Part shown: one piece after another, positions 1-64,000 of the stretch
Position numbering within the stretch: the first letter of the stretch is position 1
How the letters are laid out: each line of letters opens with the position of its first letter
Assembly (NCBI GenBank): GCA_964354805.1
Contig: CAYHBD010000009.1
Span: 1 to 64,000 of the forward strand
From: an uncultured archaeon
GTDB lineage: Archaea > Iainarchaeota > Iainarchaeia > Iainarchaeales > GCA-2688035
Direction of reading: 5' to 3'
Length of the DNA: 64,000 bases
Made by a program: the position numbers and the translations under genes
Notes under the pieces: generated by a model
Database searches by the model: none
What the model was told of the DNA's origin: nothing
Seen by the model: the letters and a program-made list of their open reading frames with translations, nothing else

Positions 1-1
1 A

Positions 2-463
2 AACGCAAAACCGCCAAGGGCAGGCATACAGGCAACTATACTCAAGCAAAACCTCAAAGAATTACCGGAAATTTTAAGAGTCGGTCGCAAATTAGGCTTA
101 TGCGTACACTTTGAAGGGCTGATGATAGAAGGGCGGGCAGAAAAACACCCTGAAATTGCTCCATCAAAAAAAGAAATGGAATTACTGTTTGGGAGGCTAT
201 CGAAAATAGATTCTGAAGAATTTGGAATGCAGCCAGAGTGCGCCCCAACGTATTTTGGCTTTAGAAAAAATTGTGAAATAAGGCTCAAATACAATCTTGT
301 CATAGATTCAAACGGAAACGCAAAAGTCTGCTACAGCAACGCCCCAGAACTCGGCCTTGGAATGAATGTAAGAGAACACTCGTTAAAAGAGATACAAAGA
401 AAAAAATTTGAATTACTGGATAAATTGCCAAAAGGGTGCGTTTGCATACATGGGTTAAAATAA
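2..463 (+). CDS. Radical SAM protein, C-terminal part with SPASM/Twitch-like Cys motifs (5' truncated by window edge)
   Basis: Frame open from base 2 (…GIQATILKQNLKELPEIL…), then C…VIDSNGNAKVC…GMNVREHSLKEI…CVC, typical of SPASM/Twitch tails. Confidence 0.65.
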   Translation, partial: NAKPPRAGIQATILKQNLKELPEILRVGRKLGLCVHFEGLMIEGRAEKHPEIAPSKKEMELLFGRLSKIDSEEFGMQPECAPTYFGFRKNCEIRLKYNLVIDSNGNAKVCYSNAPELGLGMNVREHSLKEIQRKKFELLDKLPKGCVCIHGLK

Positions 464-520
464 CCGCCATAATTTTTAATGCTTATTGGGGCAAGAATTG
501 AGTAATTGTAAATGGGCATT

Positions 521-592
521 GCCCTCGTAGCTCAATGGCAGAGCACGGGTTTTGTAAACCCGGGGTTGAGGGTTCAAATCCCTCCGAGGGCT
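521..592 (+). tRNA. tRNA-Thr(UGU), no intron
   Basis: GCCCTCG/CGAGGGC acceptor, GCTC/GAGC D-stem, CGGGT-TT-TGT-AA-ACCCG anticodon arm, GAGGG-TTCAAAT-CCCTC T arm. Confidence 0.96.
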
Positions 593-607
593 AAATGTGA
601 AATTACT

Positions 608-742
608 ATGAAGAGAGCAAAAGACATAATGGGAAGGATGAGAGTAGAGCGCATTTTTGAAGAGAAAGAAACAAAGGAACGCGTTGGCAGGTATGGGCCA
701 AGGGGACCGAAGCAGAAGGGGAAAAGAAAGGGAAAGAAATAA
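608..742 (+). CDS. Small basic hypothetical protein (44 aa)
   Basis: ATG just after tRNA-Thr; MKRAKDIMGRMRVERIFEE…KGKRKGKK; the longer track ORF runs through the tRNA. Confidence 0.45.
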   Translation: MKRAKDIMGRMRVERIFEEKETKERVGRYGPRGPKQKGKRKGKK

Positions 743-785
743 GCAGGGCAATTTTAATTTGAAAAGGAAAAAAATAATTTTTTTT

Positions 786-2375
786 TCAATAAACAGGGTT
801 TACCGTAGCCAATTGCTTTTCTTTCATTTCCTGCTGCATTTTGCGCAACCCGCGCTTGTACAAGTCGTCTGATAATTTTCTCCCGTTCTTTTTCTCCCAT
901 TCCTTTATCGGCAGTCCGAATTGCGCCTGGATCTTGTCCCTGTACCATTCAGGGATAACATTGAATGCGCAGAATGGGACAATTGGCCTCTTTGGGTCTG
1001 GCGTAGCGTAGTGGACTGCGCAGCTCTTCACTCTCTCAATATCATAATTGTACAAATCCATGAAGTGCATCATTCCAATGAACATGCTCTTGTGGTGGAA
1101 TATGCTAAGGCTCGTGTAATCGTGCTTTAGGAAAACATCAAGCAGAATTTTCCCAAAGTTCAGGTCTTTAGGCATTTTCTTCTTGTCAATGAAAGAATTC
1201 AGCTTGAACAATGACTTGGTTGCAACAATGTATTTGCTTTTCCCTTTCTTTAATTGCTCTTTTTGCTCGTTCAGGAATTCAACCAAGCCGTCAACATCCA
1301 GAAAACGCGTTATTGGAACCATCCTGCTGCCATCCTTGAACAAATAGGTTGCCATTCCGCATGCAAAATGCGCTGACAGCTCATACTGCGGCTTTTTCCT
1401 CAAATGCTCAATGAACTGCGCTATTGGAACAACGCTTGGCACTGGATAAAAGTCATCGGCTGTTATTTCGCCGTTTGTCTGCTCCTCCATTGCGTGAATT
1501 ACATCAGGAATCGTTATCCTGAATTTCTCCCTTTCCTTTTGCGGCATTCTCCCAACCAAGGAAACAGGCTGAAAATTTATTCCCCTGACAACATCAATGT
1601 TGTTGCTACCAAAGCGCACAATGTCCCCAATTTCATTGTCATTAATTGTTCTAATTATTGTTGGAACAAGGACAATGCCCAAATCGTTTTCCCTGCAGTT
1701 TTTAAGCGCGTTGGGAATCTCCCAATGGTTCTTTGGATTGGTTTTCTCTGTAACGCCGTCAAAGGAAAGGTAAAGAGTGTTGACTCCGGCATTGCTGATT
1801 TTTTTAACAAGCCCGGCATCCTGGCTGATTCTTATGCCATCAGTGTTTAATTGCACATGGTCAAAGCCAATTTCCTTGCAAACTTCAATTATTTCAATCA
1901 AATCGCTGCGAAGCGTTGGCTCTCCGCCTGTCAGCTGAACGGCATTTCCAGGCACCGGCCTCTCGCCCCTTATGCGCTGCAGCATGGTTTTAATCTGCTC
2001 AATTGTTGGCTCATACACATAGCCCGCTTTCTGCGCGTAAAAAAAGCAATACCAGCAATTCAAATCACACCTGTTTGTCAAAACAAGGTTTGTAAGCGAA
2101 CTGTTTGTCTTATGCATTGGGCACAAGCCGCATGACTCAGGACATTTTATTTTTCCACCTTTAACATTCGGATTCGCTAATCCCTTTCCTTCCTCACTGA
2201 AACGCTGGGCCTTTTTGTACATTTCACTGTCGCCCCAGTACAATTCCCTGAAATAGCCGTGCTGCTTGCAGCGTTTCTCAATCCAGACCTTGCCCTGCTC
2301 ACTGAAAATAGCAGCAGGCAAAAACTGCAGGCACTCAGGGCACAAGCTGCTTGTCTTGCTCAATTCTTCCCTCAA
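786..2375 (-). CDS. tes: Tetraether lipid synthase (Tes / MJ0619-family radical SAM)
   Basis: N-terminal SLCPEC…C..HG, CPESCGLCPMH, TNRCDLNCWYC, QLTGGEPT, C-terminal HFMD…CAVHYATPD…PFCAFN; TTG 2375 follows GGTG (track start 2402). Confidence 0.85.
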   Translation of the reverse strand: MREELSKTSSLCPECLQFLPAAIFSEQGKVWIEKRCKQHGYFRELYWGDSEMYKKAQRFSEEGKGLANPNVKGGKIKCPESCGLCPMHKTNSSLTNLVLTNRCDLNCWYCFFYAQKAGYVYEPTIEQIKTMLQRIRGERPVPGNAVQLTGGEPTLRSDLIEIIEVCKEIGFDHVQLNTDGIRISQDAGLVKKISNAGVNTLYLSFDGVTEKTNPKNHWEIPNALKNCRENDLGIVLVPTIIRTINDNEIGDIVRFGSNNIDVVRGINFQPVSLVGRMPQKEREKFRITIPDVIHAMEEQTNGEITADDFYPVPSVVPIAQFIEHLRKKPQYELSAHFACGMATYLFKDGSRMVPITRFLDVDGLVEFLNEQKEQLKKGKSKYIVATKSLFKLNSFIDKKKMPKDLNFGKILLDVFLKHDYTSLSIFHHKSMFIGMMHFMDLYNYDIERVKSCAVHYATPDPKRPIVPFCAFNVIPEWYRDKIQAQFGLPIKEWEKKNGRKLSDDLYKRGLRKMQQEMKEKQLATVNPVY

Positions 2376-2493
2376 ACAAAAACACCCACAAAATAACAAC
2401 AATCTGAACTTTTAATAACTATTAAAAGTTTTTAAATATATAGGGGGCAATTATAAATAAACCTTTTGGTTACAATACTTTTGGGCTGAGAGC

Positions 2494-3000
2494 ATGCAAC
2501 GCGCTGTTGATGAAAAGCAGATTGAGGGCAAAATCCTTTCAACTTTTGCCGATGTTGCAGCAACCATTGGCTACAGCGATTTGCACGGGAAAATAATCGC
2601 TGTCCTGATGGTTGAGGGAAAGCCCATCGCTTTGGAAGAGGTTGCCAAGAAAACAGGCTACAGCAGGGCAATGATTTCACTCAGTCTGGATCTGCTTGAA
2701 GTATTTGGCGTTGTCAAAAAAATTAAGAAGACAGCTGACAGGAAGCTGTATGTTCAGCTGCAGGGCGATTTGCTTGAGTGCCTGAGGAAAGCGATCATGG
2801 TCAAGATTCAAAACAGCGTTTCCGACAGCCTGCGGCAGTTTGAGCAGAGCAGGCAGGCTCTGCATGGCTTTAAGGGAACAGAGAAACAGAAGGCAATGCA
2901 CAGCCTGAGTGTTTTGGAAAAGCAAATAAAGAGATTGGACAAATATGTTGCTGAATTGTCAAAAGTAAAGCTGCCTGAAAAGAACAATCAACAGGGGTGA
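2494..3000 (+). CDS. GbsR/MarR-like wHTH transcriptional regulator
   Basis: IGYSDLHGKIIAVL…LEEVAKKTGYSRAMISLSLDLL HTH followed by coiled coil; divergent from tes. Confidence 0.75.
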   Translation: MQRAVDEKQIEGKILSTFADVAATIGYSDLHGKIIAVLMVEGKPIALEEVAKKTGYSRAMISLSLDLLEVFGVVKKIKKTADRKLYVQLQGDLLECLRKAIMVKIQNSVSDSLRQFEQSRQALHGFKGTEKQKAMHSLSVLEKQIKRLDKYVAELSKVKLPEKNNQQG

Positions 3001-3446
3001 GTAGATTGGATAACGTGATTCAGTTCATTGCAAACTATGACGACTGGAAAGCAATTAAAAAACTTAAGATAGATGAAAAAACCAAACCAATAACAGTAAT
3101 GGAATTCCTCGCTTCTTTGGGAACAGGCATAGACAGAAAGATTGAGGTAAACCTGCTGAAAATAATCGACCTGCAAAAGCTTTCATCTGCCTTGGCAGAG
3201 CTGCCCAAGGGAAAAACAAGCGAAGAAATAGGCGCAATAATAGCAGATGTGGCAAGCAGGAAAATAAATTCTGTTATAAAGGAAATATGCAACAAGCCTG
3301 AACTGCAGCCCAGAGAGCAAAAGGAGCTGCAGCAATTCTGCCAGGTTTACGCAATGCGCAAGGCATTGAATGCCTGCGAATTGAGCGTTGACTACAGCTC
3401 GGTTGAAGTGCCAGGCATGGGCAGGCTGAAAAAGGCAAAAGTTTAA
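2997..3446 (+). CDS. DUF2666-like conserved archaeal protein
   Basis: IQFIANYDDWKAIKKLKIDEKTKP…EFLAS pattern; 4-nt GTGA overlap with the regulator. Confidence 0.6.
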   Translation: MSRLDNVIQFIANYDDWKAIKKLKIDEKTKPITVMEFLASLGTGIDRKIEVNLLKIIDLQKLSSALAELPKGKTSEEIGAIIADVASRKINSVIKEICNKPELQPREQKELQQFCQVYAMRKALNACELSVDYSSVEVPGMGRLKKAKV

Positions 3447-3514
3447 TAAAAAGAAAACCAAGCGCATGGAAAGCAGGAAGGTTTAATAAAAAGAAAAACT
3501 AATTGATTCCATGT

Positions 3515-4405
3515 ATGGACCTTATTGCTATTATCAACCAGTTTGATGCTGCGGCATTGCATTCAGCGCAATCAATCACCAGCCCAGCCCTTACTCAATT
3601 AATGCTTGCAATAACCTTTTTTGGAACACCTGTTTTCTTTGTCCTAATTGCAGCATTGATTTACTGGCAAGGGCATGAAAACCGGGCCTTCTTTTTAATG
3701 AACCTTACACTGTTCTGCTCTGCTGTTGCAGGAGCATTAAAGTTTGCAATCGCAAGGGAAAGGCCAAGCAGTGATTTTTTTAAAGTGCTTGCATCAGATG
3801 CTGCTTCTCCAGCATTTCCAAGCGGGCACGCAACAATGGCGGCAGGCTTTTTTTCTTACGCTTACACTTTTGTTAAAACAAAAACAAGGGCATTTTTTGC
3901 TTTCATGGTTGCGGCTGTTGCATTCAGCAGGCTATACCTTGGAATGCATTTTCCAAGCGATGTAATCGCGGGAATTGCGCTTGGCCTTGTTTTGGGAAAA
4001 GCAAACCTTTTTGCAAGAAACAGGCTGTTCCACAAGGAATTCAGGCCATCAAAGCTTGAGGACGAGCTCGCATTGGTGGGATTGGTCATTCTGGCTGTTA
4101 TTGCAATAATGTTCCTGCGCTCACTGCCAATGTCAGGCAGTTTCATTGGCTTCTACGCTGGCTTTTTCCTGTTCAAAGAAATGCAACTCAAGCAGCAAAG
4201 GCTAAAAAGCAAAATGCTTGCAGCAAAATGCTTAATCGGTTTCGCGTTACTAGCCCCCTTGTTTTTGGTTGGGGAAAACATTGTCTCCATTGGAATTGCA
4301 TTGGATGAATTGCAGCGCTTTGCTTTATACTGCCTTAGCGGCTTTTGGATAAGCTGGCTTTGGCCAGTAATATTTGAAAAAGCGCTTGGAACAAAAAAAC
4401 ATTAA
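3515..4405 (+). CDS. PAP2-family membrane phosphatase
   Basis: KFAIARERP, FPSGH, SRLYLGMHFPSDV motifs; multiple TM helices. Confidence 0.9.
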   Translation: MDLIAIINQFDAAALHSAQSITSPALTQLMLAITFFGTPVFFVLIAALIYWQGHENRAFFLMNLTLFCSAVAGALKFAIARERPSSDFFKVLASDAASPAFPSGHATMAAGFFSYAYTFVKTKTRAFFAFMVAAVAFSRLYLGMHFPSDVIAGIALGLVLGKANLFARNRLFHKEFRPSKLEDELALVGLVILAVIAIMFLRSLPMSGSFIGFYAGFFLFKEMQLKQQRLKSKMLAAKCLIGFALLAPLFLVGENIVSIGIALDELQRFALYCLSGFWISWLWPVIFEKALGTKKH

Positions 4406-4434
4406 GTTAATATAAATTCGCTGAATAAGTTATT

Positions 4435-4515
4435 AATGCGAGCGGAGCGAGCATATGGCATCGAGCAACCGCAAGGTTGCGAAGATGGCATCCGCGCCAG
4501 CCTCGCGTGAAGGCT
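4435..4515 (+). other. Structured GC-rich 5' leader of tRNA-Tyr (three hairpins)
   Basis: TGC-GA-GC-GGA-GC-GA-GCA; GCAACC-GCAA-GGTTGC; AGCCT…AGGCT; follows a TATA-like TTAATATAAA just after the PAP2 stop. Confidence 0.55.
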
Positions 4516-4652
4516 CCTGCCTTAGCTCAGCCAGTTAGAGCGTCCGGCTGTAGACGATTTGGAAACCTGCTTCGAAAGCAGGCGCGCCAATGCTCCTGCA
4601 AAGGAGTGTGACGGCGACCGGAAGGTCCCCGGTGCAAATCCGGGAGGCGGGA
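4516..4652 (+). tRNA. tRNA-Tyr(GUA) with 63-nt intron at 37/38 (4554-4616)
   Basis: CCTGCCT/AGGCGGG acceptor with C1-G72 and A73; TCCGG-CT-GTA-G|intron|A-CCGGA; BHB helix CTGT:ACGG. Confidence 0.92.
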
Positions 4653-4735
4653 CTTTCGTATTTTTGGGAGCCTTAAAAAACGATGTGTTTAAATTCCGTA
4701 ATTTACAGGATAGCAAACCATACAAGAAAGAGTTG

Positions 4736-4870
4736 ATGAAAATGAAAATAATGAAAATTAAGGGAAAAAGAGAGCCAATAACAATGGCCGAGTGGAAGGA
4801 CATTAAAGATATTGTAAAAGCCCACTTGAAAGAATACAAAGACTTTTACGCAGAGCTTGCAGAATTGTGA
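4736..4870 (+). CDS. Small hypothetical protein, C-terminus resembles short addiction-module antitoxins
   Basis: …DIVKAHLKEYKDFYAELAEL; lies inside the tRNA-Tyr islet. Confidence 0.4.
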   Translation: MKMKIMKIKGKREPITMAEWKDIKDIVKAHLKEYKDFYAELAEL

Positions 4871-4912
4871 GGAGAGCAAGTAGTATTAAAAAGGCAAAAG
4901 GCACTGTGAAAA

Positions 4913-5407
4913 ATGATTAAAGAATATTTTAATTCAAGAATAAGCGCATTATTGGAACTTTTCATAAAGAAACCAATAATGGCAATAATTCCAATGCTCG
5001 TTTTTATTTTTTATTCGCTTCCAATCCTGAAACTATACTTTATCAACCAAAAAGCGTATTTCTTTTTGCTGTTTTGCAGCTATGCTTCAATACTGTCAAT
5101 AGTGGTTTTTTATTTTGCAAACAAAAAAGTCGGAAGGATTGAACAAAAATCAGTGTTCAAAGACAACAATTATCTGAAAGGGCTGGACCTTCCAAGATGG
5201 CTTTTTATAATCTGGGAAACCAGTTTGCTCGCATTATTCCTTTCAGCATTCTTTTCAATAATAGTTGACCTTTTCAGTGTCATATTCAGCCTGCTAAACC
5301 TTATACTCCCTGGAAACGAAAAAGCTGCTGTAACAAGCTCTCTTGGGCTGTCAATAGCAATACTGTTTTTGCTTTTCAACAACGCAATCAACAGGCAAAT
5401 GAGTTAA
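4913..5407 (+). CDS. Hypothetical membrane protein (AT-rich)
   Basis: 164 aa, about 4 hydrophobic segments, low GC. Confidence 0.65.
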   Translation: MIKEYFNSRISALLELFIKKPIMAIIPMLVFIFYSLPILKLYFINQKAYFFLLFCSYASILSIVVFYFANKKVGRIEQKSVFKDNNYLKGLDLPRWLFIIWETSLLALFLSAFFSIIVDLFSVIFSLLNLILPGNEKAAVTSSLGLSIAILFLLFNNAINRQMS

Positions 5408-5489
5408 TTCTGTGTTTAGCATGAAACCAAAATTTTAAAAAGAAATTTTTGACCCAAACGGCTTCAGGACTTGCACTCTCGGCGGTTGT

Positions 5490-5501
5490 CGGGAGGCGGG
5501 A
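5490..5501 (+). repeat. Direct repeat of tRNA-Tyr 3' end (attR-like)
   Basis: CGGGAGGCGGGA identical to 4641-4652, with a similar T-rich tail downstream. Confidence 0.7.
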
Positions 5502-5547
5502 TTTTCATTTTTGATAACCTGTTTTTTTATAATGCAGCGTTCATAAA

Positions 5548-6486
5548 TTGGTTAGAGTGGTTTGGATGGGTTCGGTTAATTGCACTGTTTTGAGCAGGGA
5601 GCTGGCGAAAGAGCTTGGAAAGAAGGAAAACGATTCGGATTTGGAGTTTTATCACAGGGCGTTCGGTGAAAAACTGCTGACATTTGTTTGCCCGAATGGT
5701 TTTCCCGAAAAAGCAGGGGTGTTATTGCAGGCGCTTCATTTGTCAAACTGTGTTTTGCTCTGTGTTGACAAAATCGATGCTTTTTTGGGGGAAGCGATTG
5801 TTGCTATTGACGCAATGGGTTTGAAAACCGGGTTTGTGATTTTTGGCCAGGGCGTTGACAAAGAAATGTTTTGGAAAATCGCGGAAAACACCTTGGTAAG
5901 GGGCTTTGAAGAGATTGAAAAAGAGCAGGCATTGGAAAAGGTTTCTTCTGTCAAGGTGGTTAAAGCAGAGGGGAAAACTGTTGTTGATTTGGATTCAATG
6001 TTCAACGTGCGCGGCGTTGGGATAGTAGCCCTGGGTTTTGTCACGCAGGGCATGATTGAAAGGTTCCAGAAGCTAAAGGCTTTTCCAAAAGGCGCTGAAG
6101 TTTTGGTTAAATCGATTCAAAAGCAGGATAAGGATTTTGCTGACGCAGAATTCAATGAAAGGGTCGGGCTTTCGGTGAAAGGGCTTGATGTTGAAGACTT
6201 TTCGAGGGGAGCTGTTTTAACAAGCGACGATTTTAAAAGCGCGAGCGAGTTTGAGGCAAGCTTTGAAAAAAACAGGTTCTGCAAAAAAGAGCTGCAGGAG
6301 GGGGCAATGCTTCACATTCAATGCAGGATGCAAACTGCGGGGTGCAAAATAAAGTCCTTAAACCCAATCAAAATTGAAACAGGGAAAAAAATTGCGGCCA
6401 GGCTAAACGAAAAAATAGTTTTAATGGATCCCAATGCAAAGCCAAGAATAATCGGAAAAGGAACAATCGCAAAAATCACGCTTTAA
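5548..6486 (+). CDS. Archaeal SelB-like / EF-Tu-fold protein with degenerate G-domain
   Basis: D..FNVRGVGIVALG…VKSIQKQDKD…ERVGLSVKG…FSRGAVL EF-Tu domain II; no GxxxxGK P-loop. Confidence 0.75.
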   Translation: MVRVVWMGSVNCTVLSRELAKELGKKENDSDLEFYHRAFGEKLLTFVCPNGFPEKAGVLLQALHLSNCVLLCVDKIDAFLGEAIVAIDAMGLKTGFVIFGQGVDKEMFWKIAENTLVRGFEEIEKEQALEKVSSVKVVKAEGKTVVDLDSMFNVRGVGIVALGFVTQGMIERFQKLKAFPKGAEVLVKSIQKQDKDFADAEFNERVGLSVKGLDVEDFSRGAVLTSDDFKSASEFEASFEKNRFCKKELQEGAMLHIQCRMQTAGCKIKSLNPIKIETGKKIAARLNEKIVLMDPNAKPRIIGKGTIAKITL

Positions 6487-6543
6487 AACCATGCAAATCC
6501 ATAAGGCAGGGTTACAATTATATATTAGGAATCGCATTATATA

Positions 6544-7008
6544 ATGATGAAATTCATTGTGCCGGCGCTTGCTTTGAGTATCTTTCTTTTAGGCTGCCTT
6601 GGACCGCCCAAAGCCCCTTCTGATTTTGTTGAATGCAATTTTGACGAAAAATGCTCCAATGATTTGATGGACAATTGCTGGAAAGGGCATTTTGCAACGA
6701 AATCCGAGGAGCGGATTGGCGAAGATTTGTCTGTTTCAGTGGTTATGGATTTAACCGTTATTGGTCCAAACGATAACAAATGCACATTTGAGTTTTCGTT
6801 TTCTGAATATCAGTTTTTAGACCCTGCACACAAGTTGGATCAAAATGCCATGGATACGTTAAACGCCACAATAAAACAAAAAATTTATGGAAAAAAAGCG
6901 ACCTGCCAACTTGGGTTGGCGGAAATGATGGAGGTCAATCTGAGTCCGGAAAAGTTCATAGGGAATTGCACTGGCCCACTGATAGAAGTAATTAGGGAGG
7001 AGACTTGA
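6544..7008 (+). CDS. Putative lipoprotein
   Basis: Hydrophobic N-terminus with LLGC lipobox, several Cys. Confidence 0.65.
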   Translation: MMKFIVPALALSIFLLGCLGPPKAPSDFVECNFDEKCSNDLMDNCWKGHFATKSEERIGEDLSVSVVMDLTVIGPNDNKCTFEFSFSEYQFLDPAHKLDQNAMDTLNATIKQKIYGKKATCQLGLAEMMEVNLSPEKFIGNCTGPLIEVIREET

Positions 7009-7433
7009 AAATGAATTCAAAAATCTTTATTATAGGGATTGTGCTTTCAATTGTTTTCGGCACAGTTTTCGGGTTAATCGGATTTGCAACTGGGTATATA
7101 ACATCAATTTATGTAATTGTTTCAGCAGGAATTACCGGTTACGCCATAACTTTTTTTGAGAAAGAAAAAGTTCTTACGAACACAGGGATAGCGGTTACTG
7201 CGGTTGTCTGCGGCGTACTCAATTTTGCAATGATGTACTTAACGATTTATATAATGTTTTTGAATTCGCTTCCTGTTTTTGCGAGAGGCGATCTAGCCCC
7301 GCTCTTTTTAAGCAACTTGAATTTTATTGACTTGGTGATATTTTTTGTCTCGATTATAGCCCTCTACCAAGTTTTAAGCAAAAACGAAAAAAAGAAGCTT
7401 AAAAACAAGGAAATTAAAACAACCCCTGCATGA
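7005..7433 (+). CDS. Hypothetical membrane protein
   Basis: 4 TM segments; 4-nt overlap with the lipoprotein gene. Confidence 0.65.
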   Translation: MKMNSKIFIIGIVLSIVFGTVFGLIGFATGYITSIYVIVSAGITGYAITFFEKEKVLTNTGIAVTAVVCGVLNFAMMYLTIYIMFLNSLPVFARGDLAPLFLSNLNFIDLVIFFVSIIALYQVLSKNEKKKLKNKEIKTTPA

Positions 7434-7492
7434 GGGCAGGAACCATTTTGGAAAAAGGTTTCTTGCAAACCAAAAGGCCGTGAGCAGGACTT

Positions 7493-8611
7493 TTACGAAT
7501 TGAATTCGTACAGTTCCTGCATGTCGGCTTTTATGTGGGATTCTATTCTTTGCAATTCCTGTATTTCGAGCACGCTTGTGCAGAATGTCACTGCTTCGCC
7601 TTTTTTGCCGAATCTCGCTGTCCTGCCAATCCTGTGCACGTATGTTTCCCTTTGCTGCGGGAAATCGAAGTTGATTATGTGGGTTATGTCGTTTATGTCC
7701 ATTCCCCTTGCAAGCAAATCAGTTGCCACGAGCACATGTGTCCTGTCAGACTTGAATTCGTCAAGAATGCGCTGCCTGGCATTCTGCGGAAGGCCGCCGT
7801 GAATGCTTTTGGCTCTAAGGCCCCTTTTGTACATTTCCCTGCTCAGCCATTCTGCAGTCCTCTGGGTCCTGCAGAAAACAAGGCATTTTGACATGTTCCT
7901 GCTCCTGATTATTTCCGCAAGCGTTGAAACCCTTTTCTTGGGGTCAACCCTAACGAAGAACTGCTCAACATCATCCAGTACCAGACTGTCCTGTGAAACA
8001 TTCACAAAAACCTTGTCGGGAGTAAGGTGCCTTCTTGTAAGCTCGATTATTTCTTCCGGAATTGTTGCTGAGAAGAGCATTGTCTGCCTCTGCCTTGGGC
8101 ATTTTGACAGGATGAAATCAATGTCATCCCTAAAGCCCATGTCAAACATTTTGTCGGCTTCGTCAAGCACAACGTATTTTATTGCGCTTAGGCTAATGCA
8201 GCCCCTGCGCATGAAATCCATTAGCCTGCCTGGCGTTGCAACAACAACATGCTGGCCCCTGCGCAATTCTTGCGCCTGGATGTTTAGGCTTGCTCCGCCG
8301 TATACGGGAAGGCATTTAAGCTGCTGCCCTAGCGCAAGCTCTGTGAATTCTTTGTGCACCTGCACTGCTAGCTCTCTTGTGGGAACAAGGACCAACGCCT
8401 GCATTAAGCCAGGCGCTGCAGCTATTTTCTGCAGCAGCGGTATTGAAAATGCCGCTGTTTTTCCTGTTCCGGTCTTGCTTTGTACAATCACGTCCTTTCC
8501 CTGTAGGATAAGGGGAATTGTTTTTGACTGGACCTCGCTTGGTTCCTTGTAGCCCTTGCGCTCTATTGCGCCGGCTAGACTGCTGTTTAAGTTAAACTCG
8601 TTAAAATTCAA
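7493..8611 (-). CDS. DEAD-box RNA helicase
   Basis: Q motif, SKTGTGKT, PTRELA, TPGR, DEAD, SAT, ARGMD, HRIGRTAR; GGAGTGA RBS. Confidence 0.95.
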   Translation of the reverse strand: MNFNEFNLNSSLAGAIERKGYKEPSEVQSKTIPLILQGKDVIVQSKTGTGKTAAFSIPLLQKIAAAPGLMQALVLVPTRELAVQVHKEFTELALGQQLKCLPVYGGASLNIQAQELRRGQHVVVATPGRLMDFMRRGCISLSAIKYVVLDEADKMFDMGFRDDIDFILSKCPRQRQTMLFSATIPEEIIELTRRHLTPDKVFVNVSQDSLVLDDVEQFFVRVDPKKRVSTLAEIIRSRNMSKCLVFCRTQRTAEWLSREMYKRGLRAKSIHGGLPQNARQRILDEFKSDRTHVLVATDLLARGMDINDITHIINFDFPQQRETYVHRIGRTARFGKKGEAVTFCTSVLEIQELQRIESHIKADMQELYEFNS

Positions 8612-8907
8612 TGTTTATCACTCCTTTTTTTGAATTAAAGAAAAGGCAAAAAAAGTTAAGGCCACTTTAAAAAAAGGATTTTTTTTACAGTGTAATTTTC
8701 AGTTAAGAAAATCAGTTAACTTCAATAGACCTTTCTTAATACAAATAGAGTGCAGCACAGGGATTAAAAACAGTGGTGTTGGGCGATTCGCCCCTCTTTT
8801 CATGCCCTGCAGGAAAGACAGCAGTTATACGTTTTGCACTCTTTTTAACGCTTTGCAGGAAAGACTGTGCCCTTCTTTTTATAAAACGTTGATTGTATTT
8901 TTGTTTT

Positions 8908-10065
8908 ATGCAAAATTCCTCGCTTGGCAAAATCAATGCAATTGCCTTCGGCATGGGCGCTTTGGGCAATGTCATACTGGTGTTTATCCCTGTATTTCTC
9001 GCAGGGCTTGGCTTTAGCGGCCTGGAAATCGGGGCATTGGTCGGCCTTGGCCTGATCACGCGGCTTTTTGGCTCAATGCCAATTGGAATAATAAGCGACA
9101 GGTTCAGCACAAAAGCTGCTTTTGCTGTCTCAATTTGCCTTATTGCAGTGTTTCTGGTTGGATTGAATTTCACAAAAAGCTTTCTGGCACTGGTTGTTTT
9201 ATTCATCATTCTGGGGATTGGAAAGGAAACAGTCAGCAGCTTCCTCGACATTTTTACCCTGAAAACCCAGAGCGAAAGGGCTGGAAAAAAGTTCGGCACA
9301 TTCAATCTTTTCAGGTACATGGGCTCTGCAACAGGCGCACTGCTTGGCGGAATTGCAATCAGCACTCTGAGCTTTGCCCTTACCTTTAATGCCATAGCGC
9401 TCCTGGTACTGCTGCTGCTTATCCCAATTTTCCTGCTGAAAGAAATCCCTAAAGCAAAAATAAACATTTTCCAGTACGGCAGGGATTTCCTGCAAGCAAA
9501 GCACATACTGTTTGCAGGCATGCTTTTCCTTTTCACTTTCCACTGGGGGGCAGAGCACACTTCATACGGGCTTTTTCTAAAAAACTACCTGGGATTGGAT
9601 ACAGCGCTCTCAGGATTGTATATCAGCATCACGCTTGTTGTTTTGGGCGCCTCGGCTTTCATCGGGGGAAAACTCATTGACAGGAAATTCAACCACAAGA
9701 AAATATTCATTGCGGGAGTGCTGCTTTCAGGCATAGGCCACATCCTCATGGTTGACCCCAATGTCTTCATTTCATTGCTTTGGAGGACTGTGCACGAGGC
9801 AGGCGACGGCCTGTTCGCGGTTACACAGCTTGTCTGGATATCGCTTCTTTTTGAAAAGGAAAGAGTCGGCGGAAATTACGGAATAATGTTCACAATAATG
9901 ACTCTGGGAGCATTCACAGGAGCAATTATCTCAGGGCCATTGGGAGAGGCAACAAAATACGGAATGCCCTTAATTCTCTCTGGGGCAATCCTTGTAGCAG
10001 AAGCTCTGATCCTAGGAGCATACATTTTCGGAAAAAAAAGAAAGGGGAACCATAAAAAATATTAA
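8908..10065 (+). CDS. MFS transporter
   Basis: About 12 TMs; GIISDRFS and GKLIDRK MFS loop motifs. Confidence 0.85.
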   Translation: MQNSSLGKINAIAFGMGALGNVILVFIPVFLAGLGFSGLEIGALVGLGLITRLFGSMPIGIISDRFSTKAAFAVSICLIAVFLVGLNFTKSFLALVVLFIILGIGKETVSSFLDIFTLKTQSERAGKKFGTFNLFRYMGSATGALLGGIAISTLSFALTFNAIALLVLLLLIPIFLLKEIPKAKINIFQYGRDFLQAKHILFAGMLFLFTFHWGAEHTSYGLFLKNYLGLDTALSGLYISITLVVLGASAFIGGKLIDRKFNHKKIFIAGVLLSGIGHILMVDPNVFISLLWRTVHEAGDGLFAVTQLVWISLLFEKERVGGNYGIMFTIMTLGAFTGAIISGPLGEATKYGMPLILSGAILVAEALILGAYIFGKKRKGNHKKY

Positions 10066-10090
10066 AAAGAAAATGGAGTGAAATATATTC

Positions 10091-10570
10091 ATGAAAACTG
10101 CTTCAATCGCGAGGCTCATTGTTTCAATTGTTTTATGCCAGGCAGCTGGCATGATTGGAAGCCTTTTCACTTTTTCATCAATTCAAACCTGGTATGCCGG
10201 GCTTGCAAAGCCCTGGTTTACGCCGCCAAACTGGCTTTTCGGCCCTGTTTGGATCACTCTCTATACCCTAATGGGAATATCCCTGTATTTTGTCTGGAGC
10301 AAGGGCTTTGGCGAAAGGAAAGCAAAAACAGCAGGAATTGTTTTTGCAGTGCAGCTGGCTTTGAATGCAATCTGGTCGATTTTGTTCTTCGGGCTGCACA
10401 ATCCGCTCTATGGCCTTGTTGGAATAATCGCGCTTTGGATTGCGATTGCCGCAACCATAATAAAGTTTTACCCTATTTCAAGAAAGGCGGCATTGCTGCT
10501 CATTCCCTACCTTGCTTGGGTCAGCATTGCAACAGCGCTGAATTATTCGGTATGGGTGCTGAACCCGTAA
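10091..10570 (+). CDS. tspO: TspO/MBR tryptophan-rich sensory protein
   Basis: WYAGLAKPWFTPPNWLFGPVW, QLALNAIWSILFF, LLIPYLAWV. Confidence 0.93.
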   Translation: MKTASIARLIVSIVLCQAAGMIGSLFTFSSIQTWYAGLAKPWFTPPNWLFGPVWITLYTLMGISLYFVWSKGFGERKAKTAGIVFAVQLALNAIWSILFFGLHNPLYGLVGIIALWIAIAATIIKFYPISRKAALLLIPYLAWVSIATALNYSVWVLNP

Positions 10571-10650
10571 GGCTTTGGAGCGCCCGCAAAAAATAACTTG
10601 CCGCTTCTTTCCGCAAGCTTTTTAAAAACTACTTTGTATTACTTTGTAGT

Positions 10651-10953
10651 ATGCAGAATTTGAGCATTAAGCTGGATGATGCTTTCGCGAGGCGGATTGA
10701 GAGGGACATGCGGGAGTTCAATTACAGCACCAAAACAGAGTTTGTCAGGGAGAGCATCAGGGACAAGCTAAAGCTGCTGGCTGAGGAAAGGGAGAAAAGG
10801 AAGGCTTGGCAGGCGCTTTATGCTGCGAGAGGCATACTAAAAGGGCATGGGAAATTCAAAACAGGGGAAGAATGGCATAAATGGAGAAGCGGCGAGGGAA
10901 GCAAGCAGCTGATGGAACACTATGACAAAAAATTCGGCCTCAGCCAAAAGTAA
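10651..10953 (+). CDS. CopG/ribbon-helix-helix antitoxin-like protein
   Basis: MQNLSIKLDD…YSTKTEFVRESIRDKL; TACTTTGTA tandem repeat just upstream (operator-like). Confidence 0.75.
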   Translation: MQNLSIKLDDAFARRIERDMREFNYSTKTEFVRESIRDKLKLLAEEREKRKAWQALYAARGILKGHGKFKTGEEWHKWRSGEGSKQLMEHYDKKFGLSQK

Positions 10954-11356
10954 CCTCTTCAGGCGCTTTTGACTCAACAACATCCAAAAGCCTGTCAAAA
11001 TGCCTGTCTCTTGTAATAACCATTGCATCGTTGTCTCTGGCAATAATCGCATGAAACACATCATTAAAAGGCAGCCCCCTTTTTTCAGCAATCTGCTTGG
11101 CTTCGCGCATCTGCTCACTTGAAACAGGAACAGCAACAAGCAAATCTTTGAAAGAAGAGAACGCCCAATTCACCCGCTGCTTTGGAAAATCGCGCAACTC
11201 AAAAAGAACTGGTTCTGAATAAAGTACTTTGCAATTGTGTTCCCTGCACTTTTTCAAAAACTGAAAGGCAAACTCTCCAAGCGGTCTGACGCCGTCTCTT
11301 CTGTCCTCAAAATAGTCCCGCCAGATTGCAGTGTCCAAATAAAACCTTTTAACCAT
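10940..11356 (-). CDS. PIN-domain (VapC-like) ribonuclease
   Basis: FYLDTAIW…E…FNDVFHAIIA…ITRDRHF acidic PIN residues. Confidence 0.85.
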   Translation of the reverse strand: MVKRFYLDTAIWRDYFEDRRDGVRPLGEFAFQFLKKCREHNCKVLYSEPVLFELRDFPKQRVNWAFSSFKDLLVAVPVSSEQMREAKQIAEKRGLPFNDVFHAIIARDNDAMVITRDRHFDRLLDVVESKAPEEVTFG

Positions 11357-11429
11357 GCTATCAAGCGTGCTGAACACTATTTAAATCAGGCGCCCTGATT
11401 TCAACAATTGCCGAACAAATTCCAAGCAG

Positions 11430-12152
11430 TCATTTCAGCAGCAGAATTGCGGCAACCAGCAGCGGCTGGTGCAAAAAGTAAATAATAAGGCTGTGCCTGC
11501 CAAGGAAGCAAAAGAATTGCACAACATTGTTCTTCGAAAAATCCGGAACGCGGAATCTTCTTTTCGCGTTTGGGTAAAGCGCGTTTCCAGCGAAAACGCC
11601 AAGCAGCACTACACCAAACCAGGGCAGCAGTGGAAAGTAGTCAAAAGTGTAAAAGTTTCCGGGAGAGAATCCCAGCCACAAAAGCCATGCGAAAGGGAAA
11701 GAAAATTGCTGCAGCCACAATCCGAGTGCAATTAACGCAACGCCAGCGAAAAGGCTTGTTTTCTTTTTTCCAATGAAAGGGAAAGCGAGAATTATTGCTG
11801 CGCCAATAAGGTGCAGTACGCCAAATGCAATGAAACTGCTTGGAAACAGCAGCCAGGTGGCAGCGGTAATAACCAAACCAAGGCAGAAGATTTTCGCTCC
11901 CCTGAAAAGAAATTTTTTGAACAATTCAATTCCTTTTTTCTCGGATTTCACCCTGTTGTAGCTTATTGTGAGCGACAATCCCACAAGCAACAAGAACGCA
12001 ACAGCGGCAAACCTGCCCAGCACGAAAAACGCGCCGCTGTACAAAGGCAGCCTATAGCCAGCAAAGAAATTCAAATCAAACGCCGCATGGAAAGCAATCA
12101 TTGCAATTACGGCAATTCCCCTCAATGCGTCAATTTCAAAAAAGCGCTGCAT
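11430..12152 (-). CDS. DUF1624 / heparan-alpha-glucosaminide N-acetyltransferase-like membrane protein
   Basis: RFFEIDALRGIAVIAMIAFH, FGVLHLIG, DYFPLLPW, LGRHSLIIYFLHQP. Confidence 0.85.
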   Translation of the reverse strand: MQRFFEIDALRGIAVIAMIAFHAAFDLNFFAGYRLPLYSGAFFVLGRFAAVAFLLLVGLSLTISYNRVKSEKKGIELFKKFLFRGAKIFCLGLVITAATWLLFPSSFIAFGVLHLIGAAIILAFPFIGKKKTSLFAGVALIALGLWLQQFSFPFAWLLWLGFSPGNFYTFDYFPLLPWFGVVLLGVFAGNALYPNAKRRFRVPDFSKNNVVQFFCFLGRHSLIIYFLHQPLLVAAILLLK

Positions 12153-12312
12153 TTATGGAATAAAAGCAAAAAAGTTATTTAAAAAGCATTCCAACAACGC
12201 TTTTTCAAAAATTATTTAAAACAAGAGCTGCATAAAAAAAATTGCTTTAAAAACACCAGCGGAAGCCCGCTCTTTCAAAACCCGTTTAAATAAGAAATTC
12301 CTTTCAAATTGC

Positions 12313-13443
12313 ATGCCCCTGCTTGAAAAACTGCGCCTGCTTGGAAACGCTGCTTCCTGGGACAGCTGTGGTGGAGTGAAGCAAAAGAACATGCGGAAGG
12401 CAAAGATTCCAGCTGCATACAGCAACTTTATTTTTGACTGCGCTGCTGGCAGCGAGCCCTGCAGGCTGATGAAGGTATTGCAGAGCAACAGCTGCATCCA
12501 CGACTGCAAGTACTGCGTGAACAGCGCTTGCAAGAGCGGGAAAGCAGAGCTTGCCCCAATCGAGCTGGCGAAAAGCTTTGATTCTCTGCAAAAGCAGGGA
12601 TATGTTGAAGGACTGTTCCTCAGCTCTGCCGTAACAGGCGAAGCCGACAAAACAGCGGAGAAAATGATTGAAAGCGTCAGGCTTTTGCGCCAGCGCTTTC
12701 ACTTTAAAGGATACGTGCACCTGAAAGTTCTGCCTACAATGTCAAAGCACCTGATTTTTGAAATGGCTGGGCTTGCAAACAGGCTTTCAGTGAACCTTGA
12801 GACAGTGAGCAAAAGCCACTGGCAGTCTCTTGGAAGCACAAAGGATTATTTGCGCGATTTGCAGCTGCGCCTGCTTTGGCTGGATGAGGCAAAAAGAAAA
12901 GGCAGGCTTACCAGCTTCACAACCCAGCTGATTCTTGGGGCGACGGGCGAAACTGATTTGGAGGTATTGGGAAAAATGGACTGGTTGTACGAGAACACTA
13001 AACTGCACAGGACTTATTTTTCCGCTTTTCAGCCTGTCAAGGGCAGCGCAATGGAAAGCGTTCAGCCTGAAAAAGAATTGAGGGAATACCAATTGTACCA
13101 GGCCGACTGGCTGCTGAGAAAATACGGATTCAAATTGAATGAAATAAAACTTGGCCTGAATGAGGAAAACCGCTTTGGCAATGCAAGGGACATCAAGCTT
13201 GCTGTTGCAGCAGGCAATCCAAACCGGTTTCCGATTGATGTGAATATGGCAAGCGTGCAGGAATTGCTGCGCGTTCCGGGAATCGGCCCAAAGACTGCTG
13301 AAAAAATTCTCAACGAAAGAGAAAGGGGAAACATATTCCATTCCCTGCGTGAATTGCAGCAAACCGGCGCAATTGCAAGAAGGGCAATGCCCTTTGTCCA
13401 GATTGATGGCGCAAGGCAGGCGAAACTAAGCGCTTTCTGTTAA
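12313..13443 (+). CDS. Putative DNA modification/repair radical SAM protein with C-terminal helix-hairpin-helix (TIGR03916-like)
   Basis: SNSCIHDCKYC, GLFLSSA, YVHLKV, RE..LYQADWLLRKYGF, ELLRVPGIGPKTA. Confidence 0.85.
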   Translation: MPLLEKLRLLGNAASWDSCGGVKQKNMRKAKIPAAYSNFIFDCAAGSEPCRLMKVLQSNSCIHDCKYCVNSACKSGKAELAPIELAKSFDSLQKQGYVEGLFLSSAVTGEADKTAEKMIESVRLLRQRFHFKGYVHLKVLPTMSKHLIFEMAGLANRLSVNLETVSKSHWQSLGSTKDYLRDLQLRLLWLDEAKRKGRLTSFTTQLILGATGETDLEVLGKMDWLYENTKLHRTYFSAFQPVKGSAMESVQPEKELREYQLYQADWLLRKYGFKLNEIKLGLNEENRFGNARDIKLAVAAGNPNRFPIDVNMASVQELLRVPGIGPKTAEKILNERERGNIFHSLRELQQTGAIARRAMPFVQIDGARQAKLSAFC

Positions 13444-13474
13444 GCTATTTGTTTAAAACCATTAAACCCCATTT

Positions 13475-14245
13475 TTGTTAATGAAATTATTCAAGGTTTT
13501 TGCATTGAGCACTTTGCTTTTCATTTTAGCCGCAACTATTGCAAACAGCCTTGCTGCTTTAGCAGGAGCAGCAACTCTTGCATTCAGCAAAAAAACACTT
13601 GACAAGGCACTGCATGCCCTTGTCGGCTTTTCCGCAGGAACACTGCTTGCAGGCGCTTTCTTCCACCTGCTTGCTGAATCACTGGAAGAGATTGAAACAA
13701 TGCCGGCATTCTATCTTTTGTTTGCAGGATTCATACTGTTCTTTTTGATTGAAAGGTTACTGCATTGGCACCACTGCCACGAGGGAAAGTGCGATGTCCA
13801 CGCATTCTCTTATCTTTTGCTTTTTGGGGATGCAATCCACAATTTCATTGATGGAATAATAATTGCGGCCGCATTTTTAGTTAGCCCTCTGCTTGGGACT
13901 GCAACAACATTTGCAGTAATAAGCCACGAGCTGCCGCAGGAGCTCGGCAACTTTGGAGTGCTTGTTTACGCCGGCTTTGAAAGAAAAAAGGCACTCTTCT
14001 ACAACTTCCTCGCCCAGCTGACAAGCATTGCAGGCGGAATAATCGGCTTCTTTTTTATCGGCACAAGCGGCTTTTCAGTTTACCTTCTTCCTTTTGCAGC
14101 AGGCGGCTTTATCTACATTGCAGCCAGCGATTTGATTCCGGAACTGCACAAGGAAACCAGCCTCAAAAAATCGCTTTTCGCATTCTCTTTTTTCATCATC
14201 GGCATAGCATTTATGCTCGCAATAAAGCTGTTTTTCGTTGGATGA
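13475..14245 (+). CDS. ZIP-family metal (Zn) transporter
   Basis: HWHHCHE loop, GDAIHNFIDG, HELPQELG, AASDLIPELH; start uncertain. Confidence 0.92.
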   Translation: MLMKLFKVFALSTLLFILAATIANSLAALAGAATLAFSKKTLDKALHALVGFSAGTLLAGAFFHLLAESLEEIETMPAFYLLFAGFILFFLIERLLHWHHCHEGKCDVHAFSYLLLFGDAIHNFIDGIIIAAAFLVSPLLGTATTFAVISHELPQELGNFGVLVYAGFERKKALFYNFLAQLTSIAGGIIGFFFIGTSGFSVYLLPFAAGGFIYIAASDLIPELHKETSLKKSLFAFSFFIIGIAFMLAIKLFFVG

Positions 14246-14338
14246 AATAATCTCTTGCCGTGCAAAAAAAAAGCACACCAACCGAAAAGAAAGCTTTAAA
14301 TAGCTTTATACTTATTTTACTTATTTAAGGTGATTGTA

Positions 14339-14542
14339 TTGGCTAATATGACTATGGCTATTCCTGATGAGATGCATGCCAGGATGAAAAAATATTCGGA
14401 AATAAAGTGGACTGAGATTGCAAGAGAAGCGTTCCAAAGGAAGTTAACCCTGCTGGAGACAGAGAAAGACCCGCTAAGGCTATACGCATACAAAAGATGG
14501 GCAGAGGAAGGGGAAGAAGCGCATGAACTCTTCAAGTTTTAA
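14339..14542 (+). CDS. Antitoxin (RHH-like)
   Basis: ANMTMAIPDEMHARMKKYSEIKWTEIAREA; overlaps the MazF gene; TACTTATTT tandem repeat upstream. Confidence 0.7.
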   Translation: MANMTMAIPDEMHARMKKYSEIKWTEIAREAFQRKLTLLETEKDPLRLYAYKRWAEEGEEAHELFKF

Positions 14543-14873
14543 ACAGGGGGAAATAGTTGTTGCCCAAATACTCTACAGTGAACAGATTGGGATTAAAACC
14601 AGGCCGGCACTTGTAATAAGCAACAGCCGGTTCAACGAAAATTCGGATGATTTAATACTGCTAAAGATAACATCGAAATCGAAAAGAACAGGGTATGACG
14701 TGCAATTAACAAACAAAGATGTGGAGGAAGGCGAATTAAGGGCAGAGAGCCAAATAATGGTTGACAACCCAGTAACAACGTACAAAGAAATGATTCAAAC
14801 CAAAATAGGAAAAATCTCGGCACAAAAACTCAAGGAAGTAAAGCAAAAAATAAAGGAATTATACGAATTATAA
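14523..14873 (+). CDS. MazF/PemK-family toxin
   Basis: FKQGEIV…KTRPALVISN..FN…DLILLKITS. Confidence 0.88.
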   Translation: MNSSSFKQGEIVVAQILYSEQIGIKTRPALVISNSRFNENSDDLILLKITSKSKRTGYDVQLTNKDVEEGELRAESQIMVDNPVTTYKEMIQTKIGKISAQKLKEVKQKIKELYEL

Positions 14874-15114
14874 AAGCCGGCTTTGCAACCTAAGGGAAAA
14901 GCCAAGAAGAATAAAAGAACTGCCCGCATCTGGCATACACAAACGCTGTTGAAAAAGACTACCTTTTCTTAAACAAAAGATACAAAAAAAAAGCTTTAAT
15001 GCCCGCTTGCAATAAATCGCTATTACCTTTCCCCCACTTTTTTCGCTGCCCGACGAGCGCAAAAACGTTTTATTTTTAAGCAGGTTCGTCTTTATTGAAC
15101 AGCAGGTGGGCCAT

Positions 15115-15627
15115 ATGGCAGTGTTTGCAATTGCCTTCATTTTTTCACTGATTTTTTACCTTGCCCTCACTTTTGGCAGCGGTTCCGTTTTTTTCTGGAG
15201 CGAATCAGAACTGATTGCAGCTGCTGCCTTTGCAGCAATTGCAGCAATCCTCACAAAAAAAATATTTAATGCACTTGGAGTAAAATCGAGCGCTGCTTTT
15301 CTGAACCCGGGGAGATGGCTGCTTTTTTTCATTTACTTAATCGGGCCATTCTTTTACAGCATGGCAAAATGCAACCTTGATGTTGCATACCGGGTGATAA
15401 CAGGCAAAATCAGACCTGGAATTGTAAAGATCAAGCCAGGACTGAAAACAGATTTCGGCGCAGCCATGCTTGCAAACAGCATTACTCTAACGCCGGGAAC
15501 TCTCACAGTGGACATTGACAAGGAAAAGAACTTTTACGTGCACTGGATTTTTGTGAAAAACAAGGATCCGAAGCCAGAAGAAATCTGCGGCAGTTTCCCA
15601 AAATGGGTCAGGAGGATTGCAGAATGA
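15115..15627 (+). CDS. mbhA: Mbh subunit A (MnhE-like)
   Basis: NLDVAYRV…PGIV…LANSITLTPGTLTVD. Confidence 0.88.
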   Translation: MAVFAIAFIFSLIFYLALTFGSGSVFFWSESELIAAAAFAAIAAILTKKIFNALGVKSSAAFLNPGRWLLFFIYLIGPFFYSMAKCNLDVAYRVITGKIRPGIVKIKPGLKTDFGAAMLANSITLTPGTLTVDIDKEKNFYVHWIFVKNKDPKPEEICGSFPKWVRRIAE

Positions 15628-15899
15628 TTCCAATTGAACCATTGCTGCTGTTGGTTGCCGCATGCTTGGGCGTATTAATGCTTGTTTGCCTTATAAGGGC
15701 ATTTTTGGGCCCGACAATTGCAGACAGGCTGGTTGCAGTTGATGCAATCAACACACAGATTGTGGTTGCATTGGTCGTGCTCGGGGCAGCCTTTAAGGAA
15801 ATCATTTATGTTGATGTTGCAATCATTTACGCAATGCTCGGCTTTGTGTCCACGCTTTACTTAGCCAAATACCTGGAGGGAAAAAAATGGAGTGGCTGA
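15624..15899 (+). CDS. mbhB: Mbh subunit B (MnhF-like)
   Basis: GPTIADRLVAVD…YVDVAIIYAMLGFVSTL. Confidence 0.88.
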   Translation: MIPIEPLLLLVAACLGVLMLVCLIRAFLGPTIADRLVAVDAINTQIVVALVVLGAAFKEIIYVDVAIIYAMLGFVSTLYLAKYLEGKKWSG

Positions 15900-16252
15900 T
15901 TTATGCTTTCATTGCAATCGGCCTGATATTCCAGGCGCTTGGCAGCATTTCACTGCACAGGTTCCCTGATGCCTACACAAGAATGCATGGAACAACAAAA
16001 TGCACTACTTTCGGCTCAATATTCATTTACCTTGCAGTCATCATTTACGGCGCTGCATTGTTTTTCTCAGGCAAATCAAACTATGCTGCGCTCAGCATCC
16101 ACACTGCAATCGCAATGTGCCTGATACTGTTAACCAGTCCTGTCAGTTCGCACGCTATTGCAAGGGCAGCGCACAGAAGCGGAATCATGCCTGCAAGGGC
16201 TGTTGTGGACAGGCTGAGGGAAGCGGAAAAAAGCAGGGGGCAAGGCAAATGA
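15887..16252 (+). CDS. mbhC: Mbh subunit C (MnhG-like)
   Basis: RFPDAYTRMHGTTK…LTSPVSSHAIARAA. Confidence 0.88.
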   Translation: MEWLIYAFIAIGLIFQALGSISLHRFPDAYTRMHGTTKCTTFGSIFIYLAVIIYGAALFFSGKSNYAALSIHTAIAMCLILLTSPVSSHAIARAAHRSGIMPARAVVDRLREAEKSRGQGK

Positions 16253-16299
16253 TTTTTGCAGAGAAAAATTTGCTGAAAGATTTGGGGGCATTTGAATGA
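16249..16299 (+). other. Bridging mini-ORF (16 aa) mbhC>mbhD
   Basis: MIFAEKNLLKDLGAFE*; ATGA overlap at both ends. Confidence 0.6.
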
Positions 16300-16556
16300 T
16301 TTTTGATATTATTCAGGCGCTTTTGCTTGCGGGCATTGTGTGCTCTGCATTCTTTGCATTGAAGGCAAAAGATTTGCTTGTGTCAATTATTCTTCTGGGA
16401 ACAATGAGCATGCTCATGGCAGGCGAATTTTATTTGCTGCAGGCGCCAGATGTCGCGATTGCAGAAGCGGCTGTAGGCGCTGGAATGACCACGGCGATTT
16501 ACATTATTGCACTAAACAAAACAAGCAGGTGGGAAGGCGATGCCAAAAATGATTAA
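16296..16556 (+). CDS. mbhD: Mbh subunit D (DUF4040)
   Basis: LQAPDVAIAEAAVGAG. Confidence 0.88.
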   Translation: MIFDIIQALLLAGIVCSAFFALKAKDLLVSIILLGTMSMLMAGEFYLLQAPDVAIAEAAVGAGMTTAIYIIALNKTSRWEGDAKND

Positions 16557-16593
16557 GATGCTGCACTGCTTGGGGGGAAGAGAACATGGGTAA
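16549..16593 (+). other. Bridging mini-ORF (14 aa) mbhD>mbhE
   Basis: MIKMLHCLGGREHG*; 8-nt ATGnnTAA overlaps at both ends. Confidence 0.6.
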
Positions 16594-16861
16594 TATTATC
16601 AGGGTTGCCGCACTGCTTGTGCTTTTTGCTTTTCTTTTGATTTCATTTTCAGGCATGAGGCCTTTTGGCGCGCCGGCTGATTCAAGAATGGATGACTACT
16701 TCATCCGGAACTGCGAAACTGAAACAGCCAACAACAATCTGGTGACAGCAGTAACATTTGATTACAGGGGCATTGACACTCTGGGCGAAGCAAGCGTTTT
16801 GTTTGCCGCAGCAACCGGAGTTTTCCTTGTGTTCGGGAGAGGTGTAAAGCGAAATGACTGA
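16586..16861 (+). CDS. mbhE: Mbh subunit E
   Basis: NNLVTAVTFDYRGIDTLGEA. Confidence 0.88.
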   Translation: MGNIIRVAALLVLFAFLLISFSGMRPFGAPADSRMDDYFIRNCETETANNNLVTAVTFDYRGIDTLGEASVLFAAATGVFLVFGRGVKRND

Positions 16862-17324
16862 TGAAATTGACAGCGGTCTTTCTGTAATAGTAAGAACAGT
16901 TGCTTGCATTCTCGCTATTCCTGTAACTATTTTCGGATTGTATGTTGTGATGCACGGGCATCTTACTCCAGGAGGGGGATTTGCAGGTGGAGCAGTAATG
17001 GCAACGCTTACTGCCTTGCTGCTGGTTGCATTTGGAAAAGACTTTGCAGGCAAGAGCCCAAAAAAGGAAATTGTGCTGGCATTTGAATGCATTGGGCTCA
17101 TGGCTTTTGCAATAATCGGATTTCTCGGCCTTGGCACAACATTCTTTGGGAATTTCCTTGCAAACAGCGGCTCAATTTTCGGGGCATCGATTCCATTCGG
17201 CCCAAACCCTGGTTACCTTGGCACCGGCGGAGTAACCCCGCTGATGAATCTGGCTGTCGGCCTGGAGGTTTTTGCTGCAACCTCGCTGGTTGTGCTGCTG
17301 ATTTACAAGGGCACTGGTGATTAG
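16854..17324 (+). CDS. mbhF: Mbh subunit F (MnhB-like)
   Basis: HGHLTPGGGFAGG…NLAVGLEV. Confidence 0.88.
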   Translation: MTDEIDSGLSVIVRTVACILAIPVTIFGLYVVMHGHLTPGGGFAGGAVMATLTALLLVAFGKDFAGKSPKKEIVLAFECIGLMAFAIIGFLGLGTTFFGNFLANSGSIFGASIPFGPNPGYLGTGGVTPLMNLAVGLEVFAATSLVVLLIYKGTGD

Positions 17325-17326
17325 AA

Positions 17327-17374
17327 ATGAGTCTGGAATTGCACTTTGCGGACAACAGGGGGAATAGAAAATGA
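17327..17374 (+). other. Bridging mini-ORF (15 aa) mbhF>mbhG
   Basis: MSLELHFADNRGNRK*; GGTGA RBS, starts 2 nt after the mbhF stop, ATGA overlap with mbhG. Confidence 0.6.
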
Positions 17375-17709
17375 TTGACATTACGTTTCTCGCTGTCCTG
17401 ATATTGCTGTTGCTCGGGCTTAGTTGCATAGTGCTCAAAAGAAACCTGCTGAAAATTGTCATGGGCATAAATGTGATAGGGAGCGCTGCAAACCTTTTCC
17501 TTGTTGCACTTGGATACAGAGCTGGAGGAGTTGCGCCAATTTTCACTGACACGCCGGGAAATGTAATGGTTCTGGCAACGCCCCAGGCGCTTACACTGAC
17601 ATCCATTGTCATAAACCTTGCAGTCACTGCCCTCATGCTTTCTTTTTGCATTATGATTTACAGGCACTATGGCTCGCTTGACCCAAAGAAAAGGAGGCTT
17701 TCAGGATGA
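17371..17709 (+). CDS. mbhG: Mbh subunit G (MnhC-like)
   Basis: NLLKIVMG…NLFLV…PQALTLTSIVI. Confidence 0.88.
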   Translation: MIDITFLAVLILLLLGLSCIVLKRNLLKIVMGINVIGSAANLFLVALGYRAGGVAPIFTDTPGNVMVLATPQALTLTSIVINLAVTALMLSFCIMIYRHYGSLDPKKRRLSG

Positions 17710-19244
17710 GCTTTCTTCTGCAGCACGCAGTAGTGCTTGCAATAGCAGTTCCACTTTTTGCTGCATTTGCAACAACACTGATCAGCAAAGCAGGCGGCAG
17801 GGTGAGAAACGCCTGGGCAATTATCGCTTTGCTGTTCACAGAATTGCTTGTTGTCATGCTTGCAGCAGATGTTTTTGCCGGGAACACGCATGTTTACACC
17901 GTAGGCGCAATAGTGCCAAGCCTCACCTCTCCAGAGGGTTTCCCAATCAGGATTATTCTGGTTGCTGATGCAATGTCTGCATTGGTTTCCTGCATGGCTG
18001 TAACAATAGCACTGCTTGCAGCAGTCTACAGTTGGAAGGGCATCCAAGAAGCGCAGGGCGTGGACAAATTTTACTCTCTGCTGCTTTTGCTTACAGCAGC
18101 AATGCTAGGCCTTAGCTTCACCGGAGACATTTTCACAATGTTTGTTTTCCTCGAAATTTCTTCCATTGCCTCGGCAGGCCTGATTTCTTTCTTTAGCAAG
18201 GGCGAAAGCTTTGAAGCGGCATTCAAGTACATGATTCTTTCCGCAACAGCAGGCCTCTTCTTCCTTTTTGGCGTTGGCATATTTTACGCCCAATACGGCG
18301 CATTGAACATTGCGGCTATTGCAAGCGCTGTACAAGCGAATTTCTCTTCTTTGAATGCTGTTGCAATTGCACTTATTGCTGGTGCACTTTTGCTGAAGGG
18401 CGGCAGCTTTCCGGCGCACATGTGGAAGCCTGACGCATACCAGGAAGCGCCTGCGCAGGTTACATCAATGCTGCTTGCCTATGGCATGGTCTGCCTTTAC
18501 GCTCTTTTCAGGATTTGCTTCACGATTTTCGGCGCTACTGCAATGCATTCAGCGCTCGGCTGGGCAATAATAACTCTGTCAGCGCTGAGCATTTTTGTTG
18601 GCGTAACCATGGCGCTTGTGCAGAGCAACCTGAAAAGATTGATGGGCTATGCTGCAGTGGCTGAAGCAGGCTATGTAATGCTCGGATTTGGCTGCGCCCT
18701 TGTTGCAATGCCTGCGGCAAGCGGCTTTGCCCTCAGAGCGCTTTACGGCGGAATATTCCATTTGATGAATGATGCAATTGACTTGTCTTTGCTTTTTTTG
18801 GTTGTTGGCGCTATCTGCTTTGTGACAAAAAAAAGCGATTTGAATGAAATAAAAGGATTGGCGCACAGCTCAAAAGCGCTTGCGTTGTTTTTCTTAATCG
18901 GAACTCTTGCTGTTGCAGGAATGCCCCCGTTCAACGGCTTTGCAAGCAAGCTGCTTATCTTTGAATCCGTTTATTACTTCAATCCACTGCTTTCAATCAT
19001 TGGAATACTGGGCAGCGTAATTATGCTCGCGATTTTCATTAAAGTGTTTGCCTCGCTCTTCCTCGGAATCCCGTTCAAGGGCAAAGTAAGCGCTGTTCCA
19101 AAAAGCATGCTGGCTGTTTTTTGCGTTCTTGCATTTTTCATAATTTTACTCGGCTTGTTCCCGCAATTTGTAGTTGAATTGCTGATAAAGCCGGCTGCTT
19201 CTGCATTGGTTAATTCAAAAGCATACATCGGGGGAATATTATGA
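17706..19244 (+). CDS. mbhH: Mbh subunit H (MnhD/NuoM-like ion-translocating subunit)
   Basis: TGDIFTMFVFLEI, EAAFKY, KGGSFPAHMWKPDAY, GMPPFNGFASK. Confidence 0.9.
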   Translation: MSFLLQHAVVLAIAVPLFAAFATTLISKAGGRVRNAWAIIALLFTELLVVMLAADVFAGNTHVYTVGAIVPSLTSPEGFPIRIILVADAMSALVSCMAVTIALLAAVYSWKGIQEAQGVDKFYSLLLLLTAAMLGLSFTGDIFTMFVFLEISSIASAGLISFFSKGESFEAAFKYMILSATAGLFFLFGVGIFYAQYGALNIAAIASAVQANFSSLNAVAIALIAGALLLKGGSFPAHMWKPDAYQEAPAQVTSMLLAYGMVCLYALFRICFTIFGATAMHSALGWAIITLSALSIFVGVTMALVQSNLKRLMGYAAVAEAGYVMLGFGCALVAMPAASGFALRALYGGIFHLMNDAIDLSLLFLVVGAICFVTKKSDLNEIKGLAHSSKALALFFLIGTLAVAGMPPFNGFASKLLIFESVYYFNPLLSIIGILGSVIMLAIFIKVFASLFLGIPFKGKVSAVPKSMLAVFCVLAFFIILLGLFPQFVVELLIKPAASALVNSKAYIGGIL

Positions 19245-19585
19245 TAGACTTGGCGCTGAAAACAGCTGCAGGATACTGGGCACCGTTGGTGTGGCTGGCT
19301 GCATTCTTAATCGCGCTTGCAATAGCATTGATTATAAGAAGCAGGGGCAACAGCAGATTCAAGCAGGGCAAAGAGCAGGCAACACCGTTCTTCTCGGGAA
19401 ACAGGCCGCCCGAAGAAAACATTTCAGGAAACAATTTTTACTGGGGCTTTTTTTCCGCAACAGGCAAATACTATAAATGGCTCCTGAAATTGCACACTGG
19501 CATAGTGAACGACTATGTCTTCTGCCTTGTATTGCTGGTTATTTTTCTTTTGCTGGCGGCAGCGCTCGGAGGCGGCATGCCATGA
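19241..19585 (+). CDS. mbhI: Mbh subunit I
   Basis: GYWAPLVW…PFFSGN…WGF…HTGIVNDYV. Confidence 0.82.
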   Translation: MIDLALKTAAGYWAPLVWLAAFLIALAIALIIRSRGNSRFKQGKEQATPFFSGNRPPEENISGNNFYWGFFSATGKYYKWLLKLHTGIVNDYVFCLVLLVIFLLLAAALGGGMP

Positions 19586-19641
19586 GCCAGAATTGCAGGC
19601 GCGCTGAATCACAGTGCTTGGGGGAATGCTATGAGCCTTAA
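19582..19641 (+). other. Bridging mini-ORF (19 aa) mbhI>mbhJ
   Basis: MSQNCRRAESQCLGECYEP*; ATGA overlap upstream, 11-nt overlap downstream. Confidence 0.6.
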
Positions 19642-20059
19642 AACATTGAATCGTTCGCTCTGGGCTTTTCATTTCAACAGCGGAAGCTGCAACGGCTGCG
19701 ATATTGAGATTGTTGCTGCACTCACGCCGCGCTATGATATTGAGAGATTTGGAATGAAAGTGGTTGGAACCCCAAGGCATGCTGATGTGCTGCTGCTCAC
19801 CGGGCCTGTTACAAATGATATGGAGGAAAAATTGCGCAGGGTTTTTGAGCAGATTCCAGAGCCAAAGGCGGTGATGGTGATTGGAAACTGCGGCAGCACT
19901 GGCGGGGTTTTCTATGAATCGTACAACATTGCAGGGCCTGCAGATAAAATAATTCCTGTTGATGTTTTTGTTGCAGGCTGCCCTCCAAGACCAGAGGCAA
20001 TAATTGACGGAGTTGCCAAGCTGTGGGCAAAGCTTGAGAAGAAGGTGGACAAGAAATGA
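19631..20059 (+). CDS. mbhJ: Mbh small subunit J (NuoB-like Fe-S)
   Basis: GSCNGCDIE, PRHADVLL, GNCG, GCPPRPE. Confidence 0.92.
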   Translation: MSLKTLNRSLWAFHFNSGSCNGCDIEIVAALTPRYDIERFGMKVVGTPRHADVLLLTGPVTNDMEEKLRRVFEQIPEPKAVMVIGNCGSTGGVFYESYNIAGPADKIIPVDVFVAGCPPRPEAIIDGVAKLWAKLEKKVDKK

Positions 20060-20613
20060 ATGCGAAAGATGCGCTTGATTCATTCAAAAAGCAGTTCGGC
20101 AAAAAGCTCAGCGAAGCGAGGATTGAGAAATTCAAGAACAATGCAAAGAAAAGCAGGGTGGAAAGGATCTGGGTTTCAATTGAACGTGATTCGTTCAAGG
20201 AAGCAGTAAAATATTTGTGCACAATTCACCCAATGCCGCACTTTGCTGTCATTTCAGGCTATCAGATTGGAGATTTGATTGAATTAATTTACCATTTCAG
20301 CCTGAATTACGCAAGCAAACAAGGCGAGTTTTCCTTCAGCATTAAAACAACTCTGCCCAAGGCTGATGCAGTGCTGCCCACAATCACTGACCTCATTCCA
20401 GGCGCCCTGGTTTCAGAGAGGGAAGTGCAGGAAATGCTTGGAGTGAAAATTGAGGGCATTCCTGATTCAAGAAGGCTGTTTTTGCAGAAAGAGTTTCCAA
20501 AGGGCGTTTACCCCTGGAGAAGGGATGAAACAGGCCCTGAAAAAATGGTCAGGAACTTAAGCAAGCCAGCGGAAAAAGATGAAAATTTAAGCAAAGGTGA
20601 AAAGAGTGACTGA
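20056..20613 (+). CDS. mbhK: Mbh subunit K (NuoC-like)
   Basis: ELIYHF…LPTITDLIPGA..SERE..EMLG…RRLFL…YPWR. Confidence 0.88.
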   Translation: MNAKDALDSFKKQFGKKLSEARIEKFKNNAKKSRVERIWVSIERDSFKEAVKYLCTIHPMPHFAVISGYQIGDLIELIYHFSLNYASKQGEFSFSIKTTLPKADAVLPTITDLIPGALVSEREVQEMLGVKIEGIPDSRRLFLQKEFPKGVYPWRRDETGPEKMVRNLSKPAEKDENLSKGEKSD

Positions 20614-20659
20614 AAAGGCAACAGGATTCTTAAATCAAGGCAAAGGTGGCAAGAAATGA
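20606..20659 (+). other. Bridging mini-ORF (17 aa) mbhK>mbhL
   Basis: GTG-start MTEKATGFLNQGKGGKK*; AGGTGA RBS, 8-nt overlap upstream, ATGA overlap downstream. Confidence 0.6.
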
Positions 20660-21894
20660 GCGAGAAAAAAGATAGCAACTCTTTCAGCTTGTCTGTTGGG
20701 CCTGTCCACCCGGCGCTTAAGGAGCCAGTGAGGCTGAACTGCGAGATTGAAGGAGAAAGGGTTGCAAGTGTTGACTTTGAATTGAGCCAGGTGCACAGGG
20801 GCATTGAATGGATGGGCACAAGAAGGAACCCGGTGCAGATAATCACGCTTTCTGAAAGAGTTTGCGGAATCTGCAACATCTGCCACACGCTTTGCTTTTG
20901 TATGTCTGTTGAAAGCATTGCAGGCATTGAAGTGCCTGCAAGAGCGCATTACATCAGGACAATTGTTGCAGAACTGGAGAGAATCCACAGCCATATTCTA
21001 TGGACTGGAATTGCGGCGCACGAGCTTGGCTTTGACAGCGTTATGCACTACACCTGGAGGCTGCGAGAAAATGTGCTTGACACAATCGAATATCTGACAG
21101 GCAACAGGATAACAAAGGCAATGATAACAATAGGCGGAGTGAGAAGAGACATCAGCGAAAAGCAGTATCCGAAAATCAGGGAGTCAATGAATTACTATAA
21201 AGCCAATTTCAATAAATTAAAGGACATTTTCCTGAAAGATCCGATCATTAAATCGAGGACAAGGGATGCCGGAATTTTAACCAGAACAGATGCCCTGCGC
21301 TTGTGCGCTGTCGGTCCTACTGCCAGGGCATCAGGCATCAGAAAGGATGTAAGGCAGGACGAGCCATACGCCGCTTACGCTGAACTTGATGTGAAAGCAA
21401 TAACGCCAAGGGATTTAACAGGAGAAATTAGGGGCGATGTTTTCGACAGGATTATCGTAAGGCTGCTTGAATTGCAGCAATCAATTGAAATAATTGAAAA
21501 GTGCATGCAGCAGATGCCAAAAGGAAAAATAGTGCACGAAGAGAAAATCCCAAAATTGCTTGCTGATTTGCGCAACCTGAGCGGCGAGGGCATTGGAAGG
21601 CACGAGGCTCCAAGGGGAGAGGTATTCCATTACGTTAAATTCACCGGGCAAGAAGCACCCTACGCTTGGAAAATCAGGGCTCCAACTTACAACAATCTCC
21701 TCAGCTGGATTCCGATGCTTCTTGGAGCGCAGATTGCAGACATCCCCATTATTGCAGCATCAACAGACCCCTGTCTGAGCTGCGCTAATAGGGCTGTTAT
21801 TGCAGATATGAGCGAAAGAATAGTGCTTGACAATGATGCACTGCACAAATTGTCTGTTGAAAAAACAATTGAATTGCGGAGGCAATTGAAATGA
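20656..21894 (+). CDS. mbhL: Group 4 [NiFe]-hydrogenase large subunit MbhL
   Basis: GPVHPALKEP, ERVCGICNICH (L1), EAPRGE, DPCLSCANR (L2) plus a cleavable C-terminal extension. Confidence 0.93.
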   Translation: MSEKKDSNSFSLSVGPVHPALKEPVRLNCEIEGERVASVDFELSQVHRGIEWMGTRRNPVQIITLSERVCGICNICHTLCFCMSVESIAGIEVPARAHYIRTIVAELERIHSHILWTGIAAHELGFDSVMHYTWRLRENVLDTIEYLTGNRITKAMITIGGVRRDISEKQYPKIRESMNYYKANFNKLKDIFLKDPIIKSRTRDAGILTRTDALRLCAVGPTARASGIRKDVRQDEPYAAYAELDVKAITPRDLTGEIRGDVFDRIIVRLLELQQSIEIIEKCMQQMPKGKIVHEEKIPKLLADLRNLSGEGIGRHEAPRGEVFHYVKFTGQEAPYAWKIRAPTYNNLLSWIPMLLGAQIADIPIIAASTDPCLSCANRAVIADMSERIVLDNDALHKLSVEKTIELRRQLK

Positions 21895-21941
21895 CTGAAA
21901 TGCCGCTTGCAGAAAGCTTGAATTCAGGCAGAGGCGATTGA
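21891..21941 (+). other. Bridging mini-ORF (16 aa) mbhL>mbhM
   Basis: MTEMPLAESLNSGRGD*; ATGA overlap upstream, TGA-A-ATG downstream; ATTGAAATGACTGAA duplicated. Confidence 0.6.
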
Positions 21942-21942
21942 A

Positions 21943-22947
21943 ATGACTGAACTGTTGTATGCAATGCTGCTTGTGCCAGTTGTTGCAGTGCTTGGCATAA
22001 TTCTCGGGCTTTTCTTCAACGGGATTGACAGGGTGCTTGCCGCAAGAATGCAGGCAAGGATCGGCCCTCCTGTAACGCAGCCTTTCAGGGATATAAGGAA
22101 ATTGCTTTTGAAGGAAACAATTGTCCCAATGCACGCAGTGAAATGGCTTTTCAATGCAATGCCATTGCTTTCCCTGGCAACAGCAATAACAATCCTATTT
22201 TTCATTCCGCTTGCAGGCTTTCCTCCACTGTTGCAGGGCAGCGGAGACCTTATTCTGCTGCTGTATCTGCTGTTATTCCCTTCACTTGCTTTGGTGATTG
22301 CCGGCTTTTCTTCCGCTTCCCCCTATGCAACTGTCGGAGCGCAGAGGGAAATGGTTACAATGCTTTCATTTGAGCTGCCGCTTGCAATCGCCGCTGTTTC
22401 GGTTGCATGGCTGCTTTCAACGGCATTGTGCGGGCAGGCTGTTTTTTCACTTGCAGTAATTGCAGCCAACCCTGTCTGGGGCTTGGTTGGACCGTTCGGT
22501 TTTGTCGGATTGGCAATTCTTTTCATTGCCATGCTGGTTGTAATGCCTGGCGAGCTTGGTTCAATTCCGTTTGATACAGCTGAAGCTGAAACAGAGATTG
22601 CCGGCGGAGTGCTGGTTGAATACAGTGGAAGAAACATTGCATTATTCTATCTGGCTAATGCTGTCAAAACAATTGCCTTTGCCTCAATCACAATAGCATT
22701 GTTTTTGCCTTATGGAATTGCTGCATGGCTTGGCTTAGGCGGAATTGCCGCTGCTTTTGCCAATGCGCTTTTCTTTTTGCTCAAATTGTTTGCCGTTGTT
22801 TTTGTCGGCAGGATTTTCCTGAGAGTTGCGATTCCGAGGCTGAGGATAACGCAGGTTGTCAAGGCATTCTGGGGCTATGCAACCTTTGCTGCCCTGCTTG
22901 CCCTGATGCTGATAATAATTGACGTTGCTTTGCGGGGAGTGATTTGA
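21943..22947 (+). CDS. mbhM: Mbh subunit M (NuoH-like)
   Basis: DRVLAARMQARIGPP..QPF.DIRKLL.KE, PFDTAEAETEIAGGVLVEYSG, PRLRI. Confidence 0.92.
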   Translation: MTELLYAMLLVPVVAVLGIILGLFFNGIDRVLAARMQARIGPPVTQPFRDIRKLLLKETIVPMHAVKWLFNAMPLLSLATAITILFFIPLAGFPPLLQGSGDLILLLYLLLFPSLALVIAGFSSASPYATVGAQREMVTMLSFELPLAIAAVSVAWLLSTALCGQAVFSLAVIAANPVWGLVGPFGFVGLAILFIAMLVVMPGELGSIPFDTAEAETEIAGGVLVEYSGRNIALFYLANAVKTIAFASITIALFLPYGIAAWLGLGGIAAAFANALFFLLKLFAVVFVGRIFLRVAIPRLRITQVVKAFWGYATFAALLALMLIIIDVALRGVI

Positions 22948-23322
22948 ATGGCAATGAGAGCTGAGCTGCTGAAACAGTTGTTCAAACGCCCCTTCACTAA
23001 CCTCTTTCCCGCAAAGCGCATTCCAAAGAGCGTAACGGATTTTCTGCTCAAAGTGAAGAAAGGCGAAGCAAAACCAAACAAGCCAATTGCTGTTCCGCCT
23101 GGATTCAGGGGAAAAATCGCTTACAGCAGGGAGAAATGCATTGGATGCCAGCTCTGCGTGAAAGTCTGCCCTGCAGCGGCAGTAGAATTCCTGCCGGCAG
23201 AGAAAAAAATCCGCTACCATTTGTTCAGGTGCACTTTCTGCGGATACTGCGTTGAAGTGTGCCCTGTGAAAGCGCTTCTCTTTACGGATGAGTTTTTGCT
23301 CGCGGATTATAAGAAGGATTAG
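22948..23322 (+). CDS. mbhN: Mbh subunit N (2x[4Fe-4S], NuoI-like)
   Basis: CIGCQLCVKVCP and CTFCGYCVEVCP. Confidence 0.92.
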   Translation: MAMRAELLKQLFKRPFTNLFPAKRIPKSVTDFLLKVKKGEAKPNKPIAVPPGFRGKIAYSREKCIGCQLCVKVCPAAAVEFLPAEKKIRYHLFRCTFCGYCVEVCPVKALLFTDEFLLADYKKD

Positions 23323-23608
23323 TGATTGTAATCAAGCACCATTGTCAACTAATTGTAATAGTTGAGGAATGGCAGTATCTTGAAAAATAAGTCGTTTTAG
23401 TCAATCGCGCTATTCTTTTTTAACGATTCTGCAGAGTAAATAAAATGGTAAAGGTGGGTTTCAAACGCTTCTGAAAGAAAAAAAACCAGTATTAGCCAGA
23501 CGTTTTTTTTTATTAAAAAAGCTCGGCCTGTTTTGGTGGATTGACAATAACCGGCTTATCGTTTCAACAATTCTGGTTCTTTCGGTCATTTTTGCTTTTC
23601 AGAACTTT

Positions 23609-24358
23609 ATGCTAGCAATACTGTTTGAATCCGTCTGCTTAACCTACCCTATAATATTATTGTTAGTTGGGCAGACCGTATTTGGAAGAGGGTATACAAA
23701 GAAAAAAGGACTATTACAACTGGCATTAAAAATTCTGGAAGAAAAGAAACAAGCCGAAATAATAAAGCCAAAAGATGGGTGGGAAATAAGCGAAATAATG
23801 ACGTTTATTTATAACCAAATATGTGAATATGAATCAGTGTCAAGATTTGAAGATTGGGACATAGTTGTAGAAAAGACATACGATGAACTACAAGCAGTGT
23901 TGGATGACACTGAATGGGTTCTAGACTTTGGAAACAATAATCACAGACGGGAAAGCCTGAATAAGGTTAAAGCATTTCTCGAAGAGCTTCCAATCTTGAA
24001 AAACCCAGAATTAGAAATTTTGGATTCAAGGCAATACATCCAGCAAAACAGATCTGTTTTTTCAGAGTTTAAAGAGAGGGTGAGTAGAGAACAAAATATC
24101 CCGTTTGAAAAAAGAGAAGTAGGGCTTCGCACAAGAATTTGGAAGTGGTTTACTAACAAAATAAGGTGGTTTAATAAAAGTCGGGCGCAACTTTTTGTTG
24201 GAGTTATCCTCTTTTTAGTTTACATTGGTATCACTTTGTTACACCCAATAGATGCAAACCCAGTCAGTATGTGTTTTCTTTTAGTAATGGCGATTGCACT
24301 CATGTTTTTATCATCCAAGCAATTGTCGGGGTTTAACAAAGGGTTGGCCGCCAAATAA
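23609..24358 (+). CDS. Hypothetical membrane protein (AT-rich; frame open from 23444)
   Basis: 249-aa ORF with N- and C-terminal TMs; composition differs from the mbh genes. Confidence 0.6.
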   Translation: MLAILFESVCLTYPIILLLVGQTVFGRGYTKKKGLLQLALKILEEKKQAEIIKPKDGWEISEIMTFIYNQICEYESVSRFEDWDIVVEKTYDELQAVLDDTEWVLDFGNNNHRRESLNKVKAFLEELPILKNPELEILDSRQYIQQNRSVFSEFKERVSREQNIPFEKREVGLRTRIWKWFTNKIRWFNKSRAQLFVGVILFLVYIGITLLHPIDANPVSMCFLLVMAIALMFLSSKQLSGFNKGLAAK

Positions 24359-24372
24359 AATCTCTGATTTGT

Positions 24373-24589
24373 ACTCAAGCCCTTTTATTTCACTCCACTT
24401 CTTCTCCCTCAAAATTTCCAACCGTTTTTTCTTTGCTGCGGCAACTGCAGGCGAAATGCTGTAGCCGATCTGGATTTTTTCCGGCTGCATTCCAATGAAC
24501 AAAATTTTTCCAGCGCAGCGCTCAAGCTGCGAAACCAGGAAATGCAACGGCATTGCGTGCGTTCCAAAAGAAATACTGTTGAGCTTTTC
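24373..24589 (-). pseudogene. Displaced diverged 3' half of hycI
   Basis: KLNSISFGTHAMPLHFLVSQLERCAGKILFIGMQP… vs KLNSVSFGTHAMPLHFLVSHLEKYAEKILFIAVQP in the intact gene; no 5' half. Confidence 0.85.
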
Positions 24590-24848
24590 ATTAGACCGCA
24601 GCTGAGGATAGTGTCCTTGTATATTTCCCTCTTTTTTCCAAAAGAATTGGCGACTGTTACACTGGTTTTCAGCGAAAGTTTCGCTAAAAAGCGAAACTTT
24701 TAATGAGGGGGCTGCTCATTGGGAGGAAAAGGTTTTGGAAAACAGTTAACAGCGCTGTTTTGGCTGCCGGGAGTGGCATCGGTTTTTTTGAGAAATATCG
24801 GTTTTTGCCGATATATTTAAAATATCGTTGTTTCCCTTTTTGTGCGTT

Positions 24849-25451
24849 ATGAAGCTGACGGCAAGGCAGACATACAAGGTTATTTCGTTTATTCTGCGCA
24901 ACCAACAGTTTACGCAGATGGAGGCGTTTAAGGCAACCGGAACCTCTTGGGGCAGGATGAATGAGGTGGTGCAGTGGCTTGTTAGCAAGAATTTTGTGGA
25001 GAAAAGGAAAAATGGTTATGAGTTAATTGACCCTGCCGGGCTTGTTTCACTGTTCCCTTTATATCGGGACATGAATTCTCTTCTGTTGCGGAAGCTGCCG
25101 TTAAGGTTGTCTAAAAAGCAGATAATGGAAAGATTGCCTAAAAAAACAGCGCTTTGCCTGGATTCAGCGCTGCAATTCTATTCAGCATACTGGCACAGCA
25201 ACAGGGTGTGCGTATATGTGGAAGAAAACAGCGCGTTACTCAAAAAAATTGAAAAAGAATTCACGCCGTTAACCGGCGGGAACACCCTCCTCTGGCTATT
25301 CAAGCCGGATATTGCGCCAGAAACAGCAAAAGTAAAATCTTTCACAATAACAGACAGGCTCAGAACCCTAATCGATATGGCTTGCGATAACAAGAGCTAT
25401 TATGCAAAGGACCTCTACAAGCAGCTGTGGAAACTAAAATTTGAGGAATGA
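24849..25451 (+). CDS. wHTH protein, probable antitoxin of a type IV (AbiE-like) pair
   Basis: N-terminal HTH (FTQMEAFKATGTSWGRMNEVVQWL), C-terminal ITDRLRTLIDM; directly upstream of an NTase. Confidence 0.6.
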   Translation: MKLTARQTYKVISFILRNQQFTQMEAFKATGTSWGRMNEVVQWLVSKNFVEKRKNGYELIDPAGLVSLFPLYRDMNSLLLRKLPLRLSKKQIMERLPKKTALCLDSALQFYSAYWHSNRVCVYVEENSALLKKIEKEFTPLTGGNTLLWLFKPDIAPETAKVKSFTITDRLRTLIDMACDNKSYYAKDLYKQLWKLKFEE

Positions 25452-25457
25452 AAAAAA

Positions 25458-26123
25458 ATGGGCCCATATGGATTAACAGAGTTGTCGTTCAAAGAACTTG
25501 CCAACATAACAAAACTATTCAACATCCATGGCTTGACCCCGATTATTGTTGGCGGATGGGCAGTCTACCACTATACAAAAGGCGCAAAATCAATAGACGT
25601 TGACTTAGTGTTGCCGTCAAAGCACGCAATTCAAATATTTGAAAAATACTGTGGACAACGTGGATTCAAAAAAGACAAGGCGGCAAGAATAAGGGTGTTG
25701 TTCAAAAAGGAAGTCGGGGTAAAAACAGGAAAACAAGAAATCGAGTTGGATATATTCACTCTAACAGACAAGAATGTGCTTGCCTCAAATAAATCAATTG
25801 AGATCCCCTGGCAACTGGCAGAGAAATACAGCGAGCTGTGGCAACTGGAAAAGAATACAACCGCAAGAGTGCCGGCAAAAGAAGTGCTGCTTTTGTACAA
25901 AACAGCAGCCTTTATAGACAGGCAATTCAAACTGAGGACATGGGCAAATCTCAGCAAGGTTACAAGAGACAGGCTGAAAGCAAAAATAGCGAAAGACAAA
26001 GAAGACATAAAAAGCCTGCTGAACCTTTCAATAGACAAAGAAAAACTGCTTAGGCTTTTGAAAGAAACAGATTTTGAAGAGCAGTTTAACAAAACAATAA
26101 AAGAAATTGAAAAACAAAAATAA
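25458..26123 (+). CDS. Nucleotidyltransferase (AbiEii/AbiGii-like toxin)
   Basis: IIVGGWAVYHY…SIDVDLV…ELDIF…LLLYK…KDKEDI. Confidence 0.72.
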   Translation: MGPYGLTELSFKELANITKLFNIHGLTPIIVGGWAVYHYTKGAKSIDVDLVLPSKHAIQIFEKYCGQRGFKKDKAARIRVLFKKEVGVKTGKQEIELDIFTLTDKNVLASNKSIEIPWQLAEKYSELWQLEKNTTARVPAKEVLLLYKTAAFIDRQFKLRTWANLSKVTRDRLKAKIAKDKEDIKSLLNLSIDKEKLLRLLKETDFEEQFNKTIKEIEKQK

Positions 26124-26132
26124 ACAGCCAGT

Positions 26133-26576
26133 TCACTCAAGTGCTTTTATTGCCCGCCAATTCTTTTTTTTCAGGATTTCAATCAGTTTTTTCTTGCTTT
26201 TCTTTGCATCTGCGGAGATTTTTTCTCCCAACTGCATTTTGCCTGGCTGAACCGCAATGAACAGGATTTTTTCGGCATATTTTTCCAAATGCGAAACCAG
26301 GAAATGCAATGGCATTGCGTGCGTTCCGAAAGAAACACTGTTCAATTTGCCTTTAGGGAGCAGCCTGAATTCTCCAGCGGGCAGGCCCATTTCCGCTGCG
26401 TCAACAATAACCAAAAGTTCCGGGCGCTCTCTTTTCACAACAGCAGCAAAATTCTCAGGCACTGTTTCGCACGCAAGCGAAAGCCACTCGCTGTGTTTGA
26501 ATTCCCTTGCAATAATGTTCCCGATTCCGTCATCGCCCTTCAGCTCGTTGCCAATGCCCATCAGAATAAATTTCAT
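26133..26576 (-). CDS. hycI: Hydrogenase maturation endopeptidase (HycI-like)
   Basis: GIGNELKGDDGIG, ETVPEN, VDAAEM, GTHAMPL. Confidence 0.92.
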   Translation of the reverse strand: MKFILMGIGNELKGDDGIGNIIAREFKHSEWLSLACETVPENFAAVVKRERPELLVIVDAAEMGLPAGEFRLLPKGKLNSVSFGTHAMPLHFLVSHLEKYAEKILFIAVQPGKMQLGEKISADAKKSKKKLIEILKKKNWRAIKALE

Positions 26577-26591
26577 TTCTTTTTCACCTTT

Positions 26592-26630
26592 CCCTCAATT
26601 CATTCCAATGCAAATCAAAATGAATTTTAT
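26592..26630 (-). repeat. Degenerate copy of the hycI 5' end in the hypA-hycI spacer
   Basis: ATAAAATTCATTTTGATTTGCATTGG-AATGAATTGAGGG vs ATGAAATTTATTCTGATGGGCATTGGCAACGAGCTGAAGGG. Confidence 0.7.
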
Positions 26631-27004
26631 TTTGCTTTAATTTCTTTGATTACGCACTCTTTTCCTTTCACAATCTCCGCTTCTTTGCTTCCGCATTTCG
26701 GGCACTTGATTTCAATCAGCCCTGCGTGCGCCATCTCGTGTGTTGCATTGAATTTTTCAACCGCTCCCTGAAAGCCGCAGCCGCACTTTATTTCCGGCTT
26801 GAGTATTTCAACGCTGATTTTTGTTTTTAGCTTATCGCCGAATTGCTTGCGCAGCAACTGCTGCAGCCAGAATTCAGCGTGCTCTGAATCAACGAAGTGC
26901 AGTGCGCCGATTGCAATGCCGAGCTTTATTTCCCTAACCTTTTGCCCTTTAAGCTTTTCAGCTACAGCATCAGCAATGCTCTGCATTAATGCAATGTCGT
27001 GCAT
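26627..27004 (-). CDS. hypA: Hydrogenase nickel metallochaperone HypA
   Basis: MHD N-terminus, C.CG…CPKCGS…GKE. Confidence 0.88.
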   Translation of the reverse strand: MHDIALMQSIADAVAEKLKGQKVREIKLGIAIGALHFVDSEHAEFWLQQLLRKQFGDKLKTKISVEILKPEIKCGCGFQGAVEKFNATHEMAHAGLIEIKCPKCGSKEAEIVKGKECVIKEIKAK

Positions 27005-27136
27005 AAAAACGCCTAAAAAAAATTTTAGGATATGAAATAGTTCGTAAATCGTTTTTATATTGTTTTAGCTTCAGCCTGCTTTAATGCAAATTTTTAAAAA
27101 CACTGCGTGATTCCCTTTAAGTGAAGTGACATTGTT

Positions 27137-28372
27137 TTGAAAAAGGCTTTTTTGCTTTTGGCATTTCTTTTACTTTTTTCCCTTGCTTTTGCCCAGACAA
27201 TTGAGCAGCAAGAATGCCCTACCGGTGCTGCAACCGTTTACCTGTTCTGGGGCAACGGATGCCCGCACTGCGCTACAGAGAAACAATTCCTGCAGGAAAT
27301 AGAACAAAAATACCCCTGGCTGCAAATCAAGCAGTTTGAGGTATGGTATGATGCGCAAAACAGCGCGTTTTACAAGCAGGTTGCAGACGCATTTGGCACA
27401 CTTGACGGAAGTAGTGTGCCGAGAACATTTATCGGAGACAAGGTTTTCGTCGGGTTTGCAGAGGAACAGGGTGAATTGATTTATTTGCCTGAAGAAAAGG
27501 CTTTTTTGGGCTACAAAAACCAGATTGAGAAAGCGATGGAAGAAGCAATGCAGCCTGGTGCCGCTACAGTGGAGCAGGTGCTCGAAGGAAAAATCAAACC
27601 AGCGCACGCTGAGCCGGACAGCAAAACAATCATAACACTGCCAATCATTGGCGAAATAAATGCATCTGAGTTCTCGCTGCCGGTTTTTACGGTAATAATG
27701 GGCTTTATTGACGGCTTCAACGCATGCGCAATGTTTGTCCTGCTGATGCTGCTTGCAATGCTTGTAAGGCTGAAAAGCAGGCGGAGAATGGCGATTGTTG
27801 CAGGCACTTTTGTTTTCGTTTCAGGCGCGGTTTACTTTTTGTTCATGAGCGCTTGGCTGAATGTCTTTGAATGGATTGGCTCGGTTGCAATAGCTTTCTC
27901 AATAGTTGGATTGATTGCGCTTGCAATCGGGTTTGTGAACTTGAAGGACTTCTTCTTTTTCAAAAAAGGGCCCAGCCTTTCGATTCCTAAAAGATTCAAG
28001 CCAAAGGTTTTCGCAAAAATGAGGGAAATTCTGGAAGCCGAATCAGTGCCATTGATGCTTGGGGCAGCAATTGTTCTTGCAATCAGCGTGAACTTTGTTG
28101 AATTCTTGTGCACTTTCGGCCTGCCAATGGTTTACACAAAAGTACTGGCAGAACAGCAGCTGCCTGCTCTCACCAAATACCTTTACCTTGCCCTATACCA
28201 GGTTTTCTATATGCTTGACGACACCATAATCACAGCGATTGTTGTGATAACATTAAGCAGCAGGAAGGTAACCGAAAAATACGGCAGAGCACTGAAATTC
28301 ATTGCAGGCGCAATAATGCTCGCACTGGGAGCAATACTGCTGCTGAACCCAGGGCTGCTGGTGCTTGGCTGA
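27137..28372 (+). CDS. Exported thioredoxin-like domain fused to a CcdA/DsbD-like membrane domain
   Basis: Signal peptide, GCPHC, SVPRTF, GFIDGFNAC, VEFLCT. Confidence 0.8.
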   Translation: MKKAFLLLAFLLLFSLAFAQTIEQQECPTGAATVYLFWGNGCPHCATEKQFLQEIEQKYPWLQIKQFEVWYDAQNSAFYKQVADAFGTLDGSSVPRTFIGDKVFVGFAEEQGELIYLPEEKAFLGYKNQIEKAMEEAMQPGAATVEQVLEGKIKPAHAEPDSKTIITLPIIGEINASEFSLPVFTVIMGFIDGFNACAMFVLLMLLAMLVRLKSRRRMAIVAGTFVFVSGAVYFLFMSAWLNVFEWIGSVAIAFSIVGLIALAIGFVNLKDFFFFKKGPSLSIPKRFKPKVFAKMREILEAESVPLMLGAAIVLAISVNFVEFLCTFGLPMVYTKVLAEQQLPALTKYLYLALYQVFYMLDDTIITAIVVITLSSRKVTEKYGRALKFIAGAIMLALGAILLLNPGLLVLG

Positions 28373-28418
28373 ATCCACTTGCTCTGTTTTTCTTTTTTTC
28401 TATAATTAAATTATTCTT

Positions 28419-29513
28419 ATGATTCCGTGCAATTTGCGGGATTTGGTTACATTCATCCCGAACAAGGCAGAGCCAATCCACAACTGGCTCTACTACAAGG
28501 AGGGCTTTTCAAGAGGCCTGGTTGAATGGGCAGTGAAAGAATTCTCCCTGCTGGAACCAATCCTTGACCCATTCTGCGGCGTTGGAACAACAATGCTTGC
28601 GGCAAAGCAAATGGGAATGCAGAGCATTGGCTTTGATGTAAGCCCGCTTGCAGTGCTTGCAAGCGAAGTGAAAACAAGAAACCATGATTTGAATAAACTG
28701 GAGGAAACCCTGCGTGAATTCCACAAAATGCACCCAGTGCAGGCAGGCAAGTTTCCCAACAAAAAAATCAGGCGCTTGTTCAATGCACTGCAATTGGATG
28801 AGATTTATTTCTTTTACAAAAAAGTGCAGGAAATAAAAGATGCAAGAACAAGGAACCTTTTTCTGCTCGCTTTGATTGACACAACTGGAAGGGTCGCAAA
28901 CGTAATCAAAATAGGGGGCAGCCTGCGGAAGCAGCGCAAGCCAATGCTGCCGGTGAAAAAACTTTTCCTTGGAAAAGTGAAGAAAATGATGCTGGATTTG
29001 CAAAGCATGCAAATGCCTGCGATTGAGCCCCAGGTTTTTGAAGCTGACGCGCGGATGGCAAAGCTGAAAGAGAACAGCGTTGGCTCAGTTGTCACTTCCC
29101 CACCCTATTTGAACAAGATTGAATACGCCAGGGTTTACAAAATGGAGCTCGGCCTGTTCTTTCAGTCACAGGAAACAAGGCTGCGGGCATACATTGCCGA
29201 TGAAGCAACCGGAAGGGAGCAGGAAACCAATCTGCCACTCATAGCGAAAGCGTATTTTGATGATATGCGAAAAGTGCTGCGGAACATGCTGCATTACTTG
29301 GTGCCAGGCGGCAAAGCGGTGATTGTTGTTGGAGGAGGCTGCTTTCCTTACGAAACAGTTGAGAGCGATGACGAAATAATAAAAATCGCAAAAGAGGAAG
29401 GGTTTGCGCTGCTGCAGAAAATTGTTGCAAGAAAAGTGCTTTGCATGCGCAATCGAACAATAAATGTTGGAACAGTCAGGGAGAGCGTGGTGGTGCTGGA
29501 AAAACCGGCGTGA
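28419..29513 (+). CDS. Orphan amino-DNA methyltransferase (N4-C-like, motif I before motif IV)
   Basis: IHNWLYYKEGFS, ILDPFCGVGTT, VVTSPPYLN; no adjacent endonuclease. Confidence 0.85.
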   Translation: MIPCNLRDLVTFIPNKAEPIHNWLYYKEGFSRGLVEWAVKEFSLLEPILDPFCGVGTTMLAAKQMGMQSIGFDVSPLAVLASEVKTRNHDLNKLEETLREFHKMHPVQAGKFPNKKIRRLFNALQLDEIYFFYKKVQEIKDARTRNLFLLALIDTTGRVANVIKIGGSLRKQRKPMLPVKKLFLGKVKKMMLDLQSMQMPAIEPQVFEADARMAKLKENSVGSVVTSPPYLNKIEYARVYKMELGLFFQSQETRLRAYIADEATGREQETNLPLIAKAYFDDMRKVLRNMLHYLVPGGKAVIVVGGGCFPYETVESDDEIIKIAKEEGFALLQKIVARKVLCMRNRTINVGTVRESVVVLEKPA

Positions 29514-29577
29514 GAAAGCATTAAAAACAATTAGGTAATAAGTATATTATAGGTAATAAATTTATACTGTGATTTGT

Positions 29578-29847
29578 ATGGCTACTCAGACTGTTCAAAT
29601 ACTGCATTACCCAACGCTTAAGACAGTTCTGCTTGTTGAAGAGATTCTTAAGGGTGCAAAAGAGCCTCTTTCAAGGTATGAGGTAATGAAGAGGGCGAAG
29701 AATAAAATAATGAGGCAGACCCTGAATACCATAATTGAATACCTTGAAAAAAGGGGCATGGTGCTGGACAGCGAGAAGGGAATTATCTGGACTTATATGC
29801 CGCCGGCAAAATTGCAAAAATGGCTGAAAGAAAGTGTGGAAGCATGA
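29578..29847 (+). CDS. wHTH protein, putative antitoxin
   Basis: HYPTLKTVLLVEE…QTLNTIIEYLE; TAGGTAATAA tandem repeat upstream; ATGA overlap with the next gene. Confidence 0.65.
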   Translation: MATQTVQILHYPTLKTVLLVEEILKGAKEPLSRYEVMKRAKNKIMRQTLNTIIEYLEKRGMVLDSEKGIIWTYMPPAKLQKWLKESVEA

Positions 29848-30197
29848 GGGCAAGGGTAAGGTTGATTGGGCAAGCGCTTGAAGAGTATAACAAGCTAAAG
29901 GACATTACAGGGAAAGAAATGGCAGGGGGAATAACAAGCAGTGAAAACATTTCACTGCTCCGCTCTATTGACCAAAAAATCGAGTGGCTGAAAGACAATC
30001 CATTGGTTGGAGAAGTGGTCAAAAAGAAAGACATACCGCCAGAACTTGATGTTGACAACTTGTTCAAGCTGAGGCTGGCGCAATACTGGAGAATGCTGTA
30101 TACTATTGGAAGAAAAGAAATAGAAATATTCTGCTTTATTCTTGTAATAGAATCACACCCGGATTACGACAGAAGATTCGGCTACAAAAAGAGATAA
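29844..30197 (+). CDS. RelE/ParE-like toxin candidate
   Basis: IEWLKDNPLVG…NLFKLRLAQYWRMLYTI…HPDYDRRFGY. Confidence 0.6.
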   Translation: MRARVRLIGQALEEYNKLKDITGKEMAGGITSSENISLLRSIDQKIEWLKDNPLVGEVVKKKDIPPELDVDNLFKLRLAQYWRMLYTIGRKEIEIFCFILVIESHPDYDRRFGYKKR

Positions 30198-30211
30198 AAC
30201 AAGCCTCGCAG

Positions 30212-30272
30212 GCGCAATAGGATAATAAAAGTTGGAACAGTCAGGGAGAGCGTGGTGGTGCTGGAAAAACCG
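30212..30272 (+). repeat. Copy 2 of the MTase 3' end
   Basis: 57/61 identical to 29447-29507, last 42 bp identical. Confidence 0.92.
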
Positions 30273-30313
30273 ATGGAAAAGAATTAAAAGGAAGAAAGCC
30301 ATAATCTTTTTTT

Positions 30314-30688
30314 ATGGGGATATTGAAGAGAATAACGGTTGCGGGAAGACTAGCTGTAAAAAAAGCGCATTCGGAAAGGGCCGTAGTCAGGATAAAGTTG
30401 CCTAAGGGGGATGCGAGGGATACGCAAAGGCGGTTCAAGGCTACTCCACAAGAGTTTATGGATAACATGGTTTCTTGGTGGCAAAGAGACAAAATTTTCC
30501 ACTTTTTTTTGTCTGGCAATGAAACGCGAGGATATGGGCTTTGGATTGCTTCTCCTGGCATTGGTGTAAGCATTCCTAGCGGCGCGAAAAAAACGGAGAT
30601 AATGGGAATTCTAAAGGAGTATGCAAAAGGCATTCAAAGAAAAAACCCGGGAATAAAAGTGTTTGTTACGTATAAAAAAAATCTCTAA
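30314..30688 (+). CDS. Basic hypothetical protein
   Basis: 124-aa K/R-rich ORF bounded by MTase-end repeats. Confidence 0.55.
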   Translation: MGILKRITVAGRLAVKKAHSERAVVRIKLPKGDARDTQRRFKATPQEFMDNMVSWWQRDKIFHFFLSGNETRGYGLWIASPGIGVSIPSGAKKTEIMGILKEYAKGIQRKNPGIKVFVTYKKNL

Positions 30689-30689
30689 A

Positions 30690-30719
30690 AGCGTGGTGGT
30701 GCTGCTGAAACCGGCATAA
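30690..30719 (+). repeat. Copy 3 of the MTase 3' end including an in-frame stop
   Basis: AGCGTGGTGGTGCTGCTGAAACCGGCATAA (SVVVLLKPA*) vs SVVVLEKPA*. Confidence 0.85.
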
Positions 30720-30809
30720 AGCCGATTTTACCTCTATACAGCATCCTTTTAAAAGCAGCTTCTTTCTATTAATTAACAAATTTCTTTAACTTTTTGGGAG
30801 GTTGGAATT

Positions 30810-30965
30810 ATGGCTGGAAAGAAAGCATTTGGCGGATACACTATCTGTTTCAAGGGATGTAAGGACACTGTTGAAGATGTCTTTGGCTCAGGCAACATTG
30901 CGCCGAGCGAGATGACGAAAAAGATTTGGGCATACGTTAAGAAAAAAGGCATTGCCGGAAAGTAA
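30810..30965 (+). CDS. Small SWIB/MDM2-like protein (51 aa, not in ORF track)
   Basis: GGAGGT RBS; MAGKKAFGGYTICFKGCKDTVEDVFGSGNIAPSEMTKKIWAYVKKKGIAGK; T-run after the stop. Confidence 0.75.
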   Translation: MAGKKAFGGYTICFKGCKDTVEDVFGSGNIAPSEMTKKIWAYVKKKGIAGK

Positions 30966-30997
30966 CGGCAAACCTTTTTTTTCTTTTTTTTAATTAA

Positions 30998-31423
30998 TTG
31001 AGCGTGTTCAATTTGAATGCAAAAAAGATAGTTATTGCCGGCATTGCAGCCGGAATAGTAATCTCAGTTATCTCTCTATCTATAAGCTATCTCGTGCAGT
31101 ATGCGTTTTCATACGATGTTCTTGCTTTGGGCGGCATGCGACAAGTAAATGACCCAATAATGGCGCTTTTCTTCGTGCACCCATGGGTTTTGGGCTTTGC
31201 AATGGCAATCGCTTTTGAAAAAACCAAAGCAGGACTTGGCAAAGCAGGCATGAACAGGGGAAAGAACTTTGGCTTAATCGTCTGGCTTCTTGCAGGATTG
31301 CCAAGCGCTTTCCTTGTATGGAGCAGCATGAACTATCCCCTTGGATTCACGGTAAGCAGCGTGGTAGGCAGCTTGCTGTATATGGTTGCAGCAGGCATTG
31401 TAATAGAAAAAATAATGGGCTGA
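30998..31423 (+). CDS. Small 4-TM membrane protein
   Basis: Hydrophobic pattern; GGMR..NDP…HPW. Confidence 0.7.
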   Translation: MSVFNLNAKKIVIAGIAAGIVISVISLSISYLVQYAFSYDVLALGGMRQVNDPIMALFFVHPWVLGFAMAIAFEKTKAGLGKAGMNRGKNFGLIVWLLAGLPSAFLVWSSMNYPLGFTVSSVVGSLLYMVAAGIVIEKIMG

Positions 31424-31530
31424 AAACCAGCCAAAAAGTTTGCCTGCTCTTTTTATTTTTTTATTTTTTTTTCCAGAAAAGCGGTAAGAATTGCTTTAAA
31501 AAAACAACTACCTCAAATTAAATTAGACAG

Positions 31531-31623
31531 TTCTTCGCTTCTTTCGCAATGCGAACGAAGTGAGCACAGTCCATTCGGAGCGAAAGCGACGAATGGGCTT
31601 ACGTACTGCCGGCGTTCCGGCAT
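31531..31623 (+). other. Structured 5' leader of tRNA-Asp (three hairpins)
   Basis: TGC-GA-AC-GAA-GT-GA-GCA; GTCCATTCG-GA-GC-GAAA-GC-GA-CGAATGGGC; TGCCGG-CGTT-CCGGCA. Confidence 0.55.
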
Positions 31624-31763
31624 GCCCTAATAGTCTATCGGTTAGGATGCGGCCCTGTCGAGAAGCCTTTTCTTAAAAAGAAAAGGCTTGCGAAAAGAAA
31701 GCAATTTTGCGAAAGCAAAATTGCGGTCAGGCTGCGAGGCGGGTTCGACTCCCGCTTAGGGCG
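31624..31763 (+). tRNA. tRNA-Asp(GUC) with 68-nt intron at 37/38 (31661-31728)
   Basis: GCCCTAA/TTAGGGC acceptor, G73; CGGCC-CT-GTC-G|intron|A-GGCTG; GCGGG-TTCGACT-CCCGC T arm. Confidence 0.92.
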
Positions 31764-31860
31764 AATTTTTTTCAATTAAACTTAATCAGCTTTTTTTATA
31801 ATTCTAAAAAAAAGTTGGGCTTTTAAATTTAATTGACCCTTTTTAATTTGAGGTTTGGGC

Positions 31861-32688
31861 ATGGCAAGAAAGGGGAGCAAAAGGCAAAGCACTGGCTCGC
31901 TTGGGGAGAGAATGGAAGATTTTGGGGAAGAGGTCGGCAGGATTGGCGAGCAATTCGGAGAAAGGATGGAGAGAAAGGGCAACGAAATCGGTGATGAGTT
32001 AAGGTCTGCTTTTGGGTTTGTTTGGCCGATTATCGGCAGCATTGTTGGATTGATTTGTTTTGCAATTGCAATTTGGGCGCTGAACTATATCGGGGCCAAC
32101 TCTGGCTTTGAATTTTTGACTAAAATAGCTGCTTTTTTTCTTTCAAACCTCGGTCTGTTTTTCATTCTGTTCCTGTTCTTCTCTTACATGGATTTCTTTT
32201 CAAAAACAAAAAGAAGGGCATTCAGGCCCTTTTCCCCGATTGTAACAGCTGCGGGAATTGCCGTAGCAGTATGGGTGATTGCGAACGCTGCAATAATCGC
32301 AGCCCCATCGCTTGGAATTGGTTTCATTGCTGGCATTGCAGCATATACTTTGGAAAAAATTTTGTGGTTTTTCATTTTCTTCGCATTGGTCGGTTATTTG
32401 GTTTTCCTGCTCTCAAGGGGCAGCGAGGAAGCAACAGTTAGGGAGGTGTCTCAAATGAAAAAAGCTTTCGCAAAAAAAGAAACAGAAGGCGTAAAGCACT
32501 TGTACAGGTCAGGCAAAGAAAAAATTCTCGGCGGGGTATGCGGTGGCGTAGCGGAATACCTCAAAGTTGACCCAGTGATAATAAGACTGCTCTGGGTTGC
32601 AGGAGTACTGGCATGGGGCTTCGGAGTCCTGCTGTACATAATAATGTGGATAATCGTCCCAAGGAATCCAGCGCACGCATGGGGTTAA
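31861..32688 (+). CDS. Membrane protein with C-terminal PspC domain
   Basis: LYRSGKEKILGGVCGGVAEYLKVDPVIIRLLWV…YIIMWIIVP. Confidence 0.85.
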   Translation: MARKGSKRQSTGSLGERMEDFGEEVGRIGEQFGERMERKGNEIGDELRSAFGFVWPIIGSIVGLICFAIAIWALNYIGANSGFEFLTKIAAFFLSNLGLFFILFLFFSYMDFFSKTKRRAFRPFSPIVTAAGIAVAVWVIANAAIIAAPSLGIGFIAGIAAYTLEKILWFFIFFALVGYLVFLLSRGSEEATVREVSQMKKAFAKKETEGVKHLYRSGKEKILGGVCGGVAEYLKVDPVIIRLLWVAGVLAWGFGVLLYIIMWIIVPRNPAHAWG

Positions 32689-32728
32689 AAAAATTCAGCA
32701 GCCGGAAATTTGCAATCATTGAGTTCAT

Positions 32729-33388
32729 TTACAGCAGCGGTTGGATGAATTGCATGAACTGCTTTTTTGTTGCCTTCAGTTCCTTTTCTCCCTCAAACAA
32801 AAAGAGGGCATTGCCAGGCAGCGCTTTCCACTGGCTGAGGAAACCGTTTTTTTCAACAGCGTTGAAGTAGGCGTTCACTTTTTTTCTCTGCTTTTCATTC
32901 AGCGAGCCTGTTGCTTGCTCGAATTCTTTTTCCTGCAGCGCAGCGCAGAACGGATACAATTCGCGCAGCGGTTTTTCGCTCAGTGAAATGAAAGGGAAAA
33001 GCCTGCAGATTGCAGGCAGAAAGCCGTGAATTGTGCAGCGCCCGCCTTTCAGAAAAACGCATTCACCTTTTGCATTTCTTTTCAACGCAATGCAGGGCAG
33101 AACAAGAAAAAAAGATGGAAGAGCGCCAAAATTTTTTTCAAAAAACAAAACAGCTTTTTTCGGCAGCATTTGGCTGCTTACTGTTAGCCTGTCTTTTTTT
33201 TCTTTTCTCGCATACAAGTGCGCAACCAAAGCGCATTTTTGTTTGATGAACTGCGCTTCACCCAAACCGAGCTTTGCTGCAATGGCTTTTGCTTCAGCAG
33301 GCAGCACTGTTATCCAGTATCTTTTGCAGCACTCGCTGCATTTTGTTTCAATGCAATGCATGCGCATGGTAAAAAGCATTGCATGCAA
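32729..33388 (-). CDS. YkgJ-family cysteine-cluster protein (start uncertain)
   Basis: C…CSECC, CVFL…CTIH…P.ICRLFPF…C. Confidence 0.75.
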   Translation of the reverse strand: MHAMLFTMRMHCIETKCSECCKRYWITVLPAEAKAIAAKLGLGEAQFIKQKCALVAHLYARKEKKDRLTVSSQMLPKKAVLFFEKNFGALPSFFLVLPCIALKRNAKGECVFLKGGRCTIHGFLPAICRLFPFISLSEKPLRELYPFCAALQEKEFEQATGSLNEKQRKKVNAYFNAVEKNGFLSQWKALPGNALFLFEGEKELKATKKQFMQFIQPLL

Positions 33389-33675
33389 GTTGTTTTAAAA
33401 AATGCGTTGCTGAAAAAACGGCGAATTCAGGAAAAATTTTTGAAAAAAAGTTCGGGCGGCAAAAAATTGGCAAAAAAAGCGATAATTTCCTGCCAAGTAT
33501 ACATAAAAAGGCCTTTTTGTTTTTTTCTGTATGCTTTTTTAAATCTATTCAGGCTTTTTTTCCCAAAAAAAGATTTAAATTCTCTTTAGGGAACATAATA
33601 GTATTGATAATTTCAGTCTTTAAGTAAAAAAATGATTGAAATTGCCACCTTAAGACTAAGAGAGGTGAATTCATA

Positions 33676-33912
33676 ATGCCGAAAGCAAGAAAAAAGCAAC
33701 CAAAACGCAAAGCAAAGCCAGCTCGGAAGCCTGCAAAAAAGCCTGTTAAAAAAATTAAAGCCATTGAAGAGCAGGAAGAAGAAAAAGAGGAAGAGCAGGA
33801 AGAAGCAAGCGAAGAAGAGGAACCAGAGGAAAACAGTTTTGAAGAAGAGGAAAGCGAGGAATCAGAGCCAGAGGAAGAAGCAGCAGTGGAAGAAGCGGAA
33901 GAAGAATTTTGA
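33676..33912 (+). CDS. Small bipolar protein (Lys/Pro/Ala-rich N-half, poly-Glu C-half)
   Basis: GAGGTGA RBS; MPKARKKQPKRKAKPARKPAKKPVKK…EEQEEEKEEE…. Confidence 0.7.
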   Translation: MPKARKKQPKRKAKPARKPAKKPVKKIKAIEEQEEEKEEEQEEASEEEEPEENSFEEEESEESEPEEEAAVEEAEEEF

Positions 33913-34176
33913 AGAAGAAACTGTATTCCGGGAAAAAAAACGAATAAGAATTTTGAAACGAAAAAAAACCAATTCGGTTGCGTTAAAAGATTTGCGCAGG
34001 AACAAGAGCAGACAAAATCTGCTTTGCCTCAGTTGCCTTTTTTGCCTTCAAGAAACTTTTGAAAAAAGTTTCATCAAAAAGCCTTTTTTCCTTTGGAAAA
34101 AAGCCTTGAGAAAAAATGCTTCGCAAGAGTGGCAATATGCCACAAAATATTTTTTAAAAAAAAAGGGGTGAATTGA

Positions 34177-35259
34177 ATGAAAAGTTTGGTTGGAAGCGCA
34201 ATGGGAAAAAAAACACCAAGCGCTGAAAAAGACAATGAAGAATTCGAGCAATTGAAGATAATGGTGATTGGAACAGGCGGAGGAGGCTGCAACACAATAA
34301 ACAGGCTTGCGAAAAAAGGAATAAGGGGAGCACAACTGTTTGCTGTCAACACAGACAAGCAGCACCTTGCAATAATTGATGACAGTGTATCAAAAATCCT
34401 GATTGGAGAAACAGTTACAAGAGGCCTGGGCGCCGGCGGTTACCCTGAAATCGGCCACAAGGCAGCTGAAGTCAGCAAATCAAAGCTTGAAGAAGCCCTG
34501 CAAAGAGTTGACATGCTTTTCTTGGCAGCAGGAATGGGCGGAGGCACTGGAACAGGCTCAGCACCGGTTATTGCAGAGATCGCAAAAGAGCAGGGAGCAA
34601 TAGTGATAAGCGTTGTAACTTACCCTTTCAATCTGGAGAGAGCAAGAATAGTGAAAGCGGAAGAAGGAATACAACAGTTGAGCAAAGTATCTGACACGGT
34701 TATAGTGATTGACAACAACAGGCTCGCGCAGCTTGTGCCGAACCTGCCGATTCAGGACGCGTTCAAGGTTGCCGATGAAGTGATTGCAGCTGCGGTAATT
34801 GGAATAACCGAAACAATAACACAGCCTTCTTTGATTAACCTGGATTTCGCTGATGTAAGGGCAATAATGTCAAACAAGGGCCTGAGCCTGATTGCAGTCG
34901 GGGAAAGCAAGGCAAATGACAAGGTCAATGCAGTTGTAGAGGACACATTGCACAACATGCTTTTGGATGTTGACATAAGCGGGGCAAAAGGCGCACTGAT
35001 TCACATAACAGGCGGGCCTGATTTAACGCTTGGAGAGGCAAATGCAATCGGAGAAAAGCTGACTGACAGGATTGACAGCAAAGCAACAGTCATTTGGGGC
35101 GCAAGGATTGACCCAACCTTTGAAAACAGGGTTGAGGTAATAGCAATCTTCACAGGGGTTTACTCGCCGTACATCACCGGAACAAAGAAAGAGGAACAAT
35201 TTGCAACGTCCTTTGCATCAAGGGGCAAAAAAAGCGAATTGGATTTAGGCTACGCTTAA
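34177..35259 (+). CDS. ftsZ: Cell division protein FtsZ
   Basis: GTGGGGCN, NTD, GMGGGTGTG, NLDFADV. Confidence 0.97.
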   Translation: MKSLVGSAMGKKTPSAEKDNEEFEQLKIMVIGTGGGGCNTINRLAKKGIRGAQLFAVNTDKQHLAIIDDSVSKILIGETVTRGLGAGGYPEIGHKAAEVSKSKLEEALQRVDMLFLAAGMGGGTGTGSAPVIAEIAKEQGAIVISVVTYPFNLERARIVKAEEGIQQLSKVSDTVIVIDNNRLAQLVPNLPIQDAFKVADEVIAAAVIGITETITQPSLINLDFADVRAIMSNKGLSLIAVGESKANDKVNAVVEDTLHNMLLDVDISGAKGALIHITGGPDLTLGEANAIGEKLTDRIDSKATVIWGARIDPTFENRVEVIAIFTGVYSPYITGTKKEEQFATSFASRGKKSELDLGYA

Positions 35260-35364
35260 ATTGAGCAAAAAAAAATTCGGCGGTTATGGCTATAACTTAA
35301 TGCCAAAAAGCAATTTCGTGCTATGCTGCACTTAAAACAAGAAAAGGGGGCAATAATTCACTCT

Positions 35365-36429
35365 TTAGCGCTCCCCTTTTCTCATTAATTCTTCTACTGC
35401 AAGCCTTCCGAAAAGGAAAGCTATTGTGCTCTCTGCCCCCTGGTTCAGGTTCGGGCCCTGCGCCGTCAACCCGTCAAAGCAAGCGCCAGTGCTTGAATCA
35501 AAAACAGCTTTTCCCAGAAGATTTTTTCCAAGGAACCAGTTGAATGCAATAAATGCATCTTCCGCATACTCCTGCTTTCCGGTTAAATTGAATGCTGTTA
35601 AGGCAGCGTCAGCCATGCTGCCTGCCTCAATAGGCTGCTGGTCAAACAACGCCTTCTGCCCGCCTCTCGGCAGCCAGCCACTCTGCCCAACAGGAACAAA
35701 CATGTCGCCTTCAATTGTTTTGCCCCTTAGGAAACTGTAGGTTTGCTCTGCTGCATGCAAAAAACGCTCATCCTTGGTTGAATCAAAAGCCAAAAAAAGC
35801 GCTTCAGGCATTATTGCATTGTTGTAAGTTAAAATCTCTTCAAACCATTGCCATTCGGCTGAACTGTTTTGCTCAAGCATTGAAAGCAATTTATTTCCAA
35901 GCACGTTTATTTTTTCAGGCAAATCAAGCTGTTCAGGCTTTGCCTTGAAATAATGGTGTATTCCCATCAGTGCCAGGGCAACCGGCCTGCAATCCTCCAA
36001 TGCCGAAATGTTTGGCATTGCATCGTCTATCATTTTTTTTGCAAGCGCCTTTAGGTTTTCATTCAATCCGCTGTTCACTGCAAATCCTGCCGCCCACAAT
36101 GCCCTGCCAAGGCAGTCCCAGCTGGTCTGCTCTTCTGTGAAGCGCTTGTCGAATGAAACAAAATTGTGAAACAAGCCGTTTTCTGTTTGGGTGTAGTGCA
36201 TAAAAGAGAGGTATGTTCTTGCAAGCTGCTCCGCTTCCACAGCGCTTTCAGGAAACAGGCGCTGGAAGCGCAGCACCGCAATCAATGCCCTTGCATTGTC
36301 ATCTGTTGTATATCCTTCTTTGAAGCAGGGCACGGCGTGCGTTGAGTGCTGCAGCATTCCTGTGTGGTCGCTCATTGCCTTCAAGCGCAGCAAATCAACT
36401 GCTGGCAGTTTTTTGTTGAACCTGAACAT
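35365..36429 (-). CDS. (alpha/alpha)6 glycosidase-like protein, usually seen as the C-terminal domain of glycosyltransferase fusions
   Basis: DHTGMLQH…GYTTDDNARAL, WQWFE..LTYNNA, FDQQPIEA, NQGAEST. Confidence 0.75.
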   Translation of the reverse strand: MFRFNKKLPAVDLLRLKAMSDHTGMLQHSTHAVPCFKEGYTTDDNARALIAVLRFQRLFPESAVEAEQLARTYLSFMHYTQTENGLFHNFVSFDKRFTEEQTSWDCLGRALWAAGFAVNSGLNENLKALAKKMIDDAMPNISALEDCRPVALALMGIHHYFKAKPEQLDLPEKINVLGNKLLSMLEQNSSAEWQWFEEILTYNNAIMPEALFLAFDSTKDERFLHAAEQTYSFLRGKTIEGDMFVPVGQSGWLPRGGQKALFDQQPIEAGSMADAALTAFNLTGKQEYAEDAFIAFNWFLGKNLLGKAVFDSSTGACFDGLTAQGPNLNQGAESTIAFLFGRLAVEELMRKGER

Positions 36430-36594
36430 ATTGAATCAGATACAGAACAGTTGTACTTTAAAGCATTTAAATTTTTCCCACACCAAGATTTCCCTGAAAT
36501 GAGCTAGGTTGTTTTAATTCAATTAAAATTTCATTCTATAATTTTATATTCTCTTTTATTTATTAATCAATTAAAAAATTAGTAAGTGAACTTT

Positions 36595-37179
36595 ATGAAA
36601 AAAGGGGAGCATGAAACTTACAACCTCATTAGCTTCATTCAAACCGCAGGCAAACTGAAAGAGGTTAAAAGGCAGGGCTGGATTGAGAGAGGCGTGCAGC
36701 AGCCGGAAAGCGTTGCAGAGCATTCTTTTATGCTTGCGCTGATGGCAATGTTGTTCGCTGAAGGGGAAAAGCTTAATGTATGCAAGGCAGTGAAAATGGC
36801 TTTAGTCCATGATTTGCCTGAAGCAATATGCGGGGACATTGCCTCAAGGGGGAAAGAGGAACAGCAGCAGTGCAGCAACAGGGAAAAGCATGAAAGGGAA
36901 GAGAAAGCGCTGAAAGAAATTCTGCGCAGCCTGGATTCAAAAACAGCAAAAAAAATTTTATCCTTATGGCACGAATTTGAGCAGCGCAAAAGCAGGGAGG
37001 CAAAGCTCGTATATGAACTGGACAGGCTTGAGGCAATCTTCCAGGCGATTGAATACGAGTGCAAAGGAAATTTCACAGTAAGCCTGCAGGAGTTCTTTGA
37101 TTACGCTGACGCAAGACTGCGGAACAAGAGATTGCGCAAAATGTTTCTGCTGCTGATGCAGCAACGGGGCAGAAAATAA
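36595..37179 (+). CDS. HD-domain hydrolase (YfbR/HDDC2-like 5'-deoxynucleotidase)
   Basis: LKEVKRQGW…ESVAEHS…MALVHDLPEA..GD…LDRLE. Confidence 0.9.
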   Translation: MKKGEHETYNLISFIQTAGKLKEVKRQGWIERGVQQPESVAEHSFMLALMAMLFAEGEKLNVCKAVKMALVHDLPEAICGDIASRGKEEQQQCSNREKHEREEKALKEILRSLDSKTAKKILSLWHEFEQRKSREAKLVYELDRLEAIFQAIEYECKGNFTVSLQEFFDYADARLRNKRLRKMFLLLMQQRGRK

Positions 37180-37241
37180 TGGGGCAAGGCGCAAGGTTTT
37201 TATTCTTTTAAGCAATTTATGTTTGCATTTGGCGGTTTTGT

Positions 37242-37475
37242 ATGCCTAAGAAAAAGAAGCCTGCTGGAAAAAAACCTGGTGTGGATAAAAAGAAAGCAGC
37301 TGCGATGGGAAAGAAAGCAGCCGGCGGAAAGGGAAAGAAGCTGGAGCAGGTGAAAAAGAAGGCAGGCAGTGCAGGGGCAGTGAAGCGCAGGCTGCTAACC
37401 CCCCAGGAGATTATTGATTATTACAGGCTACACCACCAGCTGCCGCCTGAATTGCAGAGAAGGGTCGGAAAATAA
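37242..37475 (+). CDS. Lys/Ala/Gly-rich small protein
   Basis: MPKKKKPAGKKPG…LTPQEIIDYYRLHHQLPPEL. Confidence 0.6.
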   Translation: MPKKKKPAGKKPGVDKKKAAAMGKKAAGGKGKKLEQVKKKAGSAGAVKRRLLTPQEIIDYYRLHHQLPPELQRRVGK

Positions 37476-37752
37476 AAAGGCTGGAAGCACTCAAAGAATG
37501 CATGCTTGGGCACTTGTTCCCTGAACCGCAGAGAATGGTCTGAAAATAGCTGTTTTTTGGTTTTAGGGGCAGATTTTTATTTGTTTCTATTGTTAAGTTA
37601 GTAAGTTCGCAATCGTTTATATAGCGATTTTTCTATTTGAGCGTGAAATAATTGTTTGAAATTGATGCCTTGCCATAGTCAGGTATTTGCTTTGGCTCAG
37701 CTGGCAGCGTGCTCAAGCCGGAAAAATTGCTGAATGCGCTGGGGGAATCAGC

Positions 37753-37983
37753 TTGGTATTCGGCGTTGGTGACCATTTTCTTGTTCCAAAGCATGTATTG
37801 CTTTCAGCACAGCAGGCTGCTGAACTGATGAAAAAGTATGGCTTGAACCCTAATCAAATGCCAAAAATTCTGCGAACGGATTCTGCAATAATTGATATGC
37901 TGCCGAAAAAAGGCGACATAGTGAAAATTGTCAGGGACAGCCCAACAGCCGGAAAAACAATTTACTACAGAAGGGTAGTGTAA
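37753..37983 (+). CDS. rpoH: RNA polymerase subunit Rpo5 (H)
   Basis: HFLVPKH…MPKI..TD…GDIVKIVRDSPTAG…YYRRVV; TTG start after GGGGG. Confidence 0.93.
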   Translation: MVFGVGDHFLVPKHVLLSAQQAAELMKKYGLNPNQMPKILRTDSAIIDMLPKKGDIVKIVRDSPTAGKTIYYRRVV

Positions 37984-38147
37984 ACTGGCGGAGAAAAAAA
38001 ACTGAAACTGGAACAAAAATAAAAAAAGGCGAAGGAAAAACCGCAATGAAAAATTGAATGAATTAAAAAGAAATTTTTGAAAAAAAAACTGTGAATGGAA
38101 AAAAAAATGAAAAGAAAAAAATTGTTTAATTTTTAGGGGCAATTAAC

Positions 38148-39614
38148 ATGAGAAACTGGGAACTGATCGAGGCTTATTTCAGGAACAAGAACTTTGCCCA
38201 GATGGAGATTGACTCATTCAACCAGTTTGTTGAGAAAAAGCTGCCTGAAATAATTGACGAGAACAGTGAAATTGTCCCAAAAATTGAGGAAGTAAGGATT
38301 GAAATAAGCGACATCGAGGTTCTAAGGCCGAGGATTGTTGAAGCAGACGGAAGCCCGAGGGCAAACTTTTTTCCAATGGAGGCAAGAATCAGGAACAGGA
38401 CATACAGCAGCCCGCTTTACCTCACAATGAGGCTGCTGAGAAGGGAAGTCGAGCAGGATGTGAGAAGGGCATACATTGGAGAATTGCCGATAATGCTTAA
38501 ATCAAATTTGTGCTGGCTGAACGGAAAAAACGAGGCCGAACTGATTGAAATGGGGGAAGACCCAAAGGACACAGGCGGATACTTTATTATCAACGGAAGC
38601 GAAAAGGCATTGATGACACAGGAAGTGCTTGCATCAGACAGGGTAATGATTAGCGATCGGACAAAAGGCGTTGCAGCTGAAGTGATTTCAACAAAGGGCG
38701 CATTCAAAGGCAGGGTAATGGTAATGAGAAAGCCGGACGGAACCCTGAGTGTGACTTTCCCTGCTTCCCCGAGAAAGCTAAAATTGTTTGTTTTACTGAA
38801 AGCGCTTGGATTGAAGACAGTGAGGGAAATAAAAGAGGCTTTTCCGGAAGAGAAAGAAATAGAGAACGACATTCTTGTAAACTGGGAGAACTGCCTGGTT
38901 AAAACAGAGGAAGAGGCATTGGATAAAATCGGAAAATTTGTTGCGCCAGGGCAGGTAATTGACTACAGGCTGAGGAGAGCCCAGGAAGTCATTGACGCTT
39001 TCCTGCTGCCCCACATTGGGCAGAAAAAAGAAGACAGGCTTGCAAAGGCATACTATTTGGCAATGATGGCCACAAAGGCGATTGAAAGAGCATATGGATT
39101 GAGAGGCGAGGACGACAAGGACCATTACGCAAACAAGCGGCTGGAGTTATCCGGCAAATTAATGGAGCACCTGTTCAGGTACAGCTTCAAGTATTTCATA
39201 AAGGATTTGCGTTTCCAGATTGACAGGACTGTTACAAGAAGAAGAAAGCTGAACATCAGCACAATTGTGAGGCCGGGCGCTGTAACCGAAAGAATCAGGT
39301 TTGCAATGAGCACAGGCAACTGGATTGGCAGGGCAACAGGCGTGAGCAAATTCATGGACAGGGTGAATTTCCTGAGCCCACTGACTGATTTAAGGAAAGT
39401 GAAGAGCCCCCTGAACAAGAACAGGGAGCTGTATGAAGCAAGGGATGTCCACGGAACACACTGGGGAAGGCTAGATCCAATAGAAACACCAGATGGTCCA
39501 CAATGTGGTTTGGTGAAAAACCTGTGCCTGATGGCTGAAGTGACAACAGAAACAGACGAGGTCCCGGTTGAAGAGCTGCTGTACAAAAAAGGGGTGAAGC
39601 TGAGGAAACTGTGA
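38148..39614 (+). CDS. rpoB2: RNA polymerase subunit Rpo2N (B'')
   Basis: GGYFIINGSEK, DDKDHYANKR, RDVHGTHWGRLDPIETPDG..CGLVKN. Confidence 0.95.
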   Translation: MRNWELIEAYFRNKNFAQMEIDSFNQFVEKKLPEIIDENSEIVPKIEEVRIEISDIEVLRPRIVEADGSPRANFFPMEARIRNRTYSSPLYLTMRLLRREVEQDVRRAYIGELPIMLKSNLCWLNGKNEAELIEMGEDPKDTGGYFIINGSEKALMTQEVLASDRVMISDRTKGVAAEVISTKGAFKGRVMVMRKPDGTLSVTFPASPRKLKLFVLLKALGLKTVREIKEAFPEEKEIENDILVNWENCLVKTEEEALDKIGKFVAPGQVIDYRLRRAQEVIDAFLLPHIGQKKEDRLAKAYYLAMMATKAIERAYGLRGEDDKDHYANKRLELSGKLMEHLFRYSFKYFIKDLRFQIDRTVTRRRKLNISTIVRPGAVTERIRFAMSTGNWIGRATGVSKFMDRVNFLSPLTDLRKVKSPLNKNRELYEARDVHGTHWGRLDPIETPDGPQCGLVKNLCLMAEVTTETDEVPVEELLYKKGVKLRKL

Positions 39615-39791
39615 ACCGGGAAATTGCGAAAAATGGAATTTTATTGTTTTATTTGAATTTAAAAAAAACGAATGAAAAAAATGAAACAACCAAAAAATAA
39701 AAAAAATGAAATTTTTTTTTAAAAAAAAAGGAAATGCAAAAAAAGAAATTGAAAAGAAAAAAATGTATAAAAAATTTTGACGTGGTTTTGA

Positions 39792-41615
39792 ATGCCTGCT
39801 GCAAAAAAACTGGCCAAGGTTTACATTAATGGAAGGCTGATCGGCTTCCATGAGGATGTGGAGAAGCTGACGGCCGACCTGATCAAGGCAAGGCGGACAA
39901 GCAAAATCAGCCATTTGGCGAACATCGCTTTCCACGCTGATACAAACGAGTTGTACATTAACACAGATGCAGGCAGGGTGCAGAGGCCACTTATTGTTGT
40001 TGAGAATGGGAAGCCTGCTGTAAGCGAAGAGGACCTTGGCATGGTGCGCTCGGGAAAAATGGCGTGGGATGATTTGGTGAAGCAGGGGAAGATTGAATAC
40101 CTTGATGCAGAGGAAGAGGAAAACGCTTTGATTGCATTGAGCGCAGAGGAATTGACAAAAGAACACACCCATTTGGAGATTAACCCTATTGTGATATTGA
40201 GCGTCATCAGTTCAATGATTCCATATCTGCCGCATGACATGGCTGGAAAGGCATTGCACGGCGCAAAAATGTTCAAGCAGGCTTTGGGCATAAGCGGAAT
40301 CAATTACAATCTGCGGAATGACACAGAGGGCTTCTTGCTTTATTATCCGCAGAAAAATCTGGTTAAGAGCAGGGTAATGGATCTGGTTGAAACAGACAAA
40401 AGGCCCCAGATCCAGAACCTGGTTGTTGCAATAATGCCCTACAGGGGCTTCAATATGCTTGACGCATTGATTTTGAACAAAGGCGCTGTTGAAAGGGGCA
40501 TTGGCAGAAGCGCTTACTTCAGGAATTACGAAGCAGCTGAAAACAGGTATCCTGGCGGCCAGATCGACAAGTTTGAACTGCCCAACGAGGAAACAGTCGG
40601 CTTTCTCGGAGAAGAGGCTTACAAAAAGCTGGGCGAAGACGGCATTGCTGTTGTTGAAGAAGAAGCAAAAGAGAAGGAAATAATCATAGGCAGGACATCA
40701 CCACCGCGCTTCCTTGAGGAAATAAGCGAATTCGGCGTTGTCAAAGAGAAAAGGAGGGAAAGCAGTGTCACTACAAGAAAAGGCAAGCCTGGCTTTGTTG
40801 ATGCAGTTGTTGTAACAGAGAACGAGGACGGAAACAAGATTGCAAAAGTAAAGGTCAGGAGCACAATGATACCTGAAGTGGGAGACAAGTTCAGCAGCAG
40901 GCACGGGCAGAAAGGCGTTATCGGCGCAATTGTGCAGGAAGCAGACATGCCTTTCACAGCAAACGGAATAAAACCAGACCTCATAATTAATCCGCACAGC
41001 ATCCCAAGCAGAATGACAGTAGGGCACCTGCTCGAAATGCTTGCAGGAAAAGCCGGCGCATTGAAAGCAGAGTGCATTGACGGAACCCCATTCAACAGCA
41101 CTGGCAGGGATGAACTGGAAAAATTGCTGCAAGAGCGTGGTTTCAGGAGCGACGGAAAAGAGGTTTTCTACGACGGCATAACAGGCGAAAGAATTACAGG
41201 AGAAGTTTTCACCGGAGTCATTGCTTACAGGAGGCTGTTCCACATGGTTGCCCACAAAATGCAGGCAAGAAGCAGGGGCCCAGTGCAAATCCTTACAAGG
41301 CAGCCGACTGAAGGAAAAGAGAAAGAGGGCGGACTGCGCTTTGGTGAAATGGAAGGCGAAACGCTTGTCGGGCACGGCGCTGCAATGCTGCTGCAGGAGA
41401 AATTCATCGAGGACAGCGATAAAGTAATTGAACTGGTTTGCGAGCATTGCGGAATTATTGCAATAAACGACCAGATAAGGAACAGGAAATACTGCCAGCT
41501 GTGCGGCAGCAGCAAGGTTTACCCTGTCGAAATGAGCTATGGCTTCAAGCTGCTGCTTGATGAACTGAAAGCGCTCGGCATTTACCCAAAGATAGTGATT
41601 GGAAACAAGGCATAA
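39792..41615 (+). CDS. rpoB1: RNA polymerase subunit Rpo2C (B')
   Basis: GDKFSSRHGQKG, NPHSIPSRMT, GGLRFGEME, Zn ribbon. Confidence 0.96.
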   Translation: MPAAKKLAKVYINGRLIGFHEDVEKLTADLIKARRTSKISHLANIAFHADTNELYINTDAGRVQRPLIVVENGKPAVSEEDLGMVRSGKMAWDDLVKQGKIEYLDAEEEENALIALSAEELTKEHTHLEINPIVILSVISSMIPYLPHDMAGKALHGAKMFKQALGISGINYNLRNDTEGFLLYYPQKNLVKSRVMDLVETDKRPQIQNLVVAIMPYRGFNMLDALILNKGAVERGIGRSAYFRNYEAAENRYPGGQIDKFELPNEETVGFLGEEAYKKLGEDGIAVVEEEAKEKEIIIGRTSPPRFLEEISEFGVVKEKRRESSVTTRKGKPGFVDAVVVTENEDGNKIAKVKVRSTMIPEVGDKFSSRHGQKGVIGAIVQEADMPFTANGIKPDLIINPHSIPSRMTVGHLLEMLAGKAGALKAECIDGTPFNSTGRDELEKLLQERGFRSDGKEVFYDGITGERITGEVFTGVIAYRRLFHMVAHKMQARSRGPVQILTRQPTEGKEKEGGLRFGEMEGETLVGHGAAMLLQEKFIEDSDKVIELVCEHCGIIAINDQIRNRKYCQLCGSSKVYPVEMSYGFKLLLDELKALGIYPKIVIGNKA

Positions 41616-41692
41616 AAAAAATAGAATTGAATTAAATTTGGAGAACCGTGTTTGGTTTTGAAAGTCAAAAAAAGAAGTGATGCAAAGTGTTG

Positions 41693-44308
41693 ATGAAGAA
41701 AATTCAGGCGATTGATTTCAGGGTTTTGAGCCCTGAAATGACCAGGAAAATGAGCGCTCTGGAGGTAAAGACGCCCGACACCTATGACAAGGACGGCTAC
41801 CCAATGGAAGGCGGCCTGATGGATCCGCATCTTGGAGTAATCAACCCTGGCTTGAGGTGCAAAACATGCGGCCAGAAAATAAAGTACTGCCCAGGGCACT
41901 TCGGCAGCCTGGAGCTCGTAAGGCCGGTTATCCACAGCGAGTTCAGCAGGAAGCTAGAGCAATTGATGCATGCAACATGCAAGGAATGCGGAAAAATTGT
42001 TTTGCCGGCGGAAGCAGTTGAGAAAGCGAAAAAAGCTTTAAGTGCAGAGAATGCTGAAATAATAGCAAAGAAAATTGTTGCAAAAACGAAGAAAGTGAAA
42101 AGGTGCCAGCACTGCGGCGCGCCAAAGGGCAGGATTCTGCTGGACAAGCCGACAAACTTTTTCTACAACAAGGAAAGGATTTATCCAACCCAGATAAGGG
42201 AATGGATTGAAAAAATCACTGAAAATGATTTGGTTTTGTTTGGTTATGACCCAGAGTTGATCAAGCCATTGTGGTTTGTTTTAAAGGTTCTGCCTGTTCC
42301 GCCGATTACAATAAGGCCAAGCATTACGCTTGAATCCGGAATAAAAAGCGAGGATGACCTTACGCACAAGCTGGTTGACATCATCAGGATCAATTTAAGG
42401 CTGCGGGACAACATTGATGCAGGAGCGCCACAGCTAATCATTGAAGACCTGTGGGATTTGCTGCAATACCATGTCACTACTTACTTCGATAATAACACTG
42501 CGGGAGTTCCGCCTGCAAAGCACAGAAGCGGCAGGGCCCTGAGGACAATAATGCAGCGCTTGAAGGGAAAGAAAGGCAGGTTCAGGCACAACCTGACTGG
42601 AAAAAGGGTGAATTTTGCCGCAAGAAGCACAATTAGCCCGGACCCTTACATTACAATCAGTGAAGTCGGCATTCCAAAAGAGATTGCCGACGAGCTTACT
42701 GTTCCGGAAACAGTAACAGAATGGAACAAAGACAGGCTAAAGGACATTGTTAAAGACACTGATAAAGTTGTTTACGTAATAAGGCCTGATGAGACAAGAA
42801 AAAAGGTTGAAGAAGCGACAAGAAAAGAGATTTCCGAGGAACTGGATATCGGCTTCAGGGTTGAGAGAAAGCTGCAGAATGGCGACATTGTTTTGTTCAA
42901 CAGGCAGCCCAGCCTGCACAGGCTGAGCATGCTTGCCCACAGGGTGAGGATAAGCACTGACAGGACTTTCAAAATCAATCCAACAGTCTGCAAGCCGTAC
43001 AACGCTGACTTTGACGGAGACGAAATGAACGTGCATGTTCCGCAAACAGAAGAGGGCAAGGTAGAGGCAACTGAGCTTATGTTCGTAAGGGACCAGGTGA
43101 TCAGCCCGAGATACGGCGCGCCTGTTATTATAATGGAAGAGGATGGAGTAAGCGGCTTGTTTGTTCTAACACTGCATTCAACAGAATTCAACAAAGCAGA
43201 GATAATGCATTACTTTTACGAAATTGGCTTAAACGACCTGCCGAAGCCAGACAGGGAGCGCAACTACAGCGGAAAACTTTTTTTCAGCCAATTGCTGCCA
43301 AAAGACCTGAACCTAGAGTATAAGACAAACATGTGCAAAATCATCCAGAAAACAAACCCCTGCGAGCAGTGCAAAAAGGACAAATGCCCTTTTGATGCTT
43401 ACCTGCATATTGAAAACGGAAAACTGTTATGCGGGGTTGTCGACCAGGAAAGCATGGGCGAGGCAAAAGGAAAGCTGGTTGATGCAATGGCAAGAAACTA
43501 TCCAAGCGAGGTAATTGAACTGTTCTATTTCAACGCAAACAGGGTTGTTGCTGAATTGCTTACAAAAAAAGGCATGACTGTAGGCCTTGACGAATACGAA
43601 ATAAGCGATGAAATCAAAAAAGAGAAAAGTAGGGTAATAAGCGAAATGATGCGCAAAGGAGAGCAGCTGGCAGAGTCATTCAAAAAAGGCACACTAGAGC
43701 ACATTCCAGGGAGGACGGTTGCAGAGAGCTTTGAAATAAACATGATACAGCTGGCAGCCCAGGAAAAGGACAAAATTGAAAAATTAATAATGAAAGAAAA
43801 ACTGCAGCCCATTATGCAGGAAAAGCCGAAGCTCAACACAATGGTCATGATTGTGAGCGGAAGCAGGGGCAGCAGCGTCAACCTGATGAACATAGGCGGC
43901 TTCTGGGGCCAGGCAAACGTAAGGGAAGGAAGGCCAAAGAGAGGCTACCAGCAGAGGCTGATTACCCTGAATGAAAAAGGCGATGTAGGAGTGCTTGCAG
44001 GCGGCTTTATATCAAGCAACTTCATAGATGGAATGCAGGCAAAAGAATACTTCTACCACAGCATGGGCGGAAGGCAGGGAGAAGTTGACACAGGGGTTTC
44101 AACAAAGGTCAGCGGTTACCTGTACAGGAGGCTTGCAAACAGCCTCAAGGACCTGATGGTGAACAATGATTTAACTGTAAGGACAGCCGAACGGAACCTG
44201 ATCCAATTCACCTACGGAGAGGACGGCGTATTCCCGCAGAAAACCTGGAGAGGAAAAAACATCAACGTTGAAGCAGAACTGGAAAAAATGGAAAAGGAAG
44301 CAAAGTGA
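41693..44308 (+). CDS. rpoA1: RNA polymerase subunit Rpo1N (A')
   Basis: CPGHFG, FNRQPSLH, YNADFDGDEMN. Confidence 0.97.
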   Translation: MKKIQAIDFRVLSPEMTRKMSALEVKTPDTYDKDGYPMEGGLMDPHLGVINPGLRCKTCGQKIKYCPGHFGSLELVRPVIHSEFSRKLEQLMHATCKECGKIVLPAEAVEKAKKALSAENAEIIAKKIVAKTKKVKRCQHCGAPKGRILLDKPTNFFYNKERIYPTQIREWIEKITENDLVLFGYDPELIKPLWFVLKVLPVPPITIRPSITLESGIKSEDDLTHKLVDIIRINLRLRDNIDAGAPQLIIEDLWDLLQYHVTTYFDNNTAGVPPAKHRSGRALRTIMQRLKGKKGRFRHNLTGKRVNFAARSTISPDPYITISEVGIPKEIADELTVPETVTEWNKDRLKDIVKDTDKVVYVIRPDETRKKVEEATRKEISEELDIGFRVERKLQNGDIVLFNRQPSLHRLSMLAHRVRISTDRTFKINPTVCKPYNADFDGDEMNVHVPQTEEGKVEATELMFVRDQVISPRYGAPVIIMEEDGVSGLFVLTLHSTEFNKAEIMHYFYEIGLNDLPKPDRERNYSGKLFFSQLLPKDLNLEYKTNMCKIIQKTNPCEQCKKDKCPFDAYLHIENGKLLCGVVDQESMGEAKGKLVDAMARNYPSEVIELFYFNANRVVAELLTKKGMTVGLDEYEISDEIKKEKSRVISEMMRKGEQLAESFKKGTLEHIPGRTVAESFEINMIQLAAQEKDKIEKLIMKEKLQPIMQEKPKLNTMVMIVSGSRGSSVNLMNIGGFWGQANVREGRPKRGYQQRLITLNEKGDVGVLAGGFISSNFIDGMQAKEYFYHSMGGRQGEVDTGVSTKVSGYLYRRLANSLKDLMVNNDLTVRTAERNLIQFTYGEDGVFPQKTWRGKNINVEAELEKMEKEAK

Positions 44309-44343
44309 AAAGAAAGGGAAAAATTGGCAATACGGGAAAATGA

Positions 44344-45633
<1,290 letters not shown>

Positions 45634-45725
45634 GGGCTGCGGCATAAAAGGGGTTGAAAAAAAAGTAAGAGCAGAGAGAAAATGATTGGAAAAATATGGT
45701 GCTGAAATCTGGGGGTGCTTTTTTT

Positions 45726-46040
45726 ATGGTTGATATCGCAAGGGAACTGAGGAGGGCTGTTGACACAGGCAGCGTTTCATTCGGCTTTCAGCAGGCAAAG
45801 AAAAAAATTTTAAATGGAACGTGCCAACTGGTTATTATAAGCAGCAATGCCGAAAAGGGGAAAAAGGCTGCAGTGCAGCATTTGTGCAAAACAGGGGAAA
45901 TTCCCTTTTTTTCAGCGGCTGAAACAGGCCCGCAGCTTGGCGCGGCTTGCGGCAAGCCGTTCGTTGTTTCATTCGCCTGCATTGAAAAAGCTGGAAAGAG
46001 CAAAATACTGGATGCAGCAAAACAGGGCAAAACAAAGTAG
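45726..46040 (+). CDS. rpl30e: 50S ribosomal protein L30e
   Basis: AVDTG.V.FG…LGAACGKPF. Confidence 0.93.
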   Translation: MVDIARELRRAVDTGSVSFGFQQAKKKILNGTCQLVIISSNAEKGKKAAVQHLCKTGEIPFFSAAETGPQLGAACGKPFVVSFACIEKAGKSKILDAAKQGKTK

Positions 46041-46206
46041 CAGCAGGAACCAACACACAGAAGCAGCTGGTGAAAACGCAATTAGACAATAGGGAAACAG
46101 CACAAGCATGTTGAATAATAGAGAAATAATAGAGAACATGGCGAAAAAGCAAAAAAATTTGACAACACGATGGGTTACAGTTAAAACAGCGAAAAGTGAG
46201 CATTGG

Positions 46207-46620
46207 ATGCGTTTAAACAGCGATGAAATTTTTTATTTGAATGAATTCAGCTCAGCCAGCGGCGCGAGCGCAAGGGACTGCGTTATTGAAGAAAACGTTG
46301 TATCCTTCTTGGTGAAAAAAGACGCCATGGGAAAAGCGATCGGAAGGAATGCTGAAACAGTGAAAAAGCTGAGGCAAAAGCTGAGGCGAAATATTGAAAT
46401 TTTTGAATACGACGATGACGTGCAGGGATTCATTAAAAAAGCCTTGTACAGCATTAAAATTGATGCAATAAACATTGCTGAAAGGAACGGGAAAAAACAG
46501 GCAATATTGCGGCTTGATTCGGAGAATAAAAGAAAATTGCTGAATAATTTATCAAGGGTTAAAAGAATTAAAGCCTTTGCAAAAAGAGATTATAATATAG
46601 ACGACGTGAGAACAAGGTGA
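46207..46620 (+). CDS. nusA: Archaeal NusA
   Basis: ARDCV…MGKAIGRN KH domain; canonical operon position. Confidence 0.9.
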   Translation: MRLNSDEIFYLNEFSSASGASARDCVIEENVVSFLVKKDAMGKAIGRNAETVKKLRQKLRRNIEIFEYDDDVQGFIKKALYSIKIDAINIAERNGKKQAILRLDSENKRKLLNNLSRVKRIKAFAKRDYNIDDVRTR

Positions 46621-46679
46621 AAAAGAGGAAAAATTAAAATTGAAAAAAAATTTGAAAATTAAAAAAAATGTAAGGTGAA

Positions 46680-47114
46680 ATGTCGATGGCTAAAGGAGAG
46701 TTTGCTGCAGCAAAGCTTGAAAAGGACAGGCAGCACTGGCGCTGGAAGAAGCCAAGCTACAAAAAAAGGGTAGCAGGCTTTAGGGACAAATTCGACCTGC
46801 TAGAGGGATCACCGCAGGCAAGAGGCATAGTTCTGGAAAAAAGGGGGGTTACGGCAAAACAGCCGAACTCAGGCATAAGAAAATGCGTCAGAGTGCAATT
46901 AATCAAGAACGGCAGAGAGCTGACAGCGCTTGCACCATACGACGGCGCAATAAAATTCATTGAAGAGCACGATGAAGTAATAGTTGAAGGAATAGGCGGG
47001 GCAAAAGGCGGTCCAAAAGGCGACCTGTGGGGAGTGAAGTACAGGGTAACCCACGTAAACGGCCAGTGCCTCGAAATGCTCAGAACAGGCAGAAAAGAGA
47101 AAGTGAAGAGGTAA
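46680..47114 (+). CDS. rps12: 30S ribosomal protein S12 (uS12)
   Basis: [20 protein letters not shown]. Confidence 0.96.
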
Positions 47115-47181
47115 ACAGGAAAATGAGTGAAAGACGGCTAGAGGTATAATGTAAAGAGATGAGATAAGTACTGTGGTTTTT

Positions 47182-47784
47182 ATGTCAATTGTTTTCGGAA
47201 AATGGGATTCGCAGGATGTCAAAATAAGCGATTCAAGCTTAGCCAACTACATCAACCTGCAGACAAAGGTTGTTCCTCACACATTCGGCAAACAGTCAAG
47301 GCGCAGGTTTGAGAAAAGAAAAATGAGCATTGTAGAAAGGCTTGTCAACAAGGTAATGAGATCAGGCCAAGGCAAAAGAAAGCTGAGCGGAAAATACATC
47401 AGGGGCAGGGGCAGCTGCGGAAAAAAACTGCAGGCAATGCGAATAGTTGAAGAAGCATTCTCAATCGTTGAAAGGAAAACAAACCAGAACCCGCTGCAGG
47501 TCCTGGTTAGAGCAATAGAGAACGCTGCACCGCGCGAAGACACAACAAAAATAAAGAAGGGCGGCATCAGCTACGCAGTGGCTGTTGATGTTGCGCCGCT
47601 GAAGAGAGTTGACGAATCGCTGAAAAACATTGCACTATCCGGATTCATAGGCTCATTCAACCAGAAAAGAAGCGCCGCAGAAGCACTTGCAGAAGAACTG
47701 ATTCTTGCTTCAAAAGCCGACCAGAAAAGCCTGAGCGTGAAAAGAAAAGACGAAGTGGAAAGAATAGCAAAAAGCAGCAGGTAA
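47182..47784 (+). CDS. rps7: 30S ribosomal protein S7 (uS7)
   Basis: NPLQVLVRAIENAAPRED…AVDVAP…ERIAKSSR. Confidence 0.96.
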   Translation: MSIVFGKWDSQDVKISDSSLANYINLQTKVVPHTFGKQSRRRFEKRKMSIVERLVNKVMRSGQGKRKLSGKYIRGRGSCGKKLQAMRIVEEAFSIVERKTNQNPLQVLVRAIENAAPREDTTKIKKGGISYAVAVDVAPLKRVDESLKNIALSGFIGSFNQKRSAAEALAEELILASKADQKSLSVKRKDEVERIAKSSR

Positions 47785-47833
47785 AAAATGAAGGAAGGCA
47801 CAAAACAGTAAGTATAATATAGAGCTGATTTTT

Positions 47834-50026
47834 ATGGGCAGAAGAGAGGACATGGTGCATCTTGCAGAAAGCATGATGCAACAAAGAGAGCACATCAGGA
47901 ACATCGGAATAGTTGCCCACATTGACCACGGCAAAACAACAATGACAGACAACCTGATTGCAGCAGCAGGCCTTATCAGCGAAGAGCTTGCGGGAAAACA
48001 GCTGTTCATGGACTTTTATGAACTGGAACAGCAGAGGGGCATTACAATCAATGCAGCAAACATCAGCCTTGTTCACAAGCTTGGCGGAGAGGATTATCTG
48101 ATCAATGTAATTGACACACCAGGCCACATTGATTTTGGAGGAGAGGTAATCAGGGCAATGAGGGCTGTTGATGGCGTTGTGGTTGTTGTTGATTCTGTGG
48201 AGGGGGTCATGCCACAGACTGAAACAGTTGTAAGGCAGGCTTTAAGGGAGCGAGTAAAGCCAGTTCTTTTCATAAACAAGGTTGACAGGCTGGTCAACGA
48301 ACTGCAGCTGAATGCAGAGCAAATGCAGGAACGCTTTGTCAAGACAATTACACAGGTAAACAGGCTGATCAAAAACAATGCGCCGAAAGAATTTGCCGAA
48401 TCCTGGCAGGTTAAGGTAAATGATGGATCGGTTTCATTCGGCTCTGCCTACCACAACTGGGCATTGAATGTCCATTCAATGAAAGAAACAGGCATTAGCT
48501 TCAAGGACGTTTACGATTACTGCAAGAAACAAGACCAGAAAACCCTGGCAAAAAAGAGCCCGCTGCATGCAAGCATTTTGGGAATGGTTGTGCAGCATTT
48601 GCCAAACCCGATGCAGGCACAAAAATACAGGACAACGACAATCTGGGCAGGCGAACTGGAAAGCGAAGTAGGCAAGGGAATGCTTACTTGCGACGAAAAC
48701 GCGCCTTTCGCAATGATGGTAACAGATGTAACGGTTGACCCGCACGCCGGAGACATTGCAACAGGAAGGATTTACAGCGGCGCAATCAAAAGCGGGATGA
48801 AAGTGAAACTTATCGGAGGCCAAAAAGAGGTAACAGTGCAGCAGGTTGTTATCTTCATGGGCCCGGAAAGGGTGACAGTACAGAAGGTTCCATGCGGAAA
48901 CATCGCTGGCCTGGTTGGAATTAAAGAAATCTGGGCAGGTGAAACAGTCAGCAGCGTTGACATGCCGACATTTGAAAGCTTCAAAAGCACTGCAGAACCA
49001 GTTATGACTGTAAGCGTTGAACCAAAGCAGACAAAGGATTTGCCGAAATTGATTGAGGTAATAAGGCAGATTACAAAGGAGGACCCAAACGTTGTTGCTT
49101 CATTGAACCAGGAAACAGGTGAGCACCTGTTGAGCGGCATGGGCGAACTGCACTTGGAGGTAACACAGTACAGGATTGAAAAGGACCACGGCATTCCAAT
49201 TGATGTTTCAACGCCAATTGTTGTTTACAGGGAAACAATCAGAAAAGAAAGCCCGACTTTGGAGGGAAAGAGTCCAAACAAGCACAACAAATTCAAAATG
49301 AGCGTAGAGCCAATTGAAGAAGAGGTGCTGCAGAAGCTGATTGAGGCAAAGATCCAGAAAAAAATCAAGCCAAAGGACAAGGAAATGATTGCAAAATTCG
49401 AGCAAATGGGCTTTGACAGGGACACATCAAGGCGCATCTGGTACGTCCACAACAACAACATTTTTGTTGACATGACCAGAGGCATTGTTGCATTGTTTGA
49501 AATAAAGGAAATGGTTATCCAGGCATTCCAGGATGCAATGAATGAAGGGCCTCTTGCAAAAGAGAAGTGCTTCGGTGTCAAAGTAATCCTGCATGACACA
49601 ACATTGCACGAGGATTCAATCCACAGGGGTCCTGCACAGGTTCTGCCTTCGGTCACCAGAACAATCTTTGCATGCATGCTCAGCGCTGACCCGATTATTT
49701 TGGAGCCAAAGCAAACCCTGTTCATTACGGTTCCACAGGATTACATGGGGGCTGTTTCAAAAGAGCTTGGCCAGAGGAGAACTCAAATCAGCGAAATGAA
49801 GCAGGAGGGAGACGCCTCAATCTTCATTGCAAAAGCGCCAGTGAAAGAGCTTATTGGCTTCAGCGCGAGCATAAGGGGAGCAACACAGGGAAGAGCAATC
49901 TGGACAGCAGAATACGCCGGCTTTGAGCCACTGCCGAGAGAAATGCAGAAAGGCGTGATAGCAGAAGTGAGAAAAAGAAAAGGCTTGGACCCGGAGCCAA
50001 AAAGCGCGGCGTTTTTCTTGGAATAA
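47834..50026 (+). CDS. fusA: Translation elongation factor aEF-2
   Basis: AHIDHGKTT, RGITI, DTPGH, NKVD, diphthamide loop LHEDSIHRG. Confidence 0.97.
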   Translation: MGRREDMVHLAESMMQQREHIRNIGIVAHIDHGKTTMTDNLIAAAGLISEELAGKQLFMDFYELEQQRGITINAANISLVHKLGGEDYLINVIDTPGHIDFGGEVIRAMRAVDGVVVVVDSVEGVMPQTETVVRQALRERVKPVLFINKVDRLVNELQLNAEQMQERFVKTITQVNRLIKNNAPKEFAESWQVKVNDGSVSFGSAYHNWALNVHSMKETGISFKDVYDYCKKQDQKTLAKKSPLHASILGMVVQHLPNPMQAQKYRTTTIWAGELESEVGKGMLTCDENAPFAMMVTDVTVDPHAGDIATGRIYSGAIKSGMKVKLIGGQKEVTVQQVVIFMGPERVTVQKVPCGNIAGLVGIKEIWAGETVSSVDMPTFESFKSTAEPVMTVSVEPKQTKDLPKLIEVIRQITKEDPNVVASLNQETGEHLLSGMGELHLEVTQYRIEKDHGIPIDVSTPIVVYRETIRKESPTLEGKSPNKHNKFKMSVEPIEEEVLQKLIEAKIQKKIKPKDKEMIAKFEQMGFDRDTSRRIWYVHNNNIFVDMTRGIVALFEIKEMVIQAFQDAMNEGPLAKEKCFGVKVILHDTTLHEDSIHRGPAQVLPSVTRTIFACMLSADPIILEPKQTLFITVPQDYMGAVSKELGQRRTQISEMKQEGDASIFIAKAPVKELIGFSASIRGATQGRAIWTAEYAGFEPLPREMQKGVIAEVRKRKGLDPEPKSAAFFLE

Positions 50027-50090
50027 GCCGCTGTTTCTAATCTACTTGCTAAAATAGTTTCCTTCAGCCTAATTTTACCAATTGACCGCA

Positions 50091-50114
50091 AGGGTTACGT
50101 TATAACGTAACCCT
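50091..50114. promoter_or_regulatory. Perfect 24-bp palindrome, operator-like
   Basis: AGGGTTACGTTA|TAACGTAACCCT next to TATATAAA. Confidence 0.6.
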
Positions 50115-50128
50115 ATATAAATGGCAAA

Positions 50129-50155
50129 AAAACAGCGCAGTTCTTTTTGGAATAA
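50129..50155 (+). repeat. Diverged copy of the fusA 3' end
   Basis: KTAQFFLE* vs KSAAFFLE*; 21/27 nt, both Phe codons synonymously changed. Confidence 0.75.
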
Positions 50156-50164
50156 AAAGGGCGG

Positions 50165-50311
50165 TTAAGGCAATAAAAGTTTTGAATCAAACAGCTCTTC
50201 CTTGCATTTGCTGCAGTAAAAGGCTTTAACATCCCGCATTATCAGCTTTCCGTCAAAGAAATCCATCTCTGTCATTATTTCCTGCAGCTCATTCCCGCAA
50301 ACGCATTTCAT
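50165..50311 (-). CDS. YgiT/MqsA-type zinc-finger small protein (48 aa, not in ORF track)
   Basis: MKCVCG…IMRDVKAFYCSKCKEELFD. Confidence 0.65.
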   Translation of the reverse strand: MKCVCGNELQEIMTEMDFFDGKLIMRDVKAFYCSKCKEELFDSKLLLP

Positions 50312-50389
50312 TTTCTCACACTACTTTTTTAGAATAAAATACACCTCAGATAAAAGGTTAAATAGCTAATATTTACCTAATTATTAATT

Positions 50390-51484
50390 ATGCCTAAAGC
50401 AAGAGCAGCAAGAACCTTTGTAATTGCACCTTTCCAAGTAGAGTCAAAAAGAAGAATAATTGGTACGCAGGCTTCTTATGAAGAGGTAAAGAGGGTTGCG
50501 AGACAAGCAACGAGAATTAAACCTGGAAAGGTTGGTTTTGCTGAATTTCTACAAGCATCAGGTGTTGCAGAAAAAAGAAGATACGGCTTGGTTCTCAATA
50601 TAGAAAAAATTATATCTTTATCAACTGCGCCGAGAGTTGGGCAGCTTTTTAGAACACTCTTACAATACTACAGTTCAGCAAACCCAGCGTTTACAAGGGT
50701 GGCACAGCTTGAAAGCCTTGCAGTAATAAAGCAGCTCAGGGGATTGGGCTTTAGAGTCAAAATACAAGATTCTGGGGAAAGAAAAAGAGCGGTATTTGTC
50801 AGGGCCGCACAAAAAGCAGGCGCAATCAGAATAAAAGCCCCCCACGGCATTAGGTCATTTAAACTATTACCAGGGACAGTTTGGGCAAGAGACCAGTGGG
50901 TGAAAATCGGCGGAAAAAAAGAAAAGCCAAAAACAGATATTGCCTCACTGCTTTTTACAGAAGGCCATTTTTTGGGGGAAGGCGGCTCGATGGTTCAAGT
51001 TGGGCCAAGAGAATTTGCCATAGCTGAAAGCATTGTAAGAGACCCAAGGCTGGCAAATTATGAAAGGGCAGGATACAAATTTCAAGTAATGCCTTACGGG
51101 GCTTTTTTTGACAGAGCTCTAACTGATTATTTTGGAACAAGAATTTACACTATTGCCAAGCATTTGGACCTATTAATTGGGGGCATTCCAGAAAAAAGAG
51201 TCGCCGCCATAGACCTGCACTATTACAATGAGCATAGGGAAAGCATTGAACAAATGCAAAGGAGGTTTGGGACAAAAATTATTGTAGTTCCAGAAACAGA
51301 GGCAGACAGGCATCCTCAAAACTTTTTGCCCCTGGGGCAAGGAAAAGTCCTTGTTGATAGCGGGGCTCCTTCCTTAGCCCATATGCTAAAAAACGCCGGC
51401 TTGGAAGCAATTCCAACTGCCGTACCATTAAATGCACTACTGTATAACAGGGGCGGGCTTCACTGCCTTTTCAACGAGTATTAG
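50390..51484 (+). CDS. Amidinotransferase/arginine-deiminase-superfamily (pentein) protein
   Basis: VWARD, EGG, HLD, N.LP, terminal GGLHC; highly basic N-terminus. Confidence 0.7.
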   Translation: MPKARAARTFVIAPFQVESKRRIIGTQASYEEVKRVARQATRIKPGKVGFAEFLQASGVAEKRRYGLVLNIEKIISLSTAPRVGQLFRTLLQYYSSANPAFTRVAQLESLAVIKQLRGLGFRVKIQDSGERKRAVFVRAAQKAGAIRIKAPHGIRSFKLLPGTVWARDQWVKIGGKKEKPKTDIASLLFTEGHFLGEGGSMVQVGPREFAIAESIVRDPRLANYERAGYKFQVMPYGAFFDRALTDYFGTRIYTIAKHLDLLIGGIPEKRVAAIDLHYYNEHRESIEQMQRRFGTKIIVVPETEADRHPQNFLPLGQGKVLVDSGAPSLAHMLKNAGLEAIPTAVPLNALLYNRGGLHCLFNEY

Positions 51485-51609
51485 GGGAATTCTGAAAAAA
51501 ACGCCCCTTTTTTAATATTTTCGTTCAAGGAAATAGTAATATTATACTGTGGGGTTTCCAGTTTTTTCCCTGAAAAATTGGTGGCGATTTCAGTTTGGAG
51601 GTAATTTTA

Positions 51610-52938
51610 ATGGCTGAAAAACCACACGTTAATTTGGTTTTCATTGGGCACGTTGACCACGGCAAGTCAACCTTAGTCGGCAGGCTATTGTATGATTCAG
51701 GCGCTCTCTCTGAGCAGGAATACAGGAAGCTTGAGCAGACTGCAAAGGAAATGGGAAAGGGAACCTTTGTCTTTGCTTTTGTAATGGACAGGCTGAAAGA
51801 GGAAAGGGAGAGAGGAGTTACAATTGATGTTGCTTACAAGAAATTCATGGGAAAAAAGAACTATTTCACAATAATTGACGCCCCAGGCCACAAGGACTTT
51901 GTTAAAAACATGATTACAGGCACATCACAGGCTGATGCAGCTGTCCTTGTCATTGCATCAAAGGACGGAGTAATGGCACAGACAAAAGAACACGCTTTCC
52001 TGGCCCAGGTTATGGGATTGAAACAGCTTATTGTTGCAATAAACAAAATGGATGAAGTTGCTTACGATGAAAAGAAATTCAAGGAAGTTAAAGACAGCGC
52101 AAACAAGCTTTTAACCGGAGTCGGCTACAAGCCAGAGCAGGTCAAGTTCATTCCATTGTCAGCATGGGTCGGAGACAACGTTGCAAAGAAATCGGAAAAG
52201 ATGAAATGGTATACCGGCCCGACATTGCTTGAGGCATTGGATGAAATAGTTGCTTCAAAGCCGCCGACAGACAAGCCATTGAGGCTTCCTATTCAGGACG
52301 TTTACAGCATTAAAGGAGTTGGCTTGGTTCCTGTTGGCAGGGTTGAAACAGGAACTATTAAGCCAAGCGACAAAGTAATTGTAGAGCCAAGCGGCGTTGA
52401 AGGCGAAGTGAAAACAATTGAAATGCACCACGAGCAGCTGCCACAGGCAGTTCCAGGGGACAACATCGGGTTCAATGTAAGGGGCTGGCAGAAAGAGGAT
52501 GTTGCAAGAGGCGATGTAGTAGGGCATCCAAAGGACCCGCCGACTGTTGCAAAGGAATTCAAGGCACAGATTGTTGTCCTGTCACACCCGACAGCGATTC
52601 CTGTTGGTTACACTCCGGTTTTCCACCTGCACACAGCACAGCTTTCATGCAGGCTTGAAGCAATAGAGAAAACCCTTGACCCAAAAACAGGCGCAACAAA
52701 GGAAGAGAACCCCAAGTTCCTGAAAACAGGGGATGCGGCAATTGTAAGGATTGTTCCAACAAAGCCAGTTGTTGTAGAGGAATACAAGAAATTCCCGCAG
52801 CTCGGCAGGTTTGCAATCAGGGACATGGGCCAAACAGTTGCAGCAGGAATAGTAATCAGCGTAACCCCAAGAGACAAGAAAGAAAAGAGCGACAAAAAGG
52901 AGAAAGAGGGCAATCATAAGCCAGGGGACAAGAAATAA
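51610..52938 (+). CDS. tuf: Translation elongation factor aEF-1alpha
   Basis: [37 protein letters not shown]. Confidence 0.97.
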
Positions 52939-52982
52939 AGCGCCTGGCAAGGGAAAAACAGGAGCAACAAATTTAACGCTGA

Positions 52983-52998
52983 GGGACAAGAAATAAAG
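52983..52998 (+). repeat. Copy of the tuf 3' end
   Basis: GGGACAAGAAATAAAG identical to 52925-52940. Confidence 0.75.
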
Positions 52999-53097
52999 GG
53001 CAAAAAAACTTGGTTCAAAACTATTCAAAGGGGGGACAGTGCTTTTACTGTTCTCTTTTTTATTTTTATTTTGTTTTTTGAGCATTGGTGAGCTGTT

Positions 53098-53406
53098 ATG
53101 CAAAAGGCTAGAATAAAGCTGACTTCGGCTAATTATGACCAGCTCACCGAGATATGCAACAAAATCCTTGATGTAGCTGCCAGAACAGGCGTAAAGCACT
53201 CAGGCGCAATCCCTTTGCCTACAAAAAAGATGGTTATTCCTACAAGAAAGGCTCCATGCGGCGGCGGAACAGAATCATACGAGAGATGGCAGCTGCGGAT
53301 CCACAAAAGGCTTATTGACATCGAAGCAGACGAAAGAACACTAAGAAGGGTAATGAGAGTTGAAATACCCGAATCAGTGCACGTGGAAATAGAGCTGAAG
53401 GAATAA
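53098..53406 (+). CDS. rps10: 30S ribosomal protein S10 (uS10)
   Basis: ARIKL…G.IPLPTK…RKAPCG.G…RIHKRLID. Confidence 0.96.
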   Translation: MQKARIKLTSANYDQLTEICNKILDVAARTGVKHSGAIPLPTKKMVIPTRKAPCGGGTESYERWQLRIHKRLIDIEADERTLRRVMRVEIPESVHVEIELKE

Positions 53407-53456
53407 GCACAAAATTTTTAATTACTTGCCGATCTTTCTATTTTTGGGTTTTCCTA

Positions 53457-53921
53457 TTGCTCTGCTATATTGCATCCGACCACGGCGGCTTTTCCTTAAA
53501 AGAGTTCCTGAAAGAAAACCTGAGCAAAAAATTTGAAGTAAAGGACTTAGGCTGCTACAGCGAGGAAGGCTGCGATTACCCCGATTTCGCTGAAAAGGCT
53601 GCAAAAGCTGTTGCAGAAAGCAATGGAAAGGCTTTGGGAATCCTCTGCTGCGGAACAGGCATTGGAATGAGCTTGGCAGCAAACAAGGTTAAGGGCATCA
53701 GGGCTGCTGTTGTGTACGATGAATTCACTGCAAAGATGGCAAGGGCGCACAACAACGCAAACATTGCCTGTTTCGGCGGAAGAAACATTGAAAAGGAAAC
53801 TGCTTTGCAATTGGCTGAAATCTTTTTGGCAACAGCATTTGAGGGAGAGCAAAAAGAAGGCGCAAGGCATTTGCAAAGAGTGCGGAAGATTGCTGAAATT
53901 GAAAAGAAATACTTTAAATAA
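53457..53921 (+). CDS. rpiB: Ribose-5-phosphate isomerase B
   Basis: ASDHGG, DYPD, CGTGIGM..AANKVKGIRAA, HNNAN, RH..RV. Confidence 0.93.
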   Translation: MLCYIASDHGGFSLKEFLKENLSKKFEVKDLGCYSEEGCDYPDFAEKAAKAVAESNGKALGILCCGTGIGMSLAANKVKGIRAAVVYDEFTAKMARAHNNANIACFGGRNIEKETALQLAEIFLATAFEGEQKEGARHLQRVRKIAEIEKKYFK

Positions 53922-53943
53922 AAGGAAACCCTAATTGGTATAG

Positions 53944-55818
53944 ATGCTTTCGGGAAAATTCATTGCAATAACAGTGATTCTGTTTGCTTTGATGAACTCA
54001 GCCGGCGCTGCAACCTACTATTGTGACCCTGTTGCCGGAAATACTCGGACAGGCGATGGAAGCAGCGAGAACCCATGGGGAACACTGCAGTCTGTTGTGG
54101 CGGCGGGTTACTTTAACGGTGTAAAGATAAAGAGCGGTGATACGTTAAGGCTTGGCACTGGATTTCACGGCATATTTGACCTCAATGGCACACCGAAAGG
54201 TACTGCTAAAAAGAACACTGTCTGTAAGAATACTGACTATATCACTATCGAGGCAGATACCAGCGCTATTGCCGATCTCAACTTCATCTGGCTCTACCAT
54301 TGCGAGTATTGGCATTTTAAGGGCTTGCGAGTTAGTCCAAGTTTCTCAAATCAAGTGACAAAAGAGGCAAAATTAGCTACTGGCGGAAGTATAGTTTATA
54401 ATAAAACCGGTAGCAAGCATATAATTATTGAGGACTGTAACATTTTTACCACCTCGGATGACATTTTTTCTGCATGGGATGCCTACGAACGACACGACAT
54501 GGCCTATACTGGAATCACATTCCCCTATATGAGCTATGTTACAATCCACGGAAACTTTATACATGATGTAGCCGATGGAATTGCTGCAGGAGGCAGTGCT
54601 TCAAACCCTGGAAACTACAACCTGATAGAACAGAACACGATTAACAACTTTGGTGACGATGGAATTAAGACTTGTGTTTCAAATAGTATTATTCAGGATA
54701 ACACTATCACAAATGTCTATAAAATGCTCTGGTACATTAAGGAGGACGGCACGCCTGAATGGACTCATTCCGACGGGATACAGTTTCTCGAACTTCCATA
54801 TCCTACCATACACGATGTGATAATAAGACGCAATTATATTAATGCTCGCACAGACCCCAACCGCGACCGGGATTTTGAAACCCTTGACAGTCACGCCTTA
54901 CAAGCAACTTTCCTTGATGGACTTGTCAATGGTGTAATTGAAAATAATATCATCATGGGCGGTCATTACACTCGCGGCATTAGCATCAATACATATGCTG
55001 ATAATGTTAGAATAGTAAATAACACATTAGAAAGACCTCAGGGATTTACAACAAGTACAAGACCAGTCATACACATACCAACCGGCAGTGTCGACAGGCA
55101 TAAATGGGGTTCCAGAAATGTCATAGTTCGCAACAATATCGCCTACGGATTTCCGCTTGACAGCAATGAGCTTACAGCTCACCCTTATTCTGACTATTAT
55201 GAAAATGTTGTTGTTGAGAATAACTTTGACATTGATAGTATAGTCGGCTATGACCCCAATGTTCAATTTGTCGATTATGCTAACGGCAATGTGCACTTGG
55301 CTGCCGACAGCAATTTCATTGACACAGGCAGCAGTGAAGATGCTCCAAACGAAGACCTTGATAAAAATTTACGGCCCCAGGGGCAAGGCTATGACATTGG
55401 AGCATACGAATTCCAAAGCGGCGCACAACAAACCTGCGCAGGCACAGACGCAAGCTGCGGCGTTTACCCAAACTGCCAAAACTGCAACTCGCAGGATGGC
55501 TGTGACGGAAACACACTCAGAGACTACTATTGCACTGGCACAACCTGCACTTTCACAGAAGACGACTGCTCGGATTGCAGCTGCAACTGCGGGGACTACA
55601 ACGCAACAGAATCAATCGCAAACAACAACTGCGCTGATAGCAAAGACAACGACTGCGACACAAAAACAGACACAGCAGACGAAGGATGCCAAGCAGCAGA
55701 ATGCATTGACACGGCAAAAATGACAAATTACATAGGGCAATGGAAACAAGGGCAAATGACAATGCTTGCACTAATGCAAAAAATGAAACAATGGAAAACA
55801 GGAACAGGATGCGCTTAA
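53944..55818 (+). CDS. Secreted right-handed beta-helix protein with Cys-rich C-terminal region
   Basis: Signal peptide, YYCDP…GDGS..NPW, NN.I repeats, HSDGIQ, YDIGAYEF, DNDCD, QWKxG tandem. Confidence 0.75.
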   Translation: MLSGKFIAITVILFALMNSAGAATYYCDPVAGNTRTGDGSSENPWGTLQSVVAAGYFNGVKIKSGDTLRLGTGFHGIFDLNGTPKGTAKKNTVCKNTDYITIEADTSAIADLNFIWLYHCEYWHFKGLRVSPSFSNQVTKEAKLATGGSIVYNKTGSKHIIIEDCNIFTTSDDIFSAWDAYERHDMAYTGITFPYMSYVTIHGNFIHDVADGIAAGGSASNPGNYNLIEQNTINNFGDDGIKTCVSNSIIQDNTITNVYKMLWYIKEDGTPEWTHSDGIQFLELPYPTIHDVIIRRNYINARTDPNRDRDFETLDSHALQATFLDGLVNGVIENNIIMGGHYTRGISINTYADNVRIVNNTLERPQGFTTSTRPVIHIPTGSVDRHKWGSRNVIVRNNIAYGFPLDSNELTAHPYSDYYENVVVENNFDIDSIVGYDPNVQFVDYANGNVHLAADSNFIDTGSSEDAPNEDLDKNLRPQGQGYDIGAYEFQSGAQQTCAGTDASCGVYPNCQNCNSQDGCDGNTLRDYYCTGTTCTFTEDDCSDCSCNCGDYNATESIANNNCADSKDNDCDTKTDTADEGCQAAECIDTAKMTNYIGQWKQGQMTMLALMQKMKQWKTGTGCA

Positions 55819-55864
55819 AGCAACCAGTGATTTAAATAAAACCCTTTTCCTATTACATTAATCT

Positions 55865-56284
55865 ATGTTTGAGTTATTCGAGCACAAGGCAGACATTGGA
55901 GTAAGAGGCATTGGCAAAAGCAGGGAAGAAGCTTTTGCAGAATGCGCAAAGGCAATGTTCAGTTTCATAGCTGATTTGAAAAAAATTGAGGCAAAACAAT
56001 GGAACGAGATTGCGGTTGAAGCAGGCGATTTGGAAACGCTTTTGGTTAATTTTTTGAATGAATTGCTTTACCTAAAAGATGCAGAAGGAATGCTGTACAG
56101 CAGGTTTGACGTATACATAACCGAAGAGGCCGGGAAGCAGGCGCTGAAAGGAAAAGCGGGCGGCGAAAAAGCGGACAAAAAAAAGCACGCGCTCAAAGCC
56201 GATGTGAAAGCTGCTTCCTTTCACCAATTGAAGGTTGCAAAGGAAAAAGGCAAATGGATTGCGCAATGCGTTGTGGATGTTTAA
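55865..56284 (+). CDS. Archease
   Basis: EHKADIG…LNELLY…VKAASFH…VVDV; adjacent to rtcB. Confidence 0.93.
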   Translation: MFELFEHKADIGVRGIGKSREEAFAECAKAMFSFIADLKKIEAKQWNEIAVEAGDLETLLVNFLNELLYLKDAEGMLYSRFDVYITEEAGKQALKGKAGGEKADKKKHALKADVKAASFHQLKVAKEKGKWIAQCVVDV

Positions 56285-56363
56285 ACACCTTTTCTTTTAG
56301 AAAAAGAAAAGCTGTACAAAAAGAAAATAAAAACATGGCAAAATAATTGAAAAAGGCATATTT

Positions 56364-57797
56364 ATGGATTTCAAAAAATTGGGAAATGCGCTCTGGGAAA
56401 TGCCCAAAGAAGCAACAATGCGTGTCCCTGCCAGAGTTTTTGCAACAGAGAAACTTTTCAAGGAAATAGAGCAGGGGGCAATGCAGCAGCTGGTTAATAC
56501 AGCAGCCCTGCCAGGAATTCAGACAGCAGCGCTTGGAATGCCTGACATGCACTGGGGGTATGGATTTCCAATTGGCGGAGTTGCTGCATTTGATGCAAAA
56601 GAGGGCGGTGTTGTCAGCCCTGGGGGGATAGGTTTTGACATCAACTGCGGAGTTCGCCTGATCAGGACAAACCTTTCGGCACAGGAAATAAAGCCCAAGG
56701 TGCGCGAATTGATTGATGTTTTGTTTAACCTTGTTCCGGCAGGTGTTGGGGGGAAAGGGAAAATTAAATTGAATGAAGCGCAGTTGAGGGAGCTGCTGCA
56801 GCATGGGGCGCGCTGGGCAGTGGAGAATGGCTATGGCTGGGAAAAAGACTTGAAACACATTGAAGAGAACGGCGAAATGAAAGGCGCAAATCCTGCAAAG
56901 GTTTCCCAAAAGGCATTGCAGAGGGGAATGCCCCAAAGCGGCACTCTCGGCAGCGGAAACCATTTCCTTGAAATCCAGAAGGTTGAGCAGGTTTTTGACG
57001 AAAAGATTGCAAAAAAATTCGGCTTGTTTCAGGGGCAGGCAGTGGTAATGCTGCACTCAGGAAGCAGGGGCTGCGGCCACCAGATTGCGACTGATTACAT
57101 TGATGTAATGCTTAATGCAATGCAAAAATATGGCATCAGCGTTCCTGACAGGCAGCTTGCCTGCGCTCCGATTGAAAGCAAGGAAGGCCAGGATTACCTG
57201 CTGGCAATGAACTGCGGCGTGAACTATGCATTTGCAAACAGGCAGGCAATGATGCACTGGACAAGAGAAGGGTTCGCACAAATTCTTGGACAAGATGCTG
57301 AAAAGCTCGGCATGGATCTGGTTTACGATATCTGCCACAATGTAGCGAAATTTGAACAGCACGAAATCGGCGGAAAGAAAAAAGAGGTTTTGATTCACAG
57401 GAAAGGAGCCACAAGGGCAATGCCTGCAGGCAGGAAAGAGAACCCCGCTGATTATATGCTCACAGGGCATCCTGCAATAATCCCAGGCAGCATGGGAACA
57501 GCCTCTTATGTGGTTGTTGGAACTGAATCTGGCTTGAAAGAAGCATTCGCTTCTGTAGCACATGGAGCAGGACGCGCAATGTCTCGCACAAGCGCAATGA
57601 AGATGAAGCGCGGTGAGCAGGTGAAAAAGGAGCTTGAAGCAAAGGGCGAGGTTGTAAAGGGTGCCTCATGGGCCGGCCTGGCTGAAGAGGCTCCCGAAGC
57701 ATACAAGGACATTGATGAAGTAATCAAATCAATCGAGCTGGCGGGAATTGGCTTAAAGGTTGCAAAAATGGTGCCATTGGGAGTAATGAAAGGCTGA
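56364..57797 (+). CDS. rtcB: RNA-splicing ligase RtcB
   Basis: MPDMHWGYGFPIGG, GFDINCG, GTLGSGNHF, HSGSRG, HGAGR, EEAPEAYK. Confidence 0.97.
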   Translation: MDFKKLGNALWEMPKEATMRVPARVFATEKLFKEIEQGAMQQLVNTAALPGIQTAALGMPDMHWGYGFPIGGVAAFDAKEGGVVSPGGIGFDINCGVRLIRTNLSAQEIKPKVRELIDVLFNLVPAGVGGKGKIKLNEAQLRELLQHGARWAVENGYGWEKDLKHIEENGEMKGANPAKVSQKALQRGMPQSGTLGSGNHFLEIQKVEQVFDEKIAKKFGLFQGQAVVMLHSGSRGCGHQIATDYIDVMLNAMQKYGISVPDRQLACAPIESKEGQDYLLAMNCGVNYAFANRQAMMHWTREGFAQILGQDAEKLGMDLVYDICHNVAKFEQHEIGGKKKEVLIHRKGATRAMPAGRKENPADYMLTGHPAIIPGSMGTASYVVVGTESGLKEAFASVAHGAGRAMSRTSAMKMKRGEQVKKELEAKGEVVKGASWAGLAEEAPEAYKDIDEVIKSIELAGIGLKVAKMVPLGVMKG

Positions 57798-57832
57798 CTC
57801 GCATTTGGTATTGAAAGGGCATGCAATACCAT

Positions 57833-57856
57833 GTTCCGCTTGGGGTAATGAAGGGG
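57833..57856 (+). repeat. Synonymously recoded copy of the rtcB 3' end
   Basis: GTTCCGCTTGGGGTAATGAAGGGG vs GTGCCATTGGGAGTAATGAAAGGC, both VPLGVMKG. Confidence 0.8.
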
Positions 57857-57986
57857 CAGGATTCTACAGCAAGGCAGGCTTATAAAGTGGTGTTGAAACA
57901 GCTCCAAACCCCAAAAAAATAGCCCTTAAATTAACTTTTTTACGTGAATACGTAATATTTAAATACTACTTGCTACGCTAATTCTT

Positions 57987-59663
57987 ATGATGAAGCCAAT
58001 TTTAGTCATAGCGGCAATTGTGCTCATTTTGCTTTCGTTGCATTTAGGCAGCGTGCAGGCTGCTGAATGCACTGATGTATTCGTGGATGCGCAAGATGTT
58101 GAATTGCGCGGGAACAGCACTGAATACTTTTATTTCCCAATTGAAAACCAGCGCGATGAAACATTTGATATTTATGCTGTTGTTGCATACAAGGAAGATG
58201 CAGACAGCCCCTTTACCATTACTGTAAGTGATTACAGCGATGAAATCGAAGCAGATGGTGAAGGAGAAATCGAATTAAGGGTTGTTGCAAGCGGTGTTGA
58301 CGATGACGAAACCGGCACAGCTTACATTCAAATAAGGGGCTATGTTGGAGATGAATACTGCACTTTTGGTGAAATTGAAGACGCTTATTTTGCAGTAACT
58401 GTTTCAACAGGAAGCACTGGAACGCCCTTATGTGGAAGCATTCATTTGAATGCAAGCAATGTTTCCATTGACGAGAATTCGGCAAAAATAGTTTCTTTTA
58501 CAATTGAAAACACCTCAAACAGGAACTTTGATTTGGATGGAATTGAGGTATCTGAAAACAGCAGCTATTTTGATGCAGAACTTTATTCAAAGCCGGACAG
58601 CATTGACAGCCATGAAAGCCAAACATTCAGGGTGAGAATTGAGGCAAACCAGGTCAGCGCCGACAGGCAGGGCGAAGTTGAGCTAAGGGCAAAAGGCGAG
58701 TTCAGCAACGGCACATATTGCCATTACGATGATTCTGAAGAGGAATCCTTCACTGTAAACGTTGAAAATACCGGCACCCAGCCAAGCCCAGAACCACAGC
58801 CAGGCAATGAATGCCCAGACATTGCTTTGGACAAGCATATTGTAAGGGTTGCCCAGGGAGAAACTGTTTACACCACTTTTCAATTGAGGAATTTTGCAAG
58901 AGAAAACTTTCTGGTTGATTATATAAGTATCTTTGACGGAAGCAATAATTTCAAGGCAGAGCAGAACGGCTATGCAAAGGTTGTGCCAGCTTCGGGGAGC
59001 GCTTTTGTTAATGTAAAGGTTCAGGCACACGATTTCGCTGTGCCAGGCAGTAGGGAAAATGCCTTTGTTGAAGTAAAAGGCCATTTCCAGAACCAGGAAA
59101 GCTGCTCTTTAAGCGGCAATGGCCTTAATACATTTGAGGTAATAATTGAGGAAAAGGGCGCGGCAGCAGAGCCTGATACAGCGGATTTTGCAGCAGAGGA
59201 ATGCAGCCTTTTTTCTTTGATTACACCTGTCTCAATGAAAATTGACGGCAATGGCAGTGTTCCAATTGTAATCGTTAATAAGGCTTATTCAAGGGCAACT
59301 ATTTTGCTTTACGGCCCCGGATTGACCATTAACCCATCCTTTATCAGCGTTGCGGAAAACAGCACAATAAGCGAGGACATTTTGGTTGAAAGCAAATTGC
59401 CTCAGAGCACTCTTGTTTTCACTGTTGATTCGCCCTTGTGCAAAACAGAGAAAAGGACAGTAATAATCAATTCAAAAGCAGCTGCTTCGGCAACTCCGGT
59501 TGCTCCGGCTGAAAAGCCCCAGCCAGCCAATCCAGTAGATGGAACAATTAAAAGCGTTCAGGGAGCGATTGCAACAGGCTTCGCTGTTTTGAACCAGAAC
59601 CTTGCATTAGTCGGACTGGTTATTTTGATTGCAATAATTCTTTTCTTCATTCTGAAAGAATGA
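57987..59663 (+). CDS. Acidic surface protein with repeated Ig-like modules and C-terminal TM anchor
   Basis: Signal peptide; 3-4 Cys-bounded beta-rich repeats; Pro-rich linkers; ATGF plus hydrophobic tail. Confidence 0.75.
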   Translation: MMKPILVIAAIVLILLSLHLGSVQAAECTDVFVDAQDVELRGNSTEYFYFPIENQRDETFDIYAVVAYKEDADSPFTITVSDYSDEIEADGEGEIELRVVASGVDDDETGTAYIQIRGYVGDEYCTFGEIEDAYFAVTVSTGSTGTPLCGSIHLNASNVSIDENSAKIVSFTIENTSNRNFDLDGIEVSENSSYFDAELYSKPDSIDSHESQTFRVRIEANQVSADRQGEVELRAKGEFSNGTYCHYDDSEEESFTVNVENTGTQPSPEPQPGNECPDIALDKHIVRVAQGETVYTTFQLRNFARENFLVDYISIFDGSNNFKAEQNGYAKVVPASGSAFVNVKVQAHDFAVPGSRENAFVEVKGHFQNQESCSLSGNGLNTFEVIIEEKGAAAEPDTADFAAEECSLFSLITPVSMKIDGNGSVPIVIVNKAYSRATILLYGPGLTINPSFISVAENSTISEDILVESKLPQSTLVFTVDSPLCKTEKRTVIINSKAAASATPVAPAEKPQPANPVDGTIKSVQGAIATGFAVLNQNLALVGLVILIAIILFFILKE

Positions 59664-59731
59664 AGCAAAAAATCTAGCGCTTATTTTTTATTCATAAAAA
59701 CAAAAAAAAACTGTTACGGGGGTGAAACTAA

Positions 59732-59884
59732 ATGGCAAAGAAAACAACAAAGAGAAAGAGCATGCGATCAGCAAGAAAAGTTGCGAGAAAAGCAAGCCCT
59801 GTTTACAGGATAAACACGGCTTTCAAGCAGCCAATCAATTTCTTGCAGAACGGATTCACTTCCATAATGAGCTATTTTAAGTAA
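59732..59884 (+). CDS. Small basic protein (50 aa, not in ORF track)
   Basis: GGGGTGA RBS; MAKKTTKRKSMRSARKVARKASPVYRINTAFKQPINFLQNGFTSIMSYFK; hairpin plus T-run follows. Confidence 0.6.
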   Translation: MAKKTTKRKSMRSARKVARKASPVYRINTAFKQPINFLQNGFTSIMSYFK

Positions 59885-59898
59885 ATCCAATAGCACAG

Positions 59899-59937
59899 GG
59901 GGAATTTGAAAATTCCCCGCTTTTTTTCTTTTTTTTT
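59899..59937 (+). terminator. Stem-loop plus poly-T terminator
   Basis: GGGGAATTT-GA-AAATTCCCC followed by long T tracts. Confidence 0.6.
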
Positions 59938-60037
59938 GAATTCAACAACCAGTAGAAACAATTAACGAATTACCATGTAAGGCATAACACAAAAATTTAT
60001 TAACAAAATAAACGCTAATATTATTGAGTGATTTGCA

Positions 60038-60430
60038 ATGAAAATACCAAGAACGCCAGCATGGTTAGAGCGCGAAAGAATATGCCCTTCGACGGACTTT
60101 ATATCTAGAACAGAGGCGGTCAAAGGACCCCTAGTGATCAAACGAGGGCGCATAGTTGCAGGCTTCGAAGATGCCCTTCGCTCTGGGCGTATGAGCCAGG
60201 CGCAGTATTTAGGGGTATACATGAAGGATAACAAAGTTTGGATAACCCATAGGCTGAACTATGACCCTGGGTATAAATTAAGTTATTGGAAATTAAGGAA
60301 TCCACAAGTAATGGCCCTTAGGGTTATTGAGCCAGTAGCTTTGCGCAAAATGGGGACTTCCCGTCCCAAGCCTCGCCGTACCTCCACCCTAAAAAGGCTT
60401 TTTAAAGCTTTCCGAAGCAGAATTAAGTAA
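60038..60430 (+). CDS. Basic hypothetical protein
   Basis: 130-aa R/K-rich ORF after AGTGA; atypical codon usage. Confidence 0.5.
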   Translation: MKIPRTPAWLERERICPSTDFISRTEAVKGPLVIKRGRIVAGFEDALRSGRMSQAQYLGVYMKDNKVWITHRLNYDPGYKLSYWKLRNPQVMALRVIEPVALRKMGTSRPKPRRTSTLKRLFKAFRSRIK

Positions 60431-60439
60431 TATATTGCG

Positions 60440-60567
60440 TACACTGCATCTGTTGCAAGTGCAATGGATGTAAATGCCAATAAGATTGCATTTTCTGATT
60501 GGCGAATTTTTTTGAAGTAGCTCTGCTGCTTCAGCAATGGAACTTGTTCCGTTGATTGCATAGTGTA
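60440..60567 (+). ncRNA. Candidate structured RNA upstream of rpl3
   Basis: Four hairpins, three with G-U pairs, enclosed by TACAC/GTGTA. Confidence 0.45.
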
Positions 60568-60626
60568 GATTCGGTGAGCATGAAATGGCAAGCAGGCAAC
60601 GCTTGCATAGAAATGGTGAAAATTGA

Positions 60627-61895
60627 ATGGTCAGGAGAAGCAGTCCTCATCGAGGCAGCATTGCTTACTATCCGAGAAAGCGGGCTGCAAGGGAAACAGC
60701 CAGCTTCCGCTCTTTTGCTTTGCCAGCCGGTTCGGCTGCAGAGCAATGCAAGCCGCTGAATTTTTTGGGATACAAGGCAGGCATGACACAGGTTATTGGG
60801 AGGGACACGCACCAGGCAGGCGTAACATTCGGCCAAGAGGTTGTTGTTCCGGTTACGGTAATCGAGTGCCCTGCTCTAAGTGTTTTTGGAATAAGGGCTT
60901 ATGCAAAAAACGAGAAAGGCTATGGAACCGCGCCTCTTTTTGATGTTTTTGCCCAGAACATTGACAAGAGATTGCTGAAAAAAATAACGGCTTTCAGGCA
61001 CAGGCAGCAGAAAGGGAAAGGGGAAAAAGCCGGAGAAAAAAGCGGGGATTTGGGAAAAGAAGCAGCTGGAAAAAAAGAGAATTTGAAGAAAGAGGGGAAA
61101 AAGCACGCAGCAGAAAAGCCGCTGAAAACCATTGATGATTTGGAAAAGGCAAAGGAAAAAATTGTTTCCATAAGGCTGTTGTGCCACAGCAGGCCTGCTT
61201 CAACAAATATAGGCAAAAAGAAGCCTGATGTAAGCGAAATTGTATTAAGCGGCAGCAGGGAGAAGCAACTGCAGTATGCGAAGGAAAAGCTTGGAAAAGA
61301 ATTGAATGTTAAGGATGTTTTTGCCGAACAGCAGTTTGCTGATGTGAAAGCCGTAACGAAAGGAAAGGGAACGCAGGGCCCTGTGAAAAGATTTGGCATT
61401 AAAATCCAGAGGCGAAAGGCAAAAACACTGAGGGTTGTTGGCAGCATTGGGCCATGGCATCCTTCAACAGTAATGTTCACTGTGGCAAGGCCAGGGCAAA
61501 TGGGCTACCACAGCAGGACAGAGCTGAATAAAAAAATCATGCGCATTGGAACAGCGGCTGAAGCCGATGCAATCAACCCCAGCGCGGGTTTCACCAATTA
61601 TGGAATTCTGCAAAACGATTTCATTCTGCTTGCGGGAAGCATTGCAGGACCTGTGAAAAGGGCAATCAGCCTTAGGCATAATGCCAGGGCAGCCCCTGCG
61701 CAAAGGCACAGGCTTGAATCAATTGACTTCATTGCATCAAGCAGGGAAAAGCCTTCAATCGAACTGGAAGAGGGCGTGAAAGTAAAGCACATTGTTGCGG
61801 AAAAAGAGGAAAAGAAAGAGAAGAAAAGCGTTGCAGACGAAATCGCCGCAGCGGCAAAAGGCGAAGAGCACAGGGAGAAGCCAAAGGGGGCATAA
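60627..61895 (+). CDS. rpl3: 50S ribosomal protein L3 (uL3) with Lys-rich insert and tail
   Basis: PHRGSIAYYPRKRA, GYKAGMT, TKGKGTQGPVKRFG, GSIGPWHP, GQMGYH. Confidence 0.96.
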   Translation: MVRRSSPHRGSIAYYPRKRAARETASFRSFALPAGSAAEQCKPLNFLGYKAGMTQVIGRDTHQAGVTFGQEVVVPVTVIECPALSVFGIRAYAKNEKGYGTAPLFDVFAQNIDKRLLKKITAFRHRQQKGKGEKAGEKSGDLGKEAAGKKENLKKEGKKHAAEKPLKTIDDLEKAKEKIVSIRLLCHSRPASTNIGKKKPDVSEIVLSGSREKQLQYAKEKLGKELNVKDVFAEQQFADVKAVTKGKGTQGPVKRFGIKIQRRKAKTLRVVGSIGPWHPSTVMFTVARPGQMGYHSRTELNKKIMRIGTAAEADAINPSAGFTNYGILQNDFILLAGSIAGPVKRAISLRHNARAAPAQRHRLESIDFIASSREKPSIELEEGVKVKHIVAEKEEKKEKKSVADEIAAAAKGEEHREKPKGA

Positions 61896-62015
61896 GGGCA
61901 AAAAGGGAAAAACAAGATAGAAATAAAAAGTACTGAGAATAAAGAGGGATTGAAAAAAATTAAAATTTAGAAAAAGAAAACTGGAAAAAATAAGAATTGA
62001 AAAAATTGATTTTTT

Positions 62016-62825
62016 ATGAAAGCAAATGTTTTTTCTTTGGATGGAAAGAAACTGCACGCAATTGAATTGCCAGAGCAGTTCAATGCTTTTATTGACAGCA
62101 ACTTGATCAAGAGGGCTGTTTTGAGCATTGAAGCGGCTGCAATCCAGCCAAGAGGCAGCAACAAGAGGGCAGGCAGGGACAACACTGCAGAATACAGAAG
62201 CAGCAGATGGCTGCCCACATCAGAGAGAAGCATGAATGTCGGAAGGGCAAGGCTGCCAAGGCTAAAGAACAGGAGAGGCCTGCTTTATGGAAAGGTTGCA
62301 AGGGTTCCACAGGCAGTTGGAGGCCCTGCAGCGCATCCGCCAAAACTTGAAAAAAAGAGATGGGAGAAAATAAACAAAAAAGAGAAAAGGGCGGCACTCC
62401 GCTCTGCAATTGCAGCCTGCGCTGCAAAGAAGTTTGTTGAAAAACGGCATGTGCTGGACAAGGAAACAGAGCTGCCTGTTGTTGTAGAGGATGCTTTTGA
62501 AAAACTCGGCAAAACAAAACAGGTTGTAGAAGCATTTGAAGCATTGCATTTATTGCCTGATGTTGAAAACGCGAAGCTGAAAACAAGGAAGAGGGCAGGC
62601 AAGGGAAGCATGAGAGGGAGAAAGAAAAAGCAGAAGAAAAGCGTTTTGATTGTAACAAAGGAAAACAGCGCTGTTGCAAAAGCAGCCAGAAACATTCCAG
62701 GAGTTGAGTGCTGCGTTGTAAGAAATTTGAACGCAAAACTGCTTGCGCCTGGCAGCCTTCCCGGAAGGCTGACTGTCTGGAGCGAGGGCGCAATAAAAGA
62801 ACTGGCTGCAAAAGAGGGCAAGTAA
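62016..62825 (+). CDS. rpl4: 50S ribosomal protein L4 (uL4)
   Basis: GRARLPR…PQAVGG..AHPPK…KINKKEK…LAPG..PGRLTVW. Confidence 0.96.
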   Translation: MKANVFSLDGKKLHAIELPEQFNAFIDSNLIKRAVLSIEAAAIQPRGSNKRAGRDNTAEYRSSRWLPTSERSMNVGRARLPRLKNRRGLLYGKVARVPQAVGGPAAHPPKLEKKRWEKINKKEKRAALRSAIAACAAKKFVEKRHVLDKETELPVVVEDAFEKLGKTKQVVEAFEALHLLPDVENAKLKTRKRAGKGSMRGRKKKQKKSVLIVTKENSAVAKAARNIPGVECCVVRNLNAKLLAPGSLPGRLTVWSEGAIKELAAKEGK

Positions 62826-62932
62826 AAAAGAAATGGAAAAAATGTTTTTTTGAGGTCAATTAATTAAAAAATTTGAAAGGAAAAAGAGTGAAAAAAAATT
62901 TAAAAAAATAAAATTAAAAAATTGGTGAAAAA

Positions 62933-63238
62933 ATGCAGAAGAAATTGAGGCTATTGCAGCAGAAAGCCGGATCCACAATGCCGTTTGCCGAAGTGATTTA
63001 CTATCCTTTAATAAGCGAAAAGGCTGTCAACATGATTGAAAAAGAGAACAAGCTTTGCTTTATTGTTAACAAAAAGGCAACAAAGCCCGATGTCAGGAAC
63101 GCTGTTGAAAAGCAATTCAATGTAAGGGTTGACAGCGTAAGGGTTCTGAACGACAGGAAGGGCAGGAAGAAAGCGATTGTGAAAATAAACAAGGAATTCA
63201 AAGCTGATGCAATCGCAACAAGGCTTGGAGTAGTGTAA
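62933..63238 (+). CDS. rpl23: 50S ribosomal protein L23 (uL23); alternative start 62978
   Basis: YPLISEKAV..IEKENKL.FIV…KKAIV…A..IATRLG. Confidence 0.95.
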   Translation: MQKKLRLLQQKAGSTMPFAEVIYYPLISEKAVNMIEKENKLCFIVNKKATKPDVRNAVEKQFNVRVDSVRVLNDRKGRKKAIVKINKEFKADAIATRLGVV

Positions 63239-63257
63239 ACGCAAACAGGTGGCATGA

Positions 63258-63980
63258 ATGGGCAAAAACCTAAGGCAGCAGAGAAGGGGCAAAGGAGGCA
63301 GCACTTTCCTAGCCAAAGGCAAAGGCATTAAAGCAACTTATGTTTCAATTGATGAAAAGCAGAAAAGCGGAATCCTGCAGGGCCAGGTCCTGGATTTGAT
63401 AAAAGAAAGCGGAAGAAACAGCATTCTTGCATTAATCCAATTGGAGGACAACAGCACAAACTATGTGATTGCGGCAGAAGGTGTTTCAATAGGGCAAAGC
63501 ATAGCGTTCGGAAAAAACGCTGAAATCGCGATTGGAAACGTTCTTCCATTGGGCCAGATTCCGGAAGGATGCCCGATCTTTGACATTGAAATGCGGCCCG
63601 GCGACGGCGGAAAGCTTGTTAAAGGAAGCGGGGTTTACGCTTTAATGGTCAGCAGGGGCAAGAAAACAGCAATGGTAAGGCTGCCGAGCGGAAAAACAGT
63701 TGAATTGAATTTGAACAACAGGGCAACAATCGGATGCAGCTCATGCGGCGGCAGAAAAGAAAAACCAATGGTCAAAGCAGGAACACACTTTCACTGGATG
63801 AAAGCAAGAAGCAGGCACTACCCAGGCTTGAGGGGAGTTGCAATGAACCCAATAGCACACCCATTCGGAGGCAGCCAGCATCACCCTGGAAAAAGCAAAA
63901 GCACGAGCAGGCACGCGCCACCAGGAAGAAAGGTCGGAGACATTGCAAGCAGCAGAACAGGAAGGAGAAAGAAAGGTTAG
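63258..63980 (+). CDS. rpl2: 50S ribosomal protein L2 (uL2)
   Basis: MGK..RQQRRG.G, RGVAMNP..HPFGG, PPGRKVG.IA..RTG. Confidence 0.96.
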   Translation: MGKNLRQQRRGKGGSTFLAKGKGIKATYVSIDEKQKSGILQGQVLDLIKESGRNSILALIQLEDNSTNYVIAAEGVSIGQSIAFGKNAEIAIGNVLPLGQIPEGCPIFDIEMRPGDGGKLVKGSGVYALMVSRGKKTAMVRLPSGKTVELNLNNRATIGCSSCGGRKEKPMVKAGTHFHWMKARSRHYPGLRGVAMNPIAHPFGGSQHHPGKSKSTSRHAPPGRKVGDIASSRTGRRKKG

Positions 63981-64000
63981 AAGAGCGTGGTGTTGAATGG

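Follow-up and report, generated by a model that had tools for sequence, protein, structure and literature searches.

Spare gene ends in a tiny DPANN archaeon look like scars of imprecise DNA exchange among related strains

In the genome of a tiny uncultured DPANN archaeon, about 1 gene in 20 has a second, short copy of its own end beside it. This raises the question of how such copies arise, and whether they belong to a system that captures small accessory genes. The initial annotation of a 64,000-nucleotide stretch of this genome (the whole of which is called the window here) had proposed that cassettes from related lineages are captured at the ends of housekeeping genes without an integrase. 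The observation of displaced gene ends is real but overstated, and is partly confirmed; the interpretation as cassette capture is partly supported. The spare ends, and the different small accessory genes that close relatives have at these borders, have the appearance of scars left where related strains exchanged DNA imprecisely, and not of the work of a dedicated cassette-capture machine. The pattern is limited to the genus of the host and its nearest relative. The host genome (G000) is a metagenome bin of 49 contigs, 88.5% complete. Unless otherwise given, nucleotide copies in the window were assessed by local alignment scored against 100 random genome segments.

At the DNA methyltransferase locus, displaced gene ends alternate with cargo:

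28419-29513, plus strand: N6/N4 DNA methyltransferase gene, conserved across Diapherotrites, with its live end (E1) at 29438-29513
29569-30197, plus strand: cassette A, overlapping small open reading frames at 29569-29847 and 29820-30197, the second RelE/ParE-like; absent in the relative L075
30203-30287, plus strand: E2, a displaced methyltransferase end with its own stop, found as a local repeat
30314-30688, plus strand: cassette B, one orphan open reading frame of 124 aa; absent in L075
30690-30719, plus strand: E3, the oldest displaced methyltransferase end, contiguous with the DNA directly 3′ of the methyltransferase in relatives

Decay grows with distance from the methyltransferase along this order (E1, cassette A, E2, cassette B, E3). 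E1 and E2 share 65-70 nt, of which 49 nt are identical (30224-30272 and 29459-29507), and the left arm of E2 differs at 8 of 28 positions; E3 comprises 30 nt. The second reading frame of cassette A is linked to RelE/ParE clusters by protein-atlas features (score 0.96), with Pfam and NCBIfam silent. The empty site was compared in independent assemblies of five relatives (L075, L015, L070, L071, L076). L075, at 88-91% nucleotide identity, is without all of window 29520-30688, and its gene end runs straight into the DNA that follows E3. The comparison shows that 1.17 kb with two cassettes entered at the gene end, leaving a pushed-aside end after each cassette. The dead methyltransferase tail has K, as in relatives. 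A VVV codon run is common to all three ends and absent in L075, and thus fits copying or conversion within the lineage as well as import.

A larger displaced end is found at hycI:

24373-26576, minus strand: hycI (26133-26576, Pfam), two orphan open reading frames, and a displaced hycI end (copy at 24373-24602)

The last 71 codons of hycI recur 1762 nt downstream in an unbroken frame, with 81% nucleotide and 63% amino acid identity. The likeness includes a 53-nt core that is 94% identical, and stops exactly at the stop codon. Between gene and copy lie the two orphan frames on the opposite strand (24828-25451 and 25458-26123), for which Pfam and NCBIfam scans gave no family match.

The rtcB gene provides a comparison between the two ends and a sister lineage:

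57774-57856, plus strand: live and dead tails of rtcB (gene 56364-57797; live tail 57774-57797, spacer of 35 nt, dead tail 57833-57856)
57987-59663, plus strand: orphan gene of 558 aa after rtcB; in its place the relative L122 has another gene, of 336 aa and on the opposite strand

The last 8 codons of rtcB recur as the same 8 residues with 7 nucleotide differences, all 7 synonymous, and 0 of 100 shuffled-query controls scored as well in a translated test. The same arrangement of copy, spacer and copy recurs in a JGI contig of a close relative that was assembled independently (step 60 versus 62 nt), and is therefore not an assembly artefact. At 5 of the 7 sites that separate the two window tails, the live tail of L122 has the base of the dead tail; 1 site agrees with the window's live tail and 1 with neither. 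This match means that the live end in the window was replaced, the live end being the newcomer and the dead end the old resident. L122 also has a matching dead tail, 60 nt past its own stop; since the duplication is common to both, the direction of replacement rests on these 7 sites. The dead tails of window and L122 differ in reading frame, and differ by 3 changes over 7 codons, only synonymous ones (chance about 0.016 by our estimate). The gene itself is a mosaic relative to L122: divergence is 10% overall, but 27-42% at 57504-57650 (19 of 26 differing codons synonymous), 0-2% over the next ~90 nt, and 26% in the last 27 nt. This mosaic, together with the dead tail that matches the live tail of the sister lineage, would fit a homology anchor in the shared gene.

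Shorter spare ends occur elsewhere in the window:

3438-3497, plus strand: tail of a DUF2666 gene (2997-3446, Pfam) and its echo; tail 3438-3457, copy 3478-3497, step 40 nt
21869-21954, plus strand: duplicated junction from an Mbh/NiFe large subunit gene (20656-21894) to a NuoH-like gene (start 21943)
49999-50155, plus strand: fusA tail pair; gene 47834-50026 ends KSAAFFLE-stop, second tail KTAQFFLE-stop at 50126-50155
50390-51484, plus strand: orphan gene of 364 aa between fusA and tuf, two genes that several relatives have side by side; in L122 this position holds other genes
52870-53001, plus strand: tuf tail array of three copies, from local alignment and comparison with relatives

The DUF2666 tail and its copy are identical at 19 of 20 positions, and 0 of 100 control segments were as good. 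The end of the Mbh large subunit gene with its overlapping stop/start junction (21869-21902) recurs at 21918-21954 (control fraction 0.01); the first copy supplies the stop, and the next gene takes its live start (21943) from the second, 49-52 nt on. In tuf, the ancestral tail (52870-52881) is without a stop and is followed by a 54-nt in-frame extension (52882-52935), at whose end lies a second copy of the tail with the live stop of the gene (52936-52938). Farther on comes the third copy, at 52983-53001, which agrees with 52925-52943 at 18 of 19 positions (0 of 100 controls). In relatives including L122, tuf terminates PRDKK-stop or PREKKK-stop. For fusA, the likeness of 49999-50026 to 50128-50155 (score 26, control fraction 0.10) is not significant alone; the second tail is supported through relatives, displaced fusA tails being present also in G001, G009 and L122, and the dead tail having Q as in relatives. 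The spacer between the fusA tails contains a palindrome at about 50091-50114 (spacer fold z -3.6).

Accordingly, the second end copies proposed in the initial annotation at DUF2666, hycI, the methyltransferase (three ends), fusA, tuf and rtcB are borne out, being significant or supported by comparison, and so is the duplicated junction after the Mbh large subunit gene. An end copy beside tRNA-Tyr (4516-4652, Rfam) is not, as the best local alignment score in its flanks falls inside the control range. A start copy before rpl3 (60627) found no counterpart in nucleotide or translated tests. The supposed start duplication in mbh (20042-20067 and 20643-20667) is marginal, amounting only to two ribosome-binding/start regions, separated by 600 nt, that are alike over 25 nt.

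Genome-wide, the copies are commoner than in controls, as had been expected. Downstream tail copies accompany 59 of 1225 genes (within 3 kb, score at least 34) versus 0 in controls, and start copies 28 of 1188 (within 300 nt, score at least 32) versus 1. Interior segments have a copy in 5 of 401 cases, every period being divisible by 3. The steps of tail copies form a sharp peak at 43-66 nt; another class, with steps of 0.44-0.94 kb, carries VapBC, PIN or RelE-like (toxin-antitoxin) genes or orphans, cargoes that are unrelated to one another. Spacers of 2-82 nt and no cargo characterize 44 of the 68 copies, so that "cassette capture" fits a minority only. About a quarter of these short cases are plain tandem repeats (12 of 44; 6 contiguous, 6 full-unit), and in the other 32 the spacer is unrelated to the sequence past the second copy, even where the copies are 95-100% identical. 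Median lag-match coverage, a test for whole-unit repetition, is 0.52 of the period. A search for spacer templates, locally and in the genome, found none, and no donor for any spacer. The joints of 24 high-identity pairs, whose boundaries are blurred by divergence, displayed no consistent microhomology of 3-10 nt.

The repeats measure 17 to 90 nt, diverge by a mean of 13%, vary in length and are sometimes triple. Their likeness breaks off at the stop codon itself (median offset 0), and one copy often has TGA where the other has TAA. Among tandem repeats with a period of at least 25 nt, 33 of 38 within genes have a period that is a multiple of 3, and 47 of 85 occupy or span intergenic DNA, which is a mark of selection and not of assembly error. 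Differences between copy and gene, described at the outset as often synonymous, are only moderately so (65 synonymous and 81 non-synonymous codon differences; 21% synonymous expected at random). The pooled value of 45% is modestly above the ~33% that we estimate, from the random figure, for in-place duplication followed by decay. Likewise, the anticipated enrichment at third codon positions is present (50/46/84 mismatches by position, a 1.75-fold excess), but near what in-place duplication and decay would give. Pairs differ from one another in their ratio of synonymous to non-synonymous differences (heterogeneity P=0.0014), which is 7:0, 5:1 and 3:0 in individual pairs.

The relatives display different contents at the same borders. 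L122, an independent assembly, was compared at fusA, tuf, rps10/rpiB and rtcB; its cargo at the fusA, rps10/rpiB and rtcB borders differs from that of the window. Part of this cargo is an orphan of 560 aa, after which comes a displaced fusA tail. Between strains that are ~90% identical in genes, spacers are unalignable and accessory genes differ at the same borders, and the genes are mosaics with short hyper-divergent patches, mostly at synonymous sites. G001 has the same pattern at 5 of 149 genes, with steps of 43-85 nt. The proposal that gene ends are sites of cassette turnover is upheld by the empty methyltransferase site and by the other cargo of L122 at the three borders. The claim that the copies are ends of orthologous alleles, as opposed to decayed self-copies, holds for at least some of them, given the match of the dead rtcB tail to a sister allele, the Q and K residues of the dead fusA and methyltransferase tails, and the heterogeneous ratios; it does not extend to the quarter of short cases that are plain tandem.

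Based on this dataset, we consider it somewhat probable that diverged strains recombine imprecisely at the boundaries of homology, with selection filtering the outcome and plain tandem duplication adding some of the cases. Repair or exchange would begin inside a conserved gene and copy or import the gene end of a relative together with whatever lies past it. The far side, being without homology, would be closed by an illegitimate joint, mostly ~50 nt out of register and sometimes past a whole cassette. Selection would retain only those outcomes that leave both neighbouring genes intact, and scars may hence accumulate at stops and starts. Two copies of an end could then add, swap or delete cassettes through ordinary homologous recombination, with each other or with incoming DNA, in an integrase-free manner. 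Tandem duplications by replication slippage may contribute a minority of cases.

A simpler possibility is that all copies are short tandem duplications made in place (microhomology-mediated, or by replication or Okazaki-flap slippage), which survive at stops and starts and then decay, with no DNA from other strains. The 12 contiguous or full-unit cases, three-copy arrays (e.g. contigs C39 and C43), the nearly always in-frame interior repeats and the low pooled third-position excess would all fit. There is also a precedent from archaea, for which microhomology-mediated tandem duplications are reported, with selection reducing their number in coding DNA (PMC13167724; bioRxiv 10.64898/2026.02.28.708716). 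Nonetheless we regard this account as unlikely on the whole: 32 of 44 spacers are unrelated to the sequence after the copy despite copies 90-100% identical, synonymous ratios are heterogeneous, the dead rtcB tail is the live tail of a sister lineage, and Fen1 occurs in genomes both with and without the pattern. Cargo of kilobase size, and differing cargo at one border in relatives, would also stay unexplained. Retention for function may act in addition, the spare copies providing the next gene with its promoter, ribosome-binding site or start context, or acting as a reserve stop and C-terminus, so that selection and not mutational bias would account for their abundance and conservation. Several second copies do hold a GGTG-type ribosome-binding site and abut or overlap the ATG of the next gene, the second Mbh junction holds the live start, tuf terminates at its second tail after loss of the first stop, and the dead rtcB tails differ only synonymously. 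This would account for keeping, however, and not for origin; terminator-like T runs, and no gene start, lie after many of the second copies, the two relatives have the dead rtcB tail in different frames, and numbers are small. As a main cause we hold it to be improbable.

Insertion at gene ends by a dedicated trans-acting recombinase (tyrosine integrase, Xer, integron-like or Cas1-like), with spare ends as attL/attR-type sites, had also been considered. The methyltransferase and hycI repeats, with a near-identical core and diverged arms, resemble att sites, and contig C10 carries a second, weakly scoring tyrosine recombinase beside an XerA-like one. Off-target CRISPR spacer integration likewise gives a layout of repeat, spacer and repeat, comparable to the step of ~50-60 nt seen here. 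Yet each repeat is the end of its own host gene, no motif is common to sites or spacers, repeat lengths vary widely and cargoes are unrelated. Pfam and NCBIfam scans confirm that the window has no integrase or transposase; PF00589 matches in the genome are confined to two other contigs, C45 and C10, and the cassette reading frames have no recombinase family match. Tyrosine recombinase counts do not follow the pattern (G004 lacks it despite having 5). A search for Cas1 (PF01867) found none in G000 (88.5% complete) or in 18 family members, and two sampled related genomes with Cas1 lack the pattern. We see no dedicated cassette machinery, neither a dedicated recombinase nor a common site having been found, and consider this explanation highly improbable. 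Strain-chimeric joins or unmerged contig overlaps could make false local duplicates in a bin of 49 contigs, and common assembly k-mer sizes lie near the ~50-55 nt step. Such an origin is barely credible, however, given the rtcB arrangement in the JGI contig, the fusA tail copies of G001 and G009, the same pattern in G001, and copies that are diverged, unequal, sometimes triple and frame-respecting, since artefacts would not respect frames.

Imprecise exchange among strains, as favoured here, shares features with several known systems. Prophages and other integrative elements bring a copy of the target gene end, by which the gene stays intact, and tandem insertions give rise to arrays. The copied ends and arrays described above are alike in this regard, and recall integron arrays; in contrast, no integrase lies in or next to the inserts (0.4-1.7 kb or tens of nt), repeats are gene-specific, and a common att or attC motif is lacking. 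Microhomology-mediated tandem duplication, with its depletion from coding DNA, resembles the 12 of 44 cases with whole units head to tail and the in-frame interior repeats, and differs in that spacers here are mostly unrelated, some copies are other alleles, and the step is narrowly peaked.

Homology-facilitated illegitimate recombination, summarized as "homologous recombination at the border" (de Vries and Wackernagel, 2002; Prudhomme et al., 2002; Meier and Wackernagel, 2003; via PMC5361080, PMC3240628), would be similar, as outlined in these two sources, in its one-sided anchor in a conserved gene, non-homologous DNA beyond, and displaced resident sequence. There it is described from experiments in naturally transformable bacteria, as rare and usually accompanied by deletions; as outlined there it has no characteristic ~50-nt offset and would not predict the 43-66 nt step. 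Insertion with long target duplication, as cited in PMC2853133 (Nobusato et al., 2000), concerns accessory DNA without mobility genes, flanked by direct repeats of more than 30 bp, of which the empty-site genome has one copy; the repeats may overlap a gene 3′ end, and examples include 46-bp repeats (Furuta et al., 2010, PMC2853133). The methyltransferase locus displays this structure, with repeats of 30-85 nt that are single-copy at the empty site in L075 and an insert without transposase or integrase. The published cases are bacterial restriction-modification systems, no archaeal case having passed that screen (PMC2853133), whereas cargo here consists of toxin-antitoxin pairs, orphans or nothing, ~5% of genes are affected, and repeats are often diverged alleles. 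In Rhs/CDI and T6SS effector-immunity arrays, an incoming gene end with a linked small gene pushes the old 3′ end downstream (Jackson et al., 2009; Kirchberger et al., 2017, PMC5361080). Polarised orphan ends and cassettes downstream of one intact gene are likewise found in the methyltransferase array and at hycI. Those systems, however, are built on polymorphic toxin genes in which the variable tip is the selected cargo, whereas the hosts here are housekeeping genes (EF-2, EF-1alpha, RtcB, HycI and a core DNA methyltransferase), whose tips encode the same protein end.

The 75-nt ends of 1231 long ORFs called genome-wide were searched for look-alikes within 3 kb. At 34 bits or more, 44 were found for 3′ ends and 40 for 5′ ends, compared to 11 and 14 for two sets of interior segments and to about 2–3 expected from the match density elsewhere in the genome. 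Each gene's final 90 nt were also aligned by Smith-Waterman to the 3 kb beyond that gene, with the downstream DNA of another gene as control; this yielded tail copies at a score of at least 34 for 59 of 1225 genes (0 controls), and at a score of at least 30 for 89 genes (19 controls). Start copies no more than 300 nt upstream (score at least 32) were present in 28 of 1188 genes versus 1 control. Interior copies numbered 5 in 401, each with a period divisible by three, and Tandem Repeats Finder reported 85 repeats with a period of at least 25 nt, 47 of them in or across intergenic DNA; the period was divisible by three in 33 of the 38 intragenic ones. Hence, the pattern is far above chance and respects reading frames.

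The initial annotation had listed displaced copies of gene ends along the window, and the comparison with 3-kb flanks and controls bears this out at the scale of the genome. Individually, the copies at DUF2666, the Mbh junction, hycI, the methyltransferase (three ends), tuf and rtcB hold up in alignment tests. The fusA copy is weak when taken alone and gains support from displaced fusA tails in relatives, the mbh "start duplication" reduces to a 25-nt likeness between two start regions, and the tRNA-Tyr and rpl3 copies could not be confirmed.

The window makes up the first 64 kb of a 181-kb contig in an assembly of 1.38 Mb (49 contigs, 44% G+C), with homologues labelled Candidatus Diapherotrites or Iainarchaeota, i.e. 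DPANN archaea. It encodes a Mrp/Mbh hydrogenase cluster of 14 genes, hycI, a conserved N6/N4 DNA methyltransferase, FtsZ, EF-2, EF-1alpha, S10, RpiB, archease, RtcB and L3. Rfam places a 137-nt tRNA at 4516–4652, missed by ARAGORN, which presumably carries an intron of about 65 nt. Scans of window ORFs against Pfam and NCBIfam returned no integrase or transposase, in agreement with the initial annotation. The genome has two tyrosine-recombinase matches, both outside this contig: a XerA-like gene on contig C45, and a weakly scoring one on contig C10 (G000:C10:30692-31153, in a 435-aa frame). The scans also gave nothing for two hycI-flanked ORFs (24828–26123), and an "AbiE-like" identity of this cargo was not confirmed; nor was anything found for orphans at 30314, 50390 and 60038. 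A 558-aa orphan at 57987 displays only a sub-threshold match to a choice-of-anchor D domain (NCBIfam).

By the start-to-start step between gene end and copy, three classes can be distinguished. The short class comprises 44 pairs at up to 135 nt, 29 of them between 43 and 66 nt, and 5′ copies show a matching peak at 42–65 nt. About ten mid-class pairs (0.44–0.94 kb) enclose mutually unrelated cargoes, namely VapBC, PIN or RelE-like genes, or orphans. Above 1 kb, tandem paralogues account for most pairs. Short-class copies typically reproduce the final ~30 nt of the gene, stop codon included; likeness ceases there (median offset 0), and the codon is often a different one in the two copies. Contiguous or full-unit tandem duplications make up only 12 of these 44 cases. 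In the other 32, the DNA after the second copy is unrelated to the spacer of 10–80 nt, also in pairs with 95–100% identical copies, and neither the vicinity nor the rest of the genome supplies a template for these spacers. Insertion templated by neighbouring DNA was rejected as a source, as local matches exist for only 8 of 28 spacers, all of them tandem cases; a mobile-element family was likewise rejected, since the spacers have only homopolymer runs in common.

A hairpin repeat of this genome forms the spacer at two gene ends that lie beyond the window, between direct gene-tail copies of 27–40 nt. Members of the family are located as follows:

Window 31675–31700, hairpin repeat copy
G000:C16:23275-23333, hairpin repeat copy on contig C16 of the same assembly
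G000:C9:82688-82736, hairpin repeat copy on contig C9 of the same assembly

Ten further hairpin copies lack a long direct repeat on their flanks, so hairpin insertion is not generally the maker of such duplications. Among the window spacers tested for folding, only that of fusA beats its shuffles (z −3.6); a near-perfect palindrome lies at 50091–50114 between the fusA tails.

At the methyltransferase, three gene ends alternate with two cassettes. An independently assembled relative (contig L075, JGI) is 88% identical to the window at the nucleotide level in the methyltransferase and 91% downstream. Its gene end runs directly into the DNA that follows the third end copy in the window, and window 29520–30688, which comprises the two cassettes and the middle end copy, is missing from it. 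A 51-aa gene directly follows the methyltransferase in more distant relatives as well. The first and second ends of the window share an identical core of 49 nt and differ at 8 of 28 positions in their left arms, and hence the second end is a mosaic rather than a uniformly decayed copy. The methyltransferase itself (28419–29513; homologues P0001–P0060) is near-universal in Diapherotrites and conserved up to the motif LEKP, after which a tail of 0–9 residues differs in almost every relative; this suggests repeated remodelling of the gene end.

A second relative, contig L122 (JGI sample 3300035659, 13.9 kb), has a 97% identical RtcB and genes 90–95% identical to the window at the nucleotide level. 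It shares the backbone of window 51.5–57.8 kb and carries different cargo at the same borders. Intergenic spacers of these ~90%-identical relatives do not align. In L122, a 560-aa orphan unrelated to EF-2 precedes a displaced fusA tail that encodes KSAAFFLE-stop. Between rps10 and rpiB, which are 50 nt apart in the window, L122 has two toxin-antitoxin pairs. One of them, an RHH/ParE pair, is enclosed by a 21-nt direct repeat (L122 5876–5896 and 6470–6490) of the region upstream of rpiB, which is a start-side version of the gene-end structure. In L122 and other relatives tuf ends in PRDKK-stop or PREKKK-stop. The first tuf tail of the window has lost its stop, the protein runs on for 18 residues to a second tail copy, and a third copy follows 58 nt further on. 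This Lys/Glu-rich C-terminal extension of EF-1alpha (52882–52935), absent in all relatives examined, arose by loss of the original stop, with the downstream tail copy providing the new one. The EF-2 genes of three relatives (G012, L004; G006, L009; G015, G015:C1:18481-20586) are open frames of ~1250 aa with split matches, which suggests a putative intein near residues 25–45; the window EF-2 lacks it.

After rtcB, L122 carries a different gene from the window. Its dead rtcB tail lies 60 nt past the stop, and the DNA beyond resembles that after the dead tail of the window; the structure is thus inherited and real, and assembly artefact is hardly credible as an explanation. Seven sites distinguish live and dead rtcB tails of the window, and the live tail of L122 matches the dead one at 5, the live one at 1 and neither at 1. 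Comparison with sister alleles, as envisaged in the initial annotation, thus yields a match here: the dead copy has the look of the former resident end, and the live copy that of a newcomer. Divergence of rtcB from L122 is 10% overall. It rises to 27–42% in a patch of ~150 nt (57504–57650; 19 of 26 differing codons synonymous), falls to 0–2% over the next ~90 nt and reaches 26% in the last 27 nt. The patch indicates short-patch recombination involving a distant allele. In L122 (11253–11312) the dead tail follows the TAA stop directly in the rtcB frame, where read-through would add 19 residues ending in the same PLGVMKG motif; the window copy is in a different frame. In G001, G012 and G009, the end of rtcB is either truncated by the contig boundary or too divergent for comparison.

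Pooled over the short class, mismatches at codon positions 1, 2 and 3 number 50, 46 and 84, and codon differences comprise 65 synonymous and 81 non-synonymous ones (random expectation 21% synonymous). For in-place duplication, with the live copy constrained and the dead copy decaying freely, a rough estimate gives about one third synonymous, and the pooled excess is therefore modest. The ratio is heterogeneous among pairs (P=0.0014), some being purely or nearly purely synonymous (7:0, 5:1, 3:0) and others mostly non-synonymous (0:6, 1:5), which points to a mixture of origins. The claim that differences are often synonymous holds only moderately. The related claim, that the copies are ends of other alleles and not decayed self-copies, is favoured for at least some copies by the dead rtcB tail and by the heterogeneity among pairs, and weakened by the modest pooled excess.

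The end-copy habit is confined to a small clade. At scores of at least 30, tail copies occur in 4–6% of genes in the genome of the window, in 5 of 149 genes in the nearest genus (G001; 0 controls, steps 43–85 nt) and in 4 of 377 in G009, and are at background levels in the more distant relatives G003, G004, G019, G020 (a single-contig genome) and G026. Dead fusA tails in G001 and G009 have steps of 58 and 62 nt. NucS/EndoMS is present in the genome of the window and in G001, Fen1 in 5 of 5 genomes tested, and Ku in none of those tested. None of these enzymes, nor the number of tyrosine recombinases, tracks or explains the clade-specific pattern, and a dedicated recombinase is very improbable. 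Off-target integration by Cas1 was dismissed, as Cas1 was not found in the family.

These data show that exchange between diverged strains is frequent and that homology among them ends at gene borders. With moderate confidence, we consider imprecise recombination between diverged strains, ending where homology stops, to be the probable origin of the copies. An event begun inside a gene would carry a relative's gene end plus the DNA beyond; the far side, unable to pair, would be sealed illegitimately, and selection would retain only products with both neighbours whole, which would entail a duplicated end. Such ends may then act as homology arms for further gain, swap and loss of cassettes. This reading could not explain the 43–66 nt step. 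In-place duplication as the only process fits the tandem cases and the modest synonymous excess, leaves the unmatched spacers aside, and seems unlikely; a minority of cases are plain tandem duplications (PMC13167724). A function favouring retention of spare copies is distinctly doubtful. A speculative extension, which we regard as rather unlikely, is that a clade-specific repair or recombination habit inserts ~50 nt at gene borders, e.g. by short tracts of repair synthesis templated by a diverged relative and running off the end of homology. Housekeeping gene ends would thereby become portable homology arms, cassettes would move between strains by plain homologous recombination in an integrase-free exchange network of DPANN archaea, and some spare tails, as in tuf, would be re-used as protein ends.

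DPANN archaea are uncultured, and DNA exchange among them is mostly inferred from phylogenies. The scars record, in the sequence itself, that diverged strains exchange DNA frequently, and they mark the points at which compact genomes take up accessory genes (toxin-antitoxin pairs, orphans) with no mobile-element enzyme involved. They can also mislead annotation, by giving rise to spurious small ORFs, to seeming C-terminal extensions and to operon spacers that are in fact dead gene ends. If the ~50-nt step is a definable repair step, it would offer a handle on archaeal recombination, testable in metagenomic population data.

A literature search found no paper describing the pattern. The resulting arrays of ends and cassettes resemble the C-terminal displacement at Rhs and T6SS loci, and the processes have bacterial precedents; new are the scale (~5% of genes), the housekeeping targets, the sharp step length and the setting in DPANN archaea.

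What the first reader, a model, noticed from the sequence alone, without database searches (positions are those of the whole stretch)
16249..21945. Every gap in the mbh operon is bridged by a doubly coupled mini-ORF (possible ribosome relay)
Seen: of 13 junctions, 7 overlap or abut directly. The other 6 have 29-48 nt gaps, and each is spanned by a 14-19 codon ORF. Each ORF starts on or next to the upstream stop and ends on or next to the downstream start: 16249-16299 (ATGA/ATGA), 16549-16593 (8-nt/8-nt), 17327-17374 (+2/ATGA), 19582-19641 (ATGA/11-nt), 20606-20659 (8-nt/ATGA), 21891-21941 (ATGA/TGA-A-ATG). Several begin like the downstream protein (MIF/MIF, MTE/MTE, MTEK/MSEK, MS/MS) and have G-rich SD-like sequence near their ends. 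Known: 4- and 8-nt overlaps mediate termination-reinitiation coupling in prokaryotes. Inference: gene junctions were duplicated, and only inserts that keep ribosomes handed on were retained; alternatively the spacers tune subunit stoichiometry. The peptides share no sequence, so translation rather than product is probably what matters.
Basis: partly seen in the sequence, partly recalled or inferred. Interest (0 to 1): 0.85.

Follow-up and report, generated by a model that had tools for sequence, protein, structure and literature searches.

The report
Duplicated gene junctions forming relay mini-ORFs
The six short gaps in this archaeal hydrogenase operon are recent tandem copies of stop/start gene junctions that once overlapped. 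Each copy leaves a tiny reading frame that probably passes ribosomes from one gene to the next, an arrangement already known in outline from mycobacterial MIRU repeats and synthetic two-cistron designs.

Summary
All six 29-48 nt gaps of the 14-gene mbhA-N operon are spanned by a 14-19 codon ORF that starts at the upstream stop and ends at the downstream start.

**Origin.** The spacers are diverged tandem duplications of ancestral overlapping junctions, with periods of 44-52 nt.
- Same-family relatives and a ~90%-identical contig have plain ATGA-type overlaps at these junctions, and spacers at other junctions.
- Contigs of close relatives skip four of the six spacers.
- The spacer ends match their own flanks (permutation p=5e-5).
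- Two mini-ORF C-termini equal the ancestral C-terminus of the upstream protein.

**By construction.** The bridging ORF arises largely automatically. Simulated duplications with period 2 mod 3 bridge in 98% of cases.

**Selection.** Only 54-64% of visible events should bridge at birth, but 18 of 19-20 independent events do (p about 0.0001-0.01). A filter for ribosome hand-over is therefore likely but not proven. Spacer sequence drifts almost neutrally and the peptides are not conserved.

**Excluded.** The spacers are not a mobile element, not a structured RNA and not a frameshift site.

The closest known systems are MIRUs and bicistronic designs. This scan has already noted the same phenomenon in other genomes. 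I rate it a new variant of a known kind, of moderate interest.

The parts
15115..23322 (+). 14-gene mbhA-N (Mrp-Mbh type, membrane-bound [NiFe] hydrogenase) operon. Gene coordinates: A 15115-15627, B 15624-15899, C 15887-16252, D 16296-16556, E 16586-16861, F 16854-17324, G 17371-17709, H 17706-19244, I 19241-19585, J 19631-20059, K 20056-20613, L 20656-21894, M 21943-22947, N 22948-23322.
   Evidence: Pfam hits for A-H and J. Precomputed Pfam hits on the ~90%-identical orthologues for K (Complex1_30kDa), L (NiFeSe_Hases), M (NADHdh) and N (Fer4). Colinear A-N order in about 50 metagenomic operons. Every gene has an SD 4-9 nt upstream of its start.
16249..16299 (+). C/D mini-ORF of 16 codons. 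ATGA overlap with the mbhC stop and ATGA overlap with the mbhD start. Spacer 16253-16295, duplication period 47.
   Evidence: The spacer is absent in L110, which has a plain ATGA overlap with an identical upstream flank. It is present in L109 and L111 with 2-3 substitutions and the frame kept open.
16540..16593 (+). It ends on a TAA 8 nt inside mbhE. Spacer 16557-16585, period 46.
   Evidence: L110 has the unduplicated ATGGGTAA overlap. The L109 mini-ORF ends ...RWEEHG*, which is the C-terminus of MbhD in L110.
17327..17374 (+). F/G mini-ORF of 15 codons. It starts 2 nt after the mbhF TAG and has an ATGA overlap with the mbhG start. Spacer 17325-17370, period 44.
   Evidence: L110 shares the spacer with ATGA at both ends; in the window a GAG-to-TAG change shortened mbhF by two codons. 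L109 and contigs of runs X1 and X2 lack the spacer (skip 50).
19582..19641 (+). I/J mini-ORF of 19 codons. ATGA overlap with the mbhI stop; it ends 11 nt inside mbhJ. Spacer 19586-19630, period 49.
   Evidence: L029 and L110 carry the same event with period 44 and ATGA at both ends, and their peptide differs. An X4 contig skips exactly 49 nt, with the 4 nt ATGA ambiguous at the joint.
20606..20659 (+). K/L mini-ORF of 17 codons. GTG start with 8 nt overlap on mbhK, and ATGA overlap with the mbhL start. Spacer 20614-20655, period 50.
   Evidence: L110 shares it with 5 of 42 nt changed and the frame open. X1 and X2 contigs skip it and then read ...GGTGGCAAGAAATGA, so the mini-ORF end GGKK* is the ancestral MbhK C-terminus.
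21891..21941 (+). L/M mini-ORF of 16 codons. ATGA overlap with the mbhL stop; its TGA lies 1 nt before the mbhM ATG. Spacer 21895-21942, period 52. This is the only event whose period does not put the frame onto the copy of the upstream stop.
   Evidence: The 19-nt junction repeat matches at 18 of 19 positions, with junction-repeat score p=1e-4. The spacer is absent in L110 and in X1, X2 and X4 contigs.

Best explanation
Each of the six spacers is a diverged tandem duplication, with a period of 44-52 nt, of an ancestral overlapping stop/start junction of the mbh operon.

After such a duplication the upstream gene still ends at junction copy 1 and the downstream gene still starts at junction copy 2. 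In between lies a copy of the downstream gene's first codons fused to a copy of the upstream gene's last codons. That piece is the mini-ORF.
- It keeps the original Shine-Dalgarno sequence (inside the upstream gene's tail) and the original start codon on the upstream stop.
- It carries the second SD near its 3' end.
- It stops on or beside the real downstream start.

Inferred, not shown: ribosomes finishing the upstream gene re-initiate on the mini-ORF, translate its 14-19 codons, terminate at the next start and re-initiate again. Coupling would then survive a gap that would otherwise abolish it. The peptide itself is irrelevant.

The architecture arises mostly by construction. Events that break the hand-over appear to be under-represented among the survivors.
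For: **Ancestral state**
- In same-family genomes the same junctions are -4 or similar overlaps.
- In about 80 mbh-type operons, 701 of 838 junctions overlap or abut, and true 25-60 nt gaps occur almost only in this family.

**Recent and polymorphic**
- L110 (about 90% nt identity) lacks the C/D, D/E and L/M spacers, shares F/G, I/J and K/L, and has its own H/I and M/N spacers.
- Contigs of close relatives skip F/G, I/J (exactly 49 nt at an ATGA microhomology), K/L and L/M.

**Duplication signature**
- The 16 nt before the two starts match within a junction better than between junctions (10.2 vs 7.7 matches, permutation p=5e-5). The 9 nt after the starts do the same (p=2e-4).
- Genome-wide, 13 of 120 short gaps show junction repeats at p<0.01, against 1.2 expected.
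- Mini-ORF C-termini equal ancestral upstream-protein C-termini at D/E and K/L.

**Initiation signals**
- The 16S rRNA ends in GGAUCACCUCCU. All six mini-ORFs and all 14 genes have an SD 4-9 nt upstream of the start.

**Independent replicates**
- 18 independent spacers of 28 nt or more in relatives' mbh operons are bridged in the same way, against one that is not.
- Simulated fresh duplications give 54-64% bridged among visible events. Observed 18 of 19-20 gives p=1e-4 to 1e-2.

**Literature**
- Termination-reinitiation falls to near zero at gaps of about 20-23 nt in Haloferax volcanii and E. coli (PMC10666635), so a 29-48 nt gap needs either a relay or independent initiation.
Against: - Translation and hand-over are not shown by any data here. 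No RNA run was listed and there is no ribosome profiling.
- Much of the pattern is automatic. Period 2 mod 3 bridges in 98% of simulations, and microhomology across ATGA junctions favours that period 1.7-2-fold.
- An internal control is weak. The off frames of the spacers also hold few stops (8 in 326 codons), so zero stops in the mini-ORF frame has only p=0.02.
- Spacer sequence diverges about as fast as local third codon positions (27/200 vs 79/490).
- Each downstream gene has its own good SD in the spacer, so it could initiate independently.
- Junction duplications elsewhere in this genome are mostly not bridged.
Confidence: 0.7

Rival explanations
1. Neutral scars. The spacers are junction duplications, but the mini-ORFs have no role. 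The downstream genes initiate on their own through the SD in the spacer, and bridging is only the by-product of how the duplication arises.
For: - Period 2 mod 3 bridges automatically (98%), and microhomology bias favours that period.
- Spacers drift at about the local third-position rate, and the I/J spacer changed frame by a 5-nt indel.
- Every downstream gene has its own SD.
- The genome holds 74 tandem repeats of period 30-70. Of these, 46 lie at gene boundaries or between genes, as expected if only harmless ones survive.
Against: - 18 of 19-20 independent events are bridged against 54-64% expected at birth (p=1e-4 to 1e-2).
- 16 of 17 visible events have the frame-closing period (p=0.01 even with a 2:1 mutational bias).
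- The mini-ORF start codon and SD are kept in all mbh events, whereas they are often lost in duplications elsewhere in the genome.
Confidence: 0.24
2. Mobile intercistronic element, like MIRU or the start-site cassette noted elsewhere in DPANN archaea. On this reading a small repeat inserts at start codons with a target-site duplication and brings its own coupled ORF.
For: The short junction repeats (15-19 nt) flanking an interior of about 30 nt look superficially like target-site duplications. MIRUs insert at start codons with -4 coupling (PMC12548453).
Against: - Spacer interiors share no family consensus. All-against-all scores are barely above shuffles (mean 12.5 vs 10.5), and the one shared 11-mer contains a 10-mer (GGAATTGCAC) that occurs 12 times in the genome.
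- The interiors align to the local downstream 5' end and the local upstream 3' end.
- Mini-ORF C-termini are the ancestral local protein C-termini.
- There is no hairpin: fold z-scores run from -1.5 to +1.6.
Confidence: 0.03
3. The mini-ORFs are N-terminal extensions of the downstream subunits, reached by programmed frameshifting as proposed elsewhere in this genome for the his genes, or they encode functional micro-peptides.
For: The mbhJ and mbhL frames are open across the whole spacer. Earlier notes of this scan report frameshift-like starts in this genome.
Against: - In-frame stops lie directly before the mbhD and mbhG starts.
- Orthologues without spacers begin at the junction-2 start.
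- The peptides are not conserved. At I/J the window and L029 peptides differ after two residues. Across the shared spacers, substitutions run 7 nonsynonymous to 3 synonymous.
Confidence: 0.02
4. Chance: short open frames that happen to link the ends of AT-rich spacers.
For: Single junctions bridge in 16-70% of spacer shuffles. 26% of other short gaps in the genome are bridged under a permissive rule.
Against: - Six of six in the window and 18 of 19-20 across relatives.
- The start and stop positions are explained by the duplicated junction.
- Product of shuffle probabilities over 16 events: 2.7e-6.
Confidence: 0.01

Closest known systems
Translational coupling by termination-reinitiation at ATGA/TGATG overlaps (Huber et al. 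2019, PMC6728339; Huber et al. 2023, PMC10666635)
   Same: Both ends of every mini-ORF have the -4, -8 or 0 to +2 nt stop/start geometry that supports coupling. The genes encode subunits of one heteromeric membrane complex, the class in which overlaps are enriched.
   Different: Here two coupling steps in series, through a throw-away ORF, replace one direct overlap. The published work shows that gaps of 20 nt or more abolish coupling, but it does not describe relays made by junction duplication.
MIRU, mycobacterial interspersed repetitive units (Supply et al. 1997, as summarised in PMC12548453)
   Same: A short intercistronic insert at a start codon, whose small ORF is coupled at -4 nt to the downstream gene, so the insertion barely disturbs expression. 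Presence is variable between strains.
   Different: MIRUs are a dispersed, apparently mobile repeat family with a shared sequence. The spacers here share no sequence with each other and are copies of their own flanks. They are local tandem duplications in an archaeon.
Synthetic bicistronic design / two-cistron expression cassettes (cited in PMC12548453, its ref. 78)
   Same: A leader ORF with its own SD, a second SD embedded in its 3' end, and a stop overlapping the start of the gene of interest.
   Different: These arose naturally by mutation, sit between genes of an operon rather than at its 5' end, and are also coupled upstream.
Earlier findings of this scan on other genomes (e1-4227188, e1-5263056, e1-2149962)
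   Same: Tandem duplication of overlapping junctions gives chained mini-ORFs, with a bias towards frame-closing lengths that is partly mutational.
   Different: This is a different organism (a DPANN archaeon of the Diapherotrites/Iainarchaeota group) and a different operon. Here presence/absence alleles among ~90%-identical relatives and ancestral C-termini preserved in the mini-ORFs document the origin directly.

Membership tests
Mbh-type 14-gene membrane-bound hydrogenase operon (mbhA-N) | Mrp-like membrane genes A-I followed by NuoB/C/D/H/I-like J-N, in this order on one strand | tested here: met
   Pfam hits MNHE, MrpF, MnhG, MbhD, MbhE, MnhB, Oxidored_q2, Proton_antipo_M and Oxidored_q6. 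K-N families are on record for the ~90%-identical orthologues in L110. Colinear with about 50 metagenomic operons.
Mbh-type 14-gene membrane-bound hydrogenase operon (mbhA-N) | [NiFe]-binding cysteine motifs in the large subunit MbhL | not tested
   Not examined; it does not bear on the finding.
Tandem duplication of a gene junction | An allele without the insert in close relatives, differing by exactly one repeat period | tested here: met
   L110 lacks C/D, D/E and L/M. L109 lacks F/G. Contigs skip F/G, I/J (exactly 49 nt, with ATGA ambiguous), K/L and L/M.
Tandem duplication of a gene junction | The insert consists of a copy of the downstream 5' end followed by a copy of the upstream 3' end | tested here: met
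   Junction-specific similarity p=5e-5 upstream and p=2e-4 downstream. Half-spacer alignments are significant at several events. Ancestral MbhD and MbhK C-termini are preserved in the mini-ORFs. For window F/G the sequence similarity alone is weak.
Termination-reinitiation coupling | Stop and next start overlap or lie within a few nt, with an SD upstream | tested here: met
   Distance from mini-ORF start to upstream stop is -3, -16/-7, +3, -3, -7 and -3. Distance from mini-ORF stop to downstream start is +3, +7, +3, +10, +3 and -2. An SD lies 5-9 nt before each mini-ORF start and 6-9 nt before each downstream start.
Termination-reinitiation coupling | Downstream translation depends on upstream translation | not testable with these tools
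   Needs a reporter assay or ribosome profiling. No RNA run was listed.
MIRU-like mobile intercistronic repeat | Dispersed family of copies that share sequence | tested here: not met
   No shared interior consensus among 18 spacers. No structure.
MIRU-like mobile intercistronic repeat | Internal small ORF coupled at -4 to the downstream gene | tested here: met
   ATGA at the downstream end in 3 of the 6 window spacers and in most relatives' spacers.
Bicistronic-design architecture | Leader ORF with its own SD, a second SD inside its 3' end, and a stop overlapping the main start | tested here: met
   SD table; geometry.

The most novel reading that the evidence does not exclude
Junction duplication may be a recurrent, selectable way by which these small archaea insert ~45-nt translated relay or delay modules between subunit genes of membrane complexes. 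The modules would keep coupling while changing the timing or ratio of subunit synthesis, for example to pace co-translational membrane insertion.

That would explain two things. The mbh operon is a hot spot in several genomes of the family: 6 of 13 junctions here, 5 of 13 in L110 and 5 of 13 in L025, against roughly 5% of coupled junctions elsewhere in this genome. And the survivors are almost always bridged.
Probability: 0.2. Interest if true: 0.7.

Novelty: new variant of a known kind. Interest (0 to 1): 0.5.

Why it matters
The case shows, with presence/absence alleles among near-identical uncultured archaea, how intergenic spacers in tightly coupled operons can be born. A single local duplication leaves both genes intact and automatically creates a small translated bridge.

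If the bridge is needed, it is a natural counterpart of the engineered bicistronic design. It would also be an archaeal, non-mobile counterpart of MIRUs, and a ready-made test bed for the distance rule of termination-reinitiation.

It is also a caution for annotation. Such mini-ORFs are scars of junctions, not micro-protein genes. One gene caller already called a 29-residue gene at the mbhF/G junction of L109, although that one turned out to be the displaced C-terminal end of a broken mbhF.

Tried and rejected
- **RNA evidence.** No RNA holder was listed for the operon, so expression and transcript structure could not be examined.
- **RNA structure.** Folding the six junction regions gave no stability beyond shuffles, with z-scores from -1.5 to +1.6.
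- **Mobile element.** All-against-all comparison of spacer interiors and word counts gave nothing. TTGCA-type words are simply common in this operon (7.6 per kb).
- **Purifying selection on spacer sequence.** A first comparison with genome-wide fourfold sites suggested constraint (7/88 vs 23%). It disappeared when local third-position divergence was used (27/200 vs 79/490), so I do not claim it.
- **Ungapped proxy reconstruction and neutral-decay simulation.** This has low power because most spacers are near saturation in the middle.
- **Gaps in distant operons.** The apparent 25-40 nt I/J gaps in distant operons were artefacts of my start choice. The true starts lie 10-15 nt after the stop.
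- **TRF.** It does not detect the mbh spacers, which are too diverged. It only shows the genome-wide background.
- **Frameshift or N-terminal extension.** Rejected because of in-frame stops before the mbhD and mbhG starts.
- **Not used.** No structure prediction or complex prediction was run, because nothing in the claim rests on protein folds.

Full report
**What is there**

Window 15115-23322 (+) holds a 14-gene mbhA-N operon.
- Pfam assigns A-H and J to the Mrp/Mbh membrane families and NuoB.
- K-N are Complex1_30kDa, NiFeSe_Hases, NADHdh and Fer4 in the ~90%-identical orthologues.
- The genome is 1.38 Mb in 49 contigs and 88% complete.
- Sources name members of the >=90% MbhD cluster 'Candidatus Diapherotrites archaeon', which fits a DPANN archaeon.

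Seven junctions overlap or abut (-4, -13, -8, -4, -4, -4, 0). Six have gaps of 43, 29, 46, 45, 42 and 48 nt.

One correction. The D/E frame is already open from an ATG at 16540. That ATG has an AGGTG Shine-Dalgarno (SD) sequence 8 nt upstream, whereas 16549 has none.

**More than chance**

- Shuffling each spacer with the flanks held fixed bridges in 16-70% of trials per junction. The product for the six is 6e-3.
- With my own rough gene calls for the genome, 30 of 114 other 25-60 nt same-strand gaps are bridged under a very permissive rule. Six of six then has a probability of about 3e-4.
- These nulls take the start at the upstream stop and the stop at the downstream start as given. Those two features are what the origin explains.

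**Origin: tandem duplication of overlapping junctions**

1. Ancestral state.
   - In same-family genomes (68-78% MbhL identity) the six junctions are nearly all 4-nt ATGA overlaps, or 10-17 nt overlaps at D/E and I/J.
   - Across about 80 mbh-type operons from metagenomes, 701 of 838 junctions overlap or abut. Real 25-60 nt gaps are almost confined to this family.
2. Unduplicated alleles in close relatives.
   - L110 is about 90% identical in nucleotides, with 23% divergence at fourfold sites.
   - It has plain overlaps at C/D, D/E and L/M, with flanks matching the window.
   - It shares the F/G, I/J and K/L spacers and has two spacers of its own at H/I and M/N.
   - L109 and L111 share C/D and D/E. 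L109 lacks F/G.
3. Laid contigs of four metagenome runs.
   - They skip F/G (50 nt), I/J (exactly 49 nt, with ATGA ambiguous at the joint), K/L (57 nt) and L/M (56 or 62 nt).
4. Flank-specific similarity.
   - The 16 nt before the mini-ORF start and before the downstream start match better within a junction than across junctions (10.2 vs 7.7 matches, permutation p=5e-5).
   - The 9 nt after the two starts do the same (p=2e-4). This controls for the shared SD consensus.
5. The mini-ORFs end with ancestral upstream-protein C-termini.
   - The D/E mini-ORF of L109 ends ...RWEEHG*, which is the MbhD end in L110.
   - The K/L mini-ORF ends GGKK*, which is the MbhK end in the contigs that lack the spacer.

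Each spacer is therefore a copy of the downstream 5' end plus a copy of the upstream 3' end. The periods are 47, 46, 44, 49 (44 in L029 and L110), 50 and 52 nt.

**Not a mobile element, structured RNA or frameshift site**

- Spacer interiors share no consensus.
- The TTGCA-type words they contain are common in this operon.
- None of the six regions folds better than shuffles.
- In-frame stops lie directly before the mbhD and mbhG starts, and orthologues without spacers begin at the same start.

**How it probably works**

- The 16S rRNA ends in GGAUCACCUCCU.
- All 14 genes and all six mini-ORFs have a complementary SD 4-9 nt upstream of the start.
- The mini-ORF inherits the old SD and start on the upstream stop, and it holds the new SD for the real gene near its end. 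This is the layout of the synthetic bicistronic design and of MIRU inserts (PMC12548453).
- Experiments in Haloferax volcanii and E. coli show that termination-reinitiation drops to near zero at gaps of about 20-23 nt (PMC10666635).
- A bare 29-48 nt gap would therefore uncouple the genes. A translated bridge with two short-range hand-overs would not.
- This step is inference. No expression or ribosome data exist for this organism.

**By construction or selected?**

Replicates:
- Every spacer of 28 nt or more in relatives' mbh operons is a junction duplication with a bridging ORF.
  - L025 (5): A/B, C/D, G/H, J/K and L/M.
  - L110 (2): H/I and M/N.
  - L023 (1): H/I.
  - L024 (2): B/C and M/N.
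  - L027 (1): I/J.
  - A distant lineage (1): F/G in L076 and L071.
- With the window's six this makes 18 independent bridged events.
- One unclear exception is L027 K/L. One short-gap case, A/B in L022 and L024, has lost the first ATG.

Baseline:
- Simulated fresh duplications of 101 real ATGA junctions bridge in 98% of cases when the period is 2 mod 3.
- They bridge in 25% of cases at 1 mod 3 and 8% at 0 mod 3. In the last class, 59% are hidden as in-frame N-terminal extensions.
- Microhomologies across such junctions favour 2 mod 3 by 1.7-2-fold.
- Together these give 54-64% of visible events bridged at birth. Observed 18 of 19-20 gives p=1e-4 to 1e-2.
- 16 of 17 visible events have the frame-closing period, p=1e-4 to 0.01 depending on the mutational bias assumed.

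Against strong constraint:
- The off frames of the spacers also hold few stops, so zero stops in the mini-ORF frame has only p=0.02.
- Spacers diverge about as fast as local third codon positions.
- The I/J spacer changed length by 5 nt and changed frame between the window and L029.
- Substitutions in the shared mini-ORFs are 7 nonsynonymous to 3 synonymous.

My reading is that the sequence and the peptide are free. Only the frame geometry is plausibly filtered.

**Genomic background**

- TRF finds 74 tandem repeats of period 30-70 in this 1.38 Mb genome. Those inside genes are nearly all multiples of three. 46 lie at gene boundaries or between genes.
- 13 of 120 short gaps carry a junction repeat at p<0.01, against 1.2 expected.
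- Short local duplications are therefore frequent in this lineage and survive where they do no harm.
- The mbh operon is enriched: 6 of 13 junctions against roughly 12 of 239 elsewhere. This is a rough estimate (Fisher p=7e-5).
- Outside mbh the duplicated junctions have mostly lost or never had the first start codon.

**Comparison with what is known**

The geometry is that of termination-reinitiation coupling (PMC6728339, PMC10666635). The closest described natural case is MIRU, but the defining MIRU feature, a dispersed repeat family, was tested and not met.

I found no paper describing relay ORFs made by junction duplication in the two literature searches I ran. This scan has already reported the same phenomenon in several other genomes, including the point that much of the length bias is mutational.

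**Verdict**

The duplication origin is close to certain (about 0.95). That the mini-ORFs are translated is very likely, given their signals. That the relay is needed and selected is about even odds.

It is a new variant of a known kind, and of moderate interest.

Noticed in passing
G000:C3:11381-11525 (- strand), outside the window: 3.8 tandem copies of a 37-nt unit lie between two same-strand genes. Most copies carry an SD (AAGGTGA) and an ATG, giving a ladder of start regions with short ORFs. It looks like a younger, multi-copy version of the same kind of event.
   Followed up: partly
G000:C47:10829-10869 and 11738-11776 (+), outside the window: Two further junction duplications with bridging ORFs lie in the genome's second complex-I-like / hydrogenase-like gene cluster, which holds MbhL-like hits at C47:12589-13797. 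The second membrane energy complex is therefore affected as well.
   Followed up: no
L109:897-1354: In this metagenome contig of a close relative, mbhF is cut short by a TAA and its true C-terminal end continues in another frame. The gene caller reported that part as a separate 29-residue gene. This is either a frameshift or an assembly error. The contig has the unduplicated ATGA junction at F/G.
   Followed up: partly
L022:6175-6232, L024:6111-6168, L025:6051-6150: In three relatives MbhL carries a 19-33 residue Lys/Glu-rich N-terminal extension that starts on the ATGA overlap with mbhK. This could be the hidden in-frame class of junction duplication, or a separate extension. It was not resolved.
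   Followed up: no
G000, whole genome: The genome holds 74 tandem repeats of period 30-70 nt in 1.38 Mb. The 28 inside genes have periods that are almost all multiples of three. Short local duplications seem unusually common in this lineage.
   Followed up: partly
window 17322-17324: mbhF ends on a TAG where L110 has GAG followed by AAA TGA. A nonsense change has shortened MbhF by two residues and moved its stop 5 nt upstream of the mini-ORF start. This is why this junction shows a +2 gap instead of ATGA.
   Followed up: yes
window 4870-4913 and 46620-46680 (+): Two other short same-strand gaps in the window. The first is bridged by a GTG-started ORF (start on the upstream stop, stop 7 nt into the downstream gene). 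The second has a weak junction repeat (p=0.02). Neither was studied further.
   Followed up: no
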